The notes under the pieces were generated by a model. The model had not been told where the DNA came from. It ran no database searches and saw only the letters and a list, made by a program, of their open reading frames with translations. A program made the translations under genes and the position numbers. DNA of 64,000 nucleotides, from contig CAJINV010000006.1 in assembly GCA_905178155.1 (NCBI GenBank), positions 2,520,658 through 2,584,657 of the forward strand, in the 5' to 3' direction. Positions 1-64,000 of this stretch are shown here, piece after piece. This DNA is from Amoebophrya sp. A120 (taxonomy: Eukaryota; Protista; Dinoflagellata). Every line of letters begins with the position of its first letter. Within the stretch, counting starts at the first letter, position 1.

Positions 1-969
1 TTGCACCATGTAGCCCCGTAAACTTCTCTGCACCAACCTTTCAAATTCTACCGGGTTCTCCCGAAATATTCTGCTCGCCTCCTGGTTCAGCGGGTCGTTC
101 CCGTTTGGCTCGGCGAAAAGGTGCAGGATACCTTGTTTTTACGAGTTGATATTATCTTGACGTCGTGCGATTGCGAATCGAAATTTGCATGAATGGGTAA
201 AATGGTTATGGTATTCGTAATCGTATTCCCTGCTGGATAAACAAATGCTTCCTACTCTGCAACTAGTAAGCAGTATTCGCATCACAAATTACAGTAAAGT
301 ATAGTACCGTATATCACCGCCGATATTGACAAAACGGGTTTCCATTCCTCCCGCAAAATATTCAGGCACACGTTGCCCTCCAGATCTATATTTGGGTGGA
401 AGATCTTCGTGTCACACTTCACTTTTGGCGCTTCGTGGGGGTACCTGAGGTTTCGGATAGTGCAGATGTTAGAAATTTCAATTTGTCATGCGTAGAAAAC
501 TGGACTAGATAGGGCCCTTGTCCTACTATTGCTTGATGTACAAATGGCCAGCAGAGCAGCGAAGTCGAACTAACAAACTGAAGGTGAAGCTGGGTCTCTA
601 CTCGAAATAAATAAACACTTCTTCACATCAACATTTCTCAAAACAAAGGTATAGATACAGTGGAGGTATTGTGAACAAAAACCGGAAACAAGCTTGCTTC
701 CACATGCCCTCCTCTGGTTTTACATCGAGCGCAAAGTGCATGATGTTGTTCTTGTTCAAGAAGTTCAGCTGACACTGCGGCGGCACATCCAGCTCATCCA
801 GCTCCTTCTGCATCCTTATTTCCCCGGGTTGTTTGTCCCCAAAAGACTGGGAAGCAGATCCTGCTGCAGGGTTGCTTGTGGCCGATTGCTCATTCCCGGA
901 CTCCTGATTATTGGACTGCTGGTCTTGCTTCTTTTTGGCCCCGCGGCCCACGCCGAAGACCTTGATCAT
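1..969 (-). CDS. UBC12: NEDD8-conjugating enzyme Ubc12/UBE2M-like (3' end runs off window)
   Basis: Exons 969-659, 444-308, 131-<1 joined by canonical GT-AG introns (445-658, 132-307) give MIKVF...[13 protein letters not shown]...[64 protein letters not shown], the E2 core with the Ubc12-type [21 protein letters not shown] signature. Confidence 0.92.
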
Positions 970-1974
970 TTTCTGATGTAGTTGTTCCGGACGACGAGCA
1001 ACTACTTCTAGCAGGTTTATTGCTTCTACACTGGTCGTTCTCGGGTGAAAAAGTCCAGTTTATTCCTCCGTCTATTTGTTCCGACGGCTGGTGTCCGTGT
1101 TCAATAGAGCGGGCGGATTGAAGTTTCTAAACTGGTATGTGTATGTGCGCCGTCGTGGTCAGAACCAATCCTCTCGTGTAGAAGTTCCAGCTTCAAGTAG
1201 TAGGAGGTGGATAGATCAGCATCCTTGCAATGTCCCTCGCGGCGACATGGTTTGGAGGACCATCCTTGAATTTCTTTTCAACTGCTGAAAAATCGATTTG
1301 ATGCAACACGCGTGTGGTCGGTGTGAGCGTCAGAATTAGAATACTTATTATGCAGCTTGTAGTGCTGCAACGACAAAACGTAGAACTTAAATGCTCCGCA
1401 AAATCTATTTTCTCACTGTATGAAGATCATGCGAACACTACGAATCAGTAAAGTATATTTCAAAACAGGTACTATAGTCTTTGTACCGTCGGAAATAATT
1501 ACAGTCTTGTAGAGTCTTTTTCTCTCTGGAAAGGGATTTTCGACGTTTGCTTTCAACTAAAGACCCCACCTTGCCCCGCCTACAGATTTCGTCAGAAAGA
1601 GCAAGGGCGGAGTGGTACTACCTGATCGCTTTGCAGAGCTTCTCCTTGCGGCTTTGCTTTTCGAGAACACTGGAGGAGGAGGGTCGTGGCGTTTGCATTC
1701 CACAATTGAAATACTTAAGTAAAACAAGCTTCTGCTACATACAATTCAGCAACAAGTTTTGCGACGACCTTCGGTAAATTTCACTTGTTCTCTTCGTTCA
1801 GTGCAGCAAGATCCCCTGTGTACAACTTAGAGTCTTCGCGATGAAGATGATTTTTGCATTCGACAGGTCTTCTGGTTCAGTATGTGCTGTTGTTGAGAGG
1901 TGGAGCACAGAAGTTCAGCACCTGAGAAGATCCATGTCCATCCTCAAAACAACACCCAAAATAAAAAATCACTA

Positions 1975-4851
1975 TCACCTCGTGTTCCGTGTCGCCCACG
2001 TGACTTCCACGTGCTTTTCCCAGAATTCCGCCCCGTTCAACGCCTCAATGCCCGCCCACGCGGCGTCCTCCGTTTCGAAGAAAAGAAACCCGATGCCCTT
2101 GCTGTAGCCGTCGCTGTCTTTGCACAGTTTGATCCTGCGGACGGAATTGGTGTCTTGGGGTTCCGGATGACATATACCAGCTTCCACAGTTCCCGCTGGA
2201 GGTTCAAACCGCATTTCGTTTTCCTTGAGCCAATTCTGCACATCGGACTCCTTTGCTTCTAACGGCAGGAATTTCAGGAACAACTGCTGGTAGTAAACCT
2301 TCTTCTTCGACCCATTTGGAAGCAACGGATCCGCGTTACTGTAGTCCGGCTTCGCTTTTTCCCTGCAGAAAGCGATTCGGATCAGCCGGTTTTTCAGCAT
2401 CACCGGCTCGTTTGCCAGATTATTTGCGTATTTTTGGATTTTTTCCGCGATACTCCTATCTTCTTCCTGAAACTGCGCGATCGCCTTGCCGAGAAACTTC
2501 GACCGCTCTTTCTCGACCAAAAGCTCAATTTTGCAATGGAGATTTTGATTTTCTTCCATAATTTTTGGTTCGATCGCTGCTAGAAGCGTTCTCACATCCT
2601 TCTCCGTGCAGTCAAAAGGAAGGCCGGAGAGAAACAACTTCGTTTTGTCCTCGACTTCAGTTCCTGCGCTTGATCCGTTGTCATAAGCGCCATGGGTAGA
2701 GGAAGTTGCGTCGGCATTACTACTAGTACCCCACGAGCTACTAGTGCCCTGTTTCCCCTTCCCCTTCGCCGTTTTTTCCTTCATCAAATCTTCCCTGTCT
2801 TTGGACAAACACACCCGCAAACTCCTCGTGTTCCACTTCGCATTGTCGAAGAGCTCTACTGCTTGACTCGCGTACTCTTTTTTGCTGTAGGTGACAAACC
2901 CCATCCCCGCTTTCTTGTACAGCTTCACGCGTTCGATGATGTTCTCTGTAGAAGTTGTATCAGCATCTGCACTTGACGTGCTGTCGGCTTGCTTTGCAAC
3001 AAGGCCATGTTGAAAAAACTCCGACACATCTTCCTCCGTCGCTTCGTACGGGAGAAACCGCACAAACAACTCGCGTATGGAATGCAAAAATGTCTGGGTC
3101 TAGAAAGTTGCAACTTGTCATGCAGATTTTACATGGCCCGTGACGTCTGTGATGTATTTTCTAGCATCACAGATTTTCTGAGAGCTTCTTGATGCCTATT
3201 CCGCATGACAAATGCCATCCCTGCGCGGAACAAACTGGACTCCTCTGCTTGCTGGTCATGCAATACAGATTTTTTTAGAGTCCAAGGTTAGCATCACAAG
3301 TTCCAACTTTCCAGAACCAGACATATTTACAATCCATATCGCGCTCGCCCTTGTCAGACAACACAGCGCCTTTCCCGTCCTTGCCTTTCCCTTTCATCGC
3401 GTTTTTCCCACCTTGCTTCCCAGCCAACTGTTCTTTCGCCATTTTCGGGTCCGTGGCGTGCCAGGTGACCTCGTTGGTCTCCGTGTTGATATATCCTGTG
3501 CAAAAGTCTCATACTCGTACAAATGCAAGTCTTGCATTACAAATCTTGTTTCCAAGGGAAGTCTGCGTTACAAATTCTATTTCTCATGCTGAGGAAATTT
3601 GTAATGCATTTATACGAGTACGATACTTTTGCACAGGATATGATAAAAGAACAGTTGATAAACCTGCTCCCGATGGACTTGTTCTCTACCAAGTCGCTGA
3701 TATTCTTCTGGATAATTTTGATCACATCAGCAGCAGCGCCTGCTTTCTCATTCGGAAGGAAGTTGTAAACCCAAGCTTCCCCCTTTATCAAGTGCAAAAA
3801 TGTCTGGGTCTGGAAGATTCCGAGACTTGTCATGCAAATTTTATTTTTTTTTTGAGTTTTGCATGAGCCATCATGATGTCTGTGATGCATGCCCTAGCAT
3901 CACAGAGATGATGCCTATTCCGCATGACAAATAATACCCTCTTCCCGTAGCAAAACTTACACTCCCCTTGCTGCTCATGCAATACAGATTTTTTTGGAAT
4001 CCATATGTAGCATCACAAGTTGCGTTCTTCCAGACCCAGACATATTTGCGCTCGATACCCTTACACGGCTGACAATCGGTTTCCGCTAGCTCCCACTTCC
4101 GGATCGTGCCCACCCACACGTCTTGTTCTTTCGGCATAGAAGTCTTGAGCAGATGAGCTTGTGTATCTTCATCTCCATCTTTAATATTGCCAACCTTGTC
4201 GTAGTAGTTTTCTTGCAGAAACTCCAGCACGTCTTTCGCTTCCGCGGTAAATGGGATTCCGAAGAGGCGAAGCGCGATCTTCCCCGCCGTGCTGTTCTTG
4301 TCCTCGCCAGTTGTCATGTTAGGGGACGCATCGTCCGTCGAGCAACTCGCCGCAGGAGAGGCGTTGGTCGTTGTGTAGCCCGCGTTCGTGTGGTTTATTG
4401 AGGATGACTTGTCAAGCTTTCGTTTCTTCGGCTGTGGCTCTGCTAAGCTTCCTGTTTGGTCAACTTCTTGTTCCTCCGCTTTCTGGTCTTGAAGTGGTAC
4501 ACCATCACCATCCTCCTCTAACAAAGAGACCTCGATAAATCTGTCTTGCATGTGCTTCTTGTGGAGAGCCTCGACCAACGATTGTTTATCTGTAGTTGTT
4601 TTCATCCTCCCTTCTTCCGCATTAACAGAAACTTTCACCCAGGCTTCGCCTCGTTTCGGCTGGTTTTTCTTCGGCTTTTTCGCGCCGATCTGGACGGTTT
4701 GGATAGTAATCGTGGTCACATTTGATGTCGTACTTTTGCTGTTTTCCACCACAAACGCCCTGCAATCCTCCTCCGTCGCCTTGAAGGGAAGGCCGAACAG
4801 ACGGAGCGTGAAGGACGAGGTGATATTTTCATCTCCGCAAGCGTTCGTCAT
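1975..4851 (-). CDS. Multi-RRM RNA-binding protein, 4 exons
   Basis: Repeated RNP2/RNP1-like motifs (LRLFGLPF, LFVRFLPY, GMGFVTY, LFLSGLPF, LFLKFLP, SKGIGFLFF). Frame is continuous after removing elements 3786-4057, 3492-3640, 3076-3338 plus one 5-nt DR each (CKG|EAWV, SFI|NTE, GER|ELFV). Confidence 0.88.
3076..3338. mobile_element. Introner-like element, TIR family A
   Basis: TATGGAATGCAAAAATGTCTGGGTCT...CCAGACATATTTACAATCCATA; DR tcgcg both sides. Confidence 0.9.
3492..3640. mobile_element. Introner-like element, family C (~150 bp)
   Basis: TATCCTGTGCAAAAGT...ACTTTTGCACAGGATA; DR tgata. Confidence 0.9.
3786..4057. mobile_element. Introner-like element, family A
   Basis: Family A TIRs; DR ccctt. 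Confidence 0.9.
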
Positions 4852-5697
4852 TTTGTTTTTGGCGAGGTTCGTCTACAATTTCGTGGAGAGAGTAAAAAAC
4901 GTGGTGCAACTACTTATTGCAAAGGGTGCGAAGATGTATCACTATCGCTGAGAGTCTCGCTCTATCGATGCCTCGATTCACAGTGGCAATCACAATGACA
5001 ATGGCAACTTCCTCTATAAATTTTTCATTCCTGGTCTGAAGGGATGGTCTGATGTTGCTCTAATGAGGTTGGGAATGCGGTCGAGGACAATGACAAAGCT
5101 ATATAGAAGATCATCTTCTTTCCATTCACAGCTAGTATGTATGAAGATCTTCTTCTGTCGGATCTGCAGTCGTGTGAACCACCAAGATCTGATTTTTTGC
5201 GATGGTAGGAAACGAGCCAGAACATTCAAGATCGAGTTAGTACACGAGGAGTTCATCCTGCTTCAATTTTAGAAGTACGGATCCGTTTTTCATCGCAGCT
5301 TTCGAAGCATTTATCAAAACGTGAACAAGGTGAAGGTCTTGTGAGGATGAAGGGATCCTTTTTTGCTGGTGTCTTTTTCCGTACGTTTCTACAACTGAGG
5401 GAACGAGCATCGTGATCTCGGTTTTGATCATGGGTACTGAATCTTGAAAGACGCTTCTCTTCACCACAGATCGTCCCCGGGAAGAACAACCACAAATTCA
5501 AAATGTTGTTCCCGGTAATCGATTACGACAGCCGAAGCTGCTTTTCCAATGTGTTTGTTATTGTTTCTTTCTTGAAAAATCTCCAAAACAAAATCCAACT
5601 AGAATCTTTCAAGGTCGGACTCGGTTCCGGAGGTGGGGGTGGTGGATCTCGAAAATAAATGCATGAAACTGGTGCACTACTACAGCTGCGATCTTCA

Positions 5698-6967
5698 TCA
5701 CAAGTAATCCTGTGACCGCTCATCTACCGAGCTCTCTTCTGCTTCGACCTCGACTCCCGCGCTTGTTCCCTGTGTTGCTGCTTCACCACTCGTCTCCGAG
5801 GTCCTCGTGACTGATTTTCCTTCTGTGGTGGTAGTCTTCGCTTTACTATTTCTCACCGTATCGCCCTGGTCCGCCTGCAGCTCGCGTCTGTGGCCCACGT
5901 GCCCGACAATGCTGTCGTCGACGTCTTCGGTGAATTCGCCTTCCATCTTGTGACATCCTGTGCAAAAGTATCGCAGACTCGTAGTAATTGCAATCATGCA
6001 TCACAAATCTCCATCCCAGGGTAAACCAGCATTACAAATTCCATTTGTCAAGGCTAAGATAATTTGTATATGCAATTACTCCGTGGTACGATGCTTTTGC
6101 AATTTTTCATATGTGAAAATCGCAGCGCTTGTCCGTAATGCGCCAAACCCAGTGGAAACAAAAACTGTCTGCGGCGCTGTAGTTTTTGTTCGAGAATGGA
6201 CATGCGTACTAGTATAGCCATTTGAGAACTCAATTCACTGGTGGCAGTACCACCAGACAGTAGAAACAAATCTGAGCAGGAAGAAGAAGATGCCACAAAA
6301 ACAATTCCGTTTTATTCCTGAAAAAACAAGAACATATCAAAATCTAATATCCTTTACCACGCCTGCCTGCACGTCTCGATGTCTGGTATGTTCGGGATCT
6401 CCGTTTTGTAGTCTCCGTACAGCCAAGCGCCCCGTTGAAACGGAACTACTCCGGTGGCGTTGGTCCCGTTAATCCACTATCAGACGAAAATATGTCTGGT
6501 GATCTGGATGATAATTGCAGGAGTTTGTCATGCAGATTTTGGATAATGCACCGCGCTCGCGCAGTCCCCTGGAATGCAGGGCACAGCGTCACAGGTTTTG
6601 TAGTACTATAGTGTTATCTTCCCGCACGAGAGATAAATAATGTTTCAGCATGGTGCCCGAAACTGGCAGGCAAGGCGTGCACCTACCCGCGCAAGATGAA
6701 AAGTAGTTTCCGTGGGATCTACAGGACGGCGCATCTTCACAAGTTGCAAAAATGTTCCAGACCCAGATCGATATTTCCACCGCGTATCCACTCCTCCGTC
6801 GCCAGTTTCAAGCCCGAAAACTCCCGGAGGTCCTGTGGAACCGGGGCCAAACCGTCGGCCACAGACGCGGACACGAGAGTCGTGGGGACGAGGCCACAAG
6901 TTGCGGCAAAGGAAAAAAGAGCTGCCGTGGTGAGCAAGCCGCCGGTTGGGTGTTTCCCCGTCCTCAT
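5698..6967 (-). CDS. Secreted PAN/apple-like domain protein (paralog 1)
   Basis: Hydrophobic N-terminus (LLTTAALFSFAATCGLV). Spliced core RGAWLYGD...ETCRQACAADSFCFHWVWRITDKRCDFHK...DVDDSIVGH (CxxxC...CxxW...C apple spacing). Two elements plus canonical intron 6177-6357. Confidence 0.75.
5954..6111. mobile_element. Introner-like element, family C (left end CAT instead of TAT)
   Basis: Family C TIRs; DR tgtga. Confidence 0.85.
6478..6786. mobile_element. Degenerate introner-like element, family A
   Basis: Eroded TGTCTGG / CCAGACCCAGA ends; DR tccac; removal gives EEW|INGT. Confidence 0.8.
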
Positions 6968-9814
6968 CCTTGTTGCGCCGGCTCCTGTGGGAGATAAATC
7001 AGTGCAGGCCTTTGGTGCAGCGCGATGAGTTCTTTTCGGTTGAGTTGAAGACGAGGACGGGTGGCGGGAGGTGGTGAGCAGGGAGTCCTCTTCGGTCGTG
7101 TGAAAGTCGGCCTTCAATTGCAACGTCGGAGATGACACCATGTCTTTGAAGAGAGTAGTTGGAAGTCGTATCCTAATAAATGATCTCAATCTACTCACAA
7201 CTTTACATGAATGGTGTGCATCAAAATGTCCACAGAAGACGAGGTCGACCGGAGGCTTGGTGCTCTTGAAAGGATATAGAAAATACACAGATAGAACAAT
7301 GCAGCAGGTTGATGCAAGAGCTCCTGTAGTTTATCTGATGCTCTACTTTGTATCTACTGGGACACAACAACCCGGGGATCTGGATCTGTGGAAAAAAATG
7401 AAACAGCAACATAGTCTGTGCAGCAAATTGACCAAGATAGAACAAGATCGCGCTGGCACAATGAAGAAATGTCGGGCTCCACCAAAAGAAACTGCTCGAA
7501 GATGCGACCGCCTCTGCTGAACACCTAAAGACCCTAGCGCCAAGGCTAGGTAGCTCAACCAGCTGTAAGTAGCACGAGAAGCGTGGCCCGCCGCCGACCG
7601 CTCTGTTGGCATAGATAGTAGTGTCACAGCGAGGCCTCCGCAGGAAGGAAGGTAGCTTAGTAATGGCACAGCTGGCCCGCTCGGCGGACGGTGCCGCAGT
7701 AATGCTGCAGCGCAGGCAGCTCCTGCCCGCGCGCCAACATACAAATCCCGCCGAAGCCAGCCACCAAATAGCCCCCAGGGGGGAGGGACAGGCGCGGCGC
7801 GGTCGGAAAGCGCCGCCGCACGGCTCTGCTGGGGCACTGCGAAGGGCGGGAAAGAGGTCCGCCGGCCGCGAAGGAAAAGCCGCCGGCCCGGCTGCCTTCG
7901 GCAAGGCCAGAAGCGCGGCGGCGCGAACATACGCTGGGCCGGCGCGCGCGGCAAAGGAAGAAAAAGCGAAACAGGCGCCGCCCGCCCCGCCACAGACGGG
8001 GCAGGCGGGGCGCATTCGGTAGGCCCCGCGCTGCCGGCAATCGGTCGCCGTTGGTGCGCGCGCCCTCCCGAAAAAATTCCGAGCGCCCTTAGCACAAGCA
8101 CGCCCGCTCCGCAAATTATACTGCAGCGATCATGCACGACCGGCCCGGACCCTCCGGCGAGGCGCGCGCGGCGCCCCCCGGGTCTGTTGCGGCGGCGTCC
8201 GTACTTCGACTGCCTGCTACCCCCCGCCGGGAGGCCTATCAACCGAGGAGCCGGCACGCGCCGCGCCGCCGAAAAGCGCCCGCCGCCATGGCACCGGGGC
8301 CGCCAATGATTGGAGCTGCCACACCACCGGCGGCGCGCGCCCATTGATTCTGCCGCCATTTTTTTTGCCTGTGGCGCACGATAAAAAAATCCTAGACGAA
8401 CTAGAAATCTCAAAAACATAGATTTGAGCTAAGATAGAATTGAAGGCCGGCTGCAAGAGTTCTCTCGTCTCCCCCACACTTCTTTTTTGTACGCACTTCG
8501 TCGTCGGTCTTGCGATACAGAGGTTATCGCTCCTAGACTCAAAATTACGGACACACCCTACACCACCAAATTCGCACGCTTTTGATAAGACAAACATGCT
8601 CGGCAGCCTCTCTGGAAGAGCAACACCTCTCTGGAGAAGCTTGATCGGGTTTCTGTTATCGAAATTGCGCCGGCTCATTTACTAGGTCACTACCGACAGG
8701 GGCCGACACGGCGACAACAAGTGAAGAGCCACAACTTTGGCTAGCTCCGGCCGGATGCTTGCCAATCATCAGTCGTGGCAATCTACGCCCAATCGCCAGC
8801 CACTCATTCTGCTAGCTTTGAATGGACGAGTGTCAATCGCGAACTACCGATACGCACGACAGCCGGCAAAGGGAAGGCAGGATACAATCGGCCGAGCATT
8901 CACTTGGGCCAGCCACTGGCAACGGGTCCTGTCGCCCCTGCCAGTTCCCTGCCACAATGGGCGACTGGCACAACGCAAAGCCAGCGCCACACAGAGGAGC
9001 GTCCTTTGCTACTTCCAGATACTTAAATACAAGCAAACCACCCGCCGCGGCAGCCTGAGAGTAAGCGCAAAGCCGGCCACGTTGGAGACATCAATGCCAG
9101 CTGCAGGCCAAGGTGTTCAGCACGCAGTGACAGGGGCACGGCGAAACGCCTGGCCGCGCACAATCGAACCCGGGCCAGGGCGCCCAGTCAACGCAGCGCG
9201 CGGGGGGCAGCCGCCACGCGGCCGAAAAGCGCCACCGGGCGCACATTGCCCGGAGCCGCAAAGGGCCGCCGGGGGCTCTCCCACGAATGAAAACCGGCCC
9301 CCGGCCTCCACTGGGCGCAGACAGGGGGCGGCAGCAGCTCAGCCAATAGAGTAAGGCGGTGGGCGAAGCTCTCAACTGCTGCTGCATGAAGGACGTGTAC
9401 GGCGCCGATCGCGACGGCGCCCGCCGCAACGTGTGCGCCAACATTGCAGCGGCCCACCCCTTGGCATCTTCAAAGCCCACTCGTCCGAGAGGCTGGCAGC
9501 CCGAGGCGGAAGAGCTCGCCGCCCGAGGTGGAAACATCCACACAACCCCCGCGCGCTGTGGAAGTCTTGCGGAGGAGTACTGGCTCGCGCCGGACACAAG
9601 TGGCGGGCCATGGCAGACGGGCCCATGTCCATTCTTAATGTTACACACCAACTCACTCTCACTCCCAATGGTGCTGGTGAAGGAGGAAATTCATTTTCAT
9701 TTACTCAATGAAAGGTAGAAGTGCGCTCAGGAACCATTCCTGCGTCACTTTATGCCTCATCGTTGAAATCAAATAATGGCGGTGCAAACGTGACCATCAT
9801 CTGTAGCCTGAGAG

Positions 9815-10228
9815 CCATCTGCGTCGCCCCCTCAAATCCCTCTGCCCACGCGCTCGTTTTCTCTCAACCGGCTACGAAAACCAATAGCACTCAGCGGAAA
9901 TAAAAAAACTATGACTACTTCTACCGAACAAAATGTAAAACCTCGTGAGAGAACCGAAGTCGGGAGTTGTGCGTTGTATGATTTTGTTTCAAAACACCAC
10001 CGAACACAGGCAGGGCACGATTTGCGAAACCACAACTCTATTGCCTGCTAACCTTTCGCCTATCCTAGTAGCTAGAGGGCGGCAGCCACCGTGAACATAA
10101 AAGAACTGACACTCGTCATATCAACCACTTCCACTGCGGAGCGACGATTTCCTGTGCCTTACCTTTAAAACGGTCAGTCGATACTGCGCAGAAGGTCGGG
10201 TATCAAAACAGGCACAGCGCAGCTAGGT
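9815..10228. repeat. Block-conserved ~400-bp segment, copy 1
   Basis: Shares blocks CTCGTGAnAGAACCGAAGTCGG, TTTCAAAACnnCACCGAACA, TGAACATAAAAGAACT, GTCAGTCGAnACTGCGCnGAAGGTCGGnTATCAAAACAGGCA with 11165-11588. Confidence 0.85.
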
Positions 10229-11164
10229 GGGCGACGGGCACAACACCACTGGGCCGCGGGCTACTCTGCCACCGTGGGCGATGGGCACGACGGCAGCCCA
10301 GCGCCACATACGCTGCCGGCCCGCGCACCACGGGCAAGACGCTGCGGTAGAAATCGCGACAACATTAACAGGGGCGACGCGGGTGCGCCACACACTGCCC
10401 AGGGGGGCCCAAAGGGAGCTGGGGCCGCCTTCGGGGAGGGGGACCCGCAGGAACCTGGGGCGGCAATTGGGGCCAGTCGGCCGGCTGGCGTTCAGGCGGC
10501 GCAGCCACGCCACGGGCGGCGGGAAACCAAAGGGGGCGCGGGGCGCTCTGCTTGCGCTTGCTAGAGGATTAATACGACTGACATGACCGCTCGCCCCTGT
10601 AGCCAGCCCTCGCTCGATCGAATTCCGCTTTTTGAAACGAATTCCGCGCACCGCGCGCGCCGCCAATGCAAGGCGCCCTGCGATAATGGCAAGAGCCCCC
10701 GCGCTCCGAGAAACAAAAAGAACGGCGCCCACACAGGGCCCCTGGTAGCGGGGCCGGGGTTGGCCTACTTTCCCGCAGGCCCGGCAGCAGCGTTGATCGC
10801 CGTCCTCACCGCGGAACGCGCTAGCGCGCCACGTCCCTGCCGGCCCCAGTGTGAGGCGTGGCCCCATATTTTTTTATCATTTCGGAAGCCACGAATGTGT
10901 AACCACAGCTACATACTTGCTGCGCATCAAATCGCAAAATGAAAATAGTGCGACGTCGAGTTCTGTTTACTGAACAGAAAAAAAACGGTTTCATTTTGCT
11001 TGAAATGTCACCCAAACGTGAGTTCTGCTTTTCCTAATGCGAACAGAGTGAAGCAAGTGCGTCTTCTAGAATTCAAGCTTCTTTCGCTCCATGCCCATCC
11101 TTCATCTCGCATTCTTTCACAGTAATCGCACCGCGGCAATAAATATCGTCCATGGATAGTGGAA

Positions 11165-11588
11165 AATCTGCGCCGCTCAGTGAAATCCCTCTCCAGTCGC
11201 TCGCTTTCGCGCAGTAAGCCTCGGCCACTAATCACAATGTCAATCCCAATAAAAGTAAAACTCAGCTGGAAAGAATAAAAATCTAGACCACAACCGAACA
11301 GAACCTGAAAGCTCGTGACAGAACCGAAGTCGGCAGCTAGGCACTATAGTGGTTTTTCAAAACTTCACCGAACATAATCGCAAATTTGAGTCAGAGTCAG
11401 AGTCAAACACGACAACTCTGTAGTACTTCCTGCACGTAAGGCGCCGCAGCCGCTACCCTTGAACATAAAAGAACTCGCACGACTATCAACTGGTGGAATG
11501 ATGATGATTTCCGCTTCCCTACCGTTCACACAGTCAGTCGAAACTGCGCTGAAGGTCGGCTATCAAAACAGGCATAGCACAGCTATGG
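11165..11588. repeat. Block-conserved ~400-bp segment, copy 2
   Basis: Direct, diverged copy of 9815-10228 with variable-length spacers. Confidence 0.85.
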
Positions 11589-12647
11589 CACGAGAAATTG
11601 CAAATCTCCTCGGGGTGCCACTTCTCGACTGAGTGTAATTAGATCAACATGATTCGACTGTTATTCAAGGTTTTTAAAATTGTTTTATTCCCTCATTACT
11701 TGTAGTATTGACACACGTGTTGAAAATACGAGTTACTTTCCGTCGTGGTACGGGTTGGTTGCAAGAATAGAGGCTCGAAGAACTTATTGAGAAGGTTGGT
11801 ATTATATTTCATGTGCAGCTGCTGGGGTATCTATCAAACAATGCGCAAACGTACATACTTCAAAAGAAAAACATGCAAGGGGCTGAAACTGCTCCACAAA
11901 ATACTATGAATCTTCCGCGTTGTATTTTGAACAAGTTTCAGGAACAAGCTAAAGTGAAAGTGTCCAAGGGTGATATTAGATGCGCAACTCCTATCCTCCA
12001 TCCGAGACAGAAATCACCTCCTCCGAATCCCTCCTCCGAAGATAATTTCCCCTCTGCATCTGCTGCAGGAAAGCTGCAGCATTCAGTCTTCCATTGATTT
12101 GACAATTGTTCTATTCCGGATTAAAGACAGGTCGCGCTTCCAACATCGCAGCGATTTTTTCTTGAGGATGAGATGAAGCGAGTGGTTGTGGCTTGATGAT
12201 GACGTGCGTCATTCATCATATTCTCCGACAGCTTCATTTTCCACAACCAAGCTCTGTTCCAAACTACTCCGCTTGTGTCAACAAACCCTCATCGCCGATT
12301 GTTGCTTGTCATACTGTTACTTCGGCGAAAACAAGTACAGCATTCTGCTCACGCTAGTACAAAAAGAACTCCGAGTACTAGTCGCAATAAACTGTTGAAG
12401 ATTTTACTTCTGATTGAAAGGAAGTGGTCGTGTCGGTTTTTTTTCTCCTGGTTGCTGTTGTTGTACGAGAAGATGATGTAGTTCCTCACTGTAAGGCTGT
12501 ACGAAAAAAACAGGTTCATTTTACTCTCGTCAAAGCTCCTGTGACGAAAGCTGAGAAGAAGGTTTCATCTCCCCGCCGCTCCCGTCGCTTTGATTTCAAA
12601 AACTGCAGTTGATGATGTGCTGCTATGCGCTGCAAATAGCACTTTCC

Positions 12648-14905
12648 TCACAATTCCGCCGTGCCCGACCCCTTCGCCTTCAGGTTCAAAAACCGCTTGG
12701 CGTGACCTGTTTTGTTGGAAGTTTGTGTTTGTCATGCGGAGGGTTGCAAGGGGAGTTGATTTTGTCATGCACAGGACAACAACTTCACCTTGAATTATTG
12801 CAACACAACTTCTATACCCACGATCATGTGATCCACATCGGCATTGTGACCGCCACCGTTCAGTTATCGATTAGAAAAATTCTGCTAGCATTGTGTTTCG
12901 ATCGAACATATTTCTCACGCAGTTCCTTTTGTAGGAGGAAAAAATCTGTCAAGGCATCAAATGCCAAGGATAGGACGACGGTAAAAGAGTGAATTATTGG
13001 CAACATAGTACTATGCACGTCGTGCATTCGCCCATGACAGATTCTTGAACAACAGCAACAGCATGCAATATCGCATGACAAACTGGATGAAAAATCTTCG
13101 TTCCTCATGCTAGCAAATTTTCCAACACCATAGCACTTTCAGGTCGCACCGGCCCGAGTCCAGGTAGTACACCCAATGGTAGCACTCGTTGTTCGCTTCG
13201 CTGTTGTGAGATTTTATATCCATCGCATGTTGATCATGCATCACAAACGCCTTCATGAAAACGCATCATGCATGACAAACTGAAACTCCGCCCGTAGTGT
13301 AAGTTGTAAACAAGTAAATTACCAGTGGTCCGCGCAGCCATGGGCAGTCAGGTGATCCTCGTGGATAATTCCGTGCGCCAAATCGCCGTACAGCCAACTG
13401 CCGACCATCCAGGGGTATGGAGAGGAAGATCGAGAAACTTGTGCTTGTCTAATGCACAAACAGCATGACAGAAAACTATAGCTATAGCGACCCCGCGGAC
13501 GAGGTTTGGTGATGCGCATTCCGCATTGCAAAAAATTTTTTGCACCATGTTGATGTATTCATGCTGTTTGATGCACTAAACACAGTCCTTCTATGGCTTT
13601 TTCTCTTTTCATAAGTGGTGCCCCGCGTTCTTCATCTTCTGATTTTCCTCCACCTTTTCCCGTAGCAAGCGGCGCAACTAATTTATATTTTTGTCATCAT
13701 GCGGAATTTCAATTACATATTTTTCGATAAGTAGACCAGATGAACGCGCAAGGACATAGATGAAACTTGTCATGCGCAGCCGGAATGGCTAACTCATCCT
13801 GTGATGCAAAATCTACATGCGAAAACACTTTAATATACTCTTGTCTTCTCCTGTTCCTGCGTTGCGTGTGCCAGCTTGTCCATGATCTGCACTATGCCAC
13901 AGAAAAAGACAAGCAGCGCAGATCATTTGTAATGCAAAAATACCTACGCAAACAAATCTCTCTATCTTGTGTGTTCTATAGGGTCGCGCATGACAGATTT
14001 TTCTCTATATTTATTTTCGCATCACAAATCTGTCCTGCCCGTCTTTTTCCGTTGGATATGCACCTCCTCTTGCATCACCGGCTCCGGCTCCGCCGCGGGT
14101 GGTGGTGGTGGCGGCGGGGGTGGGGGCGGTGGGGGCGCCGCCTCCACGACGGGTTCGGGTTCCTCCACCACCGGGGGCTCCTCGGGTATCCTATGTAAGA
14201 ACGTCCCCACAAGACCATAGTGCTTGTCATGCAAGTCTGCATTTGCTGAACACATTTCTCATGCGGAGCCCCATGAGAAGCATAGTTTTCTAGTCGTGTT
14301 CTTTCGGAGTTTGTCATGCTAGGATCAGCATGATAGGTTACATCTGTAATGCTGAGAAACTAATCCATACAGAACGACACTACGAGGCCAGACTTGTCAT
14401 GCACAAAAACCAAAACTTGTTGATTTGTCTAGCAGATTTCCCATCTTGATGACTATGGGGTGCTGGGGACGTTTTTACATAGGATATCGGGCGGCGGCGG
14501 TTCTTCCTCCGCCGGCGGGGGCGGGGGCGGACCCTCGGAGTCTCCCGAAGACTCCTATCAAATGTAAAAATGTCTGGGTCTGGAAGATTGGAACTTGTGA
14601 TGCTGCATTTGGATCGCAAAAAAATCTGTATTGCATGAGCAGCAAAGGGAATGTGATTTTTGCTACGCGGAGATGGCATTTGTAATGTTGAATAGGCATT
14701 AAGAAGCCCTCAAAAAATCTGTGATGCTAGGGCACGCATCACAGACATCAAGACTCATGCAAAACCTGCATGACAAGTCTCGAAATCTTCCAGACCCAGA
14801 CATTTTTACATTTGATAACTCCTCCTCCTGGGCAAAGATCAGTTTCAAATCATTGGTAGCAAACAAGGCACACGACAGTGCCAACTGCTTCAAACGAGAT
14901 CTCAT
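12648..14905 (-). CDS. Secreted Pro-rich PAN/apple-like domain protein (paralog 2)
   Basis: Signal-like MRSRLKQLALSCALFA, poly-Pro/Glu region, then GSWLYGD...GCADHCEANNECYHWVYYLDSGRCDLK...DVDHMIVGHAKR...TAEL*. Canonical introns 13201-13322 and 12707-12817, four clear elements; junctions at ~13430-13840 are uncertain. Confidence 0.72.
12865..13132. mobile_element. Old introner-like element (singleton TIR type)
   Basis: TATCGATTAGAAAAATTCTGCTAGCA...TGCTAGCAAATTTTCCAACACCATA; DR decayed (tcagt/gcact); frame restored by element+5 nt. Confidence 0.75.
13893..14058. mobile_element. Introner-like element, family H
   Basis: TATGCCACAGAAAAAGAC...GTCTTTTTCCGTTGGATA; DR tgcac. Confidence 0.85.
14187..14486. 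mobile_element. Introner-like element, family B
   Basis: TATCCTATGTAAGAACGTCCCCA...TGGGGACGTTTTTACATAGGATA; DR tcggg. Confidence 0.9.
14556..14817. mobile_element. Introner-like element, family A (interior inverted relative to 3786-4057)
   Basis: Near-perfect 30-bp TIR; DR actcc. Confidence 0.9.
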
Positions 14906-16009
14906 GGTGAGTTTGTTCTTCTTCGTTACAAATTATGAGATTACTTTTTGACCTGCTGCAACCGTTTTTTCTGATGTTTATTTGCGTAAAAACCACGCTT
15001 GACGTAAGAACTACAAGATGCAGAAAATGAAAACCGATGCGTAATTATAAGAAAGGGTTTAGTGGTAGCTCTGCGGTCTCGGTTTTGATCCTGCCCGGGA
15101 TATTGAAGAGAGCCGTTTTACCGAACAAGAAGGTGAACTCGCAGAGGTCGTGCTCGTGAGACGTAAAAATGATAAAATCAGTATGTTGAGATACCGACTG
15201 TGATTGTTTCAGCAAAAATAGCAAAGAATTCCACTTAAAACGGGGTACTAGTACGGGGGTTTGGAGTCGTTCTGGAAGAACTTCTTCCTTTTTACAAAAA
15301 TCTCCGCAGTAGACTACACTCCCTGTTGTTTTTTACAGTTTGTTGTGTTACGTCGTGTTTTCCTTTTCCAATTCTAACCGTCTTAGTCTTGTCAGCATCT
15401 GCATGATGGAGCAAAAAAATCCTTCCTCGCCGAGAAGGCATGAGATGAAGCTGCGCGGCTTGGTATTGGTTATTTACTTTACATAAGCACTTACCTCACA
15501 TTATACAGTTGATGACTACTCGTCTTGGAAAAACAAGCTGCTGTAGTTGTTGCATAGGCCAGTCTTGGTGTTTTGTTTCTCTCGCTCTTTTCCTTGTTCC
15601 CTCGTGGTCCTCCTATCTCGGTAAGTAAAAGACTATACGTTTCTGGAACACGGCAAACGCAAAAAAAGTTCTCGTGCGTAGGTCTGCTCAGCGAGCGGCT
15701 AATATCAAGTCGTTCGGTTGTAGCACAGACAAAAACAACCGAATTATAAATCTGAGCGTCGTAGTACTGGTGCATTTTTGACTCGGCGTTGTCCCTAGCA
15801 ATTGCACTATCGCATCGTACACAAAAAAAGGAGACACGACCGACCGTGACTTTTATTTCATTCTATATGCATTTAGTTTATCTTTATTCAGGCGATCGCT
15901 TCATGATGTGCTTGACACCTCGTGATATGATATTCAAACCGTCGAGTTAAGAAGTGGTCCTCATCTTCAAGGACAACATCATCGATCTGCATGTTCGGAT
16001 TTTTATCTC

Positions 16010-19000
16010 TCAAATGAATTCATTATCATTGCCACAAGACCCCTCCATCATTTTCCAGACATAAGCAGCGTGCGCCCGCGCAGTTGCGGAGGTCAAATGG
16101 GTGAAGAGGTATAAGTGTGCGGAAGATGATGCATTACAACCTCTAGCGGACGTCGTCGTTGCTTTATTTCCAGTTTCCGCTACAACTCCAACTAATTTCT
16201 CCGCCCCGTAAACTTCGATAAAACCTTTCAACAAGTTGTATTCCAGAAACCGCAAAGGTGACGCGCCTTCTATTTGTTCAACATCATTACAACCGGAAGA
16301 TGACACTAATTTCATTCCCGCCGACTTCTCCAGCACTGCTGTCACCAACGTGGTAAGAACCAAAGCACTTTTATTTCTGTTCTCCTCCGCCATTGCCGGG
16401 TGGTGACCACTGGTCGTCCTTGTCGTCGTGTTCTTTTTCAAAGTCAGTAGCCCGGTGACAGCCTGCAATCCAGCAACCGCATTGAACTCTTCGATGTGGT
16501 TTTCGCAATAGGTCCAGAACGACGCCTCGAGTTGATCTTGATGTTCTCCTCGATGCAGATTCGCATTACAAACAACACCGCCCACGCCCTCTTCGCTGGT
16601 TCCTCCTGATCCTGCATGCTCCGCGCAAGCACGAATGAATTGTCCTCCTCGTGAAGAAGAAGTGCTGCTAGTTGTACCATTCCCACAGTTCCTTCGGCTC
16701 CACACATCGATAGCCTGCGCGACCGATTGCGGGTCCCAATTTTCTTCCAAAGAGTGAAACTTTAGAAAGAGTTTCGCGAACAGCGCATCGCCCCCACTCC
16801 GAAGCTTGTGGAAGGACCAGAGAAAATTGGCCGTTTCTTTCACGCCCAGTGTGTTATCTTTTTCTTCTGCGTTTTGCTGTGTCTGTGACTGGTAATCGTG
16901 CAATTCACCTGCGGACGTCGCCGTCAAATGCGTCAACAGTTTTTCCTCCACCAAATGGAGCAATTCCGAGTGAAAGACTTCGCACTTTGCCAAACTGTGC
17001 ACCGCCTGGCCAAGGTTGATTAGGAGGAGCTTGCTGTTTTTGTGCGCGCGTCGGTCTTTCGGCTTGTGAACGTCACTACCGTGACGTAATGAACCCCCGG
17101 TTCTACTGCTCGTCGCACTACTCGTCGTCGTAGTGCAACTAGTGCGACTAGAGGTCCTCCCAGCAGACGAGGCATCCGCTCCGGGACTTGCAACCGCTTC
17201 ATGATCTGCTTTGTTTTTCATGACCGTGCACAACACATTCGCGAGGACTTGGAGCACGCGGCCCGTGTTTAGGCTCACTGTGGAAGAAGTTTTACCGCCC
17301 TCGAGCTGTGCGGCTGCAGCATCAGGAACGAGGAGTTTTCTTTCCTCTCCGTCCTCCTCCTGGGAGGTCTTCGTCGGCACATGAGCATCCTCAATCCTTC
17401 CTGTGTAGTCTACTTTCGCAATCCTGTATCGCAAGAAAAAACTGTTTCACTGTGAACTTGTGATGCATAGAATGGAACAAATAACTATTTGTCTTGCTAC
17501 ACCTGCAAGGCATCGGATTTTTAAGCGTGTTTTCCCTTGGAAAGCGCGCATGGCAAATTTTCTGTGTCATGTGTAAGCAAACTTGTGATGCGGATCTTGC
17601 AAAACCATCACAGTGAAACAGTTTTTTCGTGGAATATCCTGGTAAAAGCGTTCATTGCCAGAGTTACCGTGCTCGGGTACTGTGCCAGGCTGTCCTGCTT
17701 CGCGGTCAAAATTTGTTTATGGCGCTCTCAAACGTTAATACATTCTCAACTGTCACATGATTTGTCATGCAAATTTACCAGCAAAATCGCCCCGATTAAA
17801 CTGCTTCGCATGACAAATCTCCGAAGGGCTAAACAGCATTTAAATCCGCGCCAAATCTGTAATGCAAAAGGCGCAATCTTCCCCCTTTCACTTCTGCCGT
17901 TCTTGCATTACAAATTCATGCAGCAGTTGAGAGTGTAACATTTGAGAACGCCATATTGTTTCGCGATGTGGTCGAACAGAGCGTCCCGGAGATTTGGCAG
18001 AGTAGAAGGTGATAATGATAATGAGGCTCGTGTAGTAGTTGATGACACAAGTAGTATCGCCGTTGGGATAGCGGAGTATGAGTTCAAAATGATTCCGCAG
18101 GACTCCACGGGAATGCAACTCTGGTTCAAAATCGCGATCGCGGACTTCTGCCACAGAGAGGCGAGGATATTCACCAATGTTATTTCGGTTGAGTTGTAGT
18201 TATCGGAGTTTTTATCATCCTGTTGTAGAAGTCCTCTACTTCTTCTTACCGGCACCGGTTCAGCACACGCACGCGATGTTGCAGGGACCGTAGTCGGCAG
18301 CTCCAATTTCCCCAGCGCGAAAACCAAAACCGCTAGATCTGTCACCGAGAGCGTGGGAAAATCCAGTTTTCTGTCCATCAACCGCAGCAACTCGGAGATA
18401 CCGGCTGGCTTGGTGACGTTTCTACAGTGCAGCGCCAGCTCCTGCTGGGATTTTCGCTGATCTGTATCTGCCTCGCGGTTTGGCGGGGAATGATGTTCTT
18501 GCCCCCTTCTAGTTCTACACCCAACTGCTTCATCTTGATTTTGGTGTAGAGGTTCATGTGGAGGTTCGTCTTGCAGCGTTCTTGTTGTCTTATGCAACTT
18601 CAACCGCACTGCTGCGTTTAAGACGTTGCAGAGTGCGAAATCCGGAAAGGCGGGCAAAATGTTGCAGTCGTCCTGCAACACCTGTAGGACGAAGAACGCG
18701 CCGTCCGGCACCGCAACATTATTTCTCGCGAGGAAGGTATCCAAGGAAAAAAGTGTTACAGTTTGGTACACATTTGTCGGAATTTCAGCATCACAAATTC
18801 GCTGCATGGCAAAGAAAAACTTGTAATGCGCAGACTATAAGGGAAAACACTAATGGAATAAGGCTGGCACGCGTTTCCTGCATGACAGAGGTTGCCTGTC
18901 TTGCTTGCCTTGCATGAGAATGTGTAACTGTAACACTTTTTTCTCACGATAGAAGGAGCACACCGTCTGCACTTCGCCGCCCGACAAGCAGCGCAGATTT

Positions 19001-19368
19001 GCGGAAAGCGTCTGACACGCGATCCGGGTCTTTTCCACGTCCCTCTTACCGGTTTTACGGAGCGCGCTGAGGGTGTGGAGGGCGAGTTTGGTGGCTGCGT
19101 GGCTGTTGCTGGTTGTGGGAGGGGTGGGGGTTGACGCCGTTTTGTCGTTGTTTTGACGATGTGCTGTCTTGTTCGCAGGTGGTCCACCGTAAGAGTAGGG
19201 TGGAGGCGCAGTGGGAAATCCGCGTGGCGGAGGACGCACTGGTGGGGCAGGATAAGAGTCCGCTGAAGGAGCTACCGAGGCTGCCGAAATGCTGCAGAAC
19301 TGCCGGCAGGATGGTGGCGCAGGAGGGTGGCGGCGGCGCCTGCGCAGTGCAACGTCGCGCCATCTCAT
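16010..19368 (-). CDS. Helical-repeat (OPR/HPR-like) putative organellar RNA-binding protein
   Basis: Arg-rich transit-like N-terminus (MRWRDVALRRRRRH). Repeats DLAVLVFALGKL, NLGQAVHSLAK, KETANFLWSFHKL, DPQSVAQAIDVWSR. Frame continuous across three elements. Confidence 0.65.
17427..17636. mobile_element. Introner-like element, family D (~210 bp)
   Basis: TATCGCAAGAAAAAACTGTTTCACTGT...ACAGTGAAACAGTTTTTTCGTGGAATA; DR tcctg. Confidence 0.9.
17718..17955. mobile_element. Introner-like element, family I
   Basis: TATGGCGCTCTCAAACGTTA...TAACATTTGAGAACGCCATA; DR ttgtt. Confidence 0.88.
18738..18951. mobile_element. Introner-like element, family E (~213 bp)
   Basis: TATCCAAGGAAAAAAGTGTTACAGTT...AACTGTAACACTTTTTTCTCACGATA; DR gaagg. 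Confidence 0.9.
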
Positions 19369-19419
19369 TTTGCTTGAAAGATTTCGCTTTGCTATTCAAA
19401 AGAAGGAACAGAGCGACTT

Positions 19420-21270
19420 TAGCCTGATGGACTCAGCAAGCGTTTTGTTTTATCTTTAAGAAATGCGCAATCATCAAGGCTGCAGCCACAGTGCCACAAA
19501 TAGAAAAAAAATAGGCGCCATAAATGCGCGAAAACAAGCAATCCAGGCTGGCTGGACAGAAAAAGACAACACTTCCCGAAGTACACTAAGACAACAAGGC
19601 GGCAGCCTGCCTCGCTGCGGTGAGACTGAAAAAAATGTAATGCGCCCATACGGAGCTAGGCCTCCAGCAGAATGAAGGGCCGCCTTCCTAGCAGGCCTCC
19701 AATCCGGCTAGGGCGCCTCCGGCGCTGCAGCTGCCGCCGGCGCAAACATGCGCCGGGGCAGAGCGAACCACCAAGAAATCGGGCCGGGCCCGGCCAGGCC
19801 GGCAGAATGAACGCAGCGGGGGGGGGGGGCGGAGGCCACACACCCACCACCCACAGGCGTGGGCCGCTCGCCCCACCGGAGCAGGGCGGGCCCGGTCGCA
19901 GCCTTGCGCAGGAAGACCGGGCGGCCAATGCCGCCAAGCAAGCGGAGGGGCGTCGGGGTAGTCCGGGGCCGGCGCGCTCCATCCAGCCGCGCGCTGTTCC
20001 GGGTTGCCGTCGAGTTGCATGTTGCCGCCGAGTTGCATGGGCGTTGGGCCAGGAGTGGAGTCGCTGAGGCAAAGGCCCCGGCCGCGACACAATACGCCCG
20101 CCGCCGGCCGTGGGGCCACCGGCCCGCCCACGCGCATCAGAGGCGCCGGGCGGCCGGAGAATCGGGCGCCAGGCTCCGCAACGATGCCGCAAGGGGGGGC
20201 GTCTTCGACAGTGGCGGAGGTCGCGCAGGTCGTTCGCCTTTGTAAGTGCCTAAGGCGCGCGCAGTGGCCGGGCTTTACAAAATACACAAAAACGGCACGC
20301 CCCTGCGCGCACGGCCCCCAGGAGGCCGCCGGATTCTACAAAACCCCTCGCGGCGTCCTGATACGGGCCGCGGGTGGCCTCCGCCTGACCCGCACCCTGG
20401 TAGCAGCGCGCCGCGTCGCTCTATATAAAAACGAAACAGCGCCGCAGACGTTCGGCAGAGGCGCGCAACAACCTTTCTCCGGCCGACCTGTGGTGGGCGC
20501 CGGGCCCGATACCGGCCCCGGCATTGTGGCCCGGGGTCGCAAGGGCTTCCGGGGCGCCGTCATCGTCTTCACCTTCCCGCCCAATCTGCATGACGTCGTA
20601 GCTGCTACAACGTGGCGCGGATCGCGCTTGCGCCACAGCTTCAGACCTTCCGACGAGGCGCCAGACGCGGAAGCTCGCGAGTGCCCAGAAGAAAATGCTC
20701 CGGCCGCGGCTCCTCCACCAAGTCGGGGGGCCGGAGGGGGGGCGCCCAAAAGTTCGAAAATTTGCGAGGGCCGGCCCTGCTGCCTTGCTTCCCCCCGCCC
20801 TGCGGCCCCGGCCTGCCTCGTTCGAAATGGGGCGCGCCGGCCTGCCATGGAAGCCCACAGTAAACCCCTTCGCCGAAATCCGGACGCCGGGGGCATTCCG
20901 AGACCCCCGAAGGGGCCCGCGCCGCAACCGGGCCACACGACGAAAATGCCGGCAAGCCTCGGAGGTCGTGCCACGCACACGACGAACAGGCGGCCTCCCC
21001 GTCCCTGTTCTCGCGGTGTCTCGCTAGCTTCGGGGCGGGGCGCTGGCACTGTCGGCAGCGCATGCGGGGGTGGGAGGTCCTCGGCAGGCTCCGGCGCGCG
21101 CGCCTTTTCTCCTTGATAACTTCCCCGCCACAGGCTGGCAGCCGTTAAGCACAGCCGCCCACGGCAGGAGGAAGCGCGCCACAGCTCCACAAGCAGTCCC
21201 CTAACTGAGACACGATACAACATTCGGCCGAGCCGACAACTTCGCACACCAGCATTCGCAGGAGAGAACC
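19420..21270. other. GC-rich island 2, no credible protein; probably a decayed gene or mobile element
   Basis: Abrupt rise in G+C, overlapping Arg/Pro/Gly/Ala-rich ORFs on both strands, no introner motifs. Confidence 0.5.
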
Positions 21271-21271
21271 T

Positions 21272-24200
21272 TCAAAAAGCGAGAACAACACAACAAGTTG
21301 CTACTGCCCACCACCAGGCTCCACAACTGCACAGCATCTTCTTGAAAAATCCTATGAGTTCGAGCGTCAGATACACTCCATTGCGATCGTCAAAAACTGA
21401 AGTAGTTCTGTTCGTGCTGTTCATCATTTCTCGACCACTACTATAACTAGACCCACTGCTGCCCACGCTATTTTGACCGCGACCGCTTTTGCTTGCAGAA
21501 GCTCCTGCATGTTGAAGTTCTTGATCACCTCTTATGATGGGCTTCACCAACAAAATTTCGCACAAATTAACCCCCAAGAATGCTCCTGTTGAATTTGCCC
21601 CACTACTAGCACCATTGCCGGTTCTTGTTGTAGGAACTTCCCCGCCATCAAAGTCCGCCAGGCACTGGATTTTGATCTTCTGACTCCCGTACCCGACCCA
21701 AATCGGACGCATCAACGCTGGCTGGGAGGAGGGAGCTGTATCATGATGTGTTCCCGCACTACTCCGCGTCTCCGGAGCCGCCATGTCCAGTTCCGCCCCA
21801 AAATCCGAAACTTTCATGGAATACGTGGTAATACGGTACCAGGAGGAGTTGTTCATCACGCTTCTCCCACCACCGCTGTTCTCCTGCCCGCCATCGGAAG
21901 CGGAACTAGTAGTAGAAATGGCGTAGATGGCCACCAGCGAGTTCGCGGGCGTGCACTGAATCTCCACCTCTTGGGGCGTCGCGTTCAGGGACGAAAAGGG
22001 CTGAAACAACAGCTGCGTTGGGGAAATCACCACCTTAGCGTTGTTCACCGTGGTGCTGGTGCCAACGGCTTGGGGAGGAGTGCGCTGTGCTGGCGTTGTA
22101 CTAGCATTTGACGAGGAGGACGCATAGGAATTCATATTCATCATCTTCGGGTTGTTAGTTGTAGATGAACCAGCTCCACCCCCGGCGACCGGAGCTACTC
22201 CTCCGGGTCTTGGGACTTGCACTGCTTTCGCCTGGGGTTGCAAGGTGGCGGCGGGAAAGTTGCTCGACGTCGCGTTTGCAGATGCAGCCGTGAGTCTGTT
22301 GGTGCTGCTGCGACTTCTGTATGCATTGCAAATATGTCTGGGTCTGGAAACTTGTGATATCATGAAGAGGCCAAAAGTGCTGACTAAGCATGACAAGTTT
22401 CTGAGCTTCCAAGTGTAACTGTTGCCTATTCTGCATGACAAACTGCGTTTCTGCACGACAGAAAAATGGGGCTCTTGGGTACGGTGCATCACAGACTTGA
22501 GAGTCTTGCTAGCCGAGCAATACAAGTCGCGCATTCTTCCAAACCCAGACATATTTCTTGCACTGGATATTCTGTACAAAGGGACCACGTTCTTCAAGCA
22601 CATGGAGCTTTTTACTATCCTGAGTAAAAACGTCCCCACCCCAGAGTTGTCATGCAGATTTGCAATGACACGGAAGTTTGTGATGCGCATACCCATGGTA
22701 GGCATTTCCAATCGTGTTTTGAAATTTGTGATGCTGTGAACAGGATGAGCAGATGAATCTGTGACGCGGCTGCACTTGCTAACCTGCACTACACTGCAGA
22801 GTGCAACTTGTCATGCGTGACTCACAACACTCCTAGGTTTGTGTTGCAAAATCCCCATCCTGACTCTGGTGTGGGTACGTTTTTACTCAGGATATTCACC
22901 GGCAAGTGGTCAGTCGCAGCGTTCGAAGCGTATCCTGCGCAAAAAGCTATGTTTATGTTCCTACACGCCCCATTATTCATTATATTTTTGCCATGCACTT
23001 GCACATGATATCTTTGCATATCCAACATCACATCTCCCATGCGGCTCCGCGAGGACACGGGCGGCATTTTCACGAAACGTAGATCCAAACTTGTCATGCG
23101 ACCACGTAGGCCTCGAAGAACTTCTGGATTTGTGTTGCACTTATACCTGAACCTGACTATGCATAGGGTATGAAAATTATGGGTATAGGGCATCATCTTC
23201 GGTCTTTCCCATGTGATAAAGCGACCCAGAGCGGTATGTCCACGTCGTACGTTTCGATGAGAACTTCTGGCCGTTTGCTACTGCCGCTTCCGCTCGTACC
23301 AGTGCTGGGACCGGTGCTGTAATATCACACGAAAAAAGTGTTACAGTTATTTGTTGTCAATTCAGCAACACAAATTTCTCTGCATGACTAAGAAAACTTG
23401 CAATGCAGAAATCCTGCGGGAAAATGCTTACGTACGAAACAGGGCTCCTATGCATATCCGGCATGACAGAGCTTGTCTGTCTTGCTTCGCCTGCATAGAC
23501 TATGTGTGTATCTGTAACACTTTTTTCTTGCGATATGTAATTGTCTTCGCGGATTATTTTGTACAGAATCCGGTCGGTGTAGGCCGGTTCGGATTTGCCC
23601 GCATCTAGCAGAAGACGAATCGGAGGTCTATTCGATGCTCCAGGTGGAGGTCCATTCGCTGCTTTGTGCTGCCGTAAATATTTGTACGTGGGCGGGAAGA
23701 AAATTTTCGGTTCCTGGAAGACCCCCAGGTAGGTCAGAGGCCGCAACACCGCCGCCAGGTCGTCGCGCGTCGTGATGGCGTTCGCAGGCGCCTGGGGCGG
23801 CGCTCCTGCAACAGCCTGATGGGATCCAACACCTCGGTAGGCCGCAACATCCTCCGGCTTCAGTTCGTAGGTGGCATGATTTGACATCATCACGTCGGGG
23901 TTTTTAATTCTTTTGCCGCTCGAAGATGCAGCTCCAGTACTACCCCCGATCATTCTCGCATTCAAGTCCCCGAAAAAGAGGAAGAAATCCGCGCCGGACT
24001 GTAGTGGATTTTGCTGCAGTTGCTGGCCACTGTAGTTACCGGAGTTTCTTCGGCCGCGATCGCCATTGGGGTCAGGCCCCGCGCCGCCCAGCACGCCCTT
24101 TCCCGCCAGCTCGCCGAAAATTTGCAAGACCGCCTGTTTGCGCTCTTCTACGCTTTCCGGCTTATCTCCAGACGGGAGATGGCAGTTGATCCCCGCAACG

Positions 24201-27046
24201 GTGTAGTATGCATTACAAAAGTATCGCATTCGTACTAATCGCATTTATGCACTACAATTTTTTTTGCCAAGTTAAATCCGCACTGCAAATTTATATTTCT
24301 CATGCTGAGGAAATTTGTCATGCGATTCATACTAGTACGAGCCTTTTGCAGTGCATATGTAGCTTCTCGCGGCTTTTCTGTTGGAAGCTGCTGTTGAAGA
24401 TGACGATTTCACTGTCAATCCACGACTGGTAGTCGCGCTACCTCGAGCATTCCTCTCGACGTCGTCCCCAATATTCCTATTCGCTGTTGTAGTTCCATGA
24501 TTTTTCTCCACATCCTCTACCGCGCAGCTGACTACCGCCACGAGTGCTCCCTTCGTCCCGACTAAGCCCAACGCCGCTGTTTTCACGGAGAAGACGTCGA
24601 CAAAATTGACCACCAATTATGAACCGCAAACATATCTGGGTCTGGGAAATTGCGAGACTTGTCATGCTAGTCTGGCATGACCCTAAACTCTGTATTGCGT
24701 GCCCGCGAAGAGGTCTTCTTGTCTGTCATGCAAAAACGCACTTTCTCATGCGGGGTGCGCAACTCTGACCCACGGACAAACTTGTCATGCTGGGACGCGC
24801 ATTACAGTGTGCCCGATAATCCCTTCCTTGCATCACAAGTTTCCAGACCCAGACATTTTTTGCGCTTGATACCAATTTCCGCTTCACGATCACAAACAGC
24901 GCCAGGCCGATCAGCTGCTATCCATTGGAAATATGTTCGGGTCTGGAAAGTTGAAACTTGTAATGCTGGCCCTGCATTCCTGTAAAATCTGTATTGCATG
25001 ACTAACAAAAGTCGTAGCCTCTCTTGTCATGCAAAAACGCAATTTGTCATGCGGAGGGCGTATGATAAAGCGTTCTGCAAACTTATCATGCTCTGCTGCA
25101 TAAGGAAGTGTTTTCATCCTGCACGTTTTGGCATCACAAATTTCCAGACGAAGACATATTTGCATTTGATAGCTGCTCCTTTTTCGCAATGTAGTAGGCA
25201 AAATTCTCGTCCTGATTCTGCTGGTCGTAATATCCTGAGGAAAAACGTCCCCTCACCAGAGTCAAGATGGGAAATTTGCAACACAAATCTCCAAGTTTTC
25301 AGAGTTATGCATGACAAGTTTCGCCTCGTAGTGTAATCCTGTTTAGCTACTGTTCAGCAGCATCACAGATCTAGCAAATGATGCTGATTGGAGCATGACA
25401 AATTCCGAAACACGACTAGAAAATGCCTCTCATGGGGCTCCGCATGAGAAATATTTTCAGCATGCAAATTTGCATGACAACTCTGGGGTGGGGACTTTTT
25501 CACTCAGGATACGTAAATTTGCTGCAGCACCGGGAAAAGCACATGGTCCTCCCATTGGGTCAGCTTCGTTCGGTCTTCATTCGTTTGCTTGTTCTTTTCC
25601 TTATCCAAAGGAACAGAAAACTGTGGTACGTAACGTAGGTGTAGTCCTGCAGTGTGACAGCATGAGATCACATTCGCTATCTGCATGACAGAAGAAGTCT
25701 GTCATGCACAGCTAGTTCTAGTACGTGAGGGTATCACATATGTAAAAAAGAGGAGCTCATCACTGTCCAGCATGACAAGTGTCCTTTTTAACAGCGTCCC
25801 TCGCCCTGTCCTCGTTTGCAGTTTTGCATTACAGAGTCCCACTTACACTCACAGTTATTCTTCTGTTCCATATTTCTTGCTGAAGAAGTAGTAATTGAAC
25901 ATCGGATTCATTTTCAGTTCCACGACTTCCTGAAGGCCGAGAAAGATGATGTCGGGTAGTTGCTCGACTGCCGCACGACAAGATGAAACATCATTTGTAA
26001 CACTGCCAAAGGACGAGGAAGATATTACCGCAGTAGCATTTATTGTCGTGCGACTACCACTAGCTGCGCCAAAAGAATCTTCGTCTGAAGAAGCGGACGA
26101 AAACATCACCCGCTTGAGTTCCTGCTGCAGCTTCAATTTCACCAGCGCGGTCGGATGATGATCCACTTGCGAAGATGAAGTAGAACTAGCTCCCGTTCTT
26201 GCTGGTGTTCCTCCATTAGCAGGGCCCCCGTACGCGCTTGCGGCCTCCGAGGGTCGGTAAAAGGAGTTGTCAACTTCATTGTCAGAGTTCGAGGAAGACG
26301 AGGATCCGGTACCCCGGCCGGAGCTCGGAGTAAACCCTGCAACATTCCAAGTGAGCGTTTTGATGCGGAGAAAGGACGAGGAACATCCCTCGGAAGGTGA
26401 CTCTGCGTTGCTGCAATTCGACTGCGGGAGACCACGCTGCTGCTGCCCCTGGTTTGCAGCACGACCCCTCTGGTCCTCGCGAGTGGTCGACGAGGAGGGG
26501 GCACGACCAGCTGGTTGTTGATGATGAGCAGACGTCGTGGTCGTAGTGGAAGCAGAATTCGCAGTTGCACCACTAGAAAAATTTGCGTAGTTCTGGGAGA
26601 AATTGGCACGACTGCCACGATCAGGATGAACAGAGTCTACGGAATTTCGTCGGGATTGTGTATGGATGTGTCAGCATTGAAATCGACAAAGTTGAAATAA
26701 CTTGTGATGCATAAAATGAATGAAAGTTGTGACCCAGTTTCCAAGTGGCGCATGACAAATTTGGTGTAGAACCGAAATCCAGTGTGTCATGCTGTTTGGG
26801 TCAGCAAGACGCCTTTTGTCATGCTACTTCAGCAGCTCAGTTTCTACCCCTCAACAGGCTTACAATCTGCCTCACTTGCCTACTCTGCAAGACAGGCACC
26901 TTGTGGGCTGGATTTTATGCATGCCAAACTATTTCAACTTTGACGATATCAATCCTGAGACATCCATATTGTGGGACGTAGGAGTATTCCGAGAGACGCC
27001 GGGGCTGCGAGTCCTGCGCAGTAGAACCGGAGGACGAGGAGGTCAT
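21272..27046 (-). CDS. Inositol polyphosphate 5-phosphatase (IPPc/EEP family), 11 exons
   Basis: Ordered motifs across 10 elements: TLTWNVAG, PDIIFLGLQEVVEL, GLVGTKGA, GINCHLPSG, FFGDLNAR, FPPTYKY, PAYTDRILY, TDHLPV. Every junction is in frame after removing element+5 nt; start and C-terminus less certain. Confidence 0.9.
22320..22569. mobile_element. Introner-like element, family A
   Basis: Family A TIRs; DR ttctg. Confidence 0.9.
22616..22894. mobile_element. Introner-like element, family B
   Basis: Family B TIRs; DR tttac/ttcac. Confidence 0.9.
22931..23218. mobile_element. Degenerate introner-like element (B-like)
   Basis: TATCC...TGATA, weak TIR; DR aagcg; removal gives WVA|SNAATDHLPV. 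Confidence 0.78.
23323..23535. mobile_element. Introner-like element, family E
   Basis: Family E TIRs; DR tgtaa. Confidence 0.9.
24207..24357. mobile_element. Introner-like element, family C
   Basis: Family C TIRs; DR tgtag. Confidence 0.88.
24618..24871. mobile_element. Introner-like element, family A
   Basis: Family A TIRs; DR ccaat. Confidence 0.9.
24919..25171. mobile_element. Introner-like element, family A
   Basis: Family A TIRs; DR gctgc. Confidence 0.9.
25231..25511. mobile_element. Introner-like element, family B
   Basis: Family B TIRs; DR cgtaa. Confidence 0.9.
25602..25872. mobile_element. Introner-like element, family J (diverged)
   Basis: TATCC...AACTGTG / CACAGTT...CCATA; DR ttcct/tttct; interior resembles 35621-35833. 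Confidence 0.8.
26661..26968. mobile_element. Introner-like element, family G
   Basis: TATGGATGTGTCAGCATTGA...TCAATCCTGAGACATCCATA; DR ttgtg. Confidence 0.88.
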
Positions 27047-27846
27047 GATTTTGATTCCACTGCTTTGTCACTTCTTTCCTACTAAGCGAACGAATCACAT
27101 AATTTTTCGAACAATTTCAACAATAGGCGGAATCAGGAGCCTAGTTGTGGCCGTTCTTCTCCTTGTTTTCTTGCTGCAGCGGTTGCACTTGTATAATTCG
27201 TGGCACCTTTACAACTGTACAAAGACCGGGAATACAAAGGTCGTGTCCACAAACTATTCTATCTATCACTTTGTCGGTATAACAAACATTCGTAAGATTC
27301 TCACTATACAGCACTTCTAGCAGAGCACTCGGTGCCGGGGCGTCAACTTACTTGTTCTGGTCTTTTTTTAACTTGATCTTCCTCGCGTCGTCGTTCCGGA
27401 CTGTGCAACCGAATGCTCAAATCTTCATTCATCGTTTCTCTATGCGCTCAGTAAGAAGAACGCTTTGTAAAAATCCTCCTTACTTCCTCCCGGAACTCCA
27501 ACATTCATATTGCTTTCAAGGAAAATAACGCAACCACAGCAGAACATGGAAAACGATGACGAGGGCCCAGAAGGCCGACCAGATCCCGGTCGCGACAAAA
27601 ACCTCCGTCGTGAGATGACTGAAAAATTGTTTTGATATTGTCAGTGTGAGACTTTTCTAGTTTTATTGTACATGAAAACAGCTCACATTTATTCGACGCA
27701 AATTCTTCGATGTGTGGCGTCTGTCTTCTCCGGACCAGTCAAAAAATTATCCAAGTTTATTGTTGTCACATTTTTATCTTCTATCATATCAAGTGTTTTT
27801 CATTTTCCAAAACGACAGTAAAGTCAAAAAGAAAAACTAAATGTTT

Positions 27847-29684
27847 TCAAAAAACCGCACGGGGAGCTGCAATCTCGTCCATCGAGCCTCCGACGGCTCC
27901 GTAATATCTTACAATCGCAGAGTAGAAGTCGAATCTCGCAAACACCATCAGTACAGCGGTGCAGACGACGAGGAAGAAGAGGCTCTGCAGTGTGAAGAGA
28001 AGCAAGCTCTTCAGGTTCAGCAGCACTGTCAAAACAAAGTCCTGCGCTTCTTGCACCAAAGAGAAAGAACCAGTACGACGACCCGCCCATGGAGGTAGTT
28101 GTTCATGTTGTCGTGCGCGTAGTTGTGCATCAAGCGGTGATTTCTGGTGTTCTTGTAGGTAGTGCACTCGTTGTGGCAGCTGGTTTTCATGATGGTGGAG
28201 TACCACAGAGGATGAAGTCGGGCGGTGGTAGTGCTGTGGCTGTGTGGTCAACATCTGCGAATTATCATGATGCGGATAAAAATAAGCACCACTACTACAG
28301 CCGGCGTTGGCATAATACCCGCCGGAGGCGGGGGCAGCGCAACAAGAGGACGACCCTTGCTGCTGCTGCAGTTCCAGACGGTAAATTTCTAGGTTCAGCA
28401 ACATATCGTACGAAAAAAGTGTTACAGTTACATATTTGTTGGCAATTCAGCAACACAAATTTTCTCCGCATTAGAGGTAAAACTTGCAATGCAAAGATCA
28501 TAAGGGAAAACACGTATAAAACGAGGTTCGAAGGCATTTCTGGCATGACAAAGGTTGTCTGTTATGCTGGGTCTGCAACACAATGTGTAACTGTGACACT
28601 TTTTTGTCATGATACAACATGGAGTCCACATACTGCAGCTCGTTGGCCAACTATCGCAAGAAGAAACTGTTTCACTGTAAACTTGTGATGCAGAAAATGG
28701 ATCGCAGAAGTGTGTGTCATGCTACACATGCAAGACAATTGATTTCTAGCTGTGTTTTCCCTTAGGAACCCCGCATGGCAAATTTCCGCTGTCATGTAAA
28801 ACAAACTTGTGATGCAATTCTTGCAAAATGCTTACAGTGAAACAGTTTTTTCGTATGATACCAACTCCGCCCGCTTCTGGCAGCTCATGCAGTATCCCGA
28901 GTAAAGACGTCCCCATTCCAGAGCTAAGATGGCAAATCTGCTAGACAAATCAACCACCTTTGGTTGTTTCGCATGACAAGAAGTTCTTTCTCCTCGTAGT
29001 GTAATCCTGTTTAGGTAGATCAGCAGCATCACAGATCTAGCATATCACTCTGATTCTAGCATCACAAATTCCGAAACAGCAATAGAAAACGCGTATCATG
29101 GAGCTCCGCATGAGAAACATTGTGCACATGCAGATTTGCATGACAACTCTGGGGCGGGGACGTTTTTGCTCAGGATATGTAGCCCGGCTGCTTCAGTTCC
29201 CTGTAGATCGAGAGTTGTCGGTTGCGCAGTTGTATCCTGTGCAAAAGTATCGTACTCGTAGTAATTGCATTGATGCATTACAAATCTCTTTCTCAAGGTC
29301 AATCAGCATTACAAATTTAATTTGTAGTGCTGGGCTAATTTCTAATGCAATTTATACTAGTACGATGCTTTTGCATTGCATAAGTTGACTCTCGTTCCCC
29401 ACGACCACGGGAGCTGCGGAAGTGAGTGAAGATATTACTGTAGTGCCACTACTAGTGCAAACATGATCTACTCCCATATTGCAGCCAAAACTATTTTTCC
29501 CGGTGCACGACAAATCGCTCATCCCCGTTAAAGGCGAAGAGCATGACGACAAGGTTGGTCGCACTGCGTCCCCCGTGGTGCTTATCGGCGAAAAGAAACT
29601 GGATTTACCCGCTAAAACCGCTGGGGTGCAAGGCTTGGTGTTGGACGTTGTTGTACTAGGCGACACAGAGGCTGATGTAGGCAT
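27847..29684 (-). CDS. Hypothetical protein with C-terminal transmembrane segment, 5 exons
   Basis: In frame across four elements (ESQL|RNRQLSIYRELKQPGY|MSCQKRAEL|ANELQYVDSML|LNLEIYRLEL); hydrophobic LLLFTLQSLFFLVVCTAVLMVF. Confidence 0.7.
28404..28614. mobile_element. Introner-like element, family E
   Basis: Family E TIRs; DR caaca. Confidence 0.9.
28652..28860. mobile_element. Introner-like element, family D
   Basis: Family D TIRs; DR ccaac. Confidence 0.9.
28893..29177. mobile_element. Introner-like element, family B
   Basis: Family B TIRs; DR tgcag/tgtag. Confidence 0.9.
29233..29382. mobile_element. Introner-like element, family C
   Basis: Family C TIRs; DR agttg. Confidence 0.9.
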
Positions 29685-29971
29685 TATTTAGGTATTTTGT
29701 TTTTCTTTTTGGCGATCGCGATATTTTGTCCTTGCAAAAAAAACACTCACCGGTAATTAGCTTTCATGTTTACTTTTGTTCGCTTGAGTTGCTCTTCCCT
29801 TTTCTGGTGAAAAACTCCGCGTGAGAAACAGCTAAATACAGGTCGAAAAATAAACCTACCTTTTTGGCTCCTGAGTCACCTCAGAGTGGATTGAGAATAG
29901 TACTTACCGAGCGGAAACGAACCACGCAACAAGAGCCCCAGGTGACTGCAAATTATGCGAGTCTGATTTTC

Positions 29972-32900
29972 CTAGCCCTTACGCTTTGGATCATTTTCAC
30001 GTAAAGCAGGTGTAGAACTAGAAGTGGTGCAAAAGCAAATGCAAAAAGAAGCCGATGATACAGAAATAAGTGCCGAATTAAAAAGTACGATTTTCCTTCC
30101 AAACGATGACAACCAGGACGACATAAACCCAACTTCTACAGTGGCCGATAAAGAATTCGTCTTGTTGTACAGTTTTTCTGACGAAAACCAGCACCCACCC
30201 GCGAAGAACATCGTCAAAGCGGTTTTAATTTTCCACCGACGTTGTATATGAGTACTCACAACTTATCGTGGCTTCAGCACAGAGACAGACCCAGCTTTCG
30301 TCTGAGTAGAATAAACTTCTGCCTTCTTTTTGGGATGAATAGTAAACAAGCACAATTATTATTATACGATATCAGTGTGGCATTTGATGAAACGGGAGTT
30401 GCGAATAAATGCTGAAACTACTCCTGCGTAGATGATCTAAAAGTACTATCACTTCTGCACGATCACAACCGAAAGCCCCTCGTGCTGTCGTTCTTCTTCT
30501 TTTCACTGCAGTGTCGATGTCGCGCGCTTGTTCCACTTCATTACCTTCACTTATGTACAATGATTTAAGAACGCTAGGCACGGAAAAGAACGACAGTTGG
30601 AATAAAATGAGAAAAACGGTCACATACATTGTACAAAGCAAAAATGACTCAAGTGAGAGCGTTGTGACGGTGGACACAAATGCAAACCCAAGCAGTCCTT
30701 GCGGACCGGTCCTCGCTACTTCGCGGGCAAGCAAAATTGCAATTCTAAATCATAAAAGAGTGAAGGAGCTCATCTAGTGCTGCCCTATGAGTACAACAGG
30801 GCATGTGAATCTAAATGGCATTATGTAAAACCATGTGGACACATCAAAGTGTCTCGAGTCCTCTCCCGCCGAAAAATTCTAGTATGGCACCAGTCCTGGC
30901 GAATTATACCTTCCTCCCGCTACCTCCTTCGCTGCTTTCGATAGGTGCCGGTTTTGTTTTCCAGCAACAGAACCCGGTAAGAGTTGTTCATCTTTATCGA
31001 AGTGAAAAAAGCCCCCACCCCATATCGGAAACGGAAGATGCGCCAATTTGTGATGCTGCATTTGAGTGTATTGCTAGAAGGCCAAGAGACGAAGCTGCGG
31101 CCTCAATTGCAGGTAAGTAATCTGTCATGCTGTTTATTCCCACTTCCAGTTGCCTACTGTCATCCTGGAGCTGCAAGGCTTTCCCACGCTAGACAGCACT
31201 ACAGTCCGCATCTTTTGCCTTCTAGCATGATCACAAAGCTGATTTGTGACCACAAATCTGCATCACAGATTTCCGTTTTGATATGGGGAGGGGACATTTT
31301 TCATTGTAATAACCTTCCCCGAGTAAAAATTATTTCCTCGGTCGGAGAGAAATAGACCACTGCTAGAGGCAGCAGTGGAGGTCGCACAACTACTACTTCC
31401 GCTACTGCGCAGGTCAATGTCGTCGAAGAGTCCACCTCCTTTATTGCCAGATAATGAATCCTCGCTTCGTAGTTTTCGTCCGCCCGTCCCTCCTGCCGTT
31501 GTCTGCACGGTTGACGCTTTTTCGCTTTTGCGCTCCGCCTCAGCGGCTAAATCAAACAGAATGCGTATCCTGAGAAACCAAAAAACCGATACGACCCATA
31601 GCAAGTACCCGACAGTCAGCGTGAAGCAGCGCGAGATGAAGCCGTTCATGACTAAGTTAGGTACCCAGCAGAATGATCGTGAACAGCTAGCGATTGCTGA
31701 GTGCTAGAGCATGACAAGTTGAACTTTGGAACTACAATAAACACGGCCAGACAAAGAGTGCCTCTCATGAAGATGGGCAGCATAAACATGTAAGAAGATG
31801 AACAATAAATCGTAGCGGAAACAAATACTTACACAATTCGGGTCGTGTGGGTAAGTACGTACTTAGTTTTTCAAGCCGGATAAATTCGCTCTCCGTCCAC
31901 TCCTTTGCCAGCCGCAAGCCGGGGAAAAACTCCAGAAACTCCTTCACTGATGTGAACTGTATCAACTGCAAATGTGTTTTGGTCTGGAAGAGTGCAAACT
32001 TGCGATGCGCATTTCGCAACATGTCAATGTCAAAATCTCTCCTGCATAAGCAGCAAAAGCTGGTGTCACTTGCTGTCACCAGAGTAGGTCATTTGTCATG
32101 CAGATTCGGCATTTTTGCGGAAGCTTCTCGAAACCTGTGATGCTAGAGCTTCCATGCCAGACGTTCTGTGTCATGCAAAAGCAGCATGACTCTTCCAGAC
32201 CCTGACATATTTGCATTTGATAAACTGCTGTGGGTAGGTTCGCTCTGCGGTGGTGGAGATCTCGTGGGAAAGATTGTTTTTGTTCTTCACGTCGCAATAT
32301 GCACTGCAAATATTCCTGGATGTTGTCCGTACGGTTGAAACTTCTGATGCAGCGTCCTGTAGGTCTAGGTCCCAGGAAGATTTGTCTTGCGCGGGTACTA
32401 CTACTAGCACAGACAGGATGCTGGTTTTTGGCCAAGCTGAAACGGTATTTCTCTTTCTCACACGTCGGGATATTAATTTTCATGCATTGCCTTGCGACAT
32501 GAAAGCCTATTTCCAAGTTTTATTAAACCTGTGATGCTACGATAGTCTGCATCCCAGGTCTCGCGGAGCACGAGCATTCAAAATCTGCATGGCAAACTCC
32601 TGCACTCATCCATATTTGCAGTTCATATCACCGCCTTCTCCGCATGATCTGCGACTTCTACTCCGTGACCAGCAGATCCAGATGACACAGAGTATGGATG
32701 TGTCAGGATCGAAATCGTCAAATTTGAAACAAGTAGTTTGTCATGCATAAAATGCAACGCAAAACTTGCCTGTATTGCTGAGGACGCAAGGGAGGCAGAT
32801 TGTAGTGCTGGGAAGGGTCGGGCCTTGGGCTGCTGATTAGCATGACAGAGGGGAGCCCCTTTGCTCTAAACAGCATGACCAACTGGCTTCCGGTACGGAG

Positions 32901-35900
32901 ACGGACAAAATTTGTCATGCGCCGACTAGATACTGTAGATCAAATACAAATTGGTATCGTTATCGATTTTATGCATTACAAGTTTTTTCAGCTTTGTCGA
33001 TTTCAATCCTGACACTTCCATACAGAACCGGAAACGAGTAAAACCGGCTCGGTTTTACAGTAATTCGCGCCGATGGCCTGCACAAAAAGCGCGTCGTCGT
33101 CTACTGCTTCTTGGAGCGCCGCAGATGAGGAGCGGTAGTCAACACGGGCTCCTGTGGACCACGATGAAACATCACTGTGTTCGGCTCCAACTTCCAAATT
33201 TTCGGAAAAATTCTTCTTCTGCCCATTTATTCTGGTCGAAGCAGTTGCAGTTTTACTGCAGCTCTGATCACCTCCCGCTAGCTATCGTAAACAAAAATCC
33301 CCCCTCCCCATATTGAAAAGGCATGCTTCCGAAAATTTGCGTTGCCGATTTGAGGTCACAAATCGCATTTATGTTGCAAGAAGACGAGGGCAGAGGCTTT
33401 CGCCCCATTATGGAGGCGTTTTGTCATGCTGTTGGGCCTAAAGCGGCGCCGTTTGTCATGCTGAACAACTAGAGCCAAACGCCTCTACCTAGGCTGGGTA
33501 TCTGGCCGCAATGCCTTCCAGCAATACAAAAGTGATTTGTGTACACAAATCCAGCATCAGAAATTCCGTTTTGATATGGGGAGGGGGGTTTTTTCCTTTC
33601 GATACTAGCAAGATGTCGCAGAGCAGCACGCTTGTGGGGAACGTGTCGAAGAGTCTGTTGATCTTTTCTGCAAACACACCGATGCGGGTATCACACTGAA
33701 AAACAAAAAAGCGGGTAAAAAAGAATCTGTCTTTCTGTTCTTTGATGCAAACATGAAAGCTCGCGATAGAGAAACTCCCAGTAGAAGGGATGAATAACCT
33801 ACAAAAAAAGCTTCTGTCTTGCATACTACATCTGCACTAGATGAACCACGCCGCACTGCAACGGCCTGGTGCGCCTTGGTAGTGTAGTAGTTCTCCTGCT
33901 CATTTAAATTTATACATTGCTCCTCACTTTTTGACTTCTAGTTTTACATGGCAAACCTCCGTGATTGCCTAGTCGTGTTTTTCCGTGTGATACTCCTGAA
34001 ACATCGAATCCCGTTCCCAGACGAGCAAAAGTGGAACCGACTTCAAGGCAGAGCTGCGCTGCGGTTGGCTCACATCAAGCGCAGATGTTTTTGCACTGGT
34101 GGCTCCTAATATTGCAGTGCCTTTATTTTCGTGCTGGTCCTTCACCATTTTTTCCGCCGCAACCGTGGCTATTTCCTCAAAAGAATCAACCTCGATGGAC
34201 CATCCACGCCCCTTCTTTATCCTGAGGGAAAACGTCGTCCCCAACCCTAGAGTCCTCATACATGGATAGGAATTTTGCTACACAAATCAACAAGTTTTGC
34301 GTCGTGTTGCGCATGGCATAAATAGACTGCTTTGTGTGCCGCGCATGACAAGTTCTACTCAGGGCTCGGAGTGTTAGACCGCTAGCGGCGCTTCGCCAGT
34401 GCAGCTGCATAAGAAGTCGATCAGCTACAGCTTCTCCTTCTCCTGGTTCTAGCATGACAACTTAAATGAATACAACAATACTAGCCACATGCTTCGCATT
34501 TACCTACGCATGAGGAACATAACTTTTGGCATGCAGACTAGCATGAAAAAGTATTCGGTCGTGCTGGGTGTCACGTTTTAATATTACACAGGATATTATT
34601 GTTCTGGCCTTGCTCCCCATCAGCTGCTCCCTCCAGTACAACTTCCTCTCCACCTACAAAGCCGGCGAGCAGCCCAGCCGCGCGCCCTTCCTTTAAAACG
34701 GCTTTTTGGTACTTTTTGACCAAAGAAAAATCTGCCGGGGCCGGGGAGGGCTGCTCCGAACAAGGGTCCTCTCCATGCTGGTGGAGGCGGTCAGAACCTT
34801 TTTGCACAACATTACTTCTACCCAAAAAACTGCCTTCAGAAGTCGTTCTCGTCGTTGCGGAAAATAGCAAATCACTACCGCCAGAAGCTTCGTGCACGTC
34901 GATGAAAGTTGTCAGGGGATTGCTCTGAGGTCGTGTCTCGTTACTTTCGGGGGGCATCATCTTTACGCGAGAATAATAGTCGGTCACCGTCCTATATGCA
35001 CTGCAAAAATGTCTGGGCCTGGAACAAGGTTGGAACTTGTAATGCTAGCTCTACATTCCTGGGAAATCTGTAATGCATAACCAACAAAAGTCAGAGCCTC
35101 TTTTGTCATGCAAAAACGCAGTCTCTCATGCAGATTGCCTAAGAGAGAGCGTTTTGAGAGGTTGTCATGCTGGACTGTATTCGGAAGTGTTTTCATCATG
35201 CACATTTTAGCATCACAAGTTTCCAGACCCAGACACGCTTGCACTGGATATCCTAGTGGCGAGCGGAATCAGGGAACTGGAGCCGGCGGAGAGGTCGATG
35301 ACAAAGGAAAAGTATCCTGTGCAAAAGTATCGCACTCGTAGTAATCGCAGGAATGCATTACAAATCTCTTTCTTAAGGCAAACCTGCATTACAAATTTTA
35401 TTTCTAATGCTGAGGAAATTTGTCATGCGATTTATTCTAGTACGATGCTTTTGCATTTCATAAAAAACCGTAGGGCGTGTGCTGGTCTGACTTGGTGTAG
35501 CCCTCCCCCCCAACTCCACGCATCCCAGTAGCGACCCGCTTGCGCCGGTACAGCAAAAATTCGTGATTACCGCCTATGGTCGGCACGTTCCCCGTTTCGA
35601 GCATATTTCGGATCTTCAGGTATCCAAGAAAAAACCTGTGTAAGTGTAACCTTGTAGGAAGAGCAGCATCACAACTTCGTTTCTTTTGCATTACAGGAAA
35701 AACCTGTCATGCGCAGCTAGTACGTGGAAACACGTATGATAGTAGCCTATGACGGACTTCCTGCATGACAAGTATAACTGCTTTGCATTTTCTGCATCAC
35801 AGATTTACACTTACACAGTTTTTTTCTTGCATATCAGGTCAAAAAACTTCAGTCTGTTCAGCTCGCTGGCCCCGTAAATGACCGGCGGAATTTTATTTAC

Positions 35901-36941
35901 GTCCCAACGATTTTTAACACAATGGCGGAGTTGCTCTCGGTACCAAGTCTGTAATGCCGGCTGGCATTGGTTGTTGACCAGATTGTTCGTCTTCGTCAGC
36001 ACATTATTTGGGAACTGCAGCGTTCTACTTGTCGTGCTATTCTTTATCTTGTTTTCGTTTTCCCTCTCAAGATGATTATAAACGACCCTGCTAGGCGCGA
36101 AGAGCAAACTCAGCAGCGCGTAACGGACATCTTCTTCGGTTGTGATGGTACATGTTTTACTATTTCCGCCATTCGCACCCCGTTCGGCGCCGCCTCCCAG
36201 AATTTCATACCGCAAACCTGCGGTGCGCAAAACCGCACGCAGCAGCTGCCCCTCTTGCGTGAGCAGTGAGGAGGAGGTCGCGGGCGTGTTGATTCCGGAT
36301 TGGCGAATGTTGTTGCGCTTCAAATGGCAGGCGTTTAGCAACGCGGCCAACTCGCGATCTAGGTCCGGGAAGGAAACTTGTACTGCGCAGCTGACCACAC
36401 TACTTTCATTCCCTGTCCACCTCGCGCTGTCCGCTCCACTTCTCGCCGATGTGGTGTAGTCTGGAGTAATATCGCCTTGGCGCTCCTGCTGTCGAATTTG
36501 AATTCTTATCTTTTCCTCTATTTCAACTTCATCTTGCAGCAGCTTTTCGTCATCGCTGTAGGCACCACCAGCACCGAAATCCAAATCGTCCACGCGATCG
36601 GTACTACCGTCTCCAGGAGAAGTTGTCCGGCCGAAAACGCGCTTCAGGCAGTCGCAGAGACGAGCGACGAGGTTTCTACTTCCGGGTCCTTCAAGGTGCC
36701 TCCCCTGGAGGTCTTGCGACATAAAAATGTCTCCTTCAAACAAGATGCTGTCTGCCCCCGTGGAGCGCGCAAAGCCGGCGGTGGGAGTGGTAACCGCACT
36801 TCTTGGTGCTGCAAAGAGGGCCTGATGCGCCGCCTGCTCTCGCCTCAGAATTGCTTGGCAGGTCAACCGCACCCGTTTTTCCCCCTCCGATCCTGGGAGG
36901 AGGGGAGGGACCGAAGCAGAAATTCCTACAGACGCCATCAT
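29972..36941 (-). CDS. Large multi-exon hypothetical membrane protein (may be two genes)
   Basis: Minus-strand exons join in frame from 36941 to ~33970 and again from ~33820 downward; hydrophobic segments at ~31560-31650 and ~30580-30700; linkage at ~33.9 kb and 3' end unresolved. Confidence 0.45.
30995..31311. mobile_element. Introner-like element, family F (~320 bp)
   Basis: TATCGAAGTGAAAAAAGCCCCCACCCCATATC...GATATGGGGAGGGGACATTTTTCATTGTAATA; DR atctt/acctt. Confidence 0.9.
31960..32222. mobile_element. Introner-like element, family A
   Basis: Family A TIRs; DR aactg. Confidence 0.88.
32298..32627. mobile_element. Degenerate introner-like element
   Basis: TATGCACTGCAAATAT...ATATTTGCAGTTCATA inverted ends; no intact DR. 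Confidence 0.55.
32693..33022. mobile_element. Introner-like element, family G
   Basis: Family G TIRs; DR cagag/cagaa. Confidence 0.88.
33283..33604. mobile_element. Introner-like element, family F
   Basis: Family F TIRs; DR ctagc. Confidence 0.9.
34218..34595. mobile_element. Diverged introner-like element, family B
   Basis: TATCCTGAGGGAAAACGTC...CAGGATA; DR ttctt/ttatt. Confidence 0.8.
34995..35250. mobile_element. Introner-like element, family A
   Basis: Family A TIRs; DR tccta. Confidence 0.9.
35313..35462. mobile_element. Introner-like element, family C
   Basis: Family C TIRs; DR aaaag/aaaaa. Confidence 0.88.
35621..35833. mobile_element. Introner-like element, family J
   Basis: TATCCAAGAAAAAACCTGTGTAAGTGTAA...TTACACTTACACAGTTTTTTTCTTGCATA; DR tcagg. 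Confidence 0.88.
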
Positions 36942-38121
36942 AAACTTCAGTTCTGATGCTTGTGCAGCCGCAGAGGGAAAATCAGATCACCGGGGTTCCA
37001 AATTCTCAAAGCGAATGCGAATCCGAAGTGTACAATCCGGATAGTCGAGTCGGCTTATCGCTTATCAGACTACAGGATAGCGGGACGCATATTAATCCGC
37101 GCGTGACGCTAGTTTACTATACAAATGTGCGCTTCACGAGTCGTCCTGTGCAGCTTCGAGCTAATACTACTGCACAACGAGTCAATTAATCTGCAGGGTC
37201 AGCGAGGAAAGTTGATCCTGATGAACCAGTTGAGCACAGGGGAGAAAGTGAAAGAAAAAGCTCGGAGAACGGGAACAAGCCGAATGAATTTCTGACCTTG
37301 TGGATATTAAGCTAGCTCTGTGTAAAGAAACCGACCTCAATTTGTTCCATACATTCGGGCTCAACATAAGCAAGTAAAAACGCGCTCTGCAACAATCAAA
37401 GACCGAAACTGGACGAGTCGCCCTGATTTCTTTCACAAATAACCGAATTTTGATCATGTTTTCCTGACGTGAATAAAAATGTCCACTTACAGAAACCCTC
37501 CTCGTGGTTTCCCGCGACCTGCTTCATCCACCTTCAAGAGTCTTTTGCCATACCGCTCCTACTCCATCCGCCCGAACTGAAAGCTTGCAGAAAAACCCTC
37601 CCAGTGCTGCGGGAGGATGACCGATAGAAAAGTTGAGGGCTTCTTCTCCATGCTGCCCGTGCACGATCCCGCACTTGCGCAACTACGTACCTACCAAGTG
37701 GCCGATGATTGATAACGCAAGATGACGGGGCGGATCAGGCCTCCGCTTCTTGTCCACAAAAATGCAACACAGAAAGGAAACCGATGAGACCACGAAGTAA
37801 GTAGGGGACACTTGGGGAACACTGTTACAAGCCGATGGAGAGGCAGTGCTGCTGACTATATCCATTGACTACACCGCCCTAGTGTGAGGCGGTCGGAAAT
37901 TTGACTTGCGACGTATATACTACATTTGCTATCTTCAGTCCGGCACAACTTGGTATTGTTAACAAGTTGGTGTAGGCGATCACGATAATCTTTATTTTGC
38001 GGAAGCGGAAGAGGTGAATGTTCAAGTGCATTAAACAAGAAACGTTCAACCGAATTGTAAGAAACCTTTTATCGTTATCATTCCTGAGGCTGAGATAAAA
38101 CTCCGCTCCCCCCCTCGCATT

Positions 38122-38748
38122 TCACATCATGCTACTGGGGGGCGGTGGGTTGGGGTAGTTGAAAGAGTACGGTGGCGCTGAGGGCGGTACCTCCCCGAAC
38201 ACGTTCGCGGTCGGCACCCCAACCGGCTCTCCCGTGTAACCAAGCGTCTCGGCAACCACCGCAGCCGCTGCCTGGTCCTTCATCATCTGCTGGTTGTTCG
38301 CCATCGCACTGGCTTGCTTCGCAACCGCCGCGTACTTCGCGGCTTCCGAGGCCGCGCGCTTGACTGCCGCCGTGGAGGAGCGAACCTGGTCAAAAGCCTC
38401 CCGTGCGTACTTGGCCCACTGCATGGCTGCGGCGGCTGGCGGTTCCGGCAGAATGCCGATCCCGGTTCTTGGAATGTCCACGTTCACGTCGACTCTGGAC
38501 CGGGAGGTCCCGCTGAAGGATGTGCTAAGTCTCCTGCCAGTATTCTTCGTCAGGTGCAGCAAATTACAATGTTGACTAGCGCGAGTTGTACTAGGGTTTG
38601 AAGTTCGGGTCTTTTTCGTCGTAGTTGTAAGCTCAGAAAAAATGTTGTGGCCGTACGGATCGTGATCCTGTTCCGTGCTGGTAAAAACGCCGTCGTTGCC
38701 GTCGCCCAGGAGTTTTCCACCGTGCTGCAGAAACGACGCGGCCCTCAT
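38122..38748 (-). CDS. Ala-rich helical hypothetical protein (local paralog family)
   Basis: 208-aa ORF with PPAAAAMQWAKYAREAFDQ...AAAAVVAETLGY; true start may lie upstream. Confidence 0.65.
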   Translation of the reverse strand: MRAASFLQHGGKLLGDGNDGVFTSTEQDHDPYGHNIFSELTTTTKKTRTSNPSTTRASQHCNLLHLTKNTGRRLSTSFSGTSRSRVDVNVDIPRTGIGILPEPPAAAAMQWAKYAREAFDQVRSSTAAVKRAASEAAKYAAVAKQASAMANNQQMMKDQAAAAVVAETLGYTGEPVGVPTANVFGEVPPSAPPYSFNYPNPPPPSSMM

Positions 38749-39791
38749 TGCTCCTCTGCGTCTGCCCGAATCGGTATTACAAATTCACTTCAATGACTGT
38801 ATGACCACAGGAACAGGAGGCACAAGAAGGATATAGTCGAGATTTCTTAGTTTACCCTTACCTGATCATCTTGTCGAAACACATAGCACAAGCCATTGGA
38901 TATCATCATATTAAGTTCAAAAAAACGCGTCTGGACTACGTCCTACTATCGCTACGATTCATGTTTAAAAATCTCCCGTTTCTTCTCCGGAAGCTGATTC
39001 AAGAAGTCGTGGCTTCAGCCCGGTTGTGTACATATTGTTCTTGTTCGTCCGTACGGGACACGTAATTATACCTCGCGCAAGAAGAAGTAGAACCGCTTCA
39101 GTTCAATTAGATTCGATCTCTCCTCCATCACAGACGAACGACGACCGCTCCTGCATATTGAAAGACGCTACGAAATAAAAAAAGACCACGAGGCGTCGTT
39201 GCTGAGTAGTTTCTCAATCTCGAAAGCCAAAGCCTCTCGTCGTGCTTTTATTTTTCCTCTCGGGAGGACGGGATGAAGGCCCCGAAAGTACAACTTTCGC
39301 CCTTGCAGATCGACTCTCGCTTGCTCTTCATTTTCACTTTGCACGAACTCCAAATTTGGAATGAAACCACCTGTCCGAAGCAAAACCACTGCTTTATTTT
39401 TAGTATTGGCAGAGGACGAGAGAACCTCCAGATGCTGTTGAATGAATCTGTTGGCGAAAATAAAGTAAAGCGTCCCCGCGCAGGCGCATTCCCCCGCTCG
39501 TATAAGTAACGCGTCGGTCGGCGGGGGCGCATATTAGTGTCAGCTCAGCAACGAATTTCCGAAATTTGTAGCAAGTGCCTCAGCCCCTTGTAGAAGTGGG
39601 CAACTACATCGTGTTTCAAACAAATGACACAACGATAGAGACATACAGAGACGACGACGAGGCGAAGTATTGTTCCAAGGATGAAGATTCTGCTCTGCTG
39701 CGATCGACGGTCGTCATCAAGTCTGCTCAATTAGTTTACAGCAAAACAGTTTATAATTTTTCACGCGTTGTAGTTGCAAACATTCCTTTAT

Positions 39792-41356
39792 CTAAAGCTG
39801 AAAATTGCTTGGCATCACAACTGGGTAGTTCCGTGCGTATCAAAGTGAAAAAAGCCCCCACCCCATATCGGAAACGGAAGATGCGCGAATTTGTGATGCT
39901 GTATTTGAGTACACAAATCGACTTGTATTGCTAGAAGGCCAAGAGACGAAGCTGCGGCCTAAATTGCAGGTAATCTGTTATGCTGTTTCCCACTTCCAGT
40001 TGCCTCCTGTCATCCTGGAGCTGCAAGGCTTTCCCACGCTAGACAGCACTACAGTCCGCATCTTTTGCCTTCTAGCATCACAAAGCTGATTTGTGACCAC
40101 AAATCTGCATCACAGACTTCCGCTTTGATATGGGGAGGGGGGATTTTTCCTTATGATAGCGCGTATCCCTGCTTCATAGCCACGGTGGCCGTCGCCGCCT
40201 CCTGCGCACTGTGGGCGTGTCAACTGCAACTATGTCTGGGTCTGGAACAAAGCAACTTGTCATGCTAAATCTGAATGATGTAAAAATCCGTGTTGCATCC
40301 TTACCAAAAGCTGTCCACTTTTGACCTAATCGCGAGGCAGTTTCTCATGCAGGATAGGCATGATGGAGCCCTCACAGAATCTGTCATGCTATGTCCTACA
40401 TGCCAGACCTCATGGGTCACGGAAAACCTGCATGACAAGTCTAGCACTCTTCCAGACCCAGACACTTTTGCATTTGATAGGGCCGACACCTGCGCCATCG
40501 TCGCGGCACTGGTCGCGGCTAGCAAGGCGTCGTGCGCCTGCTTTACTTTCTCCTCTCCCCGTAAGTAAGCCGCGTAGGCCGCCCGCGCGGAAGCCGCGGC
40601 TTGGTCCGCGATCTGCTGCGGGTTCGAAGCCTCCTCGGACGTGAGAAAAGAACTGGCCGTTCTGCTGGATCGTCCTGTATGCCTCGCTCAGGTGTTACAA
40701 TCTCAAATCGCTTACCATAGAGCGGTCTGGATTTGGTCTTGCATCGAGAGCATGAGGAACATCTATTCGAGCCTTGCGCTTTTCGCAATACAAATTTTTC
40801 CAGATCCTCGGTGTGTTTGGCACTAGTTTCTGAACTTGTCATACGTACCCGACTGCACCTCATCAAAAACCTTTGCACCGTCGCCGCAAGCAGCTTCGAA
40901 CGCAGGAGATCTAGTCATGCGCAACATTCTTGTGACAAGAGGCAGGACCACGCACTTCTTGCATCACAGAACTCCATATTCTATAGTAACCGATTTGAGA
41001 TTGTAAGACCCGCACAAGGCATATCCTGGTCGGGACAGTTCTTGAGGACAGGGATGTCGTGGAAGCGCGTCGAAAAAATTTTTCGAGCCTCCTGGCGATG
41101 CTGCGCTAAAAAACGGTGAAAAAGCTGGAGTTCTTGCCGTAGTTTCCGAGAGCTTCTGGTCGTGTATCCTCTTCGCCACAGAAGTCCTCCCGGATGACAG
41201 TGTACTCGTATTTGGCAACATCCCGGCAACATCCGAAGACGGTGCGAAAAAGCACGTTGACGCGGCAGGTGTTGCTATTCTAGTGGAGTTTTCTGCGGGA
41301 TGAACGGCCGCAGCAAGGGCGTCGCCATCTAGCACACGACCGTAGTTGAGGACCAT
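39792..41356 (-). CDS. Ala-rich helical hypothetical protein, 4 exons
   Basis: In frame across three elements: ...QAAASARAAYAAYLRGEEKVKQAHDALLAATSAATMAQVSA|HSAQEAATATVAMKQGYA|RNYPVVMPSNFQL*. Confidence 0.68.
39838..40158. mobile_element. Introner-like element, family F
   Basis: Interior nearly identical to 30995-31311; DR gtgcg/gcgcg. Confidence 0.9.
40218..40479. mobile_element. Introner-like element, family A (left end TGT)
   Basis: Family A TIRs; DR gggcg/gggcc. Confidence 0.87.
40678..41023. mobile_element. Introner-like element, family K
   Basis: TATGCCT...TTACAATCTCAAATCG / CGATTTGAGATTGTAA...AGGCATA; DR tcctg. Confidence 0.88.
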
Positions 41357-42016
41357 TTTATTGTTTTTATTCTGCTTTGAATAGATAATGCCACGACAAA
41401 AGTTTGTCGTTCGTGTGCTTTTAACTGCTATTTTTCTTTTCTGGAAAAAACACTTTGGAAACACTTTCTGGAAAAAAAACCTTGGAAAGACTGATCACCA
41501 TTCTCGGTAATAAAACTTCTTTATTCTTTTTCCGGTTGGTATGATGTGTTTTTCTTTGATGCGACGAAAGACTTCACTCCCGAGCGCTTGCAGCTCTTAA
41601 GCTATACAACGAGCTTTCTGGCATACAGAAGTCTTCTTCTATCTTCTCGTGTTCGCTCAGAAGCTGATCTCAAACAACGACACTCACGAAGATTTTGCTT
41701 CTTTTCACGAATCGAAGAAAGCATATAACCGCGAAATCCTCGCAGCAGCTAGCTGTTTTGGCTGTTCTTCATCTTTTCGTTCTCAACACAGCAGGTTACA
41801 CTTCTTTAAAATTCGCAACATTCTTCCTGATTGTTCTTCCTAGTACAACGTGGGGAAATTTTTACAAACGGTGCATTTTATCCTGCTCAGTGATTTTTCC
41901 GGTCGTGCTGGTGGATAAAAATCATCGTCACAGTCACGGTGCTTTTGTGTCGACGTTCAAAATAAAGCACGGTTATTTCTTCAGCAACGAACGACGTTTT
42001 CATCTTTTATCACAGC

Positions 42017-43313
42017 TTAGTGCATATCAAATGCAAATCTGTCTGGGTCTGGAAGAGTGCATGTTTGTCATGCTTGTCTCGCATGACTCTTAAATCTGTC
42101 ACGCACGTTACCAAAGAGCCCAACTTTGCTGTCATGCGGAAACGCAGTTTGTCATGCAGAATAGGCAACAGCTAGAAGCTCAAAAGCTTGTCATGCTGGG
42201 CCAGCACTTGTGGCCTCTTCATGATACGCCAGCCAGCATCACAAGTTTCCAGACCCAGACATTTTTACAATCCATAGTGCAGTCCCTGCGCCTTCGCGAA
42301 ATCCCGCACCTTCTGCAGAACGTCCGCTTTCAGCGAGTCCGGCACGGTGGCCCGGCCCCGTGGTGCGTATGCATTGCAAATATGTCCGGGTGTGGCGGAA
42401 AAGATGTCATGCATATTTTGCATGCCCCATGATGCCTGTAATGCATGGCCTAGCATCACAACTTTTTAGCGGGCTTCATGATGGTGCCTCTCCCGCATGA
42501 GAAATGCCCTCTGCGCGTAGCGCAAATTTTTGGCCTCCTCTTGCTTGCCATGCAATACAGATTTTTTTAGAATCCCAGGACGGCATCACAAGTTGCAACC
42601 TTCGATAAGAACCCAGACAACATATTTGCATTGGATAGTGCGATCTCCGCGACAATGTCCTCAACGGAGATTTTTTCCGCAGCGGTATGGAATGGAAAAA
42701 AGCATCACATCACTCTAGCAGCACTTACAACGCATAGCATGACAAACTTTTTTTTGTAAGTTTAGCATGACAAACTCGACGTGCTGGTTGTGATCCACTC
42801 TGGCAGTACATCAATTCGTCATGCAGATTTTCGCATGACAGGCAATACTTCTGTATTGCAAATTTACATACACAGTGTGGTAGTGATGGCTTTTTGTTCC
42901 TCCCTCCCATACCCCTTCGTCTTGATGTACTCCACCGCATAGGACTTCAAGTCGTCCCGCCAGCCCGTCTATCGAATAGCAAAACTTATCGTACTATTTC
43001 AGGACTCGGTCAACATGGAAGAACTGCATGACAAATTGCTGTGCAAGGTGTTTATCTGCGCAGTGTCTTAGTACACGCTGTTTCCCACGCCTCGTAGACA
43101 CTCGGTTTGTCATGCAGAACTACTGCATGAAATCTAACCCCGTTTTTGCAAGTACGCATCACAAGATGAACAAGTACGAAAGTGCTACTTCGCCACATGG
43201 GATACGCTCTGCACCAGTCTCTCCGCGATGTAGTCGCGCAACCGCTTCGATTCGCCGGTCTGTTCCAACGCTTTGGAGAGCGTCGGCATCTGCTTGCCCG
43301 CTGGGTCAGACAT
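42017..43313 (-). CDS. ENY2: Transcription and mRNA export factor ENY2/Sus1
   Basis: Not in the ORF track as a unit. Spliced product MSDPAGKQMPTLSKALEQTGESKRLRDYIAERLVQSGWRDDLKSYAVEYIKTKGAEKISVEDIVAEIAPRGRATVPDSLKADVLQKVRDFAKAQGLH* matches the ENY2 pattern (GWxDxLK...vtvddLVAEItPkGRAxVPDSvK). Confidence 0.92.
42025..42276. mobile_element. Introner-like element, family A, directly before the ENY2 stop codon
   Basis: Family A TIRs; DR gtgca. Confidence 0.9.
42368..42637. mobile_element. Introner-like element, family A
   Basis: Family A TIRs; DR gtgcg. Confidence 0.88.
42686..42911. mobile_element. Old introner-like element with no recognisable DR
   Basis: TATGGAATGGAAAAAAGCATCAC...GTGATGGCTTTTTGTTCCTCCCTCCCATA; flanks agcgg/cccct. 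Confidence 0.75.
42970..43204. mobile_element. Old introner-like element (C-like ends)
   Basis: TATCG...GGATA; DR ccgtc/cgctc; frame restored (VQS|GWRDD). Confidence 0.75.
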
Positions 43314-44076
43314 TATGATCTTTGGGGAGATTTGATGTGACAGTTAGTCCGCTTACAACAACTTATTTTTAATCTAACTTTTTGCTAAAATTATCCGTCT
43401 CCACAGTCTGAATGAGTCATATACTGCCCCCGAGGTGTAAAGTATACATGGATGTGTACTTTGTTTATTTGGCGCTCTATCATTTTCGCTCCAGACGAGG
43501 CCGCTCCAGAGACAGAGTTTGTACTATGTTTGTGGATAAAGCGATAAAAAACTATTGTATGTTCAGTACGACCGGCACTACTTGTAGAACTCACGCGAAA
43601 GAACAAGTCTATGACGGTGTTTGATGCCAGTCATCCACCTTCTCCCTTCCCTTCCTCTTCACTGTTCGCTCTTATTTCTGCGTCATAAAAGTACATTCGT
43701 AGACAACAGGTCTACTGGTTCATCTGTGATGTGTAAAATTCAGAATAGAAGCCGTTCGCTCCTATTAATCATCTTTCCATTTTCAGTCCAACTTGAATCT
43801 GCAGCTCATCACGATGAGCACTGTAACAATGTTTGACACAGAACAAGAATCAGAGAGCAAGCGCAGCTTTCGATTGCGTCCTAACACTGGTGTCTTCAAG
43901 CCCCCGCCCTGGGGGTTTCATCTTCGAAGATAATCAGTGGAAACCAGCCTGTTCCGCTGGAAAAATTGGACATATTGTATCAGCAACCACAGATTCCTGA
44001 AATCAAGCACCAGTTCAGCACGCAGTTCGCAGAGAAACCAACATCTTACACATTTTTAGGTCCGAAGAGTTGTAAA

Positions 44077-46300
44077 TCACTTTCGCTTTCTTTCACAAAA
44101 AACCTTGGCTCATATCACCATTTTTCGCATCTACTTCCGTCTCGGAATCATTATAGCCGTTATCCTATGTAAAAACGTCCCCACCCCATAGTCAAGATCG
44201 GGACTCGGCTAGACAAATCCACAAGTTTTGGCCGTTTTGCATGACAAATTTGGGCTCGTAGTGTAGTGCTGTTTGAGCTAGCTCAGCAGCATCACAGATC
44301 TACTATATCATGCCGATTGGAGCATGACAAATTCCAGAACACACCTGGAAAATGCTTCTCATGTGGCTCCGCATGAGAAACATTTTCAGCATGCAGATTT
44401 GCATGACAACTCTGGGGTGGGGACGTTTTTACACAGGATAGCCGTTTCTGCTACTTCTCTCGGACCACGACTCCAGTCTGATTGTCCTACGTTCACCTAG
44501 CGTGCTCTGTGTAGAAGTTCGTCCGTGAAGAACTGCTACATCCTCTTCCAGCACTGGAAAAAAAGAGGATCTTTTCGTTCTTCTCCGGGTGTGCAGCAGC
44601 TGCTGTTGTTCCATGTCGTCTTCCTCATCTGACCCGTTTATTTCTTCCTGCTCCCTGGTACCGCTACCGCACTTCTGGTGCCCCTGGTCTACTTCTGCAC
44701 CATCTTCCCGCGACGTACTACTGGCAGTAGAAGTGGTCCCCGCGAGCACCATTATCGCCTCCCCCAGACACCGACTCACCTGCGCGACAACTCCCAGAGG
44801 ACCTGAAGATGTTGAAGACCCGGTAGTAGCACTATGCGTTGTAAATATCGATCTGGATCGAACTGGATTTGTGACGCGAGATTTGAAGGACAACAAGGAC
44901 TTGTGATGCATAAAATTATGCGACTCATTGGCTACAAATTTTTTGTCATGCTGTGAAGCTCAGTTTGTCATGCGGATATTTTTTACCAATGAATCTGCAA
45001 CAAGTCTGTCACAAGCATTTCTGATGCGCTCGTGCCGTATCGAAGCGGCCACTCTGCAAAATGCAAGTGCCCGCAACACAAATACAAATTTCAAGACATT
45101 CCGATCGAAATTTGCGATGCATAGCCGCCCATGCTGGCTGTCGCGGCCGCCACCGCGAACCCGTTGTCCCTTGCGAAACTCGCCGCCGCCGAAGACTCCG
45201 CCGCGAGTTTGGCCTGTTCAGCTTGCGCCGTAGCCGCTGACATTTTTGCGATCAGACTCTGGATCAGGTGGCCGTTCGAAACTAGCTTGTTGTGCGCGGA
45301 CAGTGCTTGTTCGTACGCGTTTTTGACGCCTTGGCTCCACATCATCGTGGCGGTAGCAGGTGGAAGGGACGAACCGCCGCCCGGGATGGCGGCGGGCTGG
45401 TTATTGACAGTTTCTTGTGAAATAAATTTTGGCATGACAAACTACAAACGTTACTTTTGCTGGTTTTAATACTTTTGGTGTGCGACTACATCTGCATGAG
45501 AAAAGTCAAGAAAAAAGAAGTCGAGTATCAAATCTATGTTCTATACGAAGGAAAATTTGTAGGGATCCAACTGCGACATGACGTTGGTGGTATTTTTCGC
45601 GAATTGCTTCTTCCAGGCTCGATCCGCCGAAACCTACTTCCGGTCGTCTTCGGATGGTTCCTGCTCCGGATCTGCTGCGTCTCCGGGTCCGGTCGCGTGT
45701 TTGAGAGGAAGTTGGCTTTCTACTTATCCAATACAACTTCCAGCGGGATTGTTCTTGTGCTGATGTATGGCATATATAAATCGCGGCCCGGCAGCGCCGT
45801 CCTCACCCGAAAGATGTTGAGATGCACCGCAACACGACCAGAGCAGCTTTTTCGAAGAACTCACTTCTGAGATAGCGATGACACGAGCTCGTCGTGTATC
45901 AACTGTAAAAATGTCTGGGTCTGGAAGATTCTGACACTTGTCACGCACGTTTTGCATGAGCCATGATGTCTGTGATGCATACCCTAGCAATACAGATTTT
46001 TTTAGGGCTTCTTGATGCGTATTCCGCATGACAAATGCCTTCTCAGCGTAGCAAACGTTGCATTTCCGTTGGTACTCATGCAATACAAATTTTTTTGGAA
46101 TCCAGATGCAGCATCACAAGTTGCATTCTTCCAGACCCAGACACTTTTACATTTGATATGGTGCAGATGTTGACTAGCGTCGATCGAAGGAGTTGTGGTC
46201 CTCTGGAGTGTGTGAACAAAAGTTGTGGCTCTACAAGACTACTCGGATCTACATGATTGCTGATGCTGGTTGCGTTTCTTAAAGCGAATTGTAGTGTATG
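44077..46300 (-). CDS. Multi-exon hypothetical protein containing the Ala-rich family module
   Basis: Exon 45124-~45430 encodes PPATATMMWSQGVKNAYEQA...AAASFARDNGF; three elements; both ends approximate. Confidence 0.4.
44161..44440. mobile_element. Introner-like element, family B
   Basis: Family B TIRs; DR gccgt. Confidence 0.9.
44833..45123. mobile_element. Introner-like element, family L
   Basis: TATGCGTTGTAAATATCGATC...GATCGAAATTTGCGATGCATA; DR decayed. Confidence 0.7.
45897..46158. mobile_element. Introner-like element, family A
   Basis: Family A TIRs; DR tcgtg/tggtg. Confidence 0.9.
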
Positions 46301-46708
46301 CAGCTCATCTTCACGTCGACTTTATTTAACGATGTGACTCGTCGATCTCAATCTCATGGAAGTAGTAGGTACTGACTTATCAAAAAATAGTACTACTAGT
46401 ACAACTAGAAGTGCGATATTGCTATTCGAAAACCGAGTCGCCTCCGCTCACCAACGGCGTCGATCGAAAGAGTTGTGGTGCACAAGAGTAGAGTCGATCG
46501 AAGGAGTTGTGGTCAGGAGTAGAAAAAAAGTTGCGGCTCTGCCAGACAACGATTATGGTCGTGGGTGTCGTTTTTTGGAGCGAGAAGTTGTTGTATGCTC
46601 ACTTCGATTTCATTTAACGCTTTAACCCGCTCCTCACATGGAAGTGAAAAGTACTAGTGCGATACTATTCGAAAACCGAGTCGCCTCCACTCACCAACGG
46701 CGTCGATT
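46179..46708. repeat. Diverged tandem duplication (46179-46466 and 46493-46708)
   Basis: Both units start GTCGATCGAAGGAGTTGTGGTC and end CTATTCGAAAACCGAGTCGCCTCCrCTCACCAACGGCGTCGAT. Confidence 0.85.
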
Positions 46709-47279
46709 CCTCTAATTCCTGCTCCTCCTGCTGTATCATCGAGAAAATCGGCTGTATCTTCATCGAGATGAGCTTGAAGTAGATCGGCCACTGTATCATT
46801 GAGGATCGGTATCGAAACCCCTACCACGCCGACAAGAAAAAGAATCATTCCTGCGGTTAGACTTTACTTCCCGTACCGCAGCTGCCGGCAGAGCACTACA
46901 TTTCGTACTTGCAGCACCTTGCCGTGTTCATCCACCTCTGAGAGCAGGAATCGCAATACTAAGAAAAGCGACACTTGAGAGACAATGGTGTAGGCACTTA
47001 GTCGGTATTCATCTTTCATAGACTATTTTTCTTCGAAACAGAAACCGCAACTTTCGTTTCGTAGTCGTATTGAGTTCCTGTCCAGTTGAAATAAAACGCT
47101 TTTGAGTAAGTAACAAGTACTATTATTCTTGTTTTAGTCGTGAAAGAACAGTTACAGTGCTGGACGCACTCATATACAACTCGGCTACTACAAAAGTTCG
47201 AGACGGATATAGTATCAGTTTCTTCCACTGAAAAAACCGTTTGCGCTCGACTAACTACACATCGGACCAAAACTTCTTC

Positions 47280-48703
47280 TCACGCTGCCACCGGTGTTGC
47301 CGCCACCGACATTCCCTATGGATTGCAAAAATGTCTGCTGGGTCTGGAAACTTGTAATGCTCAAAGTGAACGATAGACGCACTGCAATACGCAACTACGC
47401 ATGACAAATTTCTTGGCTGCCATGTCTTACGTATTCCGCATGGCGAACTGCGTTTTTGCATGACAGGTAAGAGGGCTTTTTCCTGCCTATGCAACACAGA
47501 TTCTCGAGTCATGCCAGACAAGCATGACAAACCTGCATTCTTCCAGACCCAGAAATTTTTGCATTTGATATTCCCAAATCTTTCGCGACACTCGCAGCGG
47601 CTGCCCGTTGACTCGCCTCCGCCGCGGTTTGGGCGGTCTGGTTCAGCGTCTGTCGTTAATATGAATTGCACATTGATATCGATCTACTTACATACTTGGT
47701 CTGGAAGATGGCAACTCTGAATCTAAGAACTCTCTGTCATGCACAGGCACATCGCAATAAAGACCCCGCTGGTGTCCATGCAAAAACGGGGTTTGCCATG
47801 CGGGGTAGAGAACGAACACCTAGCAGCTCGAAAATTTGTCATGCTGCAGGCTGCGTATCGTAAAAATGCTACTACCCAAGTTCGTACCATCACCATGCAC
47901 AGATTTGCATGACAACTTTCTCATCCTGACGAAAAAACACATATGTACCTGCAGTTTCGCCATGTTGCTGCTGCTCATCTGCTCCAACGTGCTTTGCTCT
48001 GCCGCAATTTTCTGTGCCTGTTGCTGCGCGTCCGCTGCGATCACGGCCCACTTTCTCGCCGCCGCTTCGGGAGGCATGTTTGCCGACGGATAGGTTTCCG
48101 GAAACCGGAGGAAGGCGGTTGAGGCTCTGGTGGAAGTAGCTCGGGTGTGGCTTCCTGTAGTTCTGCCGTTCTTTTGGGGGACGTAGAACGGCTGTGAAGT
48201 TGTAGTAGAAGATGCGAAAAACGAGGTGAAAGAGGAAGAGGTGCTAGTACTAGATCTGCATCTGCTTGTTCCACCCACACCTGTCCATATCATCGCACTT
48301 TCTCCATGTAGATTTCCTGCTCCGCCGTGACAACTGCTGCCACTCGTTCTCGTTGTAGTTGTTCCCAGCATGACTTTTCCCGCAGGTGGGTAAAGCTGCT
48401 CTGACAAATGGCGAGAGCATCCTACTGGGGTGCAGTCGGGCTGGTGGCCCGATGCGTCGTCGAGAAAAGTGCCGAGAAGGTTGCGTATCAAAAGAAAAAA
48501 GTTCTTCACGATCACTCATGGGCATTTTTGCAATACAAAAAATGCCTGTCATGCGTAAAGATGCATCGCAGCCAAACAGCATACGGGATTTCCCTTAGTG
48601 TTTCTGCAATACAAGGAAAAGCTATGATGCTAAAAAATTTGTAATGCAAAACCCCCAAGATAGTGACTGTGACAAACTTTTTTCTCTCCATATTGCGCAA
48701 CAT
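47280..48703 (-). CDS. Ala-rich helical hypothetical protein (local paralog family)
   Basis: MLR|NLLGTF...PPEAAARKWAVIAADAQQQA...AAAASVAKDLG|MSVAATPVAA*; a degenerate intron at ~47660-47945 has uncertain edges. Confidence 0.6.
47317..47570. mobile_element. Introner-like element, family A
   Basis: Family A TIRs; DR ttccc. Confidence 0.9.
48486..48692. mobile_element. Introner-like element, family M (D/E-like)
   Basis: TATCAAAAGAAAAAAGTT...AACTTTTTTCTCTCCATA; DR ttgcg. Confidence 0.85.
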
Positions 48704-49638
48704 AGTTGTATTTTTGACAGTGCTAGTTTAGAGGCACTCCTCTTGGAGATTGAGGTTTGTTCAGATACTCATAGCATACTTACACGCACGATAAAAAGAA
48801 CCATTGATAAAACGCGAGGGACAAAGCGCCGTTAGGGTTCCACCAATAGATCATGTTGAAATTGATCGGTATCTTGATTTGCGTTTGATTTTCTTCGCCG
48901 GCTTCTGCTTTTACTAGTGTTCTTCGCAAAAGACGACTGCATCGATGATCGAGTTGTGTTCATTCGAGATGTAAAACAGAAACCGTAGCGAGTGCTTGCT
49001 CTCGTCGCTTTTCAACGCTCAAAATGCAGTCGCTCTCGTCGCGAAAGTGTCCGTGAAAATTATAACGAGAACCACGAACATGTTGCTCTTTTACACCACG
49101 ATCATCTTCCTTTGACACGATAACGACTACGAGAAATAAGACTCGACGATGCGCGAATTAACATACCGCGAAAGTGCAGCAATTTGAACAACCGCAGTAC
49201 AGCTTTGGAACAGATGAAAGACGAAGTAGATGTAGAGCCTGGAGATGAATCATCTAACAGAAGGAGAAAACGCCGATCCTTTGTCGTGTCATCTCAGTGT
49301 GCCGTGGGGTAGAGAGAGGAAAATTGAAAATGCTATATCTTTCGTAGCAATTATACTTTTGTACTACGGAGCTTAAAAAAGTAGAAGTGCGAAAGATTTC
49401 TTGTTTCTAGCATCTTTTGTTACTACTCTCTGCCAGAAGTCGTGGTTAAAAAAAATATAGTTGCGAGTCAATACCGGGAAGATCCTAGGCCTACTTTCAA
49501 AAACCATTTGATGCTGTTTTTAGGGTTTAAAAGGTTGAGTGTAAACTAACTAAAGTACAACATCATACGCCGATGACAGTCCTTCAACCAGCCTCGCTTT
49601 CTTCGAAATTGAAGACTAATCTACTACTGCGCAGCTGT

Positions 49639-52600
49639 CTATCCCTCCCCAATTTCAGCTTCTGCCAGGTGCAGCTGCGGCGCCCCGGCTATCAAATGTA
49701 AAAATGTCTGGGTCTGGAAACTTGTGATGCTGAGTGGCGTAGCACAAGGAGGCCACAAGTGCTGGCTCAGCATGACAAATTTCTCAGCTTGTAGGTGTTG
49801 CCTATTCTGCATGACAAACTGCGTCTCCACATGACAGAAAAAAACGTCTCTTGGGCAATGTGCATGACAGATTTAAGAGTCATGCCAGACAAGCATGACA
49901 AACATGCATTCTTCCAGACCCAGACATTTTTACATTTGATACCGGCGACGGACGCCTTACTCGGGTCCCGCGAGTGCTGACTCGGGGTATTACAGTGAAA
50001 AATGCCCCCCACCCCTGAAATTGCAAAAATTTGTGATGCGAAGTTTCCAAATGAAAACTCTTTGTCATGCATGAAAGGAGTATGAATCTTTCTGATGCTG
50101 AGTCTAGGCATGGATCGCATCGCTTGCATGACAAGCGCCGCTCGTGCTGGGGTCTTTTGCAATACAAATTTTTGCTATTCACGATAAGAAACTTGTGATG
50201 CTGATAGATGCAAGACGGCGAATGTTTCATTTGGAATACAAATAGATGCAAGGTTTGCAGTACAAAGGCTCCCAAGTTCGGGGGTGGGGGTATTTTTCCT
50301 TTTGATACGGGGAACCCGAGGTTTTCCGGTGGTGACCCCCCGCCGTCCTCCGCCCCGGCTCCATCAGGCCGCTCCCACCGGTGGCTGTCGGCCGCCTGTT
50401 GTGGCCCGTGTCCGCAAACCCGTGATCGGATTCGTCGAATAACAGCGACTTACTACCCATGGTACTCGACGCGAGCAGCTGTGCCCGACTAGTCATCGAC
50501 ATGGAGCCGGATTGCGAGGGCATGTTGTATGCATTGCAAAAGTATCGTACTCGTGGTAATTGCATACACAGATTTCTTTTCTCAAGGTAAGTCTGCATTA
50601 CAAACTCCTCTCCATTTGAGGAAATTTGTCATGCGATTACTCCTAGTACGATAGTACTTTTGCAATCCATATGTTGTGGTAGTCGTCCATTCCCTCGGAC
50701 TCCGATCCGACCTTGCTGTGCGCCTTGTATTCCTGCAGCCGCGATTTCCGCCGTTCCTGCGGCGAAGTCTCATCCCAGTACGCGATCTCGGACGGGATCG
50801 CGAACGCCTGCGACTCGTCTTGCAGCAACGACGGCAGTTGGGAGCCGAACACGTTGCCAATGTGGTACTCGTCGAACGGATTCAAAACGACCGGCTGCGC
50901 GACTGTTTCCGCGTATTTGCGCGCCGGATTCATGGCAATGGCCTGCTGCCGGGTCACGTGAATCTCCGCGATCTTCTGCAGACTGGTGTTTTCCTTCTCG
51001 CGGTAGATCAATTTTCGCAAAATGGAGCCCTGGTTCAGGAACAACTTCTTAATTTCCAGCTCGCCGTGGTTGCTATCGATGGGGGAGACCAGCGCTCGCA
51101 GAAACAACAACGGGATAAAGTTGTATCACGTGCAAAAATGTCTGGGTCTGGAAGAATGCAACTTGTGATGCTGCATTTGGAGGTCTAAAAAATTTGTGTT
51201 GCATGAGCAGCAAAAGGAGTCTAATTTTTGCTACGCGGAGAGGGCATTTGTCATGCGGAATAAGCAGGCATCAAGAATCCCTCAAAAAACTTGTGATGCT
51301 AGTGCATGCATCACAGACATCATGGCTCATGCAAACCGTGCGTGACAAGTTTGAGAACCTTCCAGACCCAGACATTTTTGCATTTGATAAGTTGCAGCAG
51401 ATGGCGATCACTTGGACCCCCGTAATATCCTGAGTAAAAACGTACCCACCCCATAGTTGTCATGCAGGTCTGCATGCTCAAAATGTTTCTCATGCGCAGC
51501 CCTATGAGAAGCATATTCTAGCCAAGTGTAGTTTTGGAATTTGTAATGCTCCAATCAGCATAACAGGCTAGGTCTATGATGCTGTCCAGCGAACTAAACA
51601 GGATTACACTACGAGGCCGAGCCTGTCATGCGCAACAAGCTAAGCTGTCTGATTTGTGTAGCAGATTTCCCATCTTGACCATGGGGTGGGGACGTTTTTA
51701 CTCAGGGTACGTAAATTTCGAAAATTTGTACTGCCCCTCGTACAAATCGGAGTTCGGCGTCACGCCGAACAGCTCGCACAGAATCGCCCCGTTGGCTGCA
51801 CCCTGAGATTCGCCGAGGAGAAAGCAGGAGAGAACGATGGCGTAGACCAGGTACGCGTTGGTGTAGTAGATGGTAACCGATTTGTATCCCACGAAAAAAG
51901 TATTACAGTTACACATCTGTTGTCAATTTAGCAACACAGATTTTCTCTGCATGGGAGGAAAAACAAAAACTTGCAATGCAGAGATCATAAGGGAAAACAC
52001 GTACCAAATGAGGCTTAAAAGCATTTTGTGCATGACAGAGCTTGTCAGTCTTGCTTGGCCTGCAACACAATGTGTAACTGTAACACTTTTTTCTTTGCAT
52101 AATTTGTTTGTCACCACTTCTTCCGGAACATCAATTGTTTTGTCGGCTATACTAACGTCAGTAGAGGTTGATGAAGGGATTTTGATACTATTCGAAGTTG
52201 TTGTCACTGCTGTTTGTTCAACATAATCCTGCGGCGGAAGAACTTGCTGTTGCTGTTGAGTCGAGTTCATATTACCCCCGCTCTTGTTGGCGAAGTGAAT
52301 GAAGGTCGACTCTTGATTTTCTCGGGCGAGAGCCACACTGTCTAGAGACGAGTTGACGTTTGAAGAGGCGGAAATCGGTTGTCCGGTCGCACCAGTGGTG
52401 TTGCTCCTGCTACTTTTTGTCCCCTCTAGAAGTAAATGAGCCTCAGGTGGCCCCTGCTGCTGCCCTTCCGGATTCGCCGCTTCGCCCTCTGCCTTGCGAG
52501 GAATAAACCGAGACCGACCTCCCCTTCCCAATATTGTTGTGTCAGGTGCGGACACTAGGGCCTCTTTCCCATCGTCGTTGTCTCCTTGTCCCTCATCTTC

Positions 52601-55600
52601 TCCTCCCACTTCGACTTCCGGCATGTAATTATTCGCTACGGCTGGAACAATTGCCACCGGCCCGTTCTCTTCTCTTTGTTCTCCTTCTCCTTCTGTGTGC
52701 GCATGAGCCTCCATGTTGCCGTGCGGGTGAATCATCTCCACCGGGACAGGGCCGGCAGCAATAATTGCTGGGTTCGCAGTTCTACTACTGTCATCCAGCC
52801 CTGCAACATGTAAACGATCCGACGAGCCGATGTGCACCAAGGGCGGGATAACTTCCGCCTCCGTGATGCGTCCGGCAGTCCCGCTCGTCACGGTTTTTCT
52901 GCTCCGCACCTCAATCAGCAACGTTTTCTTTGCCGCGGCGGGGCTCACCTTGGCCGCGAGGGTGTGCAGAAACACGAAATTTAACGCGATGGCCACCGCG
53001 TGGCAAAACTCTTCACAAAACACGAGGATAACGTCCATGGTTGCCGACCGCGAGTACCAGCGGGAGTATATCGCAAGAAAAAACTGTTTCACTGTAAACT
53101 TGTAATGCAGAAAATGCATCTCCTCACAAGCGTGTGTCTTGCTACACATGCAAGACAGTGGATTTTTAGCTGTGTTTTCCCCTAGGGACCTTGCATGGCA
53201 AATTTTCTCTGTCGTGTAGAACAAACTTGTGATGCAAAACCTGCAAAACCCTTACAGTGAAACAGTTTTTTCGTGGGATAGAGTAAAGCACAAGGGCAAA
53301 GATCTGGCTGCCGAAATCGCAGAAGGTGGCCACGAGAATCAGTTGCGTGGAGGAGAGTATCGAAAGAAAAATTGCTCCCTCCCCATATCAAAGTGGTAGT
53401 TTGTGTTGCGGGATTTGTGTACACAAATCAGCTCTGTCTTGCAGTATAGGAGTGCAGGCAGATAAAAAGCCTGGAAGGCGCTGGCTAGAGGTGAGCGCTC
53501 AGCATGGCAGACGTCTGCCCTGTTGGTGCAGCAGCACTACAAATCGCCTGCGGAAAGCGGCGAAAGCTCCGGCTTTGCTCTCTTGCAAGACAGACCTGAT
53601 TTGTGACCACAAATCAGCATCACAAATTTTCAAAAGGATGCCTTTTCGATATGGGGAGGGGGGATTTTTCCTTTTAATAGAGAGGTTCTGTTCCCCCGGG
53701 GCACCTTTCGCGTAGTTTTTGTGCAACTTTTTTGGTGATGTTGAGGGTGCTTTTTTTCCTTCTTCAGCATGTTGGTCCTCGTCTTCATGCGCATCGTGAA
53801 GATCATTTTCCTCGTCTGAACCGTGCTCCTGATCTTCCTCATCTTCTTTCCCGCCCTCATCGTAGTGCTCTCCCGTTAGGCTGGACGTTAAGTACGGAAT
53901 GGCCTTCCGCGCCCGGCTGGCCAGGAGCATCATCACCAACAGCTGCGCCAAATTCGTATCATATGCAAAAATGTCTGGGTCTGGGTGGAGATTCTGAGAC
54001 TTGTCATGCACGTTCTGCATGAGCCATGACGTCTGTGATGCATGCCGTAGCATCACAGATTTTTCGAGGGGTTCTTGATGCCTATTTCGCATGATAAATG
54101 CCTTATCCGCGTAGCGAAAATTACATCCCCTTTGCTACTCATGCAATACAAATTTTTTTGGAATCCAAAGGCAGCATCACAAGTTCCACCCTTCCAGGCC
54201 CAGACATATTTGCAATGCATAATTCGAAAGCACCGGCAATTCTGCGGCGACAAACGGCAGCGAGAAGTGCGGCCCGTCGACGTACTCCCGCGCGTAATTT
54301 GTTCGGTATCCTGAGTAAAAACGTCCCCACACCAGAGTCTCAAGATGGGGCCCTCGCAACACAAATCCAGAAGCTTTGGCAGTCACGCATGACAAGTTCT
54401 TGCAGCACGTAGTGTAGTGCAGGTTGGAAAGGACATCCGCATTACAAATCCATGTGCTTATGCTGTGTACAGCATTACAAATCCCAAAACACGATTGCAA
54501 ATGCCTATCATGGGGATGCGCATCACAAATCTTCCTGTCATTGCAAATCTGCATGACAACTCCGGGGTGAGGACGTCGTTTTTATTCAGGATATTCGGAA
54601 GTAGAAAATCACCCCGGTAAAGGTGAAGTGGAAGCAGCCTTTTATCATCAGATACAGCAATGCGCGGCTGATGATCGGCAGCAGCATGCACCCGATCGCT
54701 AAGCCGCATACCGTCGTCAACCCGGCGGACAGAAGAACAAACTGCGCGTTGGCTGCCGCTGGAATCCGCTGCTTTGTCGTGTTGTCGAGCCCGGGGAGGG
54801 CTGCGACGCGGGAAATCCGCCCGGATTCGTGGTCAAAATCGGCGGAAAAACTCGCGGAAAGGAGATCAACATCTTGGTCGTGCTCAGCAGCTGCGGGGTC
54901 AACACTTCTTGATGCGGTATTCGCCGCGCTCAGCATCTCAGAACTAGCACTACCACTACTACTGCTACTGCTTGCCAGAGAACTCGAGAAGACCCAGTAC
55001 GGCAAGGTCATCAGCAATAAGCCGGTGATCGCCAAAACCCACACGAGGAGGTGTAGATCCCAGGCTTTCTCTATGAGAGTGCACAACTCCCCCTCCTCTT
55101 TAAATGTATGGCATGAACAGCAATGCAGACACCAGCTCAAATGGTGCCTCCGCATGACAAGTTGATGCGCCTAACCTAGTACTGTTTGGGCTACTTCCGA
55201 GTAGATTTGTCATGCAAACCGTGCCACAGCGCAGCGATAGGATTTCGGATACGGATTTTGCATATACAAATCAGGGCAGAGGGGAGTTGTGCACTCTGAT
55301 ATTCTCGTTATCAAATGTAAAAATGTCTGGGTCTGGAAGAGTCATGCTGTTTTTGCATGACACAGAAGGTCTGGCATGGAAGCTCTAGCATCACAGGTTT
55401 CGAGAACCTTCCGCAATGCCGAATCCGCATGACAAGTCCCCGACTTTGCTGGCAAAAAGTGGGAGCTTTTGCTACGTATGCATGAGAGACTCGTCTGTGT
55501 TCTGAAATACGCATTACAAGTTGCATTCTTCCAGACCCAGACATTTTTACATTTGATACTCGTCGTGCACTTGCAAATCCACGTGGTTTCCCACCATTTC

Positions 55601-58600
55601 TTATCAAATGCAAAAATCCCTGGATGTCTGGAAACTTGTGATGCTGGGTGGCGTATCATGAGGAGGCCACAAGTGCTGGCTCAGCATGAGAAGTTTCTGA
55701 GCTTCTAGGTGTTGCCTATTCTGCATGACAGACTGCGTTTCTGCATGACAGAAAAGTGGCGCTCTTGGGTAACGTGCATGACAGATTTAAGAGTCATGCC
55801 AGACAAGCATGACAAACTTGCATTCTTCCAGACCCAGACATTTCTACATGTGATATTTCTTTTTCCCTCTGCGCCTCGGCCCGCCTCTTCTTGTCCCGCT
55901 GGAAGTGCCGGAGTTTTTTCTGGATTTGGTCAAAGTTGGGCTCTTCCTCCTCCTCCTCCTCTTCGATCTCTTCCTCATCGGTTGTGAAGTGGCCGTCTTG
56001 ATGTTCTTCTACCTCTGCAGCCCCTGTAGTTTGCTGCTCTGTCATTGCTCCAACAAGGACTTGCTCCTCCGGAGCTACTTGGACACCCACAAGACCTTGG
56101 CCCGTGTTTACAACTACTCGCAACCCCGAGTCGGCGTTAGTTTGCCCCTCGACACCGGCTGGCTCTTGTGCGAAGTTTTTACTTTTGACGAGAGCGGAAG
56201 TACTAGATGTTGCAACAGCATTCTGCTTCATCGCTTCAACACCGTGTTCAACAGCATGTGCTTCATGATCAGCATGTGCATCCCCTGCTTCCACCTCGTC
56301 TTCGTCGTCCTGCAAGATCTTATCCACCGCCTCCTTATCCGCGAGATCCTGGTTTCCGATCGGCTGATGAGGATGCTCATTTTTCTCTGACCCTGCTTCA
56401 TCAGACGTCCCAGACTGCTCCTCCGGCATGGGGATGTGGGCAGCACCAGGAGAAGTTGCAGATGCTGTCGTTGCACTTGCACCACCAGTACTAGCAGGAT
56501 GTTGCAACACTTGATTTTCACTGCTATCTGGCGCATCTACTGCTTCTCCTTCGGCATGGGCCGCGTGCTCTTTATGATGGTGATGGTGGTGGCCGCCCTT
56601 TTCCTTTTTCTTCTTCTTCTTCTCCTCTTTCCCCGAATTAGACGACTCGGAAGTGGAATACGCACCTTGCTGCTGCTGCTGATTTGCCCCCGCCGCCCCT
56701 TGGTCCTTGTTTTCCGCTTCCTTGTTCATTTGGATGACCTGTCCAATGCAAAAACGCCCCCACCCCGGAGTTGTAATGCAAATCTGCATGCATACAAAGT
56801 TTCTCATGCGGAAACCCAACATGAGAAGCATTTTCTAGTGGCTTTTTGAGATTTTTTGTTATGCTCGAACCAGCATGATGCGCTAGATCTGTGACGCGGT
56901 TGCAGCACTAGCTGAGTACGATTATATTGCTCGGCCAAACTTGTCATGCGCAACAGCCAAAAGCCGGCTGATTTGTGTAGCAGACTTCCCATCTTGAATA
57001 TGGGGTGGAAACGTTTTTACTCAGGATATCACCTGTTCCAGCGTCATGCCCTTCGGTAAGTCCCCCGCGCGTATCGAATGTAAAAATGTCTGGGTCTGGA
57101 AGAATGCAACTTGTCATGCTAGATCTGAAGCATGCAAAAATCTGTGTTGCATGATTACCAAAAGTCGTCCAGTTTTGACCAAGTCGGGAGGGAGTTTCTC
57201 ATGCAGGATAGGCATGAGAGAGATCGCGCAGAATCTGTCATGCTAGGTCCTGCATTCCAGGCTTCATGGGTCATGGAAAAGCTGCATGACAAATCGCGCA
57301 TTCTTGCAGACCCAGACATTTTTACACTTGATAGCGCGGGGCTTCGCCGCGGTGCCGAAGGACTTCAGTTTGAATTCGCTCACGTCCACCTTTTCCAACG
57401 CCTGAAACCCGCCGGGATTCTTCTCCCCCTCCTGCAGCCAGTTGGTGGCGAAAACAAACACCGCGACGAAAAAAAGCGCGCCGGAGCCGAGTAGTAACAC
57501 CGCGAAAGGGTTGTTCACGTGGTGCTTTAGGAAATATAGCTGATTCAATTCCAGTCGCCGTTGGGATTCTAGAGTAGTCGGATTTGATAGTGTTTGCTCT
57601 GATGTTCGACTTTCGTCTTGTCCGCTAGTGGATGAAGAACCTCCTGCAAAGGATGTGAAGAACGCCCCACTCAACAGCAGGCCGCAGCCGATTAGAACCG
57701 ACCCCACGATGGCCCCGAGCAATGCGCACGCCTGGCCGTAGTTCGCGATCAGCATCGCGTTATGCATTGCAAATTTGTTTGGGTCTGGAAGAACGCGAGG
57801 CTTGCCATGCTCGTTACCTACTATGGCTCTCAGAGTCTGTCAACATGCACGTTAGGTACCCAAGAACTTCAAGTGCTCCGCTTATTCTCGGTCATGCAGA
57901 GGCGCAACTTGCCATGCAGAATATGAATACGCAAGACCTAGCATAACGAGTTTGTCATGCTTGGCCGTCAGTTGAGATGTCCTCATGATTGTCCAACCCG
58001 CATCACAAGTTTGATGTTCCAGACCCAGCCATATTTGCATTGCATACGCGTTGCTGCTGTTCCGGCGACGGACTAACTGCACCATGCGTCCTTCGAGCAA
58101 AACCTTGGCGAGAAAGATCCCCAGCTATCAAATGTAAAAATGTCTGGGTCTGGAAGATTCTGAGACTTGTCGTGCATGTTTTGCCTGGGCTATGATGTCT
58201 GTGATGCATGCCCTAGCATCACAGATTTTTTGAGGGCCTCGCGATGCCTATTCCGCATGACAAATGCCCTCTCCGCGTAGCAAAAATTACACTCCCTTTG
58301 CTGCTCATGCAATACAGATTTTTTTGGAATCCAAATTCAGCATCACAAATTGCATTCTTACAGACCCAGACAATTTTACATTTGATACCAGGGTGGTGAA
58401 GGCGATGGTGAGGGAAAAGTGGCGGGCCAGGGAATTGGTTGCGGAAACAGCCAGGCTACTACTTGCGAAATTGGTGTCAGAAGCAGAATTTATCATCGCT
58501 TTTTCCAGTCCATCTTTGGTTTCACTCTCTACAACTGCGTCGTGGAGGTGGGCGTGGAGTCTCCGGCGCTTCTTGGTTTTTATTCTACTTCTTTGCTCCA

Positions 58601-61600
58601 CTAGTTGTACTTCTAAGGTACTAGAAGTTCCTCGTCCGGTTGTACTACTTCCTACTTCTCCACCCTCGTGCTTGTCCCCACCTCGCAGTTTGCTCTTCTC
58701 GTGCTCAACGTTATTCTTTCCTGATGCAGCTGTATGCCGTAGTCGTCCCTGAGATGAATTTCGCTTACCTTCGTCCCGTCGGAGATTCGGTCTCTTATTT
58801 GTTCCCGCAAACACGACCTCCTCCTCCGCATGGTCTTGTGGTCTTCTACCATTTGCCGCTATTTCATCGTGATAATTTCCAAAATCATTAAGGATCTCCT
58901 CGCGATCAAGGAGAAAAGAACTGCTTGTACCACCGCTTGATTCTCCGATATTGTCCTCCGCGTTTTTACTTTGGGTCGTTTCTGTTTCATCTTCATTTCC
59001 CTCAACCTGATCCTGTTCCGCCCTTGGTTCTTCACTTGGAAGTGTTGCAGTTGTTGTGCTGTTGTTCAGCTTGCTATTGCTTTGAACCGGAGGGCTCTGT
59101 TGAACAACTTGGAATGTTGCGCCACCACCACCGCCGCTGCTTTGCTCCGGCGCAGCATACGCGTGCGAAGATACATCAAGCTGGCTTTGGCTTTGCCCCA
59201 ACTGTCGCTGGTGCGCATTCTTGAGCAAGGTGAACGTCTCTTCCAGCCTTTCCTCAAACATCTGGGTTTCCAAATTATCAGCGAAGACCGGGAGAATTTT
59301 ATCCGCCTTCATTAGTTTATCAAATGCAAATATGTCTGGGTCTGAAAACTTGTAATGCTAAAAGTGGATGATAGACGTGCCGCAATACGCAGCTATGCAT
59401 CACAAATTTTGTGGCTGCCGTACCTTATGTATTCCGCATGGCAAACTGCCTCTATGCATGACAGTTAAGATGGCTCTTTCGTACCTATGCAACACAGATT
59501 TTCTAGTCATGCCAGCCAAGCATGACAAACTTGCATTCTTCCAGACCCAAACATTTTTGCATTTGATACAGTTTCTCCTGGAGCAAAAAGTATTCCGCGT
59601 CGGACACTCCCGCAGCGACCAGAATGGCTTGCGGGATGAACAGGGATTTGTTTTTCAATGCCCGGGAAGTTGCGGTTTGGCGATGCAACATTTGCTCCAG
59701 TGTCAGCCCCTGATCCTCCTCGTCCTCTCCGGGCGCGAGCGAAAGCCCCAAGCCGTAATTCGCGTGCACACCGGTCGTGTCTGAACTACGAGCTGCATCC
59801 ATTCCTCCCTCGTATCCACTTAGAATGTCGTCGTATTCGTATCATTTGTAAAAACGTCCCCACACCAGAGTCAAGATGGGAAAGCTGCTAGACAAATCAG
59901 CCAGCTTTGATCGTTTGGCATGACAAATTTGTCCTCGTAGTGTAGTCCTGTTTGAGGTAGTTCAGCAGCATCAGAGATCTAGTATACACATACTGATTAT
60001 AGCATCACAAATTCCAAAACACGGCTAGAAAATGCCTCTCATGGCGCTCCGCATGAGAAACTTTTTTGGAATGCAGATTTGCATGACAACTCTGGGGAGG
60101 TAGGGACGTTTTTACTCAGAATAATTCGCTCTTGTTCGTGAAGAACAACGCGACCGGGAATACGACGCCAAAGAGAAGCAACGAGAAGCAAATACAATTC
60201 GTGACCTTCCGGGGCTTGTCCTATCAAGTGCAAAAATGTCTGGGTCTGGAAGAGTGCCAGGTTTGTCATGCTTGTCTGGCATGACGCAGAAGAGTTTGCG
60301 ATGCGTGTCCAAGAAGAGAGCCTTTTGCGTGTCATGCAAAAACGCAGTTTGTCATGTGGAGAGCGCAATACTAAGCCGCGCAGATTTCTCTCATGCTTGG
60401 CTGTGCATTACAGAGCATTCACTATTCCCAACCGAGCATTACAAGCTTCCGGAACCAGACATTTTTGCAATTCATATGTCAACCGCGGAAGCAAACTTCT
60501 CTTTTCCAGGAGCGGACTTGGGTCCGCTCACGGTGTGCAGGGATGATGACACCGGGCTGGTGCTTATCCTGAGCAAAAACGTCCCCACACCAGAGTCAAG
60601 GTGGGAAATCTGCTAGACAAATTAACTAGCTCTGGTTGTTCCCCATGACAAGTTTGCCATCATAGCGTAATCCTGTTTCGCTAGTTCCGCAGCATCACAG
60701 AACTAGCATATCATGCTGATTCTAGCATCACAACTTCCAAAACACGACCAGAAAATGCTTGTCATGGAGCTCCGCATGAGAAACTTTTTTGACATGCAGA
60801 TTTGCATGACAACTCTGGGGTGGGGACGTTGTTACTCAGAATACTGCTCACGTCCACCGCGTCGCCCACCATCTTGCCGCCCGAGTGTTGCTCGCGTTTC
60901 CCGCAGCAAAAGAAGCAACTATTGACGATCGAGTCGCACAGTTTCAAGTGCTGGCACAGCCGGTCCAGCCACATGGCACGCTCGACAAACAAGGCGAACA
61001 ACGGGGCGAGGAGGAAGGTGTTCTGGCAAAACGCCTGCAAATTTGACACTTCCGGGCCGGGAATCTGCAGGTACCGCATGGACCAAATGAAGGAGGTAGA
61101 AACCGCAATGGTCGCGAGTCCGAAGAGAAAAAAATTCGCGATGCCGTAGAGCAAACCGAGCTTCCAGCCGGTGATGCGGAATACTTCACGCACGGACGAC
61201 TTGACAGACCGACACGGCCGGCAACACCCCCGCGTGCACTTTTCCAGCCCCGTTTTTGGCCGTTTGCCTGCCGTGGAAAAGCTGGACAGGAAAGTTTTCG
61301 GCAATCCCTATTGAGAGGAAAAACATCCCCAGCGTTGTCATGCTATTTTGCATGCCAAAAAAGTTTCTCACGCGGAGCCCTATGAGAAGCATTCTCTGTT
61401 CCTGTTTCGGAATTTGTGATGCTCGGATCAGCATGATGTGCTAGATCTGTGGTGCTTCTGAACTAGCTAAATCGAGGACAACACTACAAGGATCGAAACT
61501 TGTCATGCCAAACAACCAAAGGTGTGTGACTTGTCTAGCTGATTTCCCATCTTGACTCTGGTGTGGGGACGTTTTTAATCAGGATAAACCCGCCCTTGCA

Positions 61601-61884
61601 CTTCCCCCGTCGTCGCTGGCGGAGGCCAGTGCAGTTTTCGCATCGGCGGAAGCGGAGCTGCTTGGCTTCGTCAGGTCCGAAGTAGACGGGGGGAATTTTT
61701 TGAGCTTGGCATGAGGATCCACCTCGCTCGTATTCTGATTGTTTTCCGCACCAGCGTCTCTGTTTCCTCTGGAAGCCCTCCTACTGGTGCGCAGGACGAT
61801 TGCGGTGGGCATGGCGGCATCTTCAGAATCCGTGTCATGATTCTCCAACAAATGCGCGGGAAGCCCGCGCGCGCCCTTACCCAT
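49639..61884 (-). CDS. BT1-family (folate/biopterin) MFS-like transporter with long low-complexity insertions, ~23 exons
   Basis: Multiple TM helices and BT1-like segments (EVSNLQAFCQNTFLLAPLFALFVE; LLEGRMVQLVRR; FVFLHTLAAKVSP; LVYAIVLSCFLLG...LCELFGVT; NFIPLLFL). Most junctions checked stay in frame across 22 elements. Family call is from motif resemblance only. Confidence 0.68.
49690..49941. mobile_element. Introner-like element, family A
   Basis: Perfect ~30-bp TIR; DR ccggc. Confidence 0.92.
49988..50307. mobile_element. Introner-like element, family F variant
   Basis: TATTACAGTGAAAAATGCCCCCCACCCC...GGGGTGGGGGTATTTTTCCTTTTGATA; DR cgggg. Confidence 0.88.
50528..50671. mobile_element. 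Introner-like element, family C
   Basis: Family C TIRs; DR tgttg. Confidence 0.9.
51124..51389. mobile_element. Introner-like element, family A
   Basis: Family A TIRs; DR agttg. Confidence 0.9.
51426..51709. mobile_element. Introner-like element, family B
   Basis: Family B TIRs; DR cgtaa. Confidence 0.9.
51885..52101. mobile_element. Introner-like element, family E
   Basis: Family E TIRs; DR atttg. Confidence 0.9.
53069..53280. mobile_element. Introner-like element, family D
   Basis: Family D TIRs; DR gagta. Confidence 0.9.
53358..53679. mobile_element. Introner-like element, family F (inverted relative to 33283-33604)
   Basis: Family F TIRs; DR gagag. Confidence 0.9.
53957..54221. mobile_element. 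Introner-like element, family A
   Basis: Family A TIRs; DR attcg. Confidence 0.9.
54307..54593. mobile_element. Introner-like element, family B
   Basis: Family B TIRs; DR ttcgg. Confidence 0.9.
55072..55301. mobile_element. Introner-like element, family N
   Basis: TATGAGAGTGCACAACTCCCC...GGGGAGTTGTGCACTCTGATA; DR ttctc. Confidence 0.88.
55309..55558. mobile_element. Introner-like element, family A
   Basis: Perfect ~30-bp TIR; DR ctcgt. Confidence 0.92.
55602..55855. mobile_element. Introner-like element, family A
   Basis: Family A TIRs; DR tttct. Confidence 0.9.
56740..57028. mobile_element. Introner-like element, family B (left end TGT)
   Basis: Family B TIRs; DR tgacc/tcacc. Confidence 0.87.
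57072..57333. mobile_element. Introner-like element, family A
   Basis: Family A TIRs; DR gcgcg. Confidence 0.9.
57761..58046. mobile_element. Introner-like element, family A
   Basis: Family A TIRs; DR cgcgt. Confidence 0.88.
58126..58387. mobile_element. Introner-like element, family A
   Basis: Family A TIRs; DR ccagc/ccagg. Confidence 0.9.
59318..59568. mobile_element. Introner-like element, family A
   Basis: Family A TIRs; DR tagtt/cagtt. Confidence 0.9.
59840..60123. mobile_element. Introner-like element, family B
   Basis: Family B TIRs; DR attcg. Confidence 0.9.
60222..60476. mobile_element. Introner-like element, family A
   Basis: Family A TIRs; DR tgtcc/tgtca. Confidence 0.9.
60565..60843. 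mobile_element. Introner-like element, family B
   Basis: Family B TIRs; DR gtgct/ctgct. Confidence 0.9.
61309..61586. mobile_element. Introner-like element, family B
   Basis: Family B TIRs (left end eroded); DR atccc/aaccc. Confidence 0.85.
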
Positions 61885-63711
61885 AGTCCTTATATTATTT
61901 TTATTTGGGAAATTTCTTTATGGGCGATAAGATTAAGGATGAGTAGAAATGCAGTTTCTTTTACATGTAGTTGACGTGAAGAAGTGGTGTGTAGAAACTC
62001 GTTAGGGGGAATGCGGATGTGGTGACGCAAAAATACTTATGAATCGAAACTACAAAAGGAGCTGAGATAGGGACTTTGAGGGGAATGGAAGCGCATGGTG
62101 GTATGGCTCCTTCTCATTCTCTGGCTGTTTTTTTACTAAAAAAGTGTTAGTCTGGAACAGAGTGTACTATATGGTGGGGAAAACTTGAAGATGAACTTGG
62201 TGCTTGTATACAACACTTGAGTAAAAGACCTGATCTAGTACAACGATGAAGGCGGGAATTACAACTTCCACGAAACAAAGCCTGGTGGATGAAACACGAC
62301 ATACCATTTAGAGAATCAATCACGATTTGAGCGTGTAGTTGACAGTCAGAACTTACTAGAACCGGGATGAAAAGAACGTCGACCTGCTGGTGCAACTGCT
62401 TGAGCTCGGAATGCGACGCACGGAGTTCACAATCAAGAAGAAACAATAGAAGAACGAATCAGTGTAGAATTATGACCAGGAACGATCACGATGCGATTTT
62501 TTTGGAACGACACAAACTTGCACGAAGGGGAGTGGTGACGACAGCTGAAATACGAAATACTTTATTGTTCTGTTCTTGAACGAAAATGAAAGAAACGGGT
62601 CTGAATTCTTCTGTATCTGTCTGTAGTGTTTGACGACGAAATCGTTTCAAAGTAGCATCCACGAACAGCACTCTTGCTACGCTAGAGAAGTGGTCAACAT
62701 CTTCTACTGTGCTACTAGCTAGCACGTTGACCACGACATTACAGTGCTTTTAATATTCGCCCGGTTTTCATTTTCAACAAAATCGAACTTTGCGATGTAT
62801 CGGCACAGTACTTCTTCTACACAGAGGATAGATTTTATTTCCTCAAATTCTGTACCACACAAGAAAAATATTCCGTATCACAATATCTGGGGTCCTCGTT
62901 GTAAGCAAGCAACCAGCCGCCCCTCGGAAACTGTAGCTAGGGTTCTTATTTGTCAAAGCAACAGACTCTGCATGAGTATAATCTTCAAGGTACTACGTAC
63001 GTACGTGCCGGAATTCTTATCTAGCCTATCTCAAAGCGCAGCCTCGTAAGTAGTAGATCACGGACGAAAGTAACTTCAGCTTGGAGTCTAATTTATGCCC
63101 GGTGGTCTTGCTGCGCTTGATATGCGAAGGATTCAGCATCAAAAAATCTCGCTTGTCTCCAAAGGAAAGCATACACGACTGGTCCGGCGGTTTTTCCTCC
63201 CTTTTTGTTGCTCTGTAATCAGTGCAGCTCCTGCGATCAAAACTGTTGTATATCCTTCTTCTAAATAACGGGCTTTATCCGTATACTCCCCGCTGTCTTG
63301 ACCAGACCGCCCCTTCTTTCGTTAAAAGCCTACCAAAATTTGCTGTGTGACCGGCTACTATCATTCGCACAAGCCTTGTGTTTTCCCAAACAAAAGTGAA
63401 GATCCTAGGCAGGGGGTCAGTGCTCTCCTAGGTCTAGCGCACCAGAATTAGGTGGCATGCATCAATATTCTGACAAAAATCCGAATAGAAATTGCGAGTT
63501 TAATTGGTACAAGAAAAGTTGTGTTGTGGTTTGTGCCTATTTATTTTCCCTTCTCGTAGGGGTAGGGCACAAAAAATGACATACGTGAAAACGCAAGTTG
63601 TTGTGTGGTTGAGGTTGACATGACAAGCACAAGGATATAATTGTTGTTTTTAATGCAGGAAAAAAAAAAGTGAGTTTCTAACACACAGGTATCATCCTAG
63701 GTAATTTTCGT

Positions 63712-64000
63712 TCAGTGCTGAAACTCCGGCGGGATAAAGCCACCATCAATCGGCGGTACGCCCATCGGATTCATCATCCCAGTTATCGTACGAAAAAAGT
63801 GTTTCACAACTGCGAGGATAATTTTGCAGCTTTTGCATCACAAGTTTGTTCTACACGACAGAGAAAATTCGCCATGCGAGGTTCCTAAGGTAAAACTACA
63901 CTGCCAAAAATGAAAATCCTCCGTTGTCTTGTTACATGTGTAGCATGACAAAGAACACTTCTGCGATGCATTTTCTGCATCACAAGTTTACAGCGAAACA
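63712..64000 (-). CDS. Probable last exon (63712-~63783) of a gene that starts beyond the window
   Basis: Sequence after the final element reads TGMMNPMGVPPIDGGFIPPEFQH*; frame not verifiable. Confidence 0.3.
63784..64000. mobile_element. Introner-like element, family D, inverted, truncated by window end
   Basis: TATCGTACGAAAAAAGTGTTTCAC...; interior is the reverse complement of 53069-53280. Confidence 0.85.

Follow-up and report, generated by a model that had tools for sequence, protein, structure and literature searches.

A conserved DNA motif with preferred spacings in introners and some GT-AG introns of Amoebophrya sp. A120, a putative binding site of a host protein

The introners in the window (the whole 64,000-nt stretch of Amoebophrya sp. 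A120 DNA analysed here) are studded with a short motif, GCAT[GCT]ACAA and its complement TTGT[CGA]ATGC. The motif is conserved, independent of orientation and held at fixed spacings, and it may well be the binding site of one putative host protein on double-stranded DNA. Its recognition as double-stranded DNA is suggested because the motif has neither polarity with respect to the pre-mRNA nor covariation between copies. Orientation independence, constrained spacing, conservation and presence outside the element families, which characterize the site of a host DNA-binding factor, were all observed.

The window contains 93 copies of GCAT[GCT]ACAA and 78 of TTGT[CGA]ATGC. Against these 171 copies, 100 dinucleotide shuffles gave 2.42 on average and never more than 6, and an order-3 Markov model predicts 5.6. 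The motif is thereby confirmed as real and well above chance. Its consensus is AAYYTGTVWTGCW, in which the central base varies freely (0.263) and without covariation. The introners have 159 9-mer copies in 18,376 bp (72 elements, 8.7/kb), and six spliced GT-AG introns have seven in 965 bp (7.3/kb), five of the six being motif-positive. The rest of the window has five in 39,237 bp (0.13/kb), and the GC islands (5,422 bp) have none. The preliminary description, which had called the motif scarce outside introns and all element families studded with it, was correct on both points. Each of the 72 TIR-bounded introners (56 found by automatic search and 16 delimited by hand) carries at least one 8-mer. 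All the sites it quoted are present (279, 481-491, about 12729 and 12762, 13238 and 13270), including an inverted pair at 3881-3904. At least two sites occur in 493 of 507 automatically found elements. The motif was found again in 451 introners of a related assembly, belonging to 11 groups with no other interior sequence in common. It was not found in the literature searched; it may resemble the Sox-Oct composite element and the RBFOX word. The introners of the window, none of which is assigned a strand, and one inverted motif pair are as follows.

3076-3338, introner F0 (group A)
3492-3640, introner F1
3786-4057, introner F0 (group A)
3881-3904, no strand, inverted motif pair with centres 17 bp apart, in element 3786-4057
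5956-6111, introner with degenerate end, spliced, delimited by hand
6478-6786, degenerate introner, spliced, delimited by hand
12865-13132, degenerate introner, spliced, cut fixed by mismatched TSD, delimited by hand
13416-13613, degenerate introner, spliced, cut fixed by mismatched TSD, delimited by hand
13893-14058, introner F20, spliced
14187-14486, introner F3 (almost all of its sites oriented alike)
14556-14817, introner F0 (group A), perfect 34-bp TIR
17427-17636, introner F11 (group B)
17718-17955, introner F12
18738-18951, introner F9 (group B)
22320-22569, introner with group A-like ends, delimited by hand
22616-22894, introner F3
22931-23218, degenerate introner, delimited by hand
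23323-23535, introner F9
24207-24357, introner F1
24618-24871, introner F6 (group A)
24919-25171, introner F14 (group A)
25231-25511, introner F3
25602-25872, degenerate introner, delimited by hand
26661-26968, introner F15
28404-28614, introner F9
28652-28860, introner F11
28893-29177, introner F3
29233-29382, introner F1
30995-31311, introner F10 (group C)
31960-32222, introner F8 (group A)
32298-32627, degenerate introner, delimited by hand
32693-33022, introner F15
33283-33604, introner F5 (group C)
34219-34596, degenerate introner, delimited by hand
34995-35250, introner F14
35313-35462, introner F1
35621-35833, introner F7 (group B)
39838-40158, introner F10
40218-40479, introner F2 (group A)
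40678-41023, introner, no family given, delimited by hand
42025-42276, introner F4 (group A)
42368-42637, introner F0
42686-42880, degenerate introner, F17-like, delimited by hand
42970-43202, degenerate introner, delimited by hand
44161-44440, introner F3
44833-45123, degenerate introner, delimited by hand
45897-46158, introner F0
47317-47570, introner F6
47660-47930, degenerate introner, delimited by hand
48486-48692, introner F17 (group B)
49690-49941, introner F4
49988-50307, introner F18
50528-50671, introner, F1-like
51124-51389, introner F0
51426-51709, introner F3
51885-52101, introner F9
53069-53280, introner F11
53358-53679, introner F5
53957-54221, introner F0
54307-54593, introner F3
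55072-55301, introner F13
55309-55558, introner F8
55602-55855, introner F4
56740-57028, degenerate introner with F3-like ends, delimited by hand
57072-57333, introner F2
57761-58046, introner, group A
58126-58387, introner F0
59318-59568, introner F6
59840-60123, introner F3
60222-60476, introner F6
60565-60843, introner F3
61309-61586, introner F3
63785-64000, introner cut by the window end, three motif copies, delimited by hand

The elements are known A120-type Amoebophrya introners; all four features examined for this assignment were found, including inverted repeats that begin with TAT, followed by seven variable bases and AAA. The available part of PMC7789003 describes A120 introners as non-canonical introns with such repeats, direct repeats of 3-5 nt at the junctions, a mean length of about 240 nt and co-oriented genes, and gives the predominant A120 splice sites as all NT-xx. 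The window elements agree with this description, including their TAT-N7-AAA ends, junction repeats and non-canonical splicing. 'GCAT' has no occurrence in the available text and supplement text of that paper, which describe terminal repeats only; neither an internal motif nor a spacing rule appears there, nor anything shared with canonical introns. Five element junctions were seen among the 15 of 29 joints listed, in runs that are putatively RNA. Excision of an element plus 5 nt restores open reading frames, e.g., a single 6,384-nt frame over 49642-61884, and element length plus 5 is spread over the three residues modulo 3 (178/161/168). Hence, all elements must be spliced. Matches in the raw-read runs X9 and X10 were at element ends only, with no junctions. 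The window gave no match in an Rfam search or to viral contigs, and BLAST returned no locus orthologous to it. Four long TIR/TSD spans were also listed, and the one inspected by eye contains unrelated filler DNA.

Twenty-one families with 4-73 copies each (window and related loci) fall into 11 groups. Group A members align with each other at 69-80%, and matches between groups are centred on the motif only. The inner TIRs differ wholly between groups and are themselves conserved (0.06-0.11). All families have the TAT-N7-AAA ends and a 5-bp target duplication in common; at least four of the five bases match in 63 of 71 complete elements, a criterion built into the automatic search for 56 of them. 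The families, initially called unrelated, are therefore not all so.

The spacing grammar of the motif is new here. Direct pairs lie 31-33 bp apart, and inverted pairs 15-17 or 46-50 bp apart, also across groups that are otherwise unalignable. Permutation tests, with 1000 permutations for each set, counted 19 direct pairs at 30-34 bp in 12 family representatives (3.4 expected, maximum 9), seven in 18 orphan elements (1.9 expected, maximum 7) and six in canonical introns (1.0 expected, maximum 4); inverted pairs at 15-17 or 46-50 bp numbered 23 (6.3 expected, maximum 15). The pairs had been described as often inverted. Such pairs do exist, but in the window the direct pairs at 31-33 bp (32) outnumber the inverted ones at 17 bp (7) and 47-49 bp (16). 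The first inward-facing site lies 36-38 bp from the element end at 20 ends, 44-48 bp at another 20, and elsewhere at four. A check for periodicity, which the preliminary description had proposed, revealed a set of preferred distances rather than a clean 10.5-bp period. Among single periods, one of about 16.2 bp fits best, no peaks occur at 21, 42 or 53, and a single helical-face model (10.5-bp period plus offset) did not fit the spacings best. With respect to the pre-mRNA, 358 copies have one polarity and 319 the other. Elements are inserted in genes both ways (F3, 19 vs. 19; F1, 20 vs. 21), and nearly all sites of F3 have one orientation.

We then inspected how the motif decays. Across 350 copies from families that played no part in fetching the loci, the motif core diverges by 0.084 and the spacers by 0.198, a 2.4-fold conservation. 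Deletions within direct pairs are about halved (41 of 14,475 columns vs. 241 of 41,549). Sites that face inward have kept the motif better than the others, and do so symmetrically on both sides of the element (0.062 and 0.071 vs. 0.097 and 0.091). Of the 348 non-A copies scored, 237 have identical TSDs and the spacers differ by 0.20, which indicates that most divergence from the consensus predates insertion. Copies whose TSD is mutated give no proof of selection on the motif following insertion: their extra divergence is 0.023 for the motif and 0.035 for the spacer, with an interval for the difference (-0.003 to 0.025) that spans zero. The singleton depletion ratio of 0.45-0.59 mixes in unsampled lineage history. 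Copies and loci are non-independent, so the p-values given here are optimistic.

Six GT-AG introns are spliced according to junctions skipped in contigs of the two putative RNA runs. These junction data cover window positions 1-19,500, four of the 15 joints listed being ignored as cross-copy joints. All other GT-AG introns of the window are HMM predictions; for the six spliced introns the HMM was exact in four and had one boundary right in the other two.

279-287, plus strand, motif copy GCATCACAA in GT-AG intron 132-307
132-307, minus strand, GT-AG intron, no TIR, one motif, junction; the cut has options
445-658, minus strand, GT-AG intron, no TIR, one motif at 483-491, junction
6177-6357, minus strand, GT-AG intron without motif (counter-example), junction
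12707-12817, minus strand, short GT-AG intron, direct pair at about 12729 and 12762 (33 bp), variant near 12800, junction
13201-13322, minus strand, short GT-AG intron, direct pair at 13238 and 13270 (32 bp), junction
13678-13838, minus strand, GT-AG intron, direct pair at 13767 and 13799 (32 bp), junction
31547-31862, minus strand, GT-AG intron, HMM prediction, one motif (31709)
33655-33993, minus strand, predicted GT-AG intron, TIR remnants and one variant site

The six spliced introns match introner families over the motif only (11-20 nt). TIR-less introns keep intact direct pairs at 32-33 bp, and the pair in 13201-13322 has the opposite polarity to that in 12707-12817 of the same gene. These matches and pairs, together with motif conservation across groups with different inner TIRs, bear out the original view that the motif reflects more than family ancestry and is probably recognized by the host; the chromatin factor suggested there as one option fits. 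Its presence in canonical introns held for five of the six spliced introns, but not for 6177-6357, and in the related assembly only 19 of 100 GT-AG introns, all ab initio predictions, contain the 8-mer. The window therefore overstates motif frequency in canonical introns, and a general intron-definition code, as first proposed, does not agree with the 81 motif-less introns. For 15 of the 19 motif-bearing predicted introns, no other copy exists in 715 kb.

The following mechanism would account for these results. The putative host protein would be architectural, with cooperative binding to sites separated by about three helical turns. Introner families differ in their inner TIRs and hence probably in transposase specificity, but may all recruit this one protein at a set phase from their ends, as a cofactor with which each pairs its ends and is mobilised. 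The host may also keep sites in place in some TIR-less introns. Host architectural proteins of the IHF, HU or HMGB type, positioned at a set phase from a transposon end, aid end pairing. The window sites differ from theirs in being many per element and in occurring also in ordinary introns, and the protein here is putative.

A somewhat unlikely alternative is that the motif is the subterminal binding repeat of a transposase mobilising all families, with the motif-bearing canonical introns being introner relics or unsampled TIR-less families. One transposase superfamily could bind the motif itself, since all families have one end type, and the common 5-bp TSD, the fixed distance of sites from the ends, the better-kept inward sites and the divergence that mostly predates insertion are consistent with this. 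The available parts of PMC1636448 (Emigrant/Lemi1) and PMC10368747 (Hermes hAT) provide precedents, in which short words in both orientations inside TIRs are bound cooperatively on double-stranded DNA and are needed for transpososome assembly. The window motif, too, recurs in either orientation within the TIRs, and its positions there are set. Those words, however, are bound by their own transposase, whereas the window motif spans groups whose inner TIRs differ wholly and are themselves conserved; it also runs through the entire element under a fixed grammar and is present in spliceosomal introns that lack TIRs, and the window elements differ further in their 5-bp TSD. Instead of being confined to elements with cognate TIRs, the motif is found in 11 groups and in TIR-less GT-AG introns. 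These introns keep two sites 32-33 bp apart with nothing else alignable, which neutral relics should have lost. No transposase was found among 93 ORFs of at least 330 aa, a small sample. As for relics, many A120 canonical introns are strain-specific in the available part of PMC7789003, and motif-bearing canonical introns lie in introner-denser DNA, with 2.3 vs. 1.5 elements within 1.5 kb (p=0.04), and their two ends are slightly more complementary to each other (p=0.01). Their direct repeats, inspected as TSD remnants, are no different in length (p=0.35), and no ATA-nn-AG ends occur in 104 introns.

The DNA-level reading could be extended to splicing. Difficult introns might be defined on DNA, with the host protein in spaced arrays guiding a U1-less spliceosome co-transcriptionally, rescuing short GT-AG introns and letting nTAT-end transposons become clean introns either way; this we consider unlikely. 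Were it true, DNA-level intron definition would account for how introners could invade in their tens of thousands. The rival form, in which a host protein bound to DNA labels introns there and aids the U1-less spliceosome co-transcriptionally while introners spread by carrying the orientation-proof mark, shifts the preliminary idea from RNA to DNA and appears rather improbable. The motif in every window introner, all of which must be spliced, agrees with it, as does the U1 snRNA, undetected in A25 or A120 in the available part of PMC7789003. Short predicted GT-AG introns are motif-positive in 9 of 14 cases, compared with 10 of 86 longer ones (by locus 7/9 vs. 9/37, p=0.005), but the 135-nt cutoff was chosen post hoc and a cutoff-free rank test gives p=0.07. 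Against it stand the 81 introns without motif and the copies starting with GT, whose motif constraint is unrelaxed (0.069 vs. 0.068); compensation for non-GT starts was accordingly not supported. Copies ending with AG exhibit a non-significant trend (0.085 vs. 0.066, p=0.11, n=27).

The motif might instead act in RNA, either by binding a splicing factor or by forming the helices of a branched fold, options that were also raised initially. Such action is already disfavoured and in our estimate very unlikely. In eight copies, element interiors do have more stable folds than their shuffles (z -0.5 to -5.2), inverted pairs pair in predicted structures, and motif copies in canonical introns tend towards one polarity, by 22 to 11 (p=0.08). 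However, both polarities occur and decay alike (0.075 vs. 0.083; 32 vs. 39 sites), which together with the unrelaxed GT-start copies speaks against a splicing factor on RNA. Opposed sites covary no more than expected (253 vs. 253.7 in 750 cells; 213 vs. 217.9 in a second set of 571 cells), so motif-motif RNA pairing was rejected, and the branched fold is not supported. The commonest rule is the 31-33-bp spacing of direct copies, and F3 and most canonical pairs are direct repeats, for which such pairing is impossible. The motif is moreover absent from most predicted GT-AG introns of the relative, though present in all window introners. Shared ancestry, internal duplication or a functionless mutational sink is extremely unlikely: some families are related and the elements are CpG-poor (o/e 0.61 vs. 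0.99), but the 2.4-fold conservation, the spacing kept across unalignable groups and the fewer deletions inside pairs oppose it, and CpG decay is ruled out by C>T rates of 0.12 in CG vs. 0.10 in CC and CT.

Returning to the host-protein reading, a 9-bp word with strict spacing, shared by families without relationship to one another and by part of the ordinary introns, can serve as a concrete bait for the protein, which would give a first handle on introner spread and tolerance. Introner movement and splicing without detected U1 snRNA are stated as open questions in the available part of PMC7789003. Two signals are separable, the polarity-free internal DNA array and the polar terminal nTA(T/C). 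Splice-site choice would rest on the latter and on paired ends rather than on the motif. The Euglena nonconventional introns in the available part of PMC12501133 are abundant and non-GT-AG; as in the window, their ends pair and a conserved short word lies at a fixed distance from the boundaries. The Euglena word, a complementary pair located 3-6 nt from the boundaries and polar with respect to the transcript, was shown to be needed for splicing. The window motif, in contrast, is internal, multi-copy, polarity-free and non-covarying, and the nearer analogue is the terminal nTAT. The terminal nTA(T/C) looks like the genome's own GTA donor. Terminal TAT, which serves as positive control for polarity, has its first base changed in 1 vs. 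10 and its third in 13 vs. 3 of 388 (p about 0.01 each). Hence, splicing-type selection falls on the terminal nTAT, not on the motif.

The word GCAT(G/C/T)ACAA or its complement TTGT(C/G/A)ATGC (9-mer; the 8-mer lacks the last base) occurs 171 times in the window versus 2.42 in dinucleotide shuffles (n = 100), and every occurrence located in the preliminary description was verified. Its density is 8.65/kb in the TIR-bounded elements (introners), 7.25/kb in six spliced GT-AG introns without TIRs (canonical introns), five of which carry it, and 0.13/kb elsewhere. The claimed enrichment in the window's canonical introns over background is thus borne out (p = 3e-9). So is the claimed scarcity outside introns, as the density is 0.05/kb in predicted exons, 0.3/kb in unassigned DNA and 0 in the GC islands:

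7500–10950, GC-rich island, motif-free
19430–21400, GC-rich island, motif-free

A ~300-bp stretch is repeated in diverged form near 9870–10220 and 11260–11600, and contig depth is high at 11353–11869. Two island ORFs scanned against Pfam gave no match, nor did Rfam.

The replication set comprises 140 loci of one related assembly (contigs JACKZZ01; the relative), obtained by one pattern scan and covering 651 kb without overlaps. They hold 451 TIR elements with 8.3 motifs/kb; reversed and shuffled controls yield none. The scan pattern itself included the motif next to the group-A TIR, and group-A families or their first site were therefore excluded from the conservation and decay tests. Clustering gave 21 families that reduce to 11 groups, which narrows the proposal that unrelated families share the word. 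Between groups the proposal holds: interiors are alignable within groups (69–80% in group A), but between groups there are just short matches centred on the motif. The only 8–9-mers common to most groups are motif words, with GCATGACA in 10 of 11; the weight matrix is AAYYTGTVWTGCW, and the median element has five sites. The internal word is not described in the text covered (figures such as the published intron logos and RNAfold panel aside) of PMC7789003, PMC12130899, PMC9860276, PMC12005148, PMC11282704, PMC10368747, PMC12501133 and PMC1636448; it may be mentioned in the PMC12130899 datasets or by Roy et al. 2023 (Curr Biol). An exact-word literature search returned nothing on these organisms among the matches listed. 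The introner system is already known, and the internal motif is a new, testable feature of it.

Motif sites are regularly spaced. Direct pairs are 31–33 bp apart and inverted pairs 15–17 or 46–50 bp, also 33–34 bp in one order; the preferred distances correspond to ~1.5, 3 and 4.5 helical turns. With expectations from 1000 permutations in brackets, the 12 family representatives have 19 direct (3.4) and 23 inverted pairs (6.3), the 18 orphan elements 7 (1.9) and 9 (2.8), and the canonical introns 6 (1.0) and only 1 (0.6). Deletion frequency within direct pairs is halved. The first inward-facing site lies 36–38 bp (20 of 44 ends) or 44–48 bp (20 of 44) from the element end, ~1 helical turn apart, the ends not being independent. 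A general 10.5-bp periodicity of the sites was not found, the best single period being 16.2. The best explanation, to which we give about even chances, is a putative host architectural DNA-binding protein that would occupy the word cooperatively. Introners with differing inner TIRs would attract it at a defined distance from the element ends, and it would likely bring these ends together for mobilisation; the host would have retained the sites in some TIR-less introns. That the word, at such distances from the ends, is a transposase subterminal repeat is rather unlikely; no transposase was found among 93 long ORFs.

Its presence in canonical introns could also make the word a DNA-level intron mark for splicing, which we consider improbable. 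An HMM without motif information predicted 132 GT-AG introns, and removal of 26 (GC >0.47, or being or containing a TIR element) left 6 from the window and 100 from the relative. Among the latter, just 19 have the 8-mer (24 copies vs 2.9 expected). The carriers are mainly short, with the 8-mer in 9 of 14 introns of ≤135 nt against 10 of 86 longer ones (by locus, 7 of 9 vs 9 of 37, p = 0.005); the cutoff was chosen post hoc, and a rank test yields p = 0.07. The six spliced introns match the families at the motif only. Of the 19 carriers among the predicted introns, 15 lack a second copy, and the remainder are two with weak motif-centred matches, one self-hit artefact and one degenerate element. 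There are weak signs of an introner origin of motif-bearing canonical introns, and a relaxed motif was not seen in copies with GT starts. Window 33655–33993 and 42686–42880, with GTAT starts and TIR remnants, may be transitional forms between the two intron classes, introner and canonical; 42686–42880 resembles family F17 (E 1e-9). Conservation of the inner TIRs is slightly higher where the intron starts with GT (346 strand-known copies; p = 0.01, one of six tests). The short GT-AG introns 12707–12817 (window) and L034:1646–1754 (relative), from different genes, have identical first 12 and last 10 bases and differ in interior and motif polarity.

Families are inserted in either orientation, and the pre-mRNA motif polarities (358 vs 319) decay equally. 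Introns 12707, 13201 and 13678 of the same gene differ in the polarity of their motif pairs. As the terminal TAT, a positive control, has transcript polarity while the internal word shows neither polarity nor covariation between opposed sites, the RNA-level signal is at the element ends, and we infer that the internal word behaves as a double-stranded DNA site. The interpretation proposed earlier is supported in part: the word is more than family ancestry and probably host-recognised, but neither a shared intron-definition code nor a branched RNA fold is supported. Element interiors fold better than shuffles; an RNA code or fold is nonetheless very improbable.

Divergence from consensus in 350 non-A-family copies is 0.084 for the core (fixed motif positions), 0.198 for spacers and 0.263 for the variable central base. 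Even in the most diverged quartile the core (0.110) diverges less than the spacers (0.301), so the motif does not decay as fast as its neighbours; a word without function is hardly credible. Since TSDs are mainly intact, much of the divergence is older than insertion. Copies with a mutated TSD have extra divergence of 0.023 in the motif vs 0.035 in the spacer, the interval of the difference spanning zero, and singletons are reduced by about half, in a count that also takes in unsampled lineage history. Selection on the motif after insertion is less clear. CpG decay was rejected, the elements having no CpG hypermutation. They are CpG-poor (o/e 0.61), and a C5 DNA methylase gene is present in the relative (L014:2422–5877).

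The window is eukaryotic DNA whose predicted genes, almost exclusively on the minus strand, are interrupted by 72 elements of 144–378 bp. Three genes are as follows:

1–1030, minus, presumably a ubiquitin-like conjugating enzyme gene (by recognition of its translation)
1979–4872, minus, RRM protein gene
12651–14905, minus, proline-rich protein gene, high contig depth

Element ends read TAT-N7-AAA on either strand, flanked by a 5-bp direct repeat, an anatomy shared with Amoebophrya A120 introners as described in the accessible text of PMC7789003, which points to Amoebophrya as the probable genus. Excision of every element plus 5 nt regains long frames, such as one 6,384-nt ORF at 49642–61884. 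Because element length + 5 is even over three phases (178/161/168), the elements must be spliced. Contigs of two runs, presumed to be RNA, skip five elements and the six GT-AG introns (1–19,500; among the joints listed, 15 of 29, 4 of these 15 being cross-copy). The element junctions are:

5949–6111, spliced element, contig junction
6472–6785, spliced element, contig junction
12861–13133, spliced element, contig junction
13411–13613, spliced element, contig junction
13888–14058, spliced element, contig junction

All five are compatible with one common cut, in which the intron starts 1 base before the terminal TAT (nTAT/nTAC) and ends 4 bases past the opposite element end. This cut mimics the GTA donors of the genome. 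The first T is retained and TAC tolerated at the 5′ element end, and the 3′ end behaves in reverse. The nTA(T/C) starts agree with the A120 splice sites, all NT-xx in Table S4 of PMC7789003 as far as accessible.

Predicted exons (284 kb) contain 373 TIR elements and the other 260 kb contain 64 (window and loci L001–L080 of the relative), in a sample skewed by retrieval of loci through an element. As no target-sequence preference was found in this sample, the exon bias suggests that TIR elements are targeted to coding chromatin. One 972-bp element in the relative (L058:9990–10961) has a perfect 24-bp TIR, a 5-bp TSD and ~700 bp of unrelated DNA inside.

Follow-up and report, generated by a model that had tools for sequence, protein, structure and literature searches.

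A fixed excision register for TAT...ATA introner elements in a 64-kb window of Amoebophrya sp. A120

The introner elements of Amoebophrya A120 are the closest described system. They start with TAT, followed by about seven variable bases and a run of A, carry inverted and direct repeats, are about 240 nt long, possess non-canonical borders and fall into many families (PMC7789003). According to Farhat et al. 2021 (PMC7789003), the position of their splice sites varies with respect to the hairpin, the border is unknown and the repeats are 3-5 nt long. One A120 introner family is reported to be flanked by TIRs and to carry ORFs resembling an LTR integrase (PMC12130899). The nonconventional introns of euglenids and diplonemids are similar in their non-GT-AG ends, which are paired, their short direct repeats, longer unpaired 3′ arm and proposed MITE origin (PMC3935182, PMC12621601, PMC11282704). 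In Fritillaria borealis, non-canonical introns derived from TEs, with TIRs and TSDs, also escape the GT-AG rule, but they are mostly AG-AC and AG-AT, U1 is kept and U2AF is duplicated (PMC13326754, PMC11282704). The introners of Polarella, Symbiodinium and Aureococcus are DNA transposons with 3-8-nt TSDs, some of them bidirectional, which, unlike the elements described below, obtain G(T/C/A) and AG either from their own sequence or from the TSD (10.1101/2020.10.14.339549).

The window analysed here, a stretch of 64,000 nt of genomic DNA, encodes an A120 protein (the exon at 23537-24202 is 100% identical to A120 GSA120T00020679001), and its elements are therefore the published introner elements of this strain (PMC7789003). 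An initial annotation of the window had already assigned them to a class reported from Amoebophrya. The host, the TAT/A-run inverted repeat, the border repeat, the division into families and the non-GT-AG removal, the latter seen in contigs only, all correspond. In contrast to the published account, the repeat in the window is 5 bp long and dispensable, and the register is fixed, with the cuts falling, in transcript orientation, 1 nt upstream of TAT and 4 nt downstream of ATA (1+4). This register is the new part of the analysis.

The census comprises 72 TAT...ATA elements of 144-378 bp (median 262, total 18,545 bp), close to the roughly 70 elements of the same size range counted initially. All of them lie in minus-strand genes, and the inferred intron extends from (start-4) to (end+1). 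The element cores are:

3076-3338, 3492-3640, 3786-4057, 5954-6111, 6478-6786, 12865-13132, 13416-13613, 13893-14058, 14187-14486 (-)
14556-14817, 17427-17636, 17718-17955, 18738-18951, 22320-22569, 22616-22894, 22931-23218, 23323-23535, 24207-24357 (-)
24618-24871, 24919-25171, 25231-25511, 25602-25872, 26661-26968, 28404-28614, 28652-28860, 28893-29177, 29233-29382 (-)
30995-31311, 31566-31882, 31960-32222, 32298-32627, 32693-33022, 33283-33604, 33689-33992, 34218-34595, 34995-35250 (-)
35313-35462, 35621-35833, 39838-40158, 40218-40479, 40678-41023, 42025-42276, 42368-42637, 42686-42911, 42970-43204 (-)
44161-44440, 44833-45123, 45897-46158, 47317-47570, 48486-48692, 49690-49941, 49988-50307, 50528-50671, 51124-51389 (-)
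51426-51709, 51885-52101, 53069-53280, 53358-53679, 53957-54221, 54307-54593, 55072-55301, 55309-55558, 55602-55855 (-)
56740-57028, 57072-57333, 57761-58046, 58126-58387, 59318-59568, 59840-60123, 60222-60476, 60565-60843, 61309-61586 (-)

The census was based on 64 elements found by a relaxed scan. Three dubious pairings (5559, 13217, 30552) were removed from this set, and elements were added by inspection (22931, 34218 and 61309), via RNA joints (three) and via the end profile combined with the reading frame (four), with 5954 added later. The right end of element 6478 was reset to 6786, where the repeat is exact, and a 2-nt spacer for this element was rejected. A 73rd element, at 63784, is truncated by the window end and lies outside the census. 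A strict scan for an exact 5-bp direct repeat with an inverted-repeat score of at least 14 returned 44 element pairs, and the same scan returned 0-1 pairs in each of five local shuffles.

In transcript orientation, the 5′ end is TAT in 70 of the 72 elements and TAC in two, and the 3′ end is ATA in 69. The prevalence of these ends agrees with the initial description, and their invariance is partly a matter of construction, since the census was built on them. Inverted repeats are present, but the range of 15-35 bp given earlier was too narrow: the median is 34 bp and the range is 0-69 bp (gapless 75% rule), often exceeding the upper limit. The length of the direct repeat, 5 bp, was given correctly, but not its presence at nearly every element, as all five positions match in only 48, four match in 17, and in seven the repeat is largely or wholly lost (three or fewer matches). 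In the position table, the inverted repeat reads TAT, seven variable bases and then three or more A. At the inferred register, +4 is T in 70/72 and -7 is A in 72/72 elements, and the border bases are free. The motif GCATNRCA lies 34-55 nt from the 3′ end in 33/72. The 64 clustered elements include families of 11, 10, 8, 4 and 3 members and five pairs, with both orientations inside families (5/6, 6/4 and 5/3). An Rfam search gave no matches within the window.

A related set of 130 loci with the same ends was taken from one assembly, possibly of the same or a close strain, and carries no independent taxonomic support. Among 365 related elements chosen without a direct-repeat requirement, an exact 5-bp repeat was found in 265 and a repeat with one mismatch in 46; there was no comparable peak at lengths of 2-4 or 6-9. 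The elements are thus short, TIR-bounded and multi-copy, with a TSD of fixed length, as is typical of MITEs, which bears out the MITE-like anatomy with a 5-bp duplication suggested initially. They probably belong to the non-autonomous cut-and-paste transposons and duplicate 5 bp of the target on insertion. The integrase-related superfamily IS3EU/GingerRoot has the same TA..TA termini, but its TSD is usually 6 bp (PMC10045372), against 5 bp in the window elements. A 6-bp duplication was rejected, as 0/365 related elements possess a 6-bp repeat at 0 or 1 mismatch. The recruitment of G(T/C/A) and AG constrains the target sequence in Polarella, Symbiodinium and Aureococcus introners, whereas the window elements need no such recruitment. 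An apparent bias at the target (C at -4 in 33/72, A at +1 in 29/72), noticed post hoc in the window, was rejected; it is absent from 175 perfect-repeat elements of the related loci. The longest TIR-perfect element, of 2940 bp, has nine ORFs, none with a Pfam match, to a transposase or otherwise. The element end was not found in viral contigs. None of the 130 related loci is orthologous to the window, and no empty orthologous site was found among them.

The elements had been described as interrupting coding exons, but not all of them are placed in a confirmed one: no long ORF spans 45897. The host genes are:

1978..4872 (-), host ORF with RRM domains, 732 aa stop to stop, 3 elements
21275..27067 (-), 5-phosphatase-like host ORF (PF22669), 10 elements
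30923..36986 (-), host ORF, 943 aa, 11 elements: 10 with listed RNA joints and 30995 at the ORF end
42020..43313 (-), ENY2/Sus1-like gene, about 97 aa, 4 elements, two with decayed repeats
49642..61917 (-), host ORF, 2139 aa, 22 elements

Stops occur in all three sense frames in 64/72 elements, and removal restores ORFs of 2139, 1065 and 943 aa. When 60 elements were removed with 5 additional nt each, a 2030-aa ORF over 21 junctions was obtained; removal with +3, +4, +6 or +7 nt in the window gave ORFs of at most 549 aa. At the related loci, +2 and +8 nt keep the frame as well as +5, the window trials having covered +3 to +7. The spliced 5-phosphatase ORF shows 0 differences from the published 1036-aa GSA120T00020679001 over 10 junctions. 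That protein is compatible only with offsets 0-2, and the agreement is not independent of the published RNA-based model. Of the genes said to be rebuilt, the 5-phosphatase is thereby recovered, and Pfam RRM_1 and Exo_endo_phos2 gave single-exon matches above cut-offs; the EnY2 match, on one 28-aa exon, stayed below the cut-off (E 0.0012).

The RNA evidence consists of unstranded contigs of one sample, in three runs whose RNA status is a guess, and concerns minus-strand genes only. In these RNA-like contigs, the element plus exactly 5 nt is lost at 31/31 elements with a measurable removed length, so the rule initially read from the reading frame holds here too. Seventeen of these values follow from contig arithmetic, and a single 6439-nt contig bridges 17 of the 22 elements of the 49642..61917 ORF. 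The 1+4 cut fits 28/28 junction readings, made up of 14 own-locus joints and 14 contig piece ends among the joints listed; a fifteenth listed joint, 22349-24662, connects two copies of a repeat and had been excluded from the count. Offset 1 is the only single offset compatible with all 28 readings. Offset 0 is ruled out by four junctions (32298, 33689, 59318, 60565) and offset 2 by seven (30995, 31566, 32298, 33689, 39838, 45897, 61309). The individual introns are:

3072..3339 (-), RRM gene, example of the initial annotation; predicted AT...CG, from the reading frame only (732-aa ORF)
30991..31312 (-), mismatched repeat, offset 0-1
31562..31883 (-), found via RNA, direct repeat 1/5, offsets -1 to 1 permitted
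32294..32628 (-), unambiguous RNA joint A/TAT...ATA TTGC, direct repeat 0/5
33685..33993 (-), unambiguous RNA joint G/TAT...ATA CCCG, direct repeat 0/5
34214..34596 (-), intron of the longest element (378-bp core), offset 0-2
39834..40159 (-), mismatched repeat, offset 0-1
45893..46159 (-), mismatched repeat, offset 0-1, no long ORF across
59314..59569 (-), mismatched repeat, offset at least 1
60561..60844 (-), mismatched repeat, offset at least 1
61305..61587 (-), mismatched repeat, offset at most 1

Two joints without any direct repeat left show exactly the 1+4 cut, and the repeat is therefore not the ruler. The cut fits a placement set from the TAT and ATA ends, asymmetrically, with 1 nt removed beyond the 5′ end and 4 nt beyond the 3′ end. 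These two joints also bear on reverse-transcriptase template switching across repeat-flanked hairpins as an artefactual source of the joints. A hairpin with a short direct repeat is the usual template-switch substrate, the elements have this structure and the contigs are cDNA-derived. However, the geometry is the same where the repeat is gone, and long ORFs are restored across elements with stops in three sense frames, which makes an artefact highly improbable.

Programmed DNA elimination in some life stage, with the RNA coming from element-free alleles, would suit the anatomy of a DNA transposon. The initial annotation had named element-free DNA as evidence that would count against splicing; the DNA-like run retains the elements. 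Its contigs span element-exon borders and whole elements (e.g. 57308-58150) at a depth of 43-53, against an intergenic depth of 45, although this run may be the assembly source and may cover one stage only. Besides, the cut is asymmetric in the transcript direction whichever way the element is oriented, and at 34214..34596 (element 34218) an unspliced contig (depth 24) and the spliced joint (depth 116.8) occur together in one RNA-like run. Elimination is very unlikely.

Ordinary splicing at nearby cryptic GT-AG sites, another adverse outcome named initially, might draw on in-frame GT...AG pairs, which are found within 12 nt of the ends in 27/72 elements, and one decayed element does use such sites:

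47650..47948 (-), GT-AG intron holding a decayed TAT...ATA core (47660-47943), which breaks the 1+4 rule

At least one GT-AG intron thus coexists with the elements, as had been expected, and this intron was counted in favour of a spliceosome. However, none of the 14 listed own-locus joints is GT-AG on the coding strand, and 17 further elements lose exactly 5 extra nt each by contig arithmetic. Cryptic splicing is refuted for the bridged elements, and its overall probability is close to negligible. The interval 35615-35834 was automatically marked GT..AG; this reading was rejected, as the GT..AG belongs to the non-coding strand. At the inferred register, the 72 elements include GT-AG 0, GC-AG 0 and AT-AC five times, and for 3076-3338 none of these pairs appears in six registers on either strand, as stated initially. 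GT-AG occurs in 7/239 related elements, about the base-composition expectation, and no drift to G+1 or AG was seen among 64 mismatched-repeat related elements, some of which possibly have mispaired ends.

It seems that removal by a relaxed, U1-less spliceosome is the best guess for the A120 elements, with a probability of about 0.55. A U2-type spliceosome without U1 would still read U+2 through U6, and the requirements for G+1, G-1 and A-2 would have been dropped; the 3′ cut would be placed by its distance from AUA, perhaps aided by end pairing. The 3′ side would offer a U-tract at about -15 to -19 and AUA at -7 to -5. A U-tract at -15 to -18 is present in 166-210 of 239 related elements; it simply mirrors the 5′ A-tract as its reverse complement, and its role may lie in transposition. 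In yeast, U+2 is paired with A51 of U6 in the P complex, and intron-intron contacts read G+1, G-1 and A-2 (10.1101/212811). The 1+4 cut places U at +2 and A at +3, which matches GUA. All 72 elements have U at +2 and a purine at +3, partly by census construction, so that these features of U2-type introns are present and the GT/GC...AG ends are not. What is informative is only where the cut places U+2/A+3, and among six registers this could arise by chance. T stands at +2 in 9/9 top A120 and 9/9 top A25 border classes of Table S4 (PMC7789003), borders that may be aligner-biased. A120 has 83 of 89 spliceosomal proteins, with U2, U4, U5 and U6 reported and U1 undetected; strain AT5 and the Karlodinium strain retain GT-AG introns. 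Fritillaria offers a precedent of a modified U2 spliceosome acting on TE-derived non-GT-AG introns (PMC13326754), although A120, in contrast to Fritillaria, shows no constraint at +1, -1 and -2, and its U1 is reported as undetected. Against a spliceosome, no selection for canonical letters is apparent (the GT-AG counts above), the 5′ site would be concealed within a stable stem, and in euglenids, introns whose stem is similar and whose 3′ arm is likewise longer are released as circles (PMC11282704).

Of the hairpin- or geometry-guided removal proposed initially, the fixed, asymmetric geometry holds; a hairpin may guide the cut, but recognition of U+2/A+3 by a spliceosome fits the cut position equally well. 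In one such hairpin-guided route, modelled on a proposal for the nonconventional introns of euglenids and diplonemids, a nuclease would recognise the terminal stem and cut in a staggered fashion, 1 nt beyond it on one side and 4 nt on the other, after which the exons would be joined by a ligase, with no spliceosome involved. Terminal stems are strong (z -10.2 for 3076-3338), and predicted TAT:ATA pairing reaches P>=0.5 in 47/72 elements and >=0.9 in 5/7 of those with a lost direct repeat. The lack of preference at +1, -1 or -2 and the undetected U1 agree with this route. Euglenid introns also have a longer 3′ arm and conserved CA/TG pairing of +4/+5 with -7/-6, with pyrimidine/purine borders (PMC3935182); the window elements depart from this pattern, as TAT/ATA pairs +2 with -5 and the border bases are free. 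Mismatches in the first 20 stem pairs are more often G-U than A-C (69 vs 47; p=0.05, borderline and confounded), but transcription-biased mutation can explain the excess, and in the terminal three pairs all mismatches (4/4) are A-C and none G-U. Moreover, predicted pairing is below 0.1 in 16/72 elements, including 4/31 RNA-bridged ones, and a nearly complete spliceosome exists alongside tens of thousands of such introns. A nuclease with a ligase is less likely than a relaxed spliceosome, but it is the leading alternative to it.

Since the ends are inverted repeats, either orientation would offer U+2/A+3 on the 5′ side and the U-tract with AUA on the 3′ side. The sum of 1 and 4 nt matches the 5-bp duplication, so that an element newly inserted into any sequence, in either orientation, would leave the mRNA unchanged, which would explain why such insertions do no harm. 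A fuller version is tentative, falling somewhat short of an even chance: the spliceosome would be blind to +1, -1 and -2, TAT would supply U+2/A+3, the 3′ cut would be measured 4 nt beyond ATA, the ruler would match the duplication, and each insertion would be a perfect intron at birth, whose repeat could later decay; this would also unify the TTA-ended A25 elements. If a spliceosome is responsible, the near-universal requirements for G+1 and AG can be dropped while U+2 is kept. With the fixed register N/UAU...AUA-NNNN/, 'no clear splicing signature' gives way to a precise rule, by which A120 introns could be annotated correctly in their tens of thousands; it also fixes the exact positions at which lariat, circle and snRNA-pairing tests should look.

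The intron phases at the 1+4 register are 32/15/17. Under the same rule, two adjacent elements are separated by a micro-exon, which is kept according to the contig arithmetic:

55303..55304 (-), 2-nt micro-exon

The initial annotation had proposed about 70 TAT...ATA elements, and 72 were counted in the final census (144–378 bp each, 18.5 kb out of 64 kb), for which the hits of a relaxed scan were supplemented by inspection, by RNA joints and by an end profile. Three dubious candidates from the relaxed scan were removed. Pairs combining an exact 5-bp direct repeat with a good inverted repeat numbered 44, versus 0–1 in each of five local shuffles, and the feature is considered real. The proposed flanking 5-bp repeats hold exactly for 48 of the 72 elements; 17 carry one mismatch, and in seven the repeat is decayed. 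At their ends the elements have in common a TAT followed by roughly seven variable bases and an A-run. Clustering of 64 elements gave families with 11, 10, 8, 4 and 3 members, plus five pairs, with both orientations within families and 79–91% identity between best pairs. The motif GCATNRCAA, in direct and reverse-complement form, is repeated close to both ends inside most elements, also in families that are unrelated (85 and 81 copies within elements, 19 and 9 outside, in an earlier, smaller census), and could act in transposase binding or as a signal akin to a branch point. Elements 60565–60843 and 61309–61586, of one family and opposite orientation, together form a 145-nt inverted repeat, and a further element (63784–64000) is truncated by the window end. 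Two GC-rich regions (7200–11000 and 19400–21300, 53–62% GC) are element-free, with ORFs overlapping in several frames.

All long ORFs and Pfam hits of the window lie on the minus strand, and 64 of the 72 elements carry stops in all three sense frames. Excision of 60 elements with 5 additional nt produced a 2030-aa ORF across 21 junctions, while excision with 3, 4, 6 or 7 nt gave at most 549 aa. With the fuller census, ORF lengths of 2139, 1065, 943, 902 and 732 aa were obtained, in addition to an ENY2-like gene. Amoebophrya sp. A120 has a 1036-aa protein to which one exon is 100% identical and from which the spliced ORF does not differ, in agreement with the earlier claim of frame restoration.

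None of the runs recorded as RNA contains the window. Three unstranded contig sets from one sample, guessed to be RNA, contain about half of the window's words; two unlabelled runs contain 0.77. In one RNA-like set (X1), a 6439-nt contig skips five intervals within 44001–64000, comprising 17 elements with exactly 5 nt each, and two of these intervals were seen again in a second set (X2). At 22001–42000, 14 of the 15 X1 joints listed are own-locus, each lacking the core and 5 nt. The element at 3076, given as the example in the initial annotation, lies outside both of these stretches. Precise removal from RNA, as previously claimed, is supported as far as the guessed RNA status holds. Element 31566 (31560–31887) has an apparent 6-bp flanking repeat with one mismatch, and the RNA loses the core and 5 nt only. 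DNA elimination, by which the elements would be lost from the genome itself, is unlikely: a DNA-like run (X5), possibly the one from which the assembly was made, spans element-exon borders and contains whole elements at a depth of 43–53, like intergenic DNA, and at 34218 an unspliced contig was found beside the spliced joint.

Perfect repeats conceal the cut position, and mismatched repeats expose it. Counting the intron bases ahead of TAT in transcript orientation, with the strand assigned by ORFs because the contigs are unstranded, an offset of 1 is allowed by all 14 X1 joints (22001–42000) and all 14 piece ends (44001–64000), read in minus-strand genes. Four junctions are incompatible with offset 0, and seven with offset 2. 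Two unambiguous joints, 32294–32628 and 33685–33993, give exactly 1; their repeats match at 0/5 positions, and both were discovered through RNA alone, being absent from the prior census. The intron therefore has the form N-TAT...ATA-NNNN, with the repeat dispensable for excision and the element end as the ruler. Template switching as the origin of the joints is unlikely. Two elements lying 7 bp apart at 55067–55563, with overlapping target duplications, leave a micro-exon:
55303–55304, minus strand, 2-nt exon left by the rule and retained by an RNA-like contig.
Its retention fits removal of each element via its own ends.

The class was already known from this strain, as the initial annotation had stated (PMC7789003, available part). 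The fixed, repeat-independent 1+4 register adds usefully to this knowledge and renders the mechanism question testable; no statement of it was found in the literature searched, which excluded most subscription journals, and Figs 3 and S14–S25 of PMC7789003 may bear on its novelty. Related literature, as partly available, includes PMC7789003, PMC13326754, PMC12130899, PMC12005148, PMC11282704, PMC10045372, PMC11453091, PMC12621601, PMC3935182, 10.1101/2020.10.14.339549 and 10.1101/212811.

Judging from the anatomy, a cut-and-paste transposase making staggered cuts 5 nt apart would mediate insertion. The excised 1+4 flanking nucleotides equal one duplication, so that an insertion would be silent. 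The TA..TA ends resemble those of IS3EU/GingerRoot, which, unlike the A120 elements with 5 bp, usually make 6-bp duplications (PMC10045372, available part). As the catalyst of excision, a relaxed spliceosome is favoured (probability about 0.55). With this cut, +2 is U and +3 is A. According to the available part of 10.1101/212811, U+2 is read by U6, and +1, −1 and −2 by intron-intron contacts. A120 reportedly retains most spliceosomal parts, with U1 undetected. All top published border classes of A120 and A25 have T at +2 (PMC7789003, available part). Against the spliceosome, canonical letters are not selected, no branch point was identified, the U+2/A+3 invariance is a product of census construction, and the published borders may reflect the aligner. 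A stem-guided nuclease with a ligase is a weaker candidate; strong hairpins and the parallel with euglenid introns (PMC3935182, PMC12621601, PMC11282704, available parts) speak for it, whereas weak terminal pairing is predicted for 4 of the 31 RNA-bridged elements. Cryptic GT-AG splicing is an unlikely explanation of the excisions, and mechanisms outside those listed are very improbable.

The element end matches 131 metagenome-contig stretches, of which 130 loci, all from one assembly, were analysed; no match was found in viral contigs. Of 365 related elements, called irrespective of repeats, 265 carry an exact 5-bp repeat, and a near-exact 6-bp repeat is seen in none. Junctions fall within long ORFs in 156–160 of the 365 after removal with 5 (or 2 or 8) additional nt, versus 71–74 for other lengths. 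In 239 oriented elements, positions +1, −1 and −2 are unconstrained, and seven of these elements have GT-AG, approximately as expected from base composition. No empty site was found among the 130 loci, and the target bias apparent in the window did not recur there. Long members occur in two loci: a 972-bp one (L026, 5001–5972) and a 2940-bp element (L058, 6264–9203) with a near-perfect long inverted repeat, an exact 5-bp duplication and internal tandem repeats, adjoining a 456-aa ORF; none of the nine L058 ORFs has a Pfam hit, to a transposase or otherwise.

Coexisting GT-AG splicing, also claimed earlier, is represented by one RNA-supported intron, listed with two candidates:
47650–47948, minus strand, GT-AG intron enclosing a decayed TAT...ATA core, RNA support.
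12707–12817 and 13201–13322, candidate GT-AG introns with element remnants, basis a 106-aa ORF only.
The remnants consist of either a decayed TAT...ATA core or the motif GCATGACAA and suggest that elements can age into canonical introns. One RNA-like contig at 46159–48480 crosses 46159–47310, where all sense frames carry stops; its length would suffice to connect two ORFs, whether as a long UTR, by read-through or because contigs were fused.
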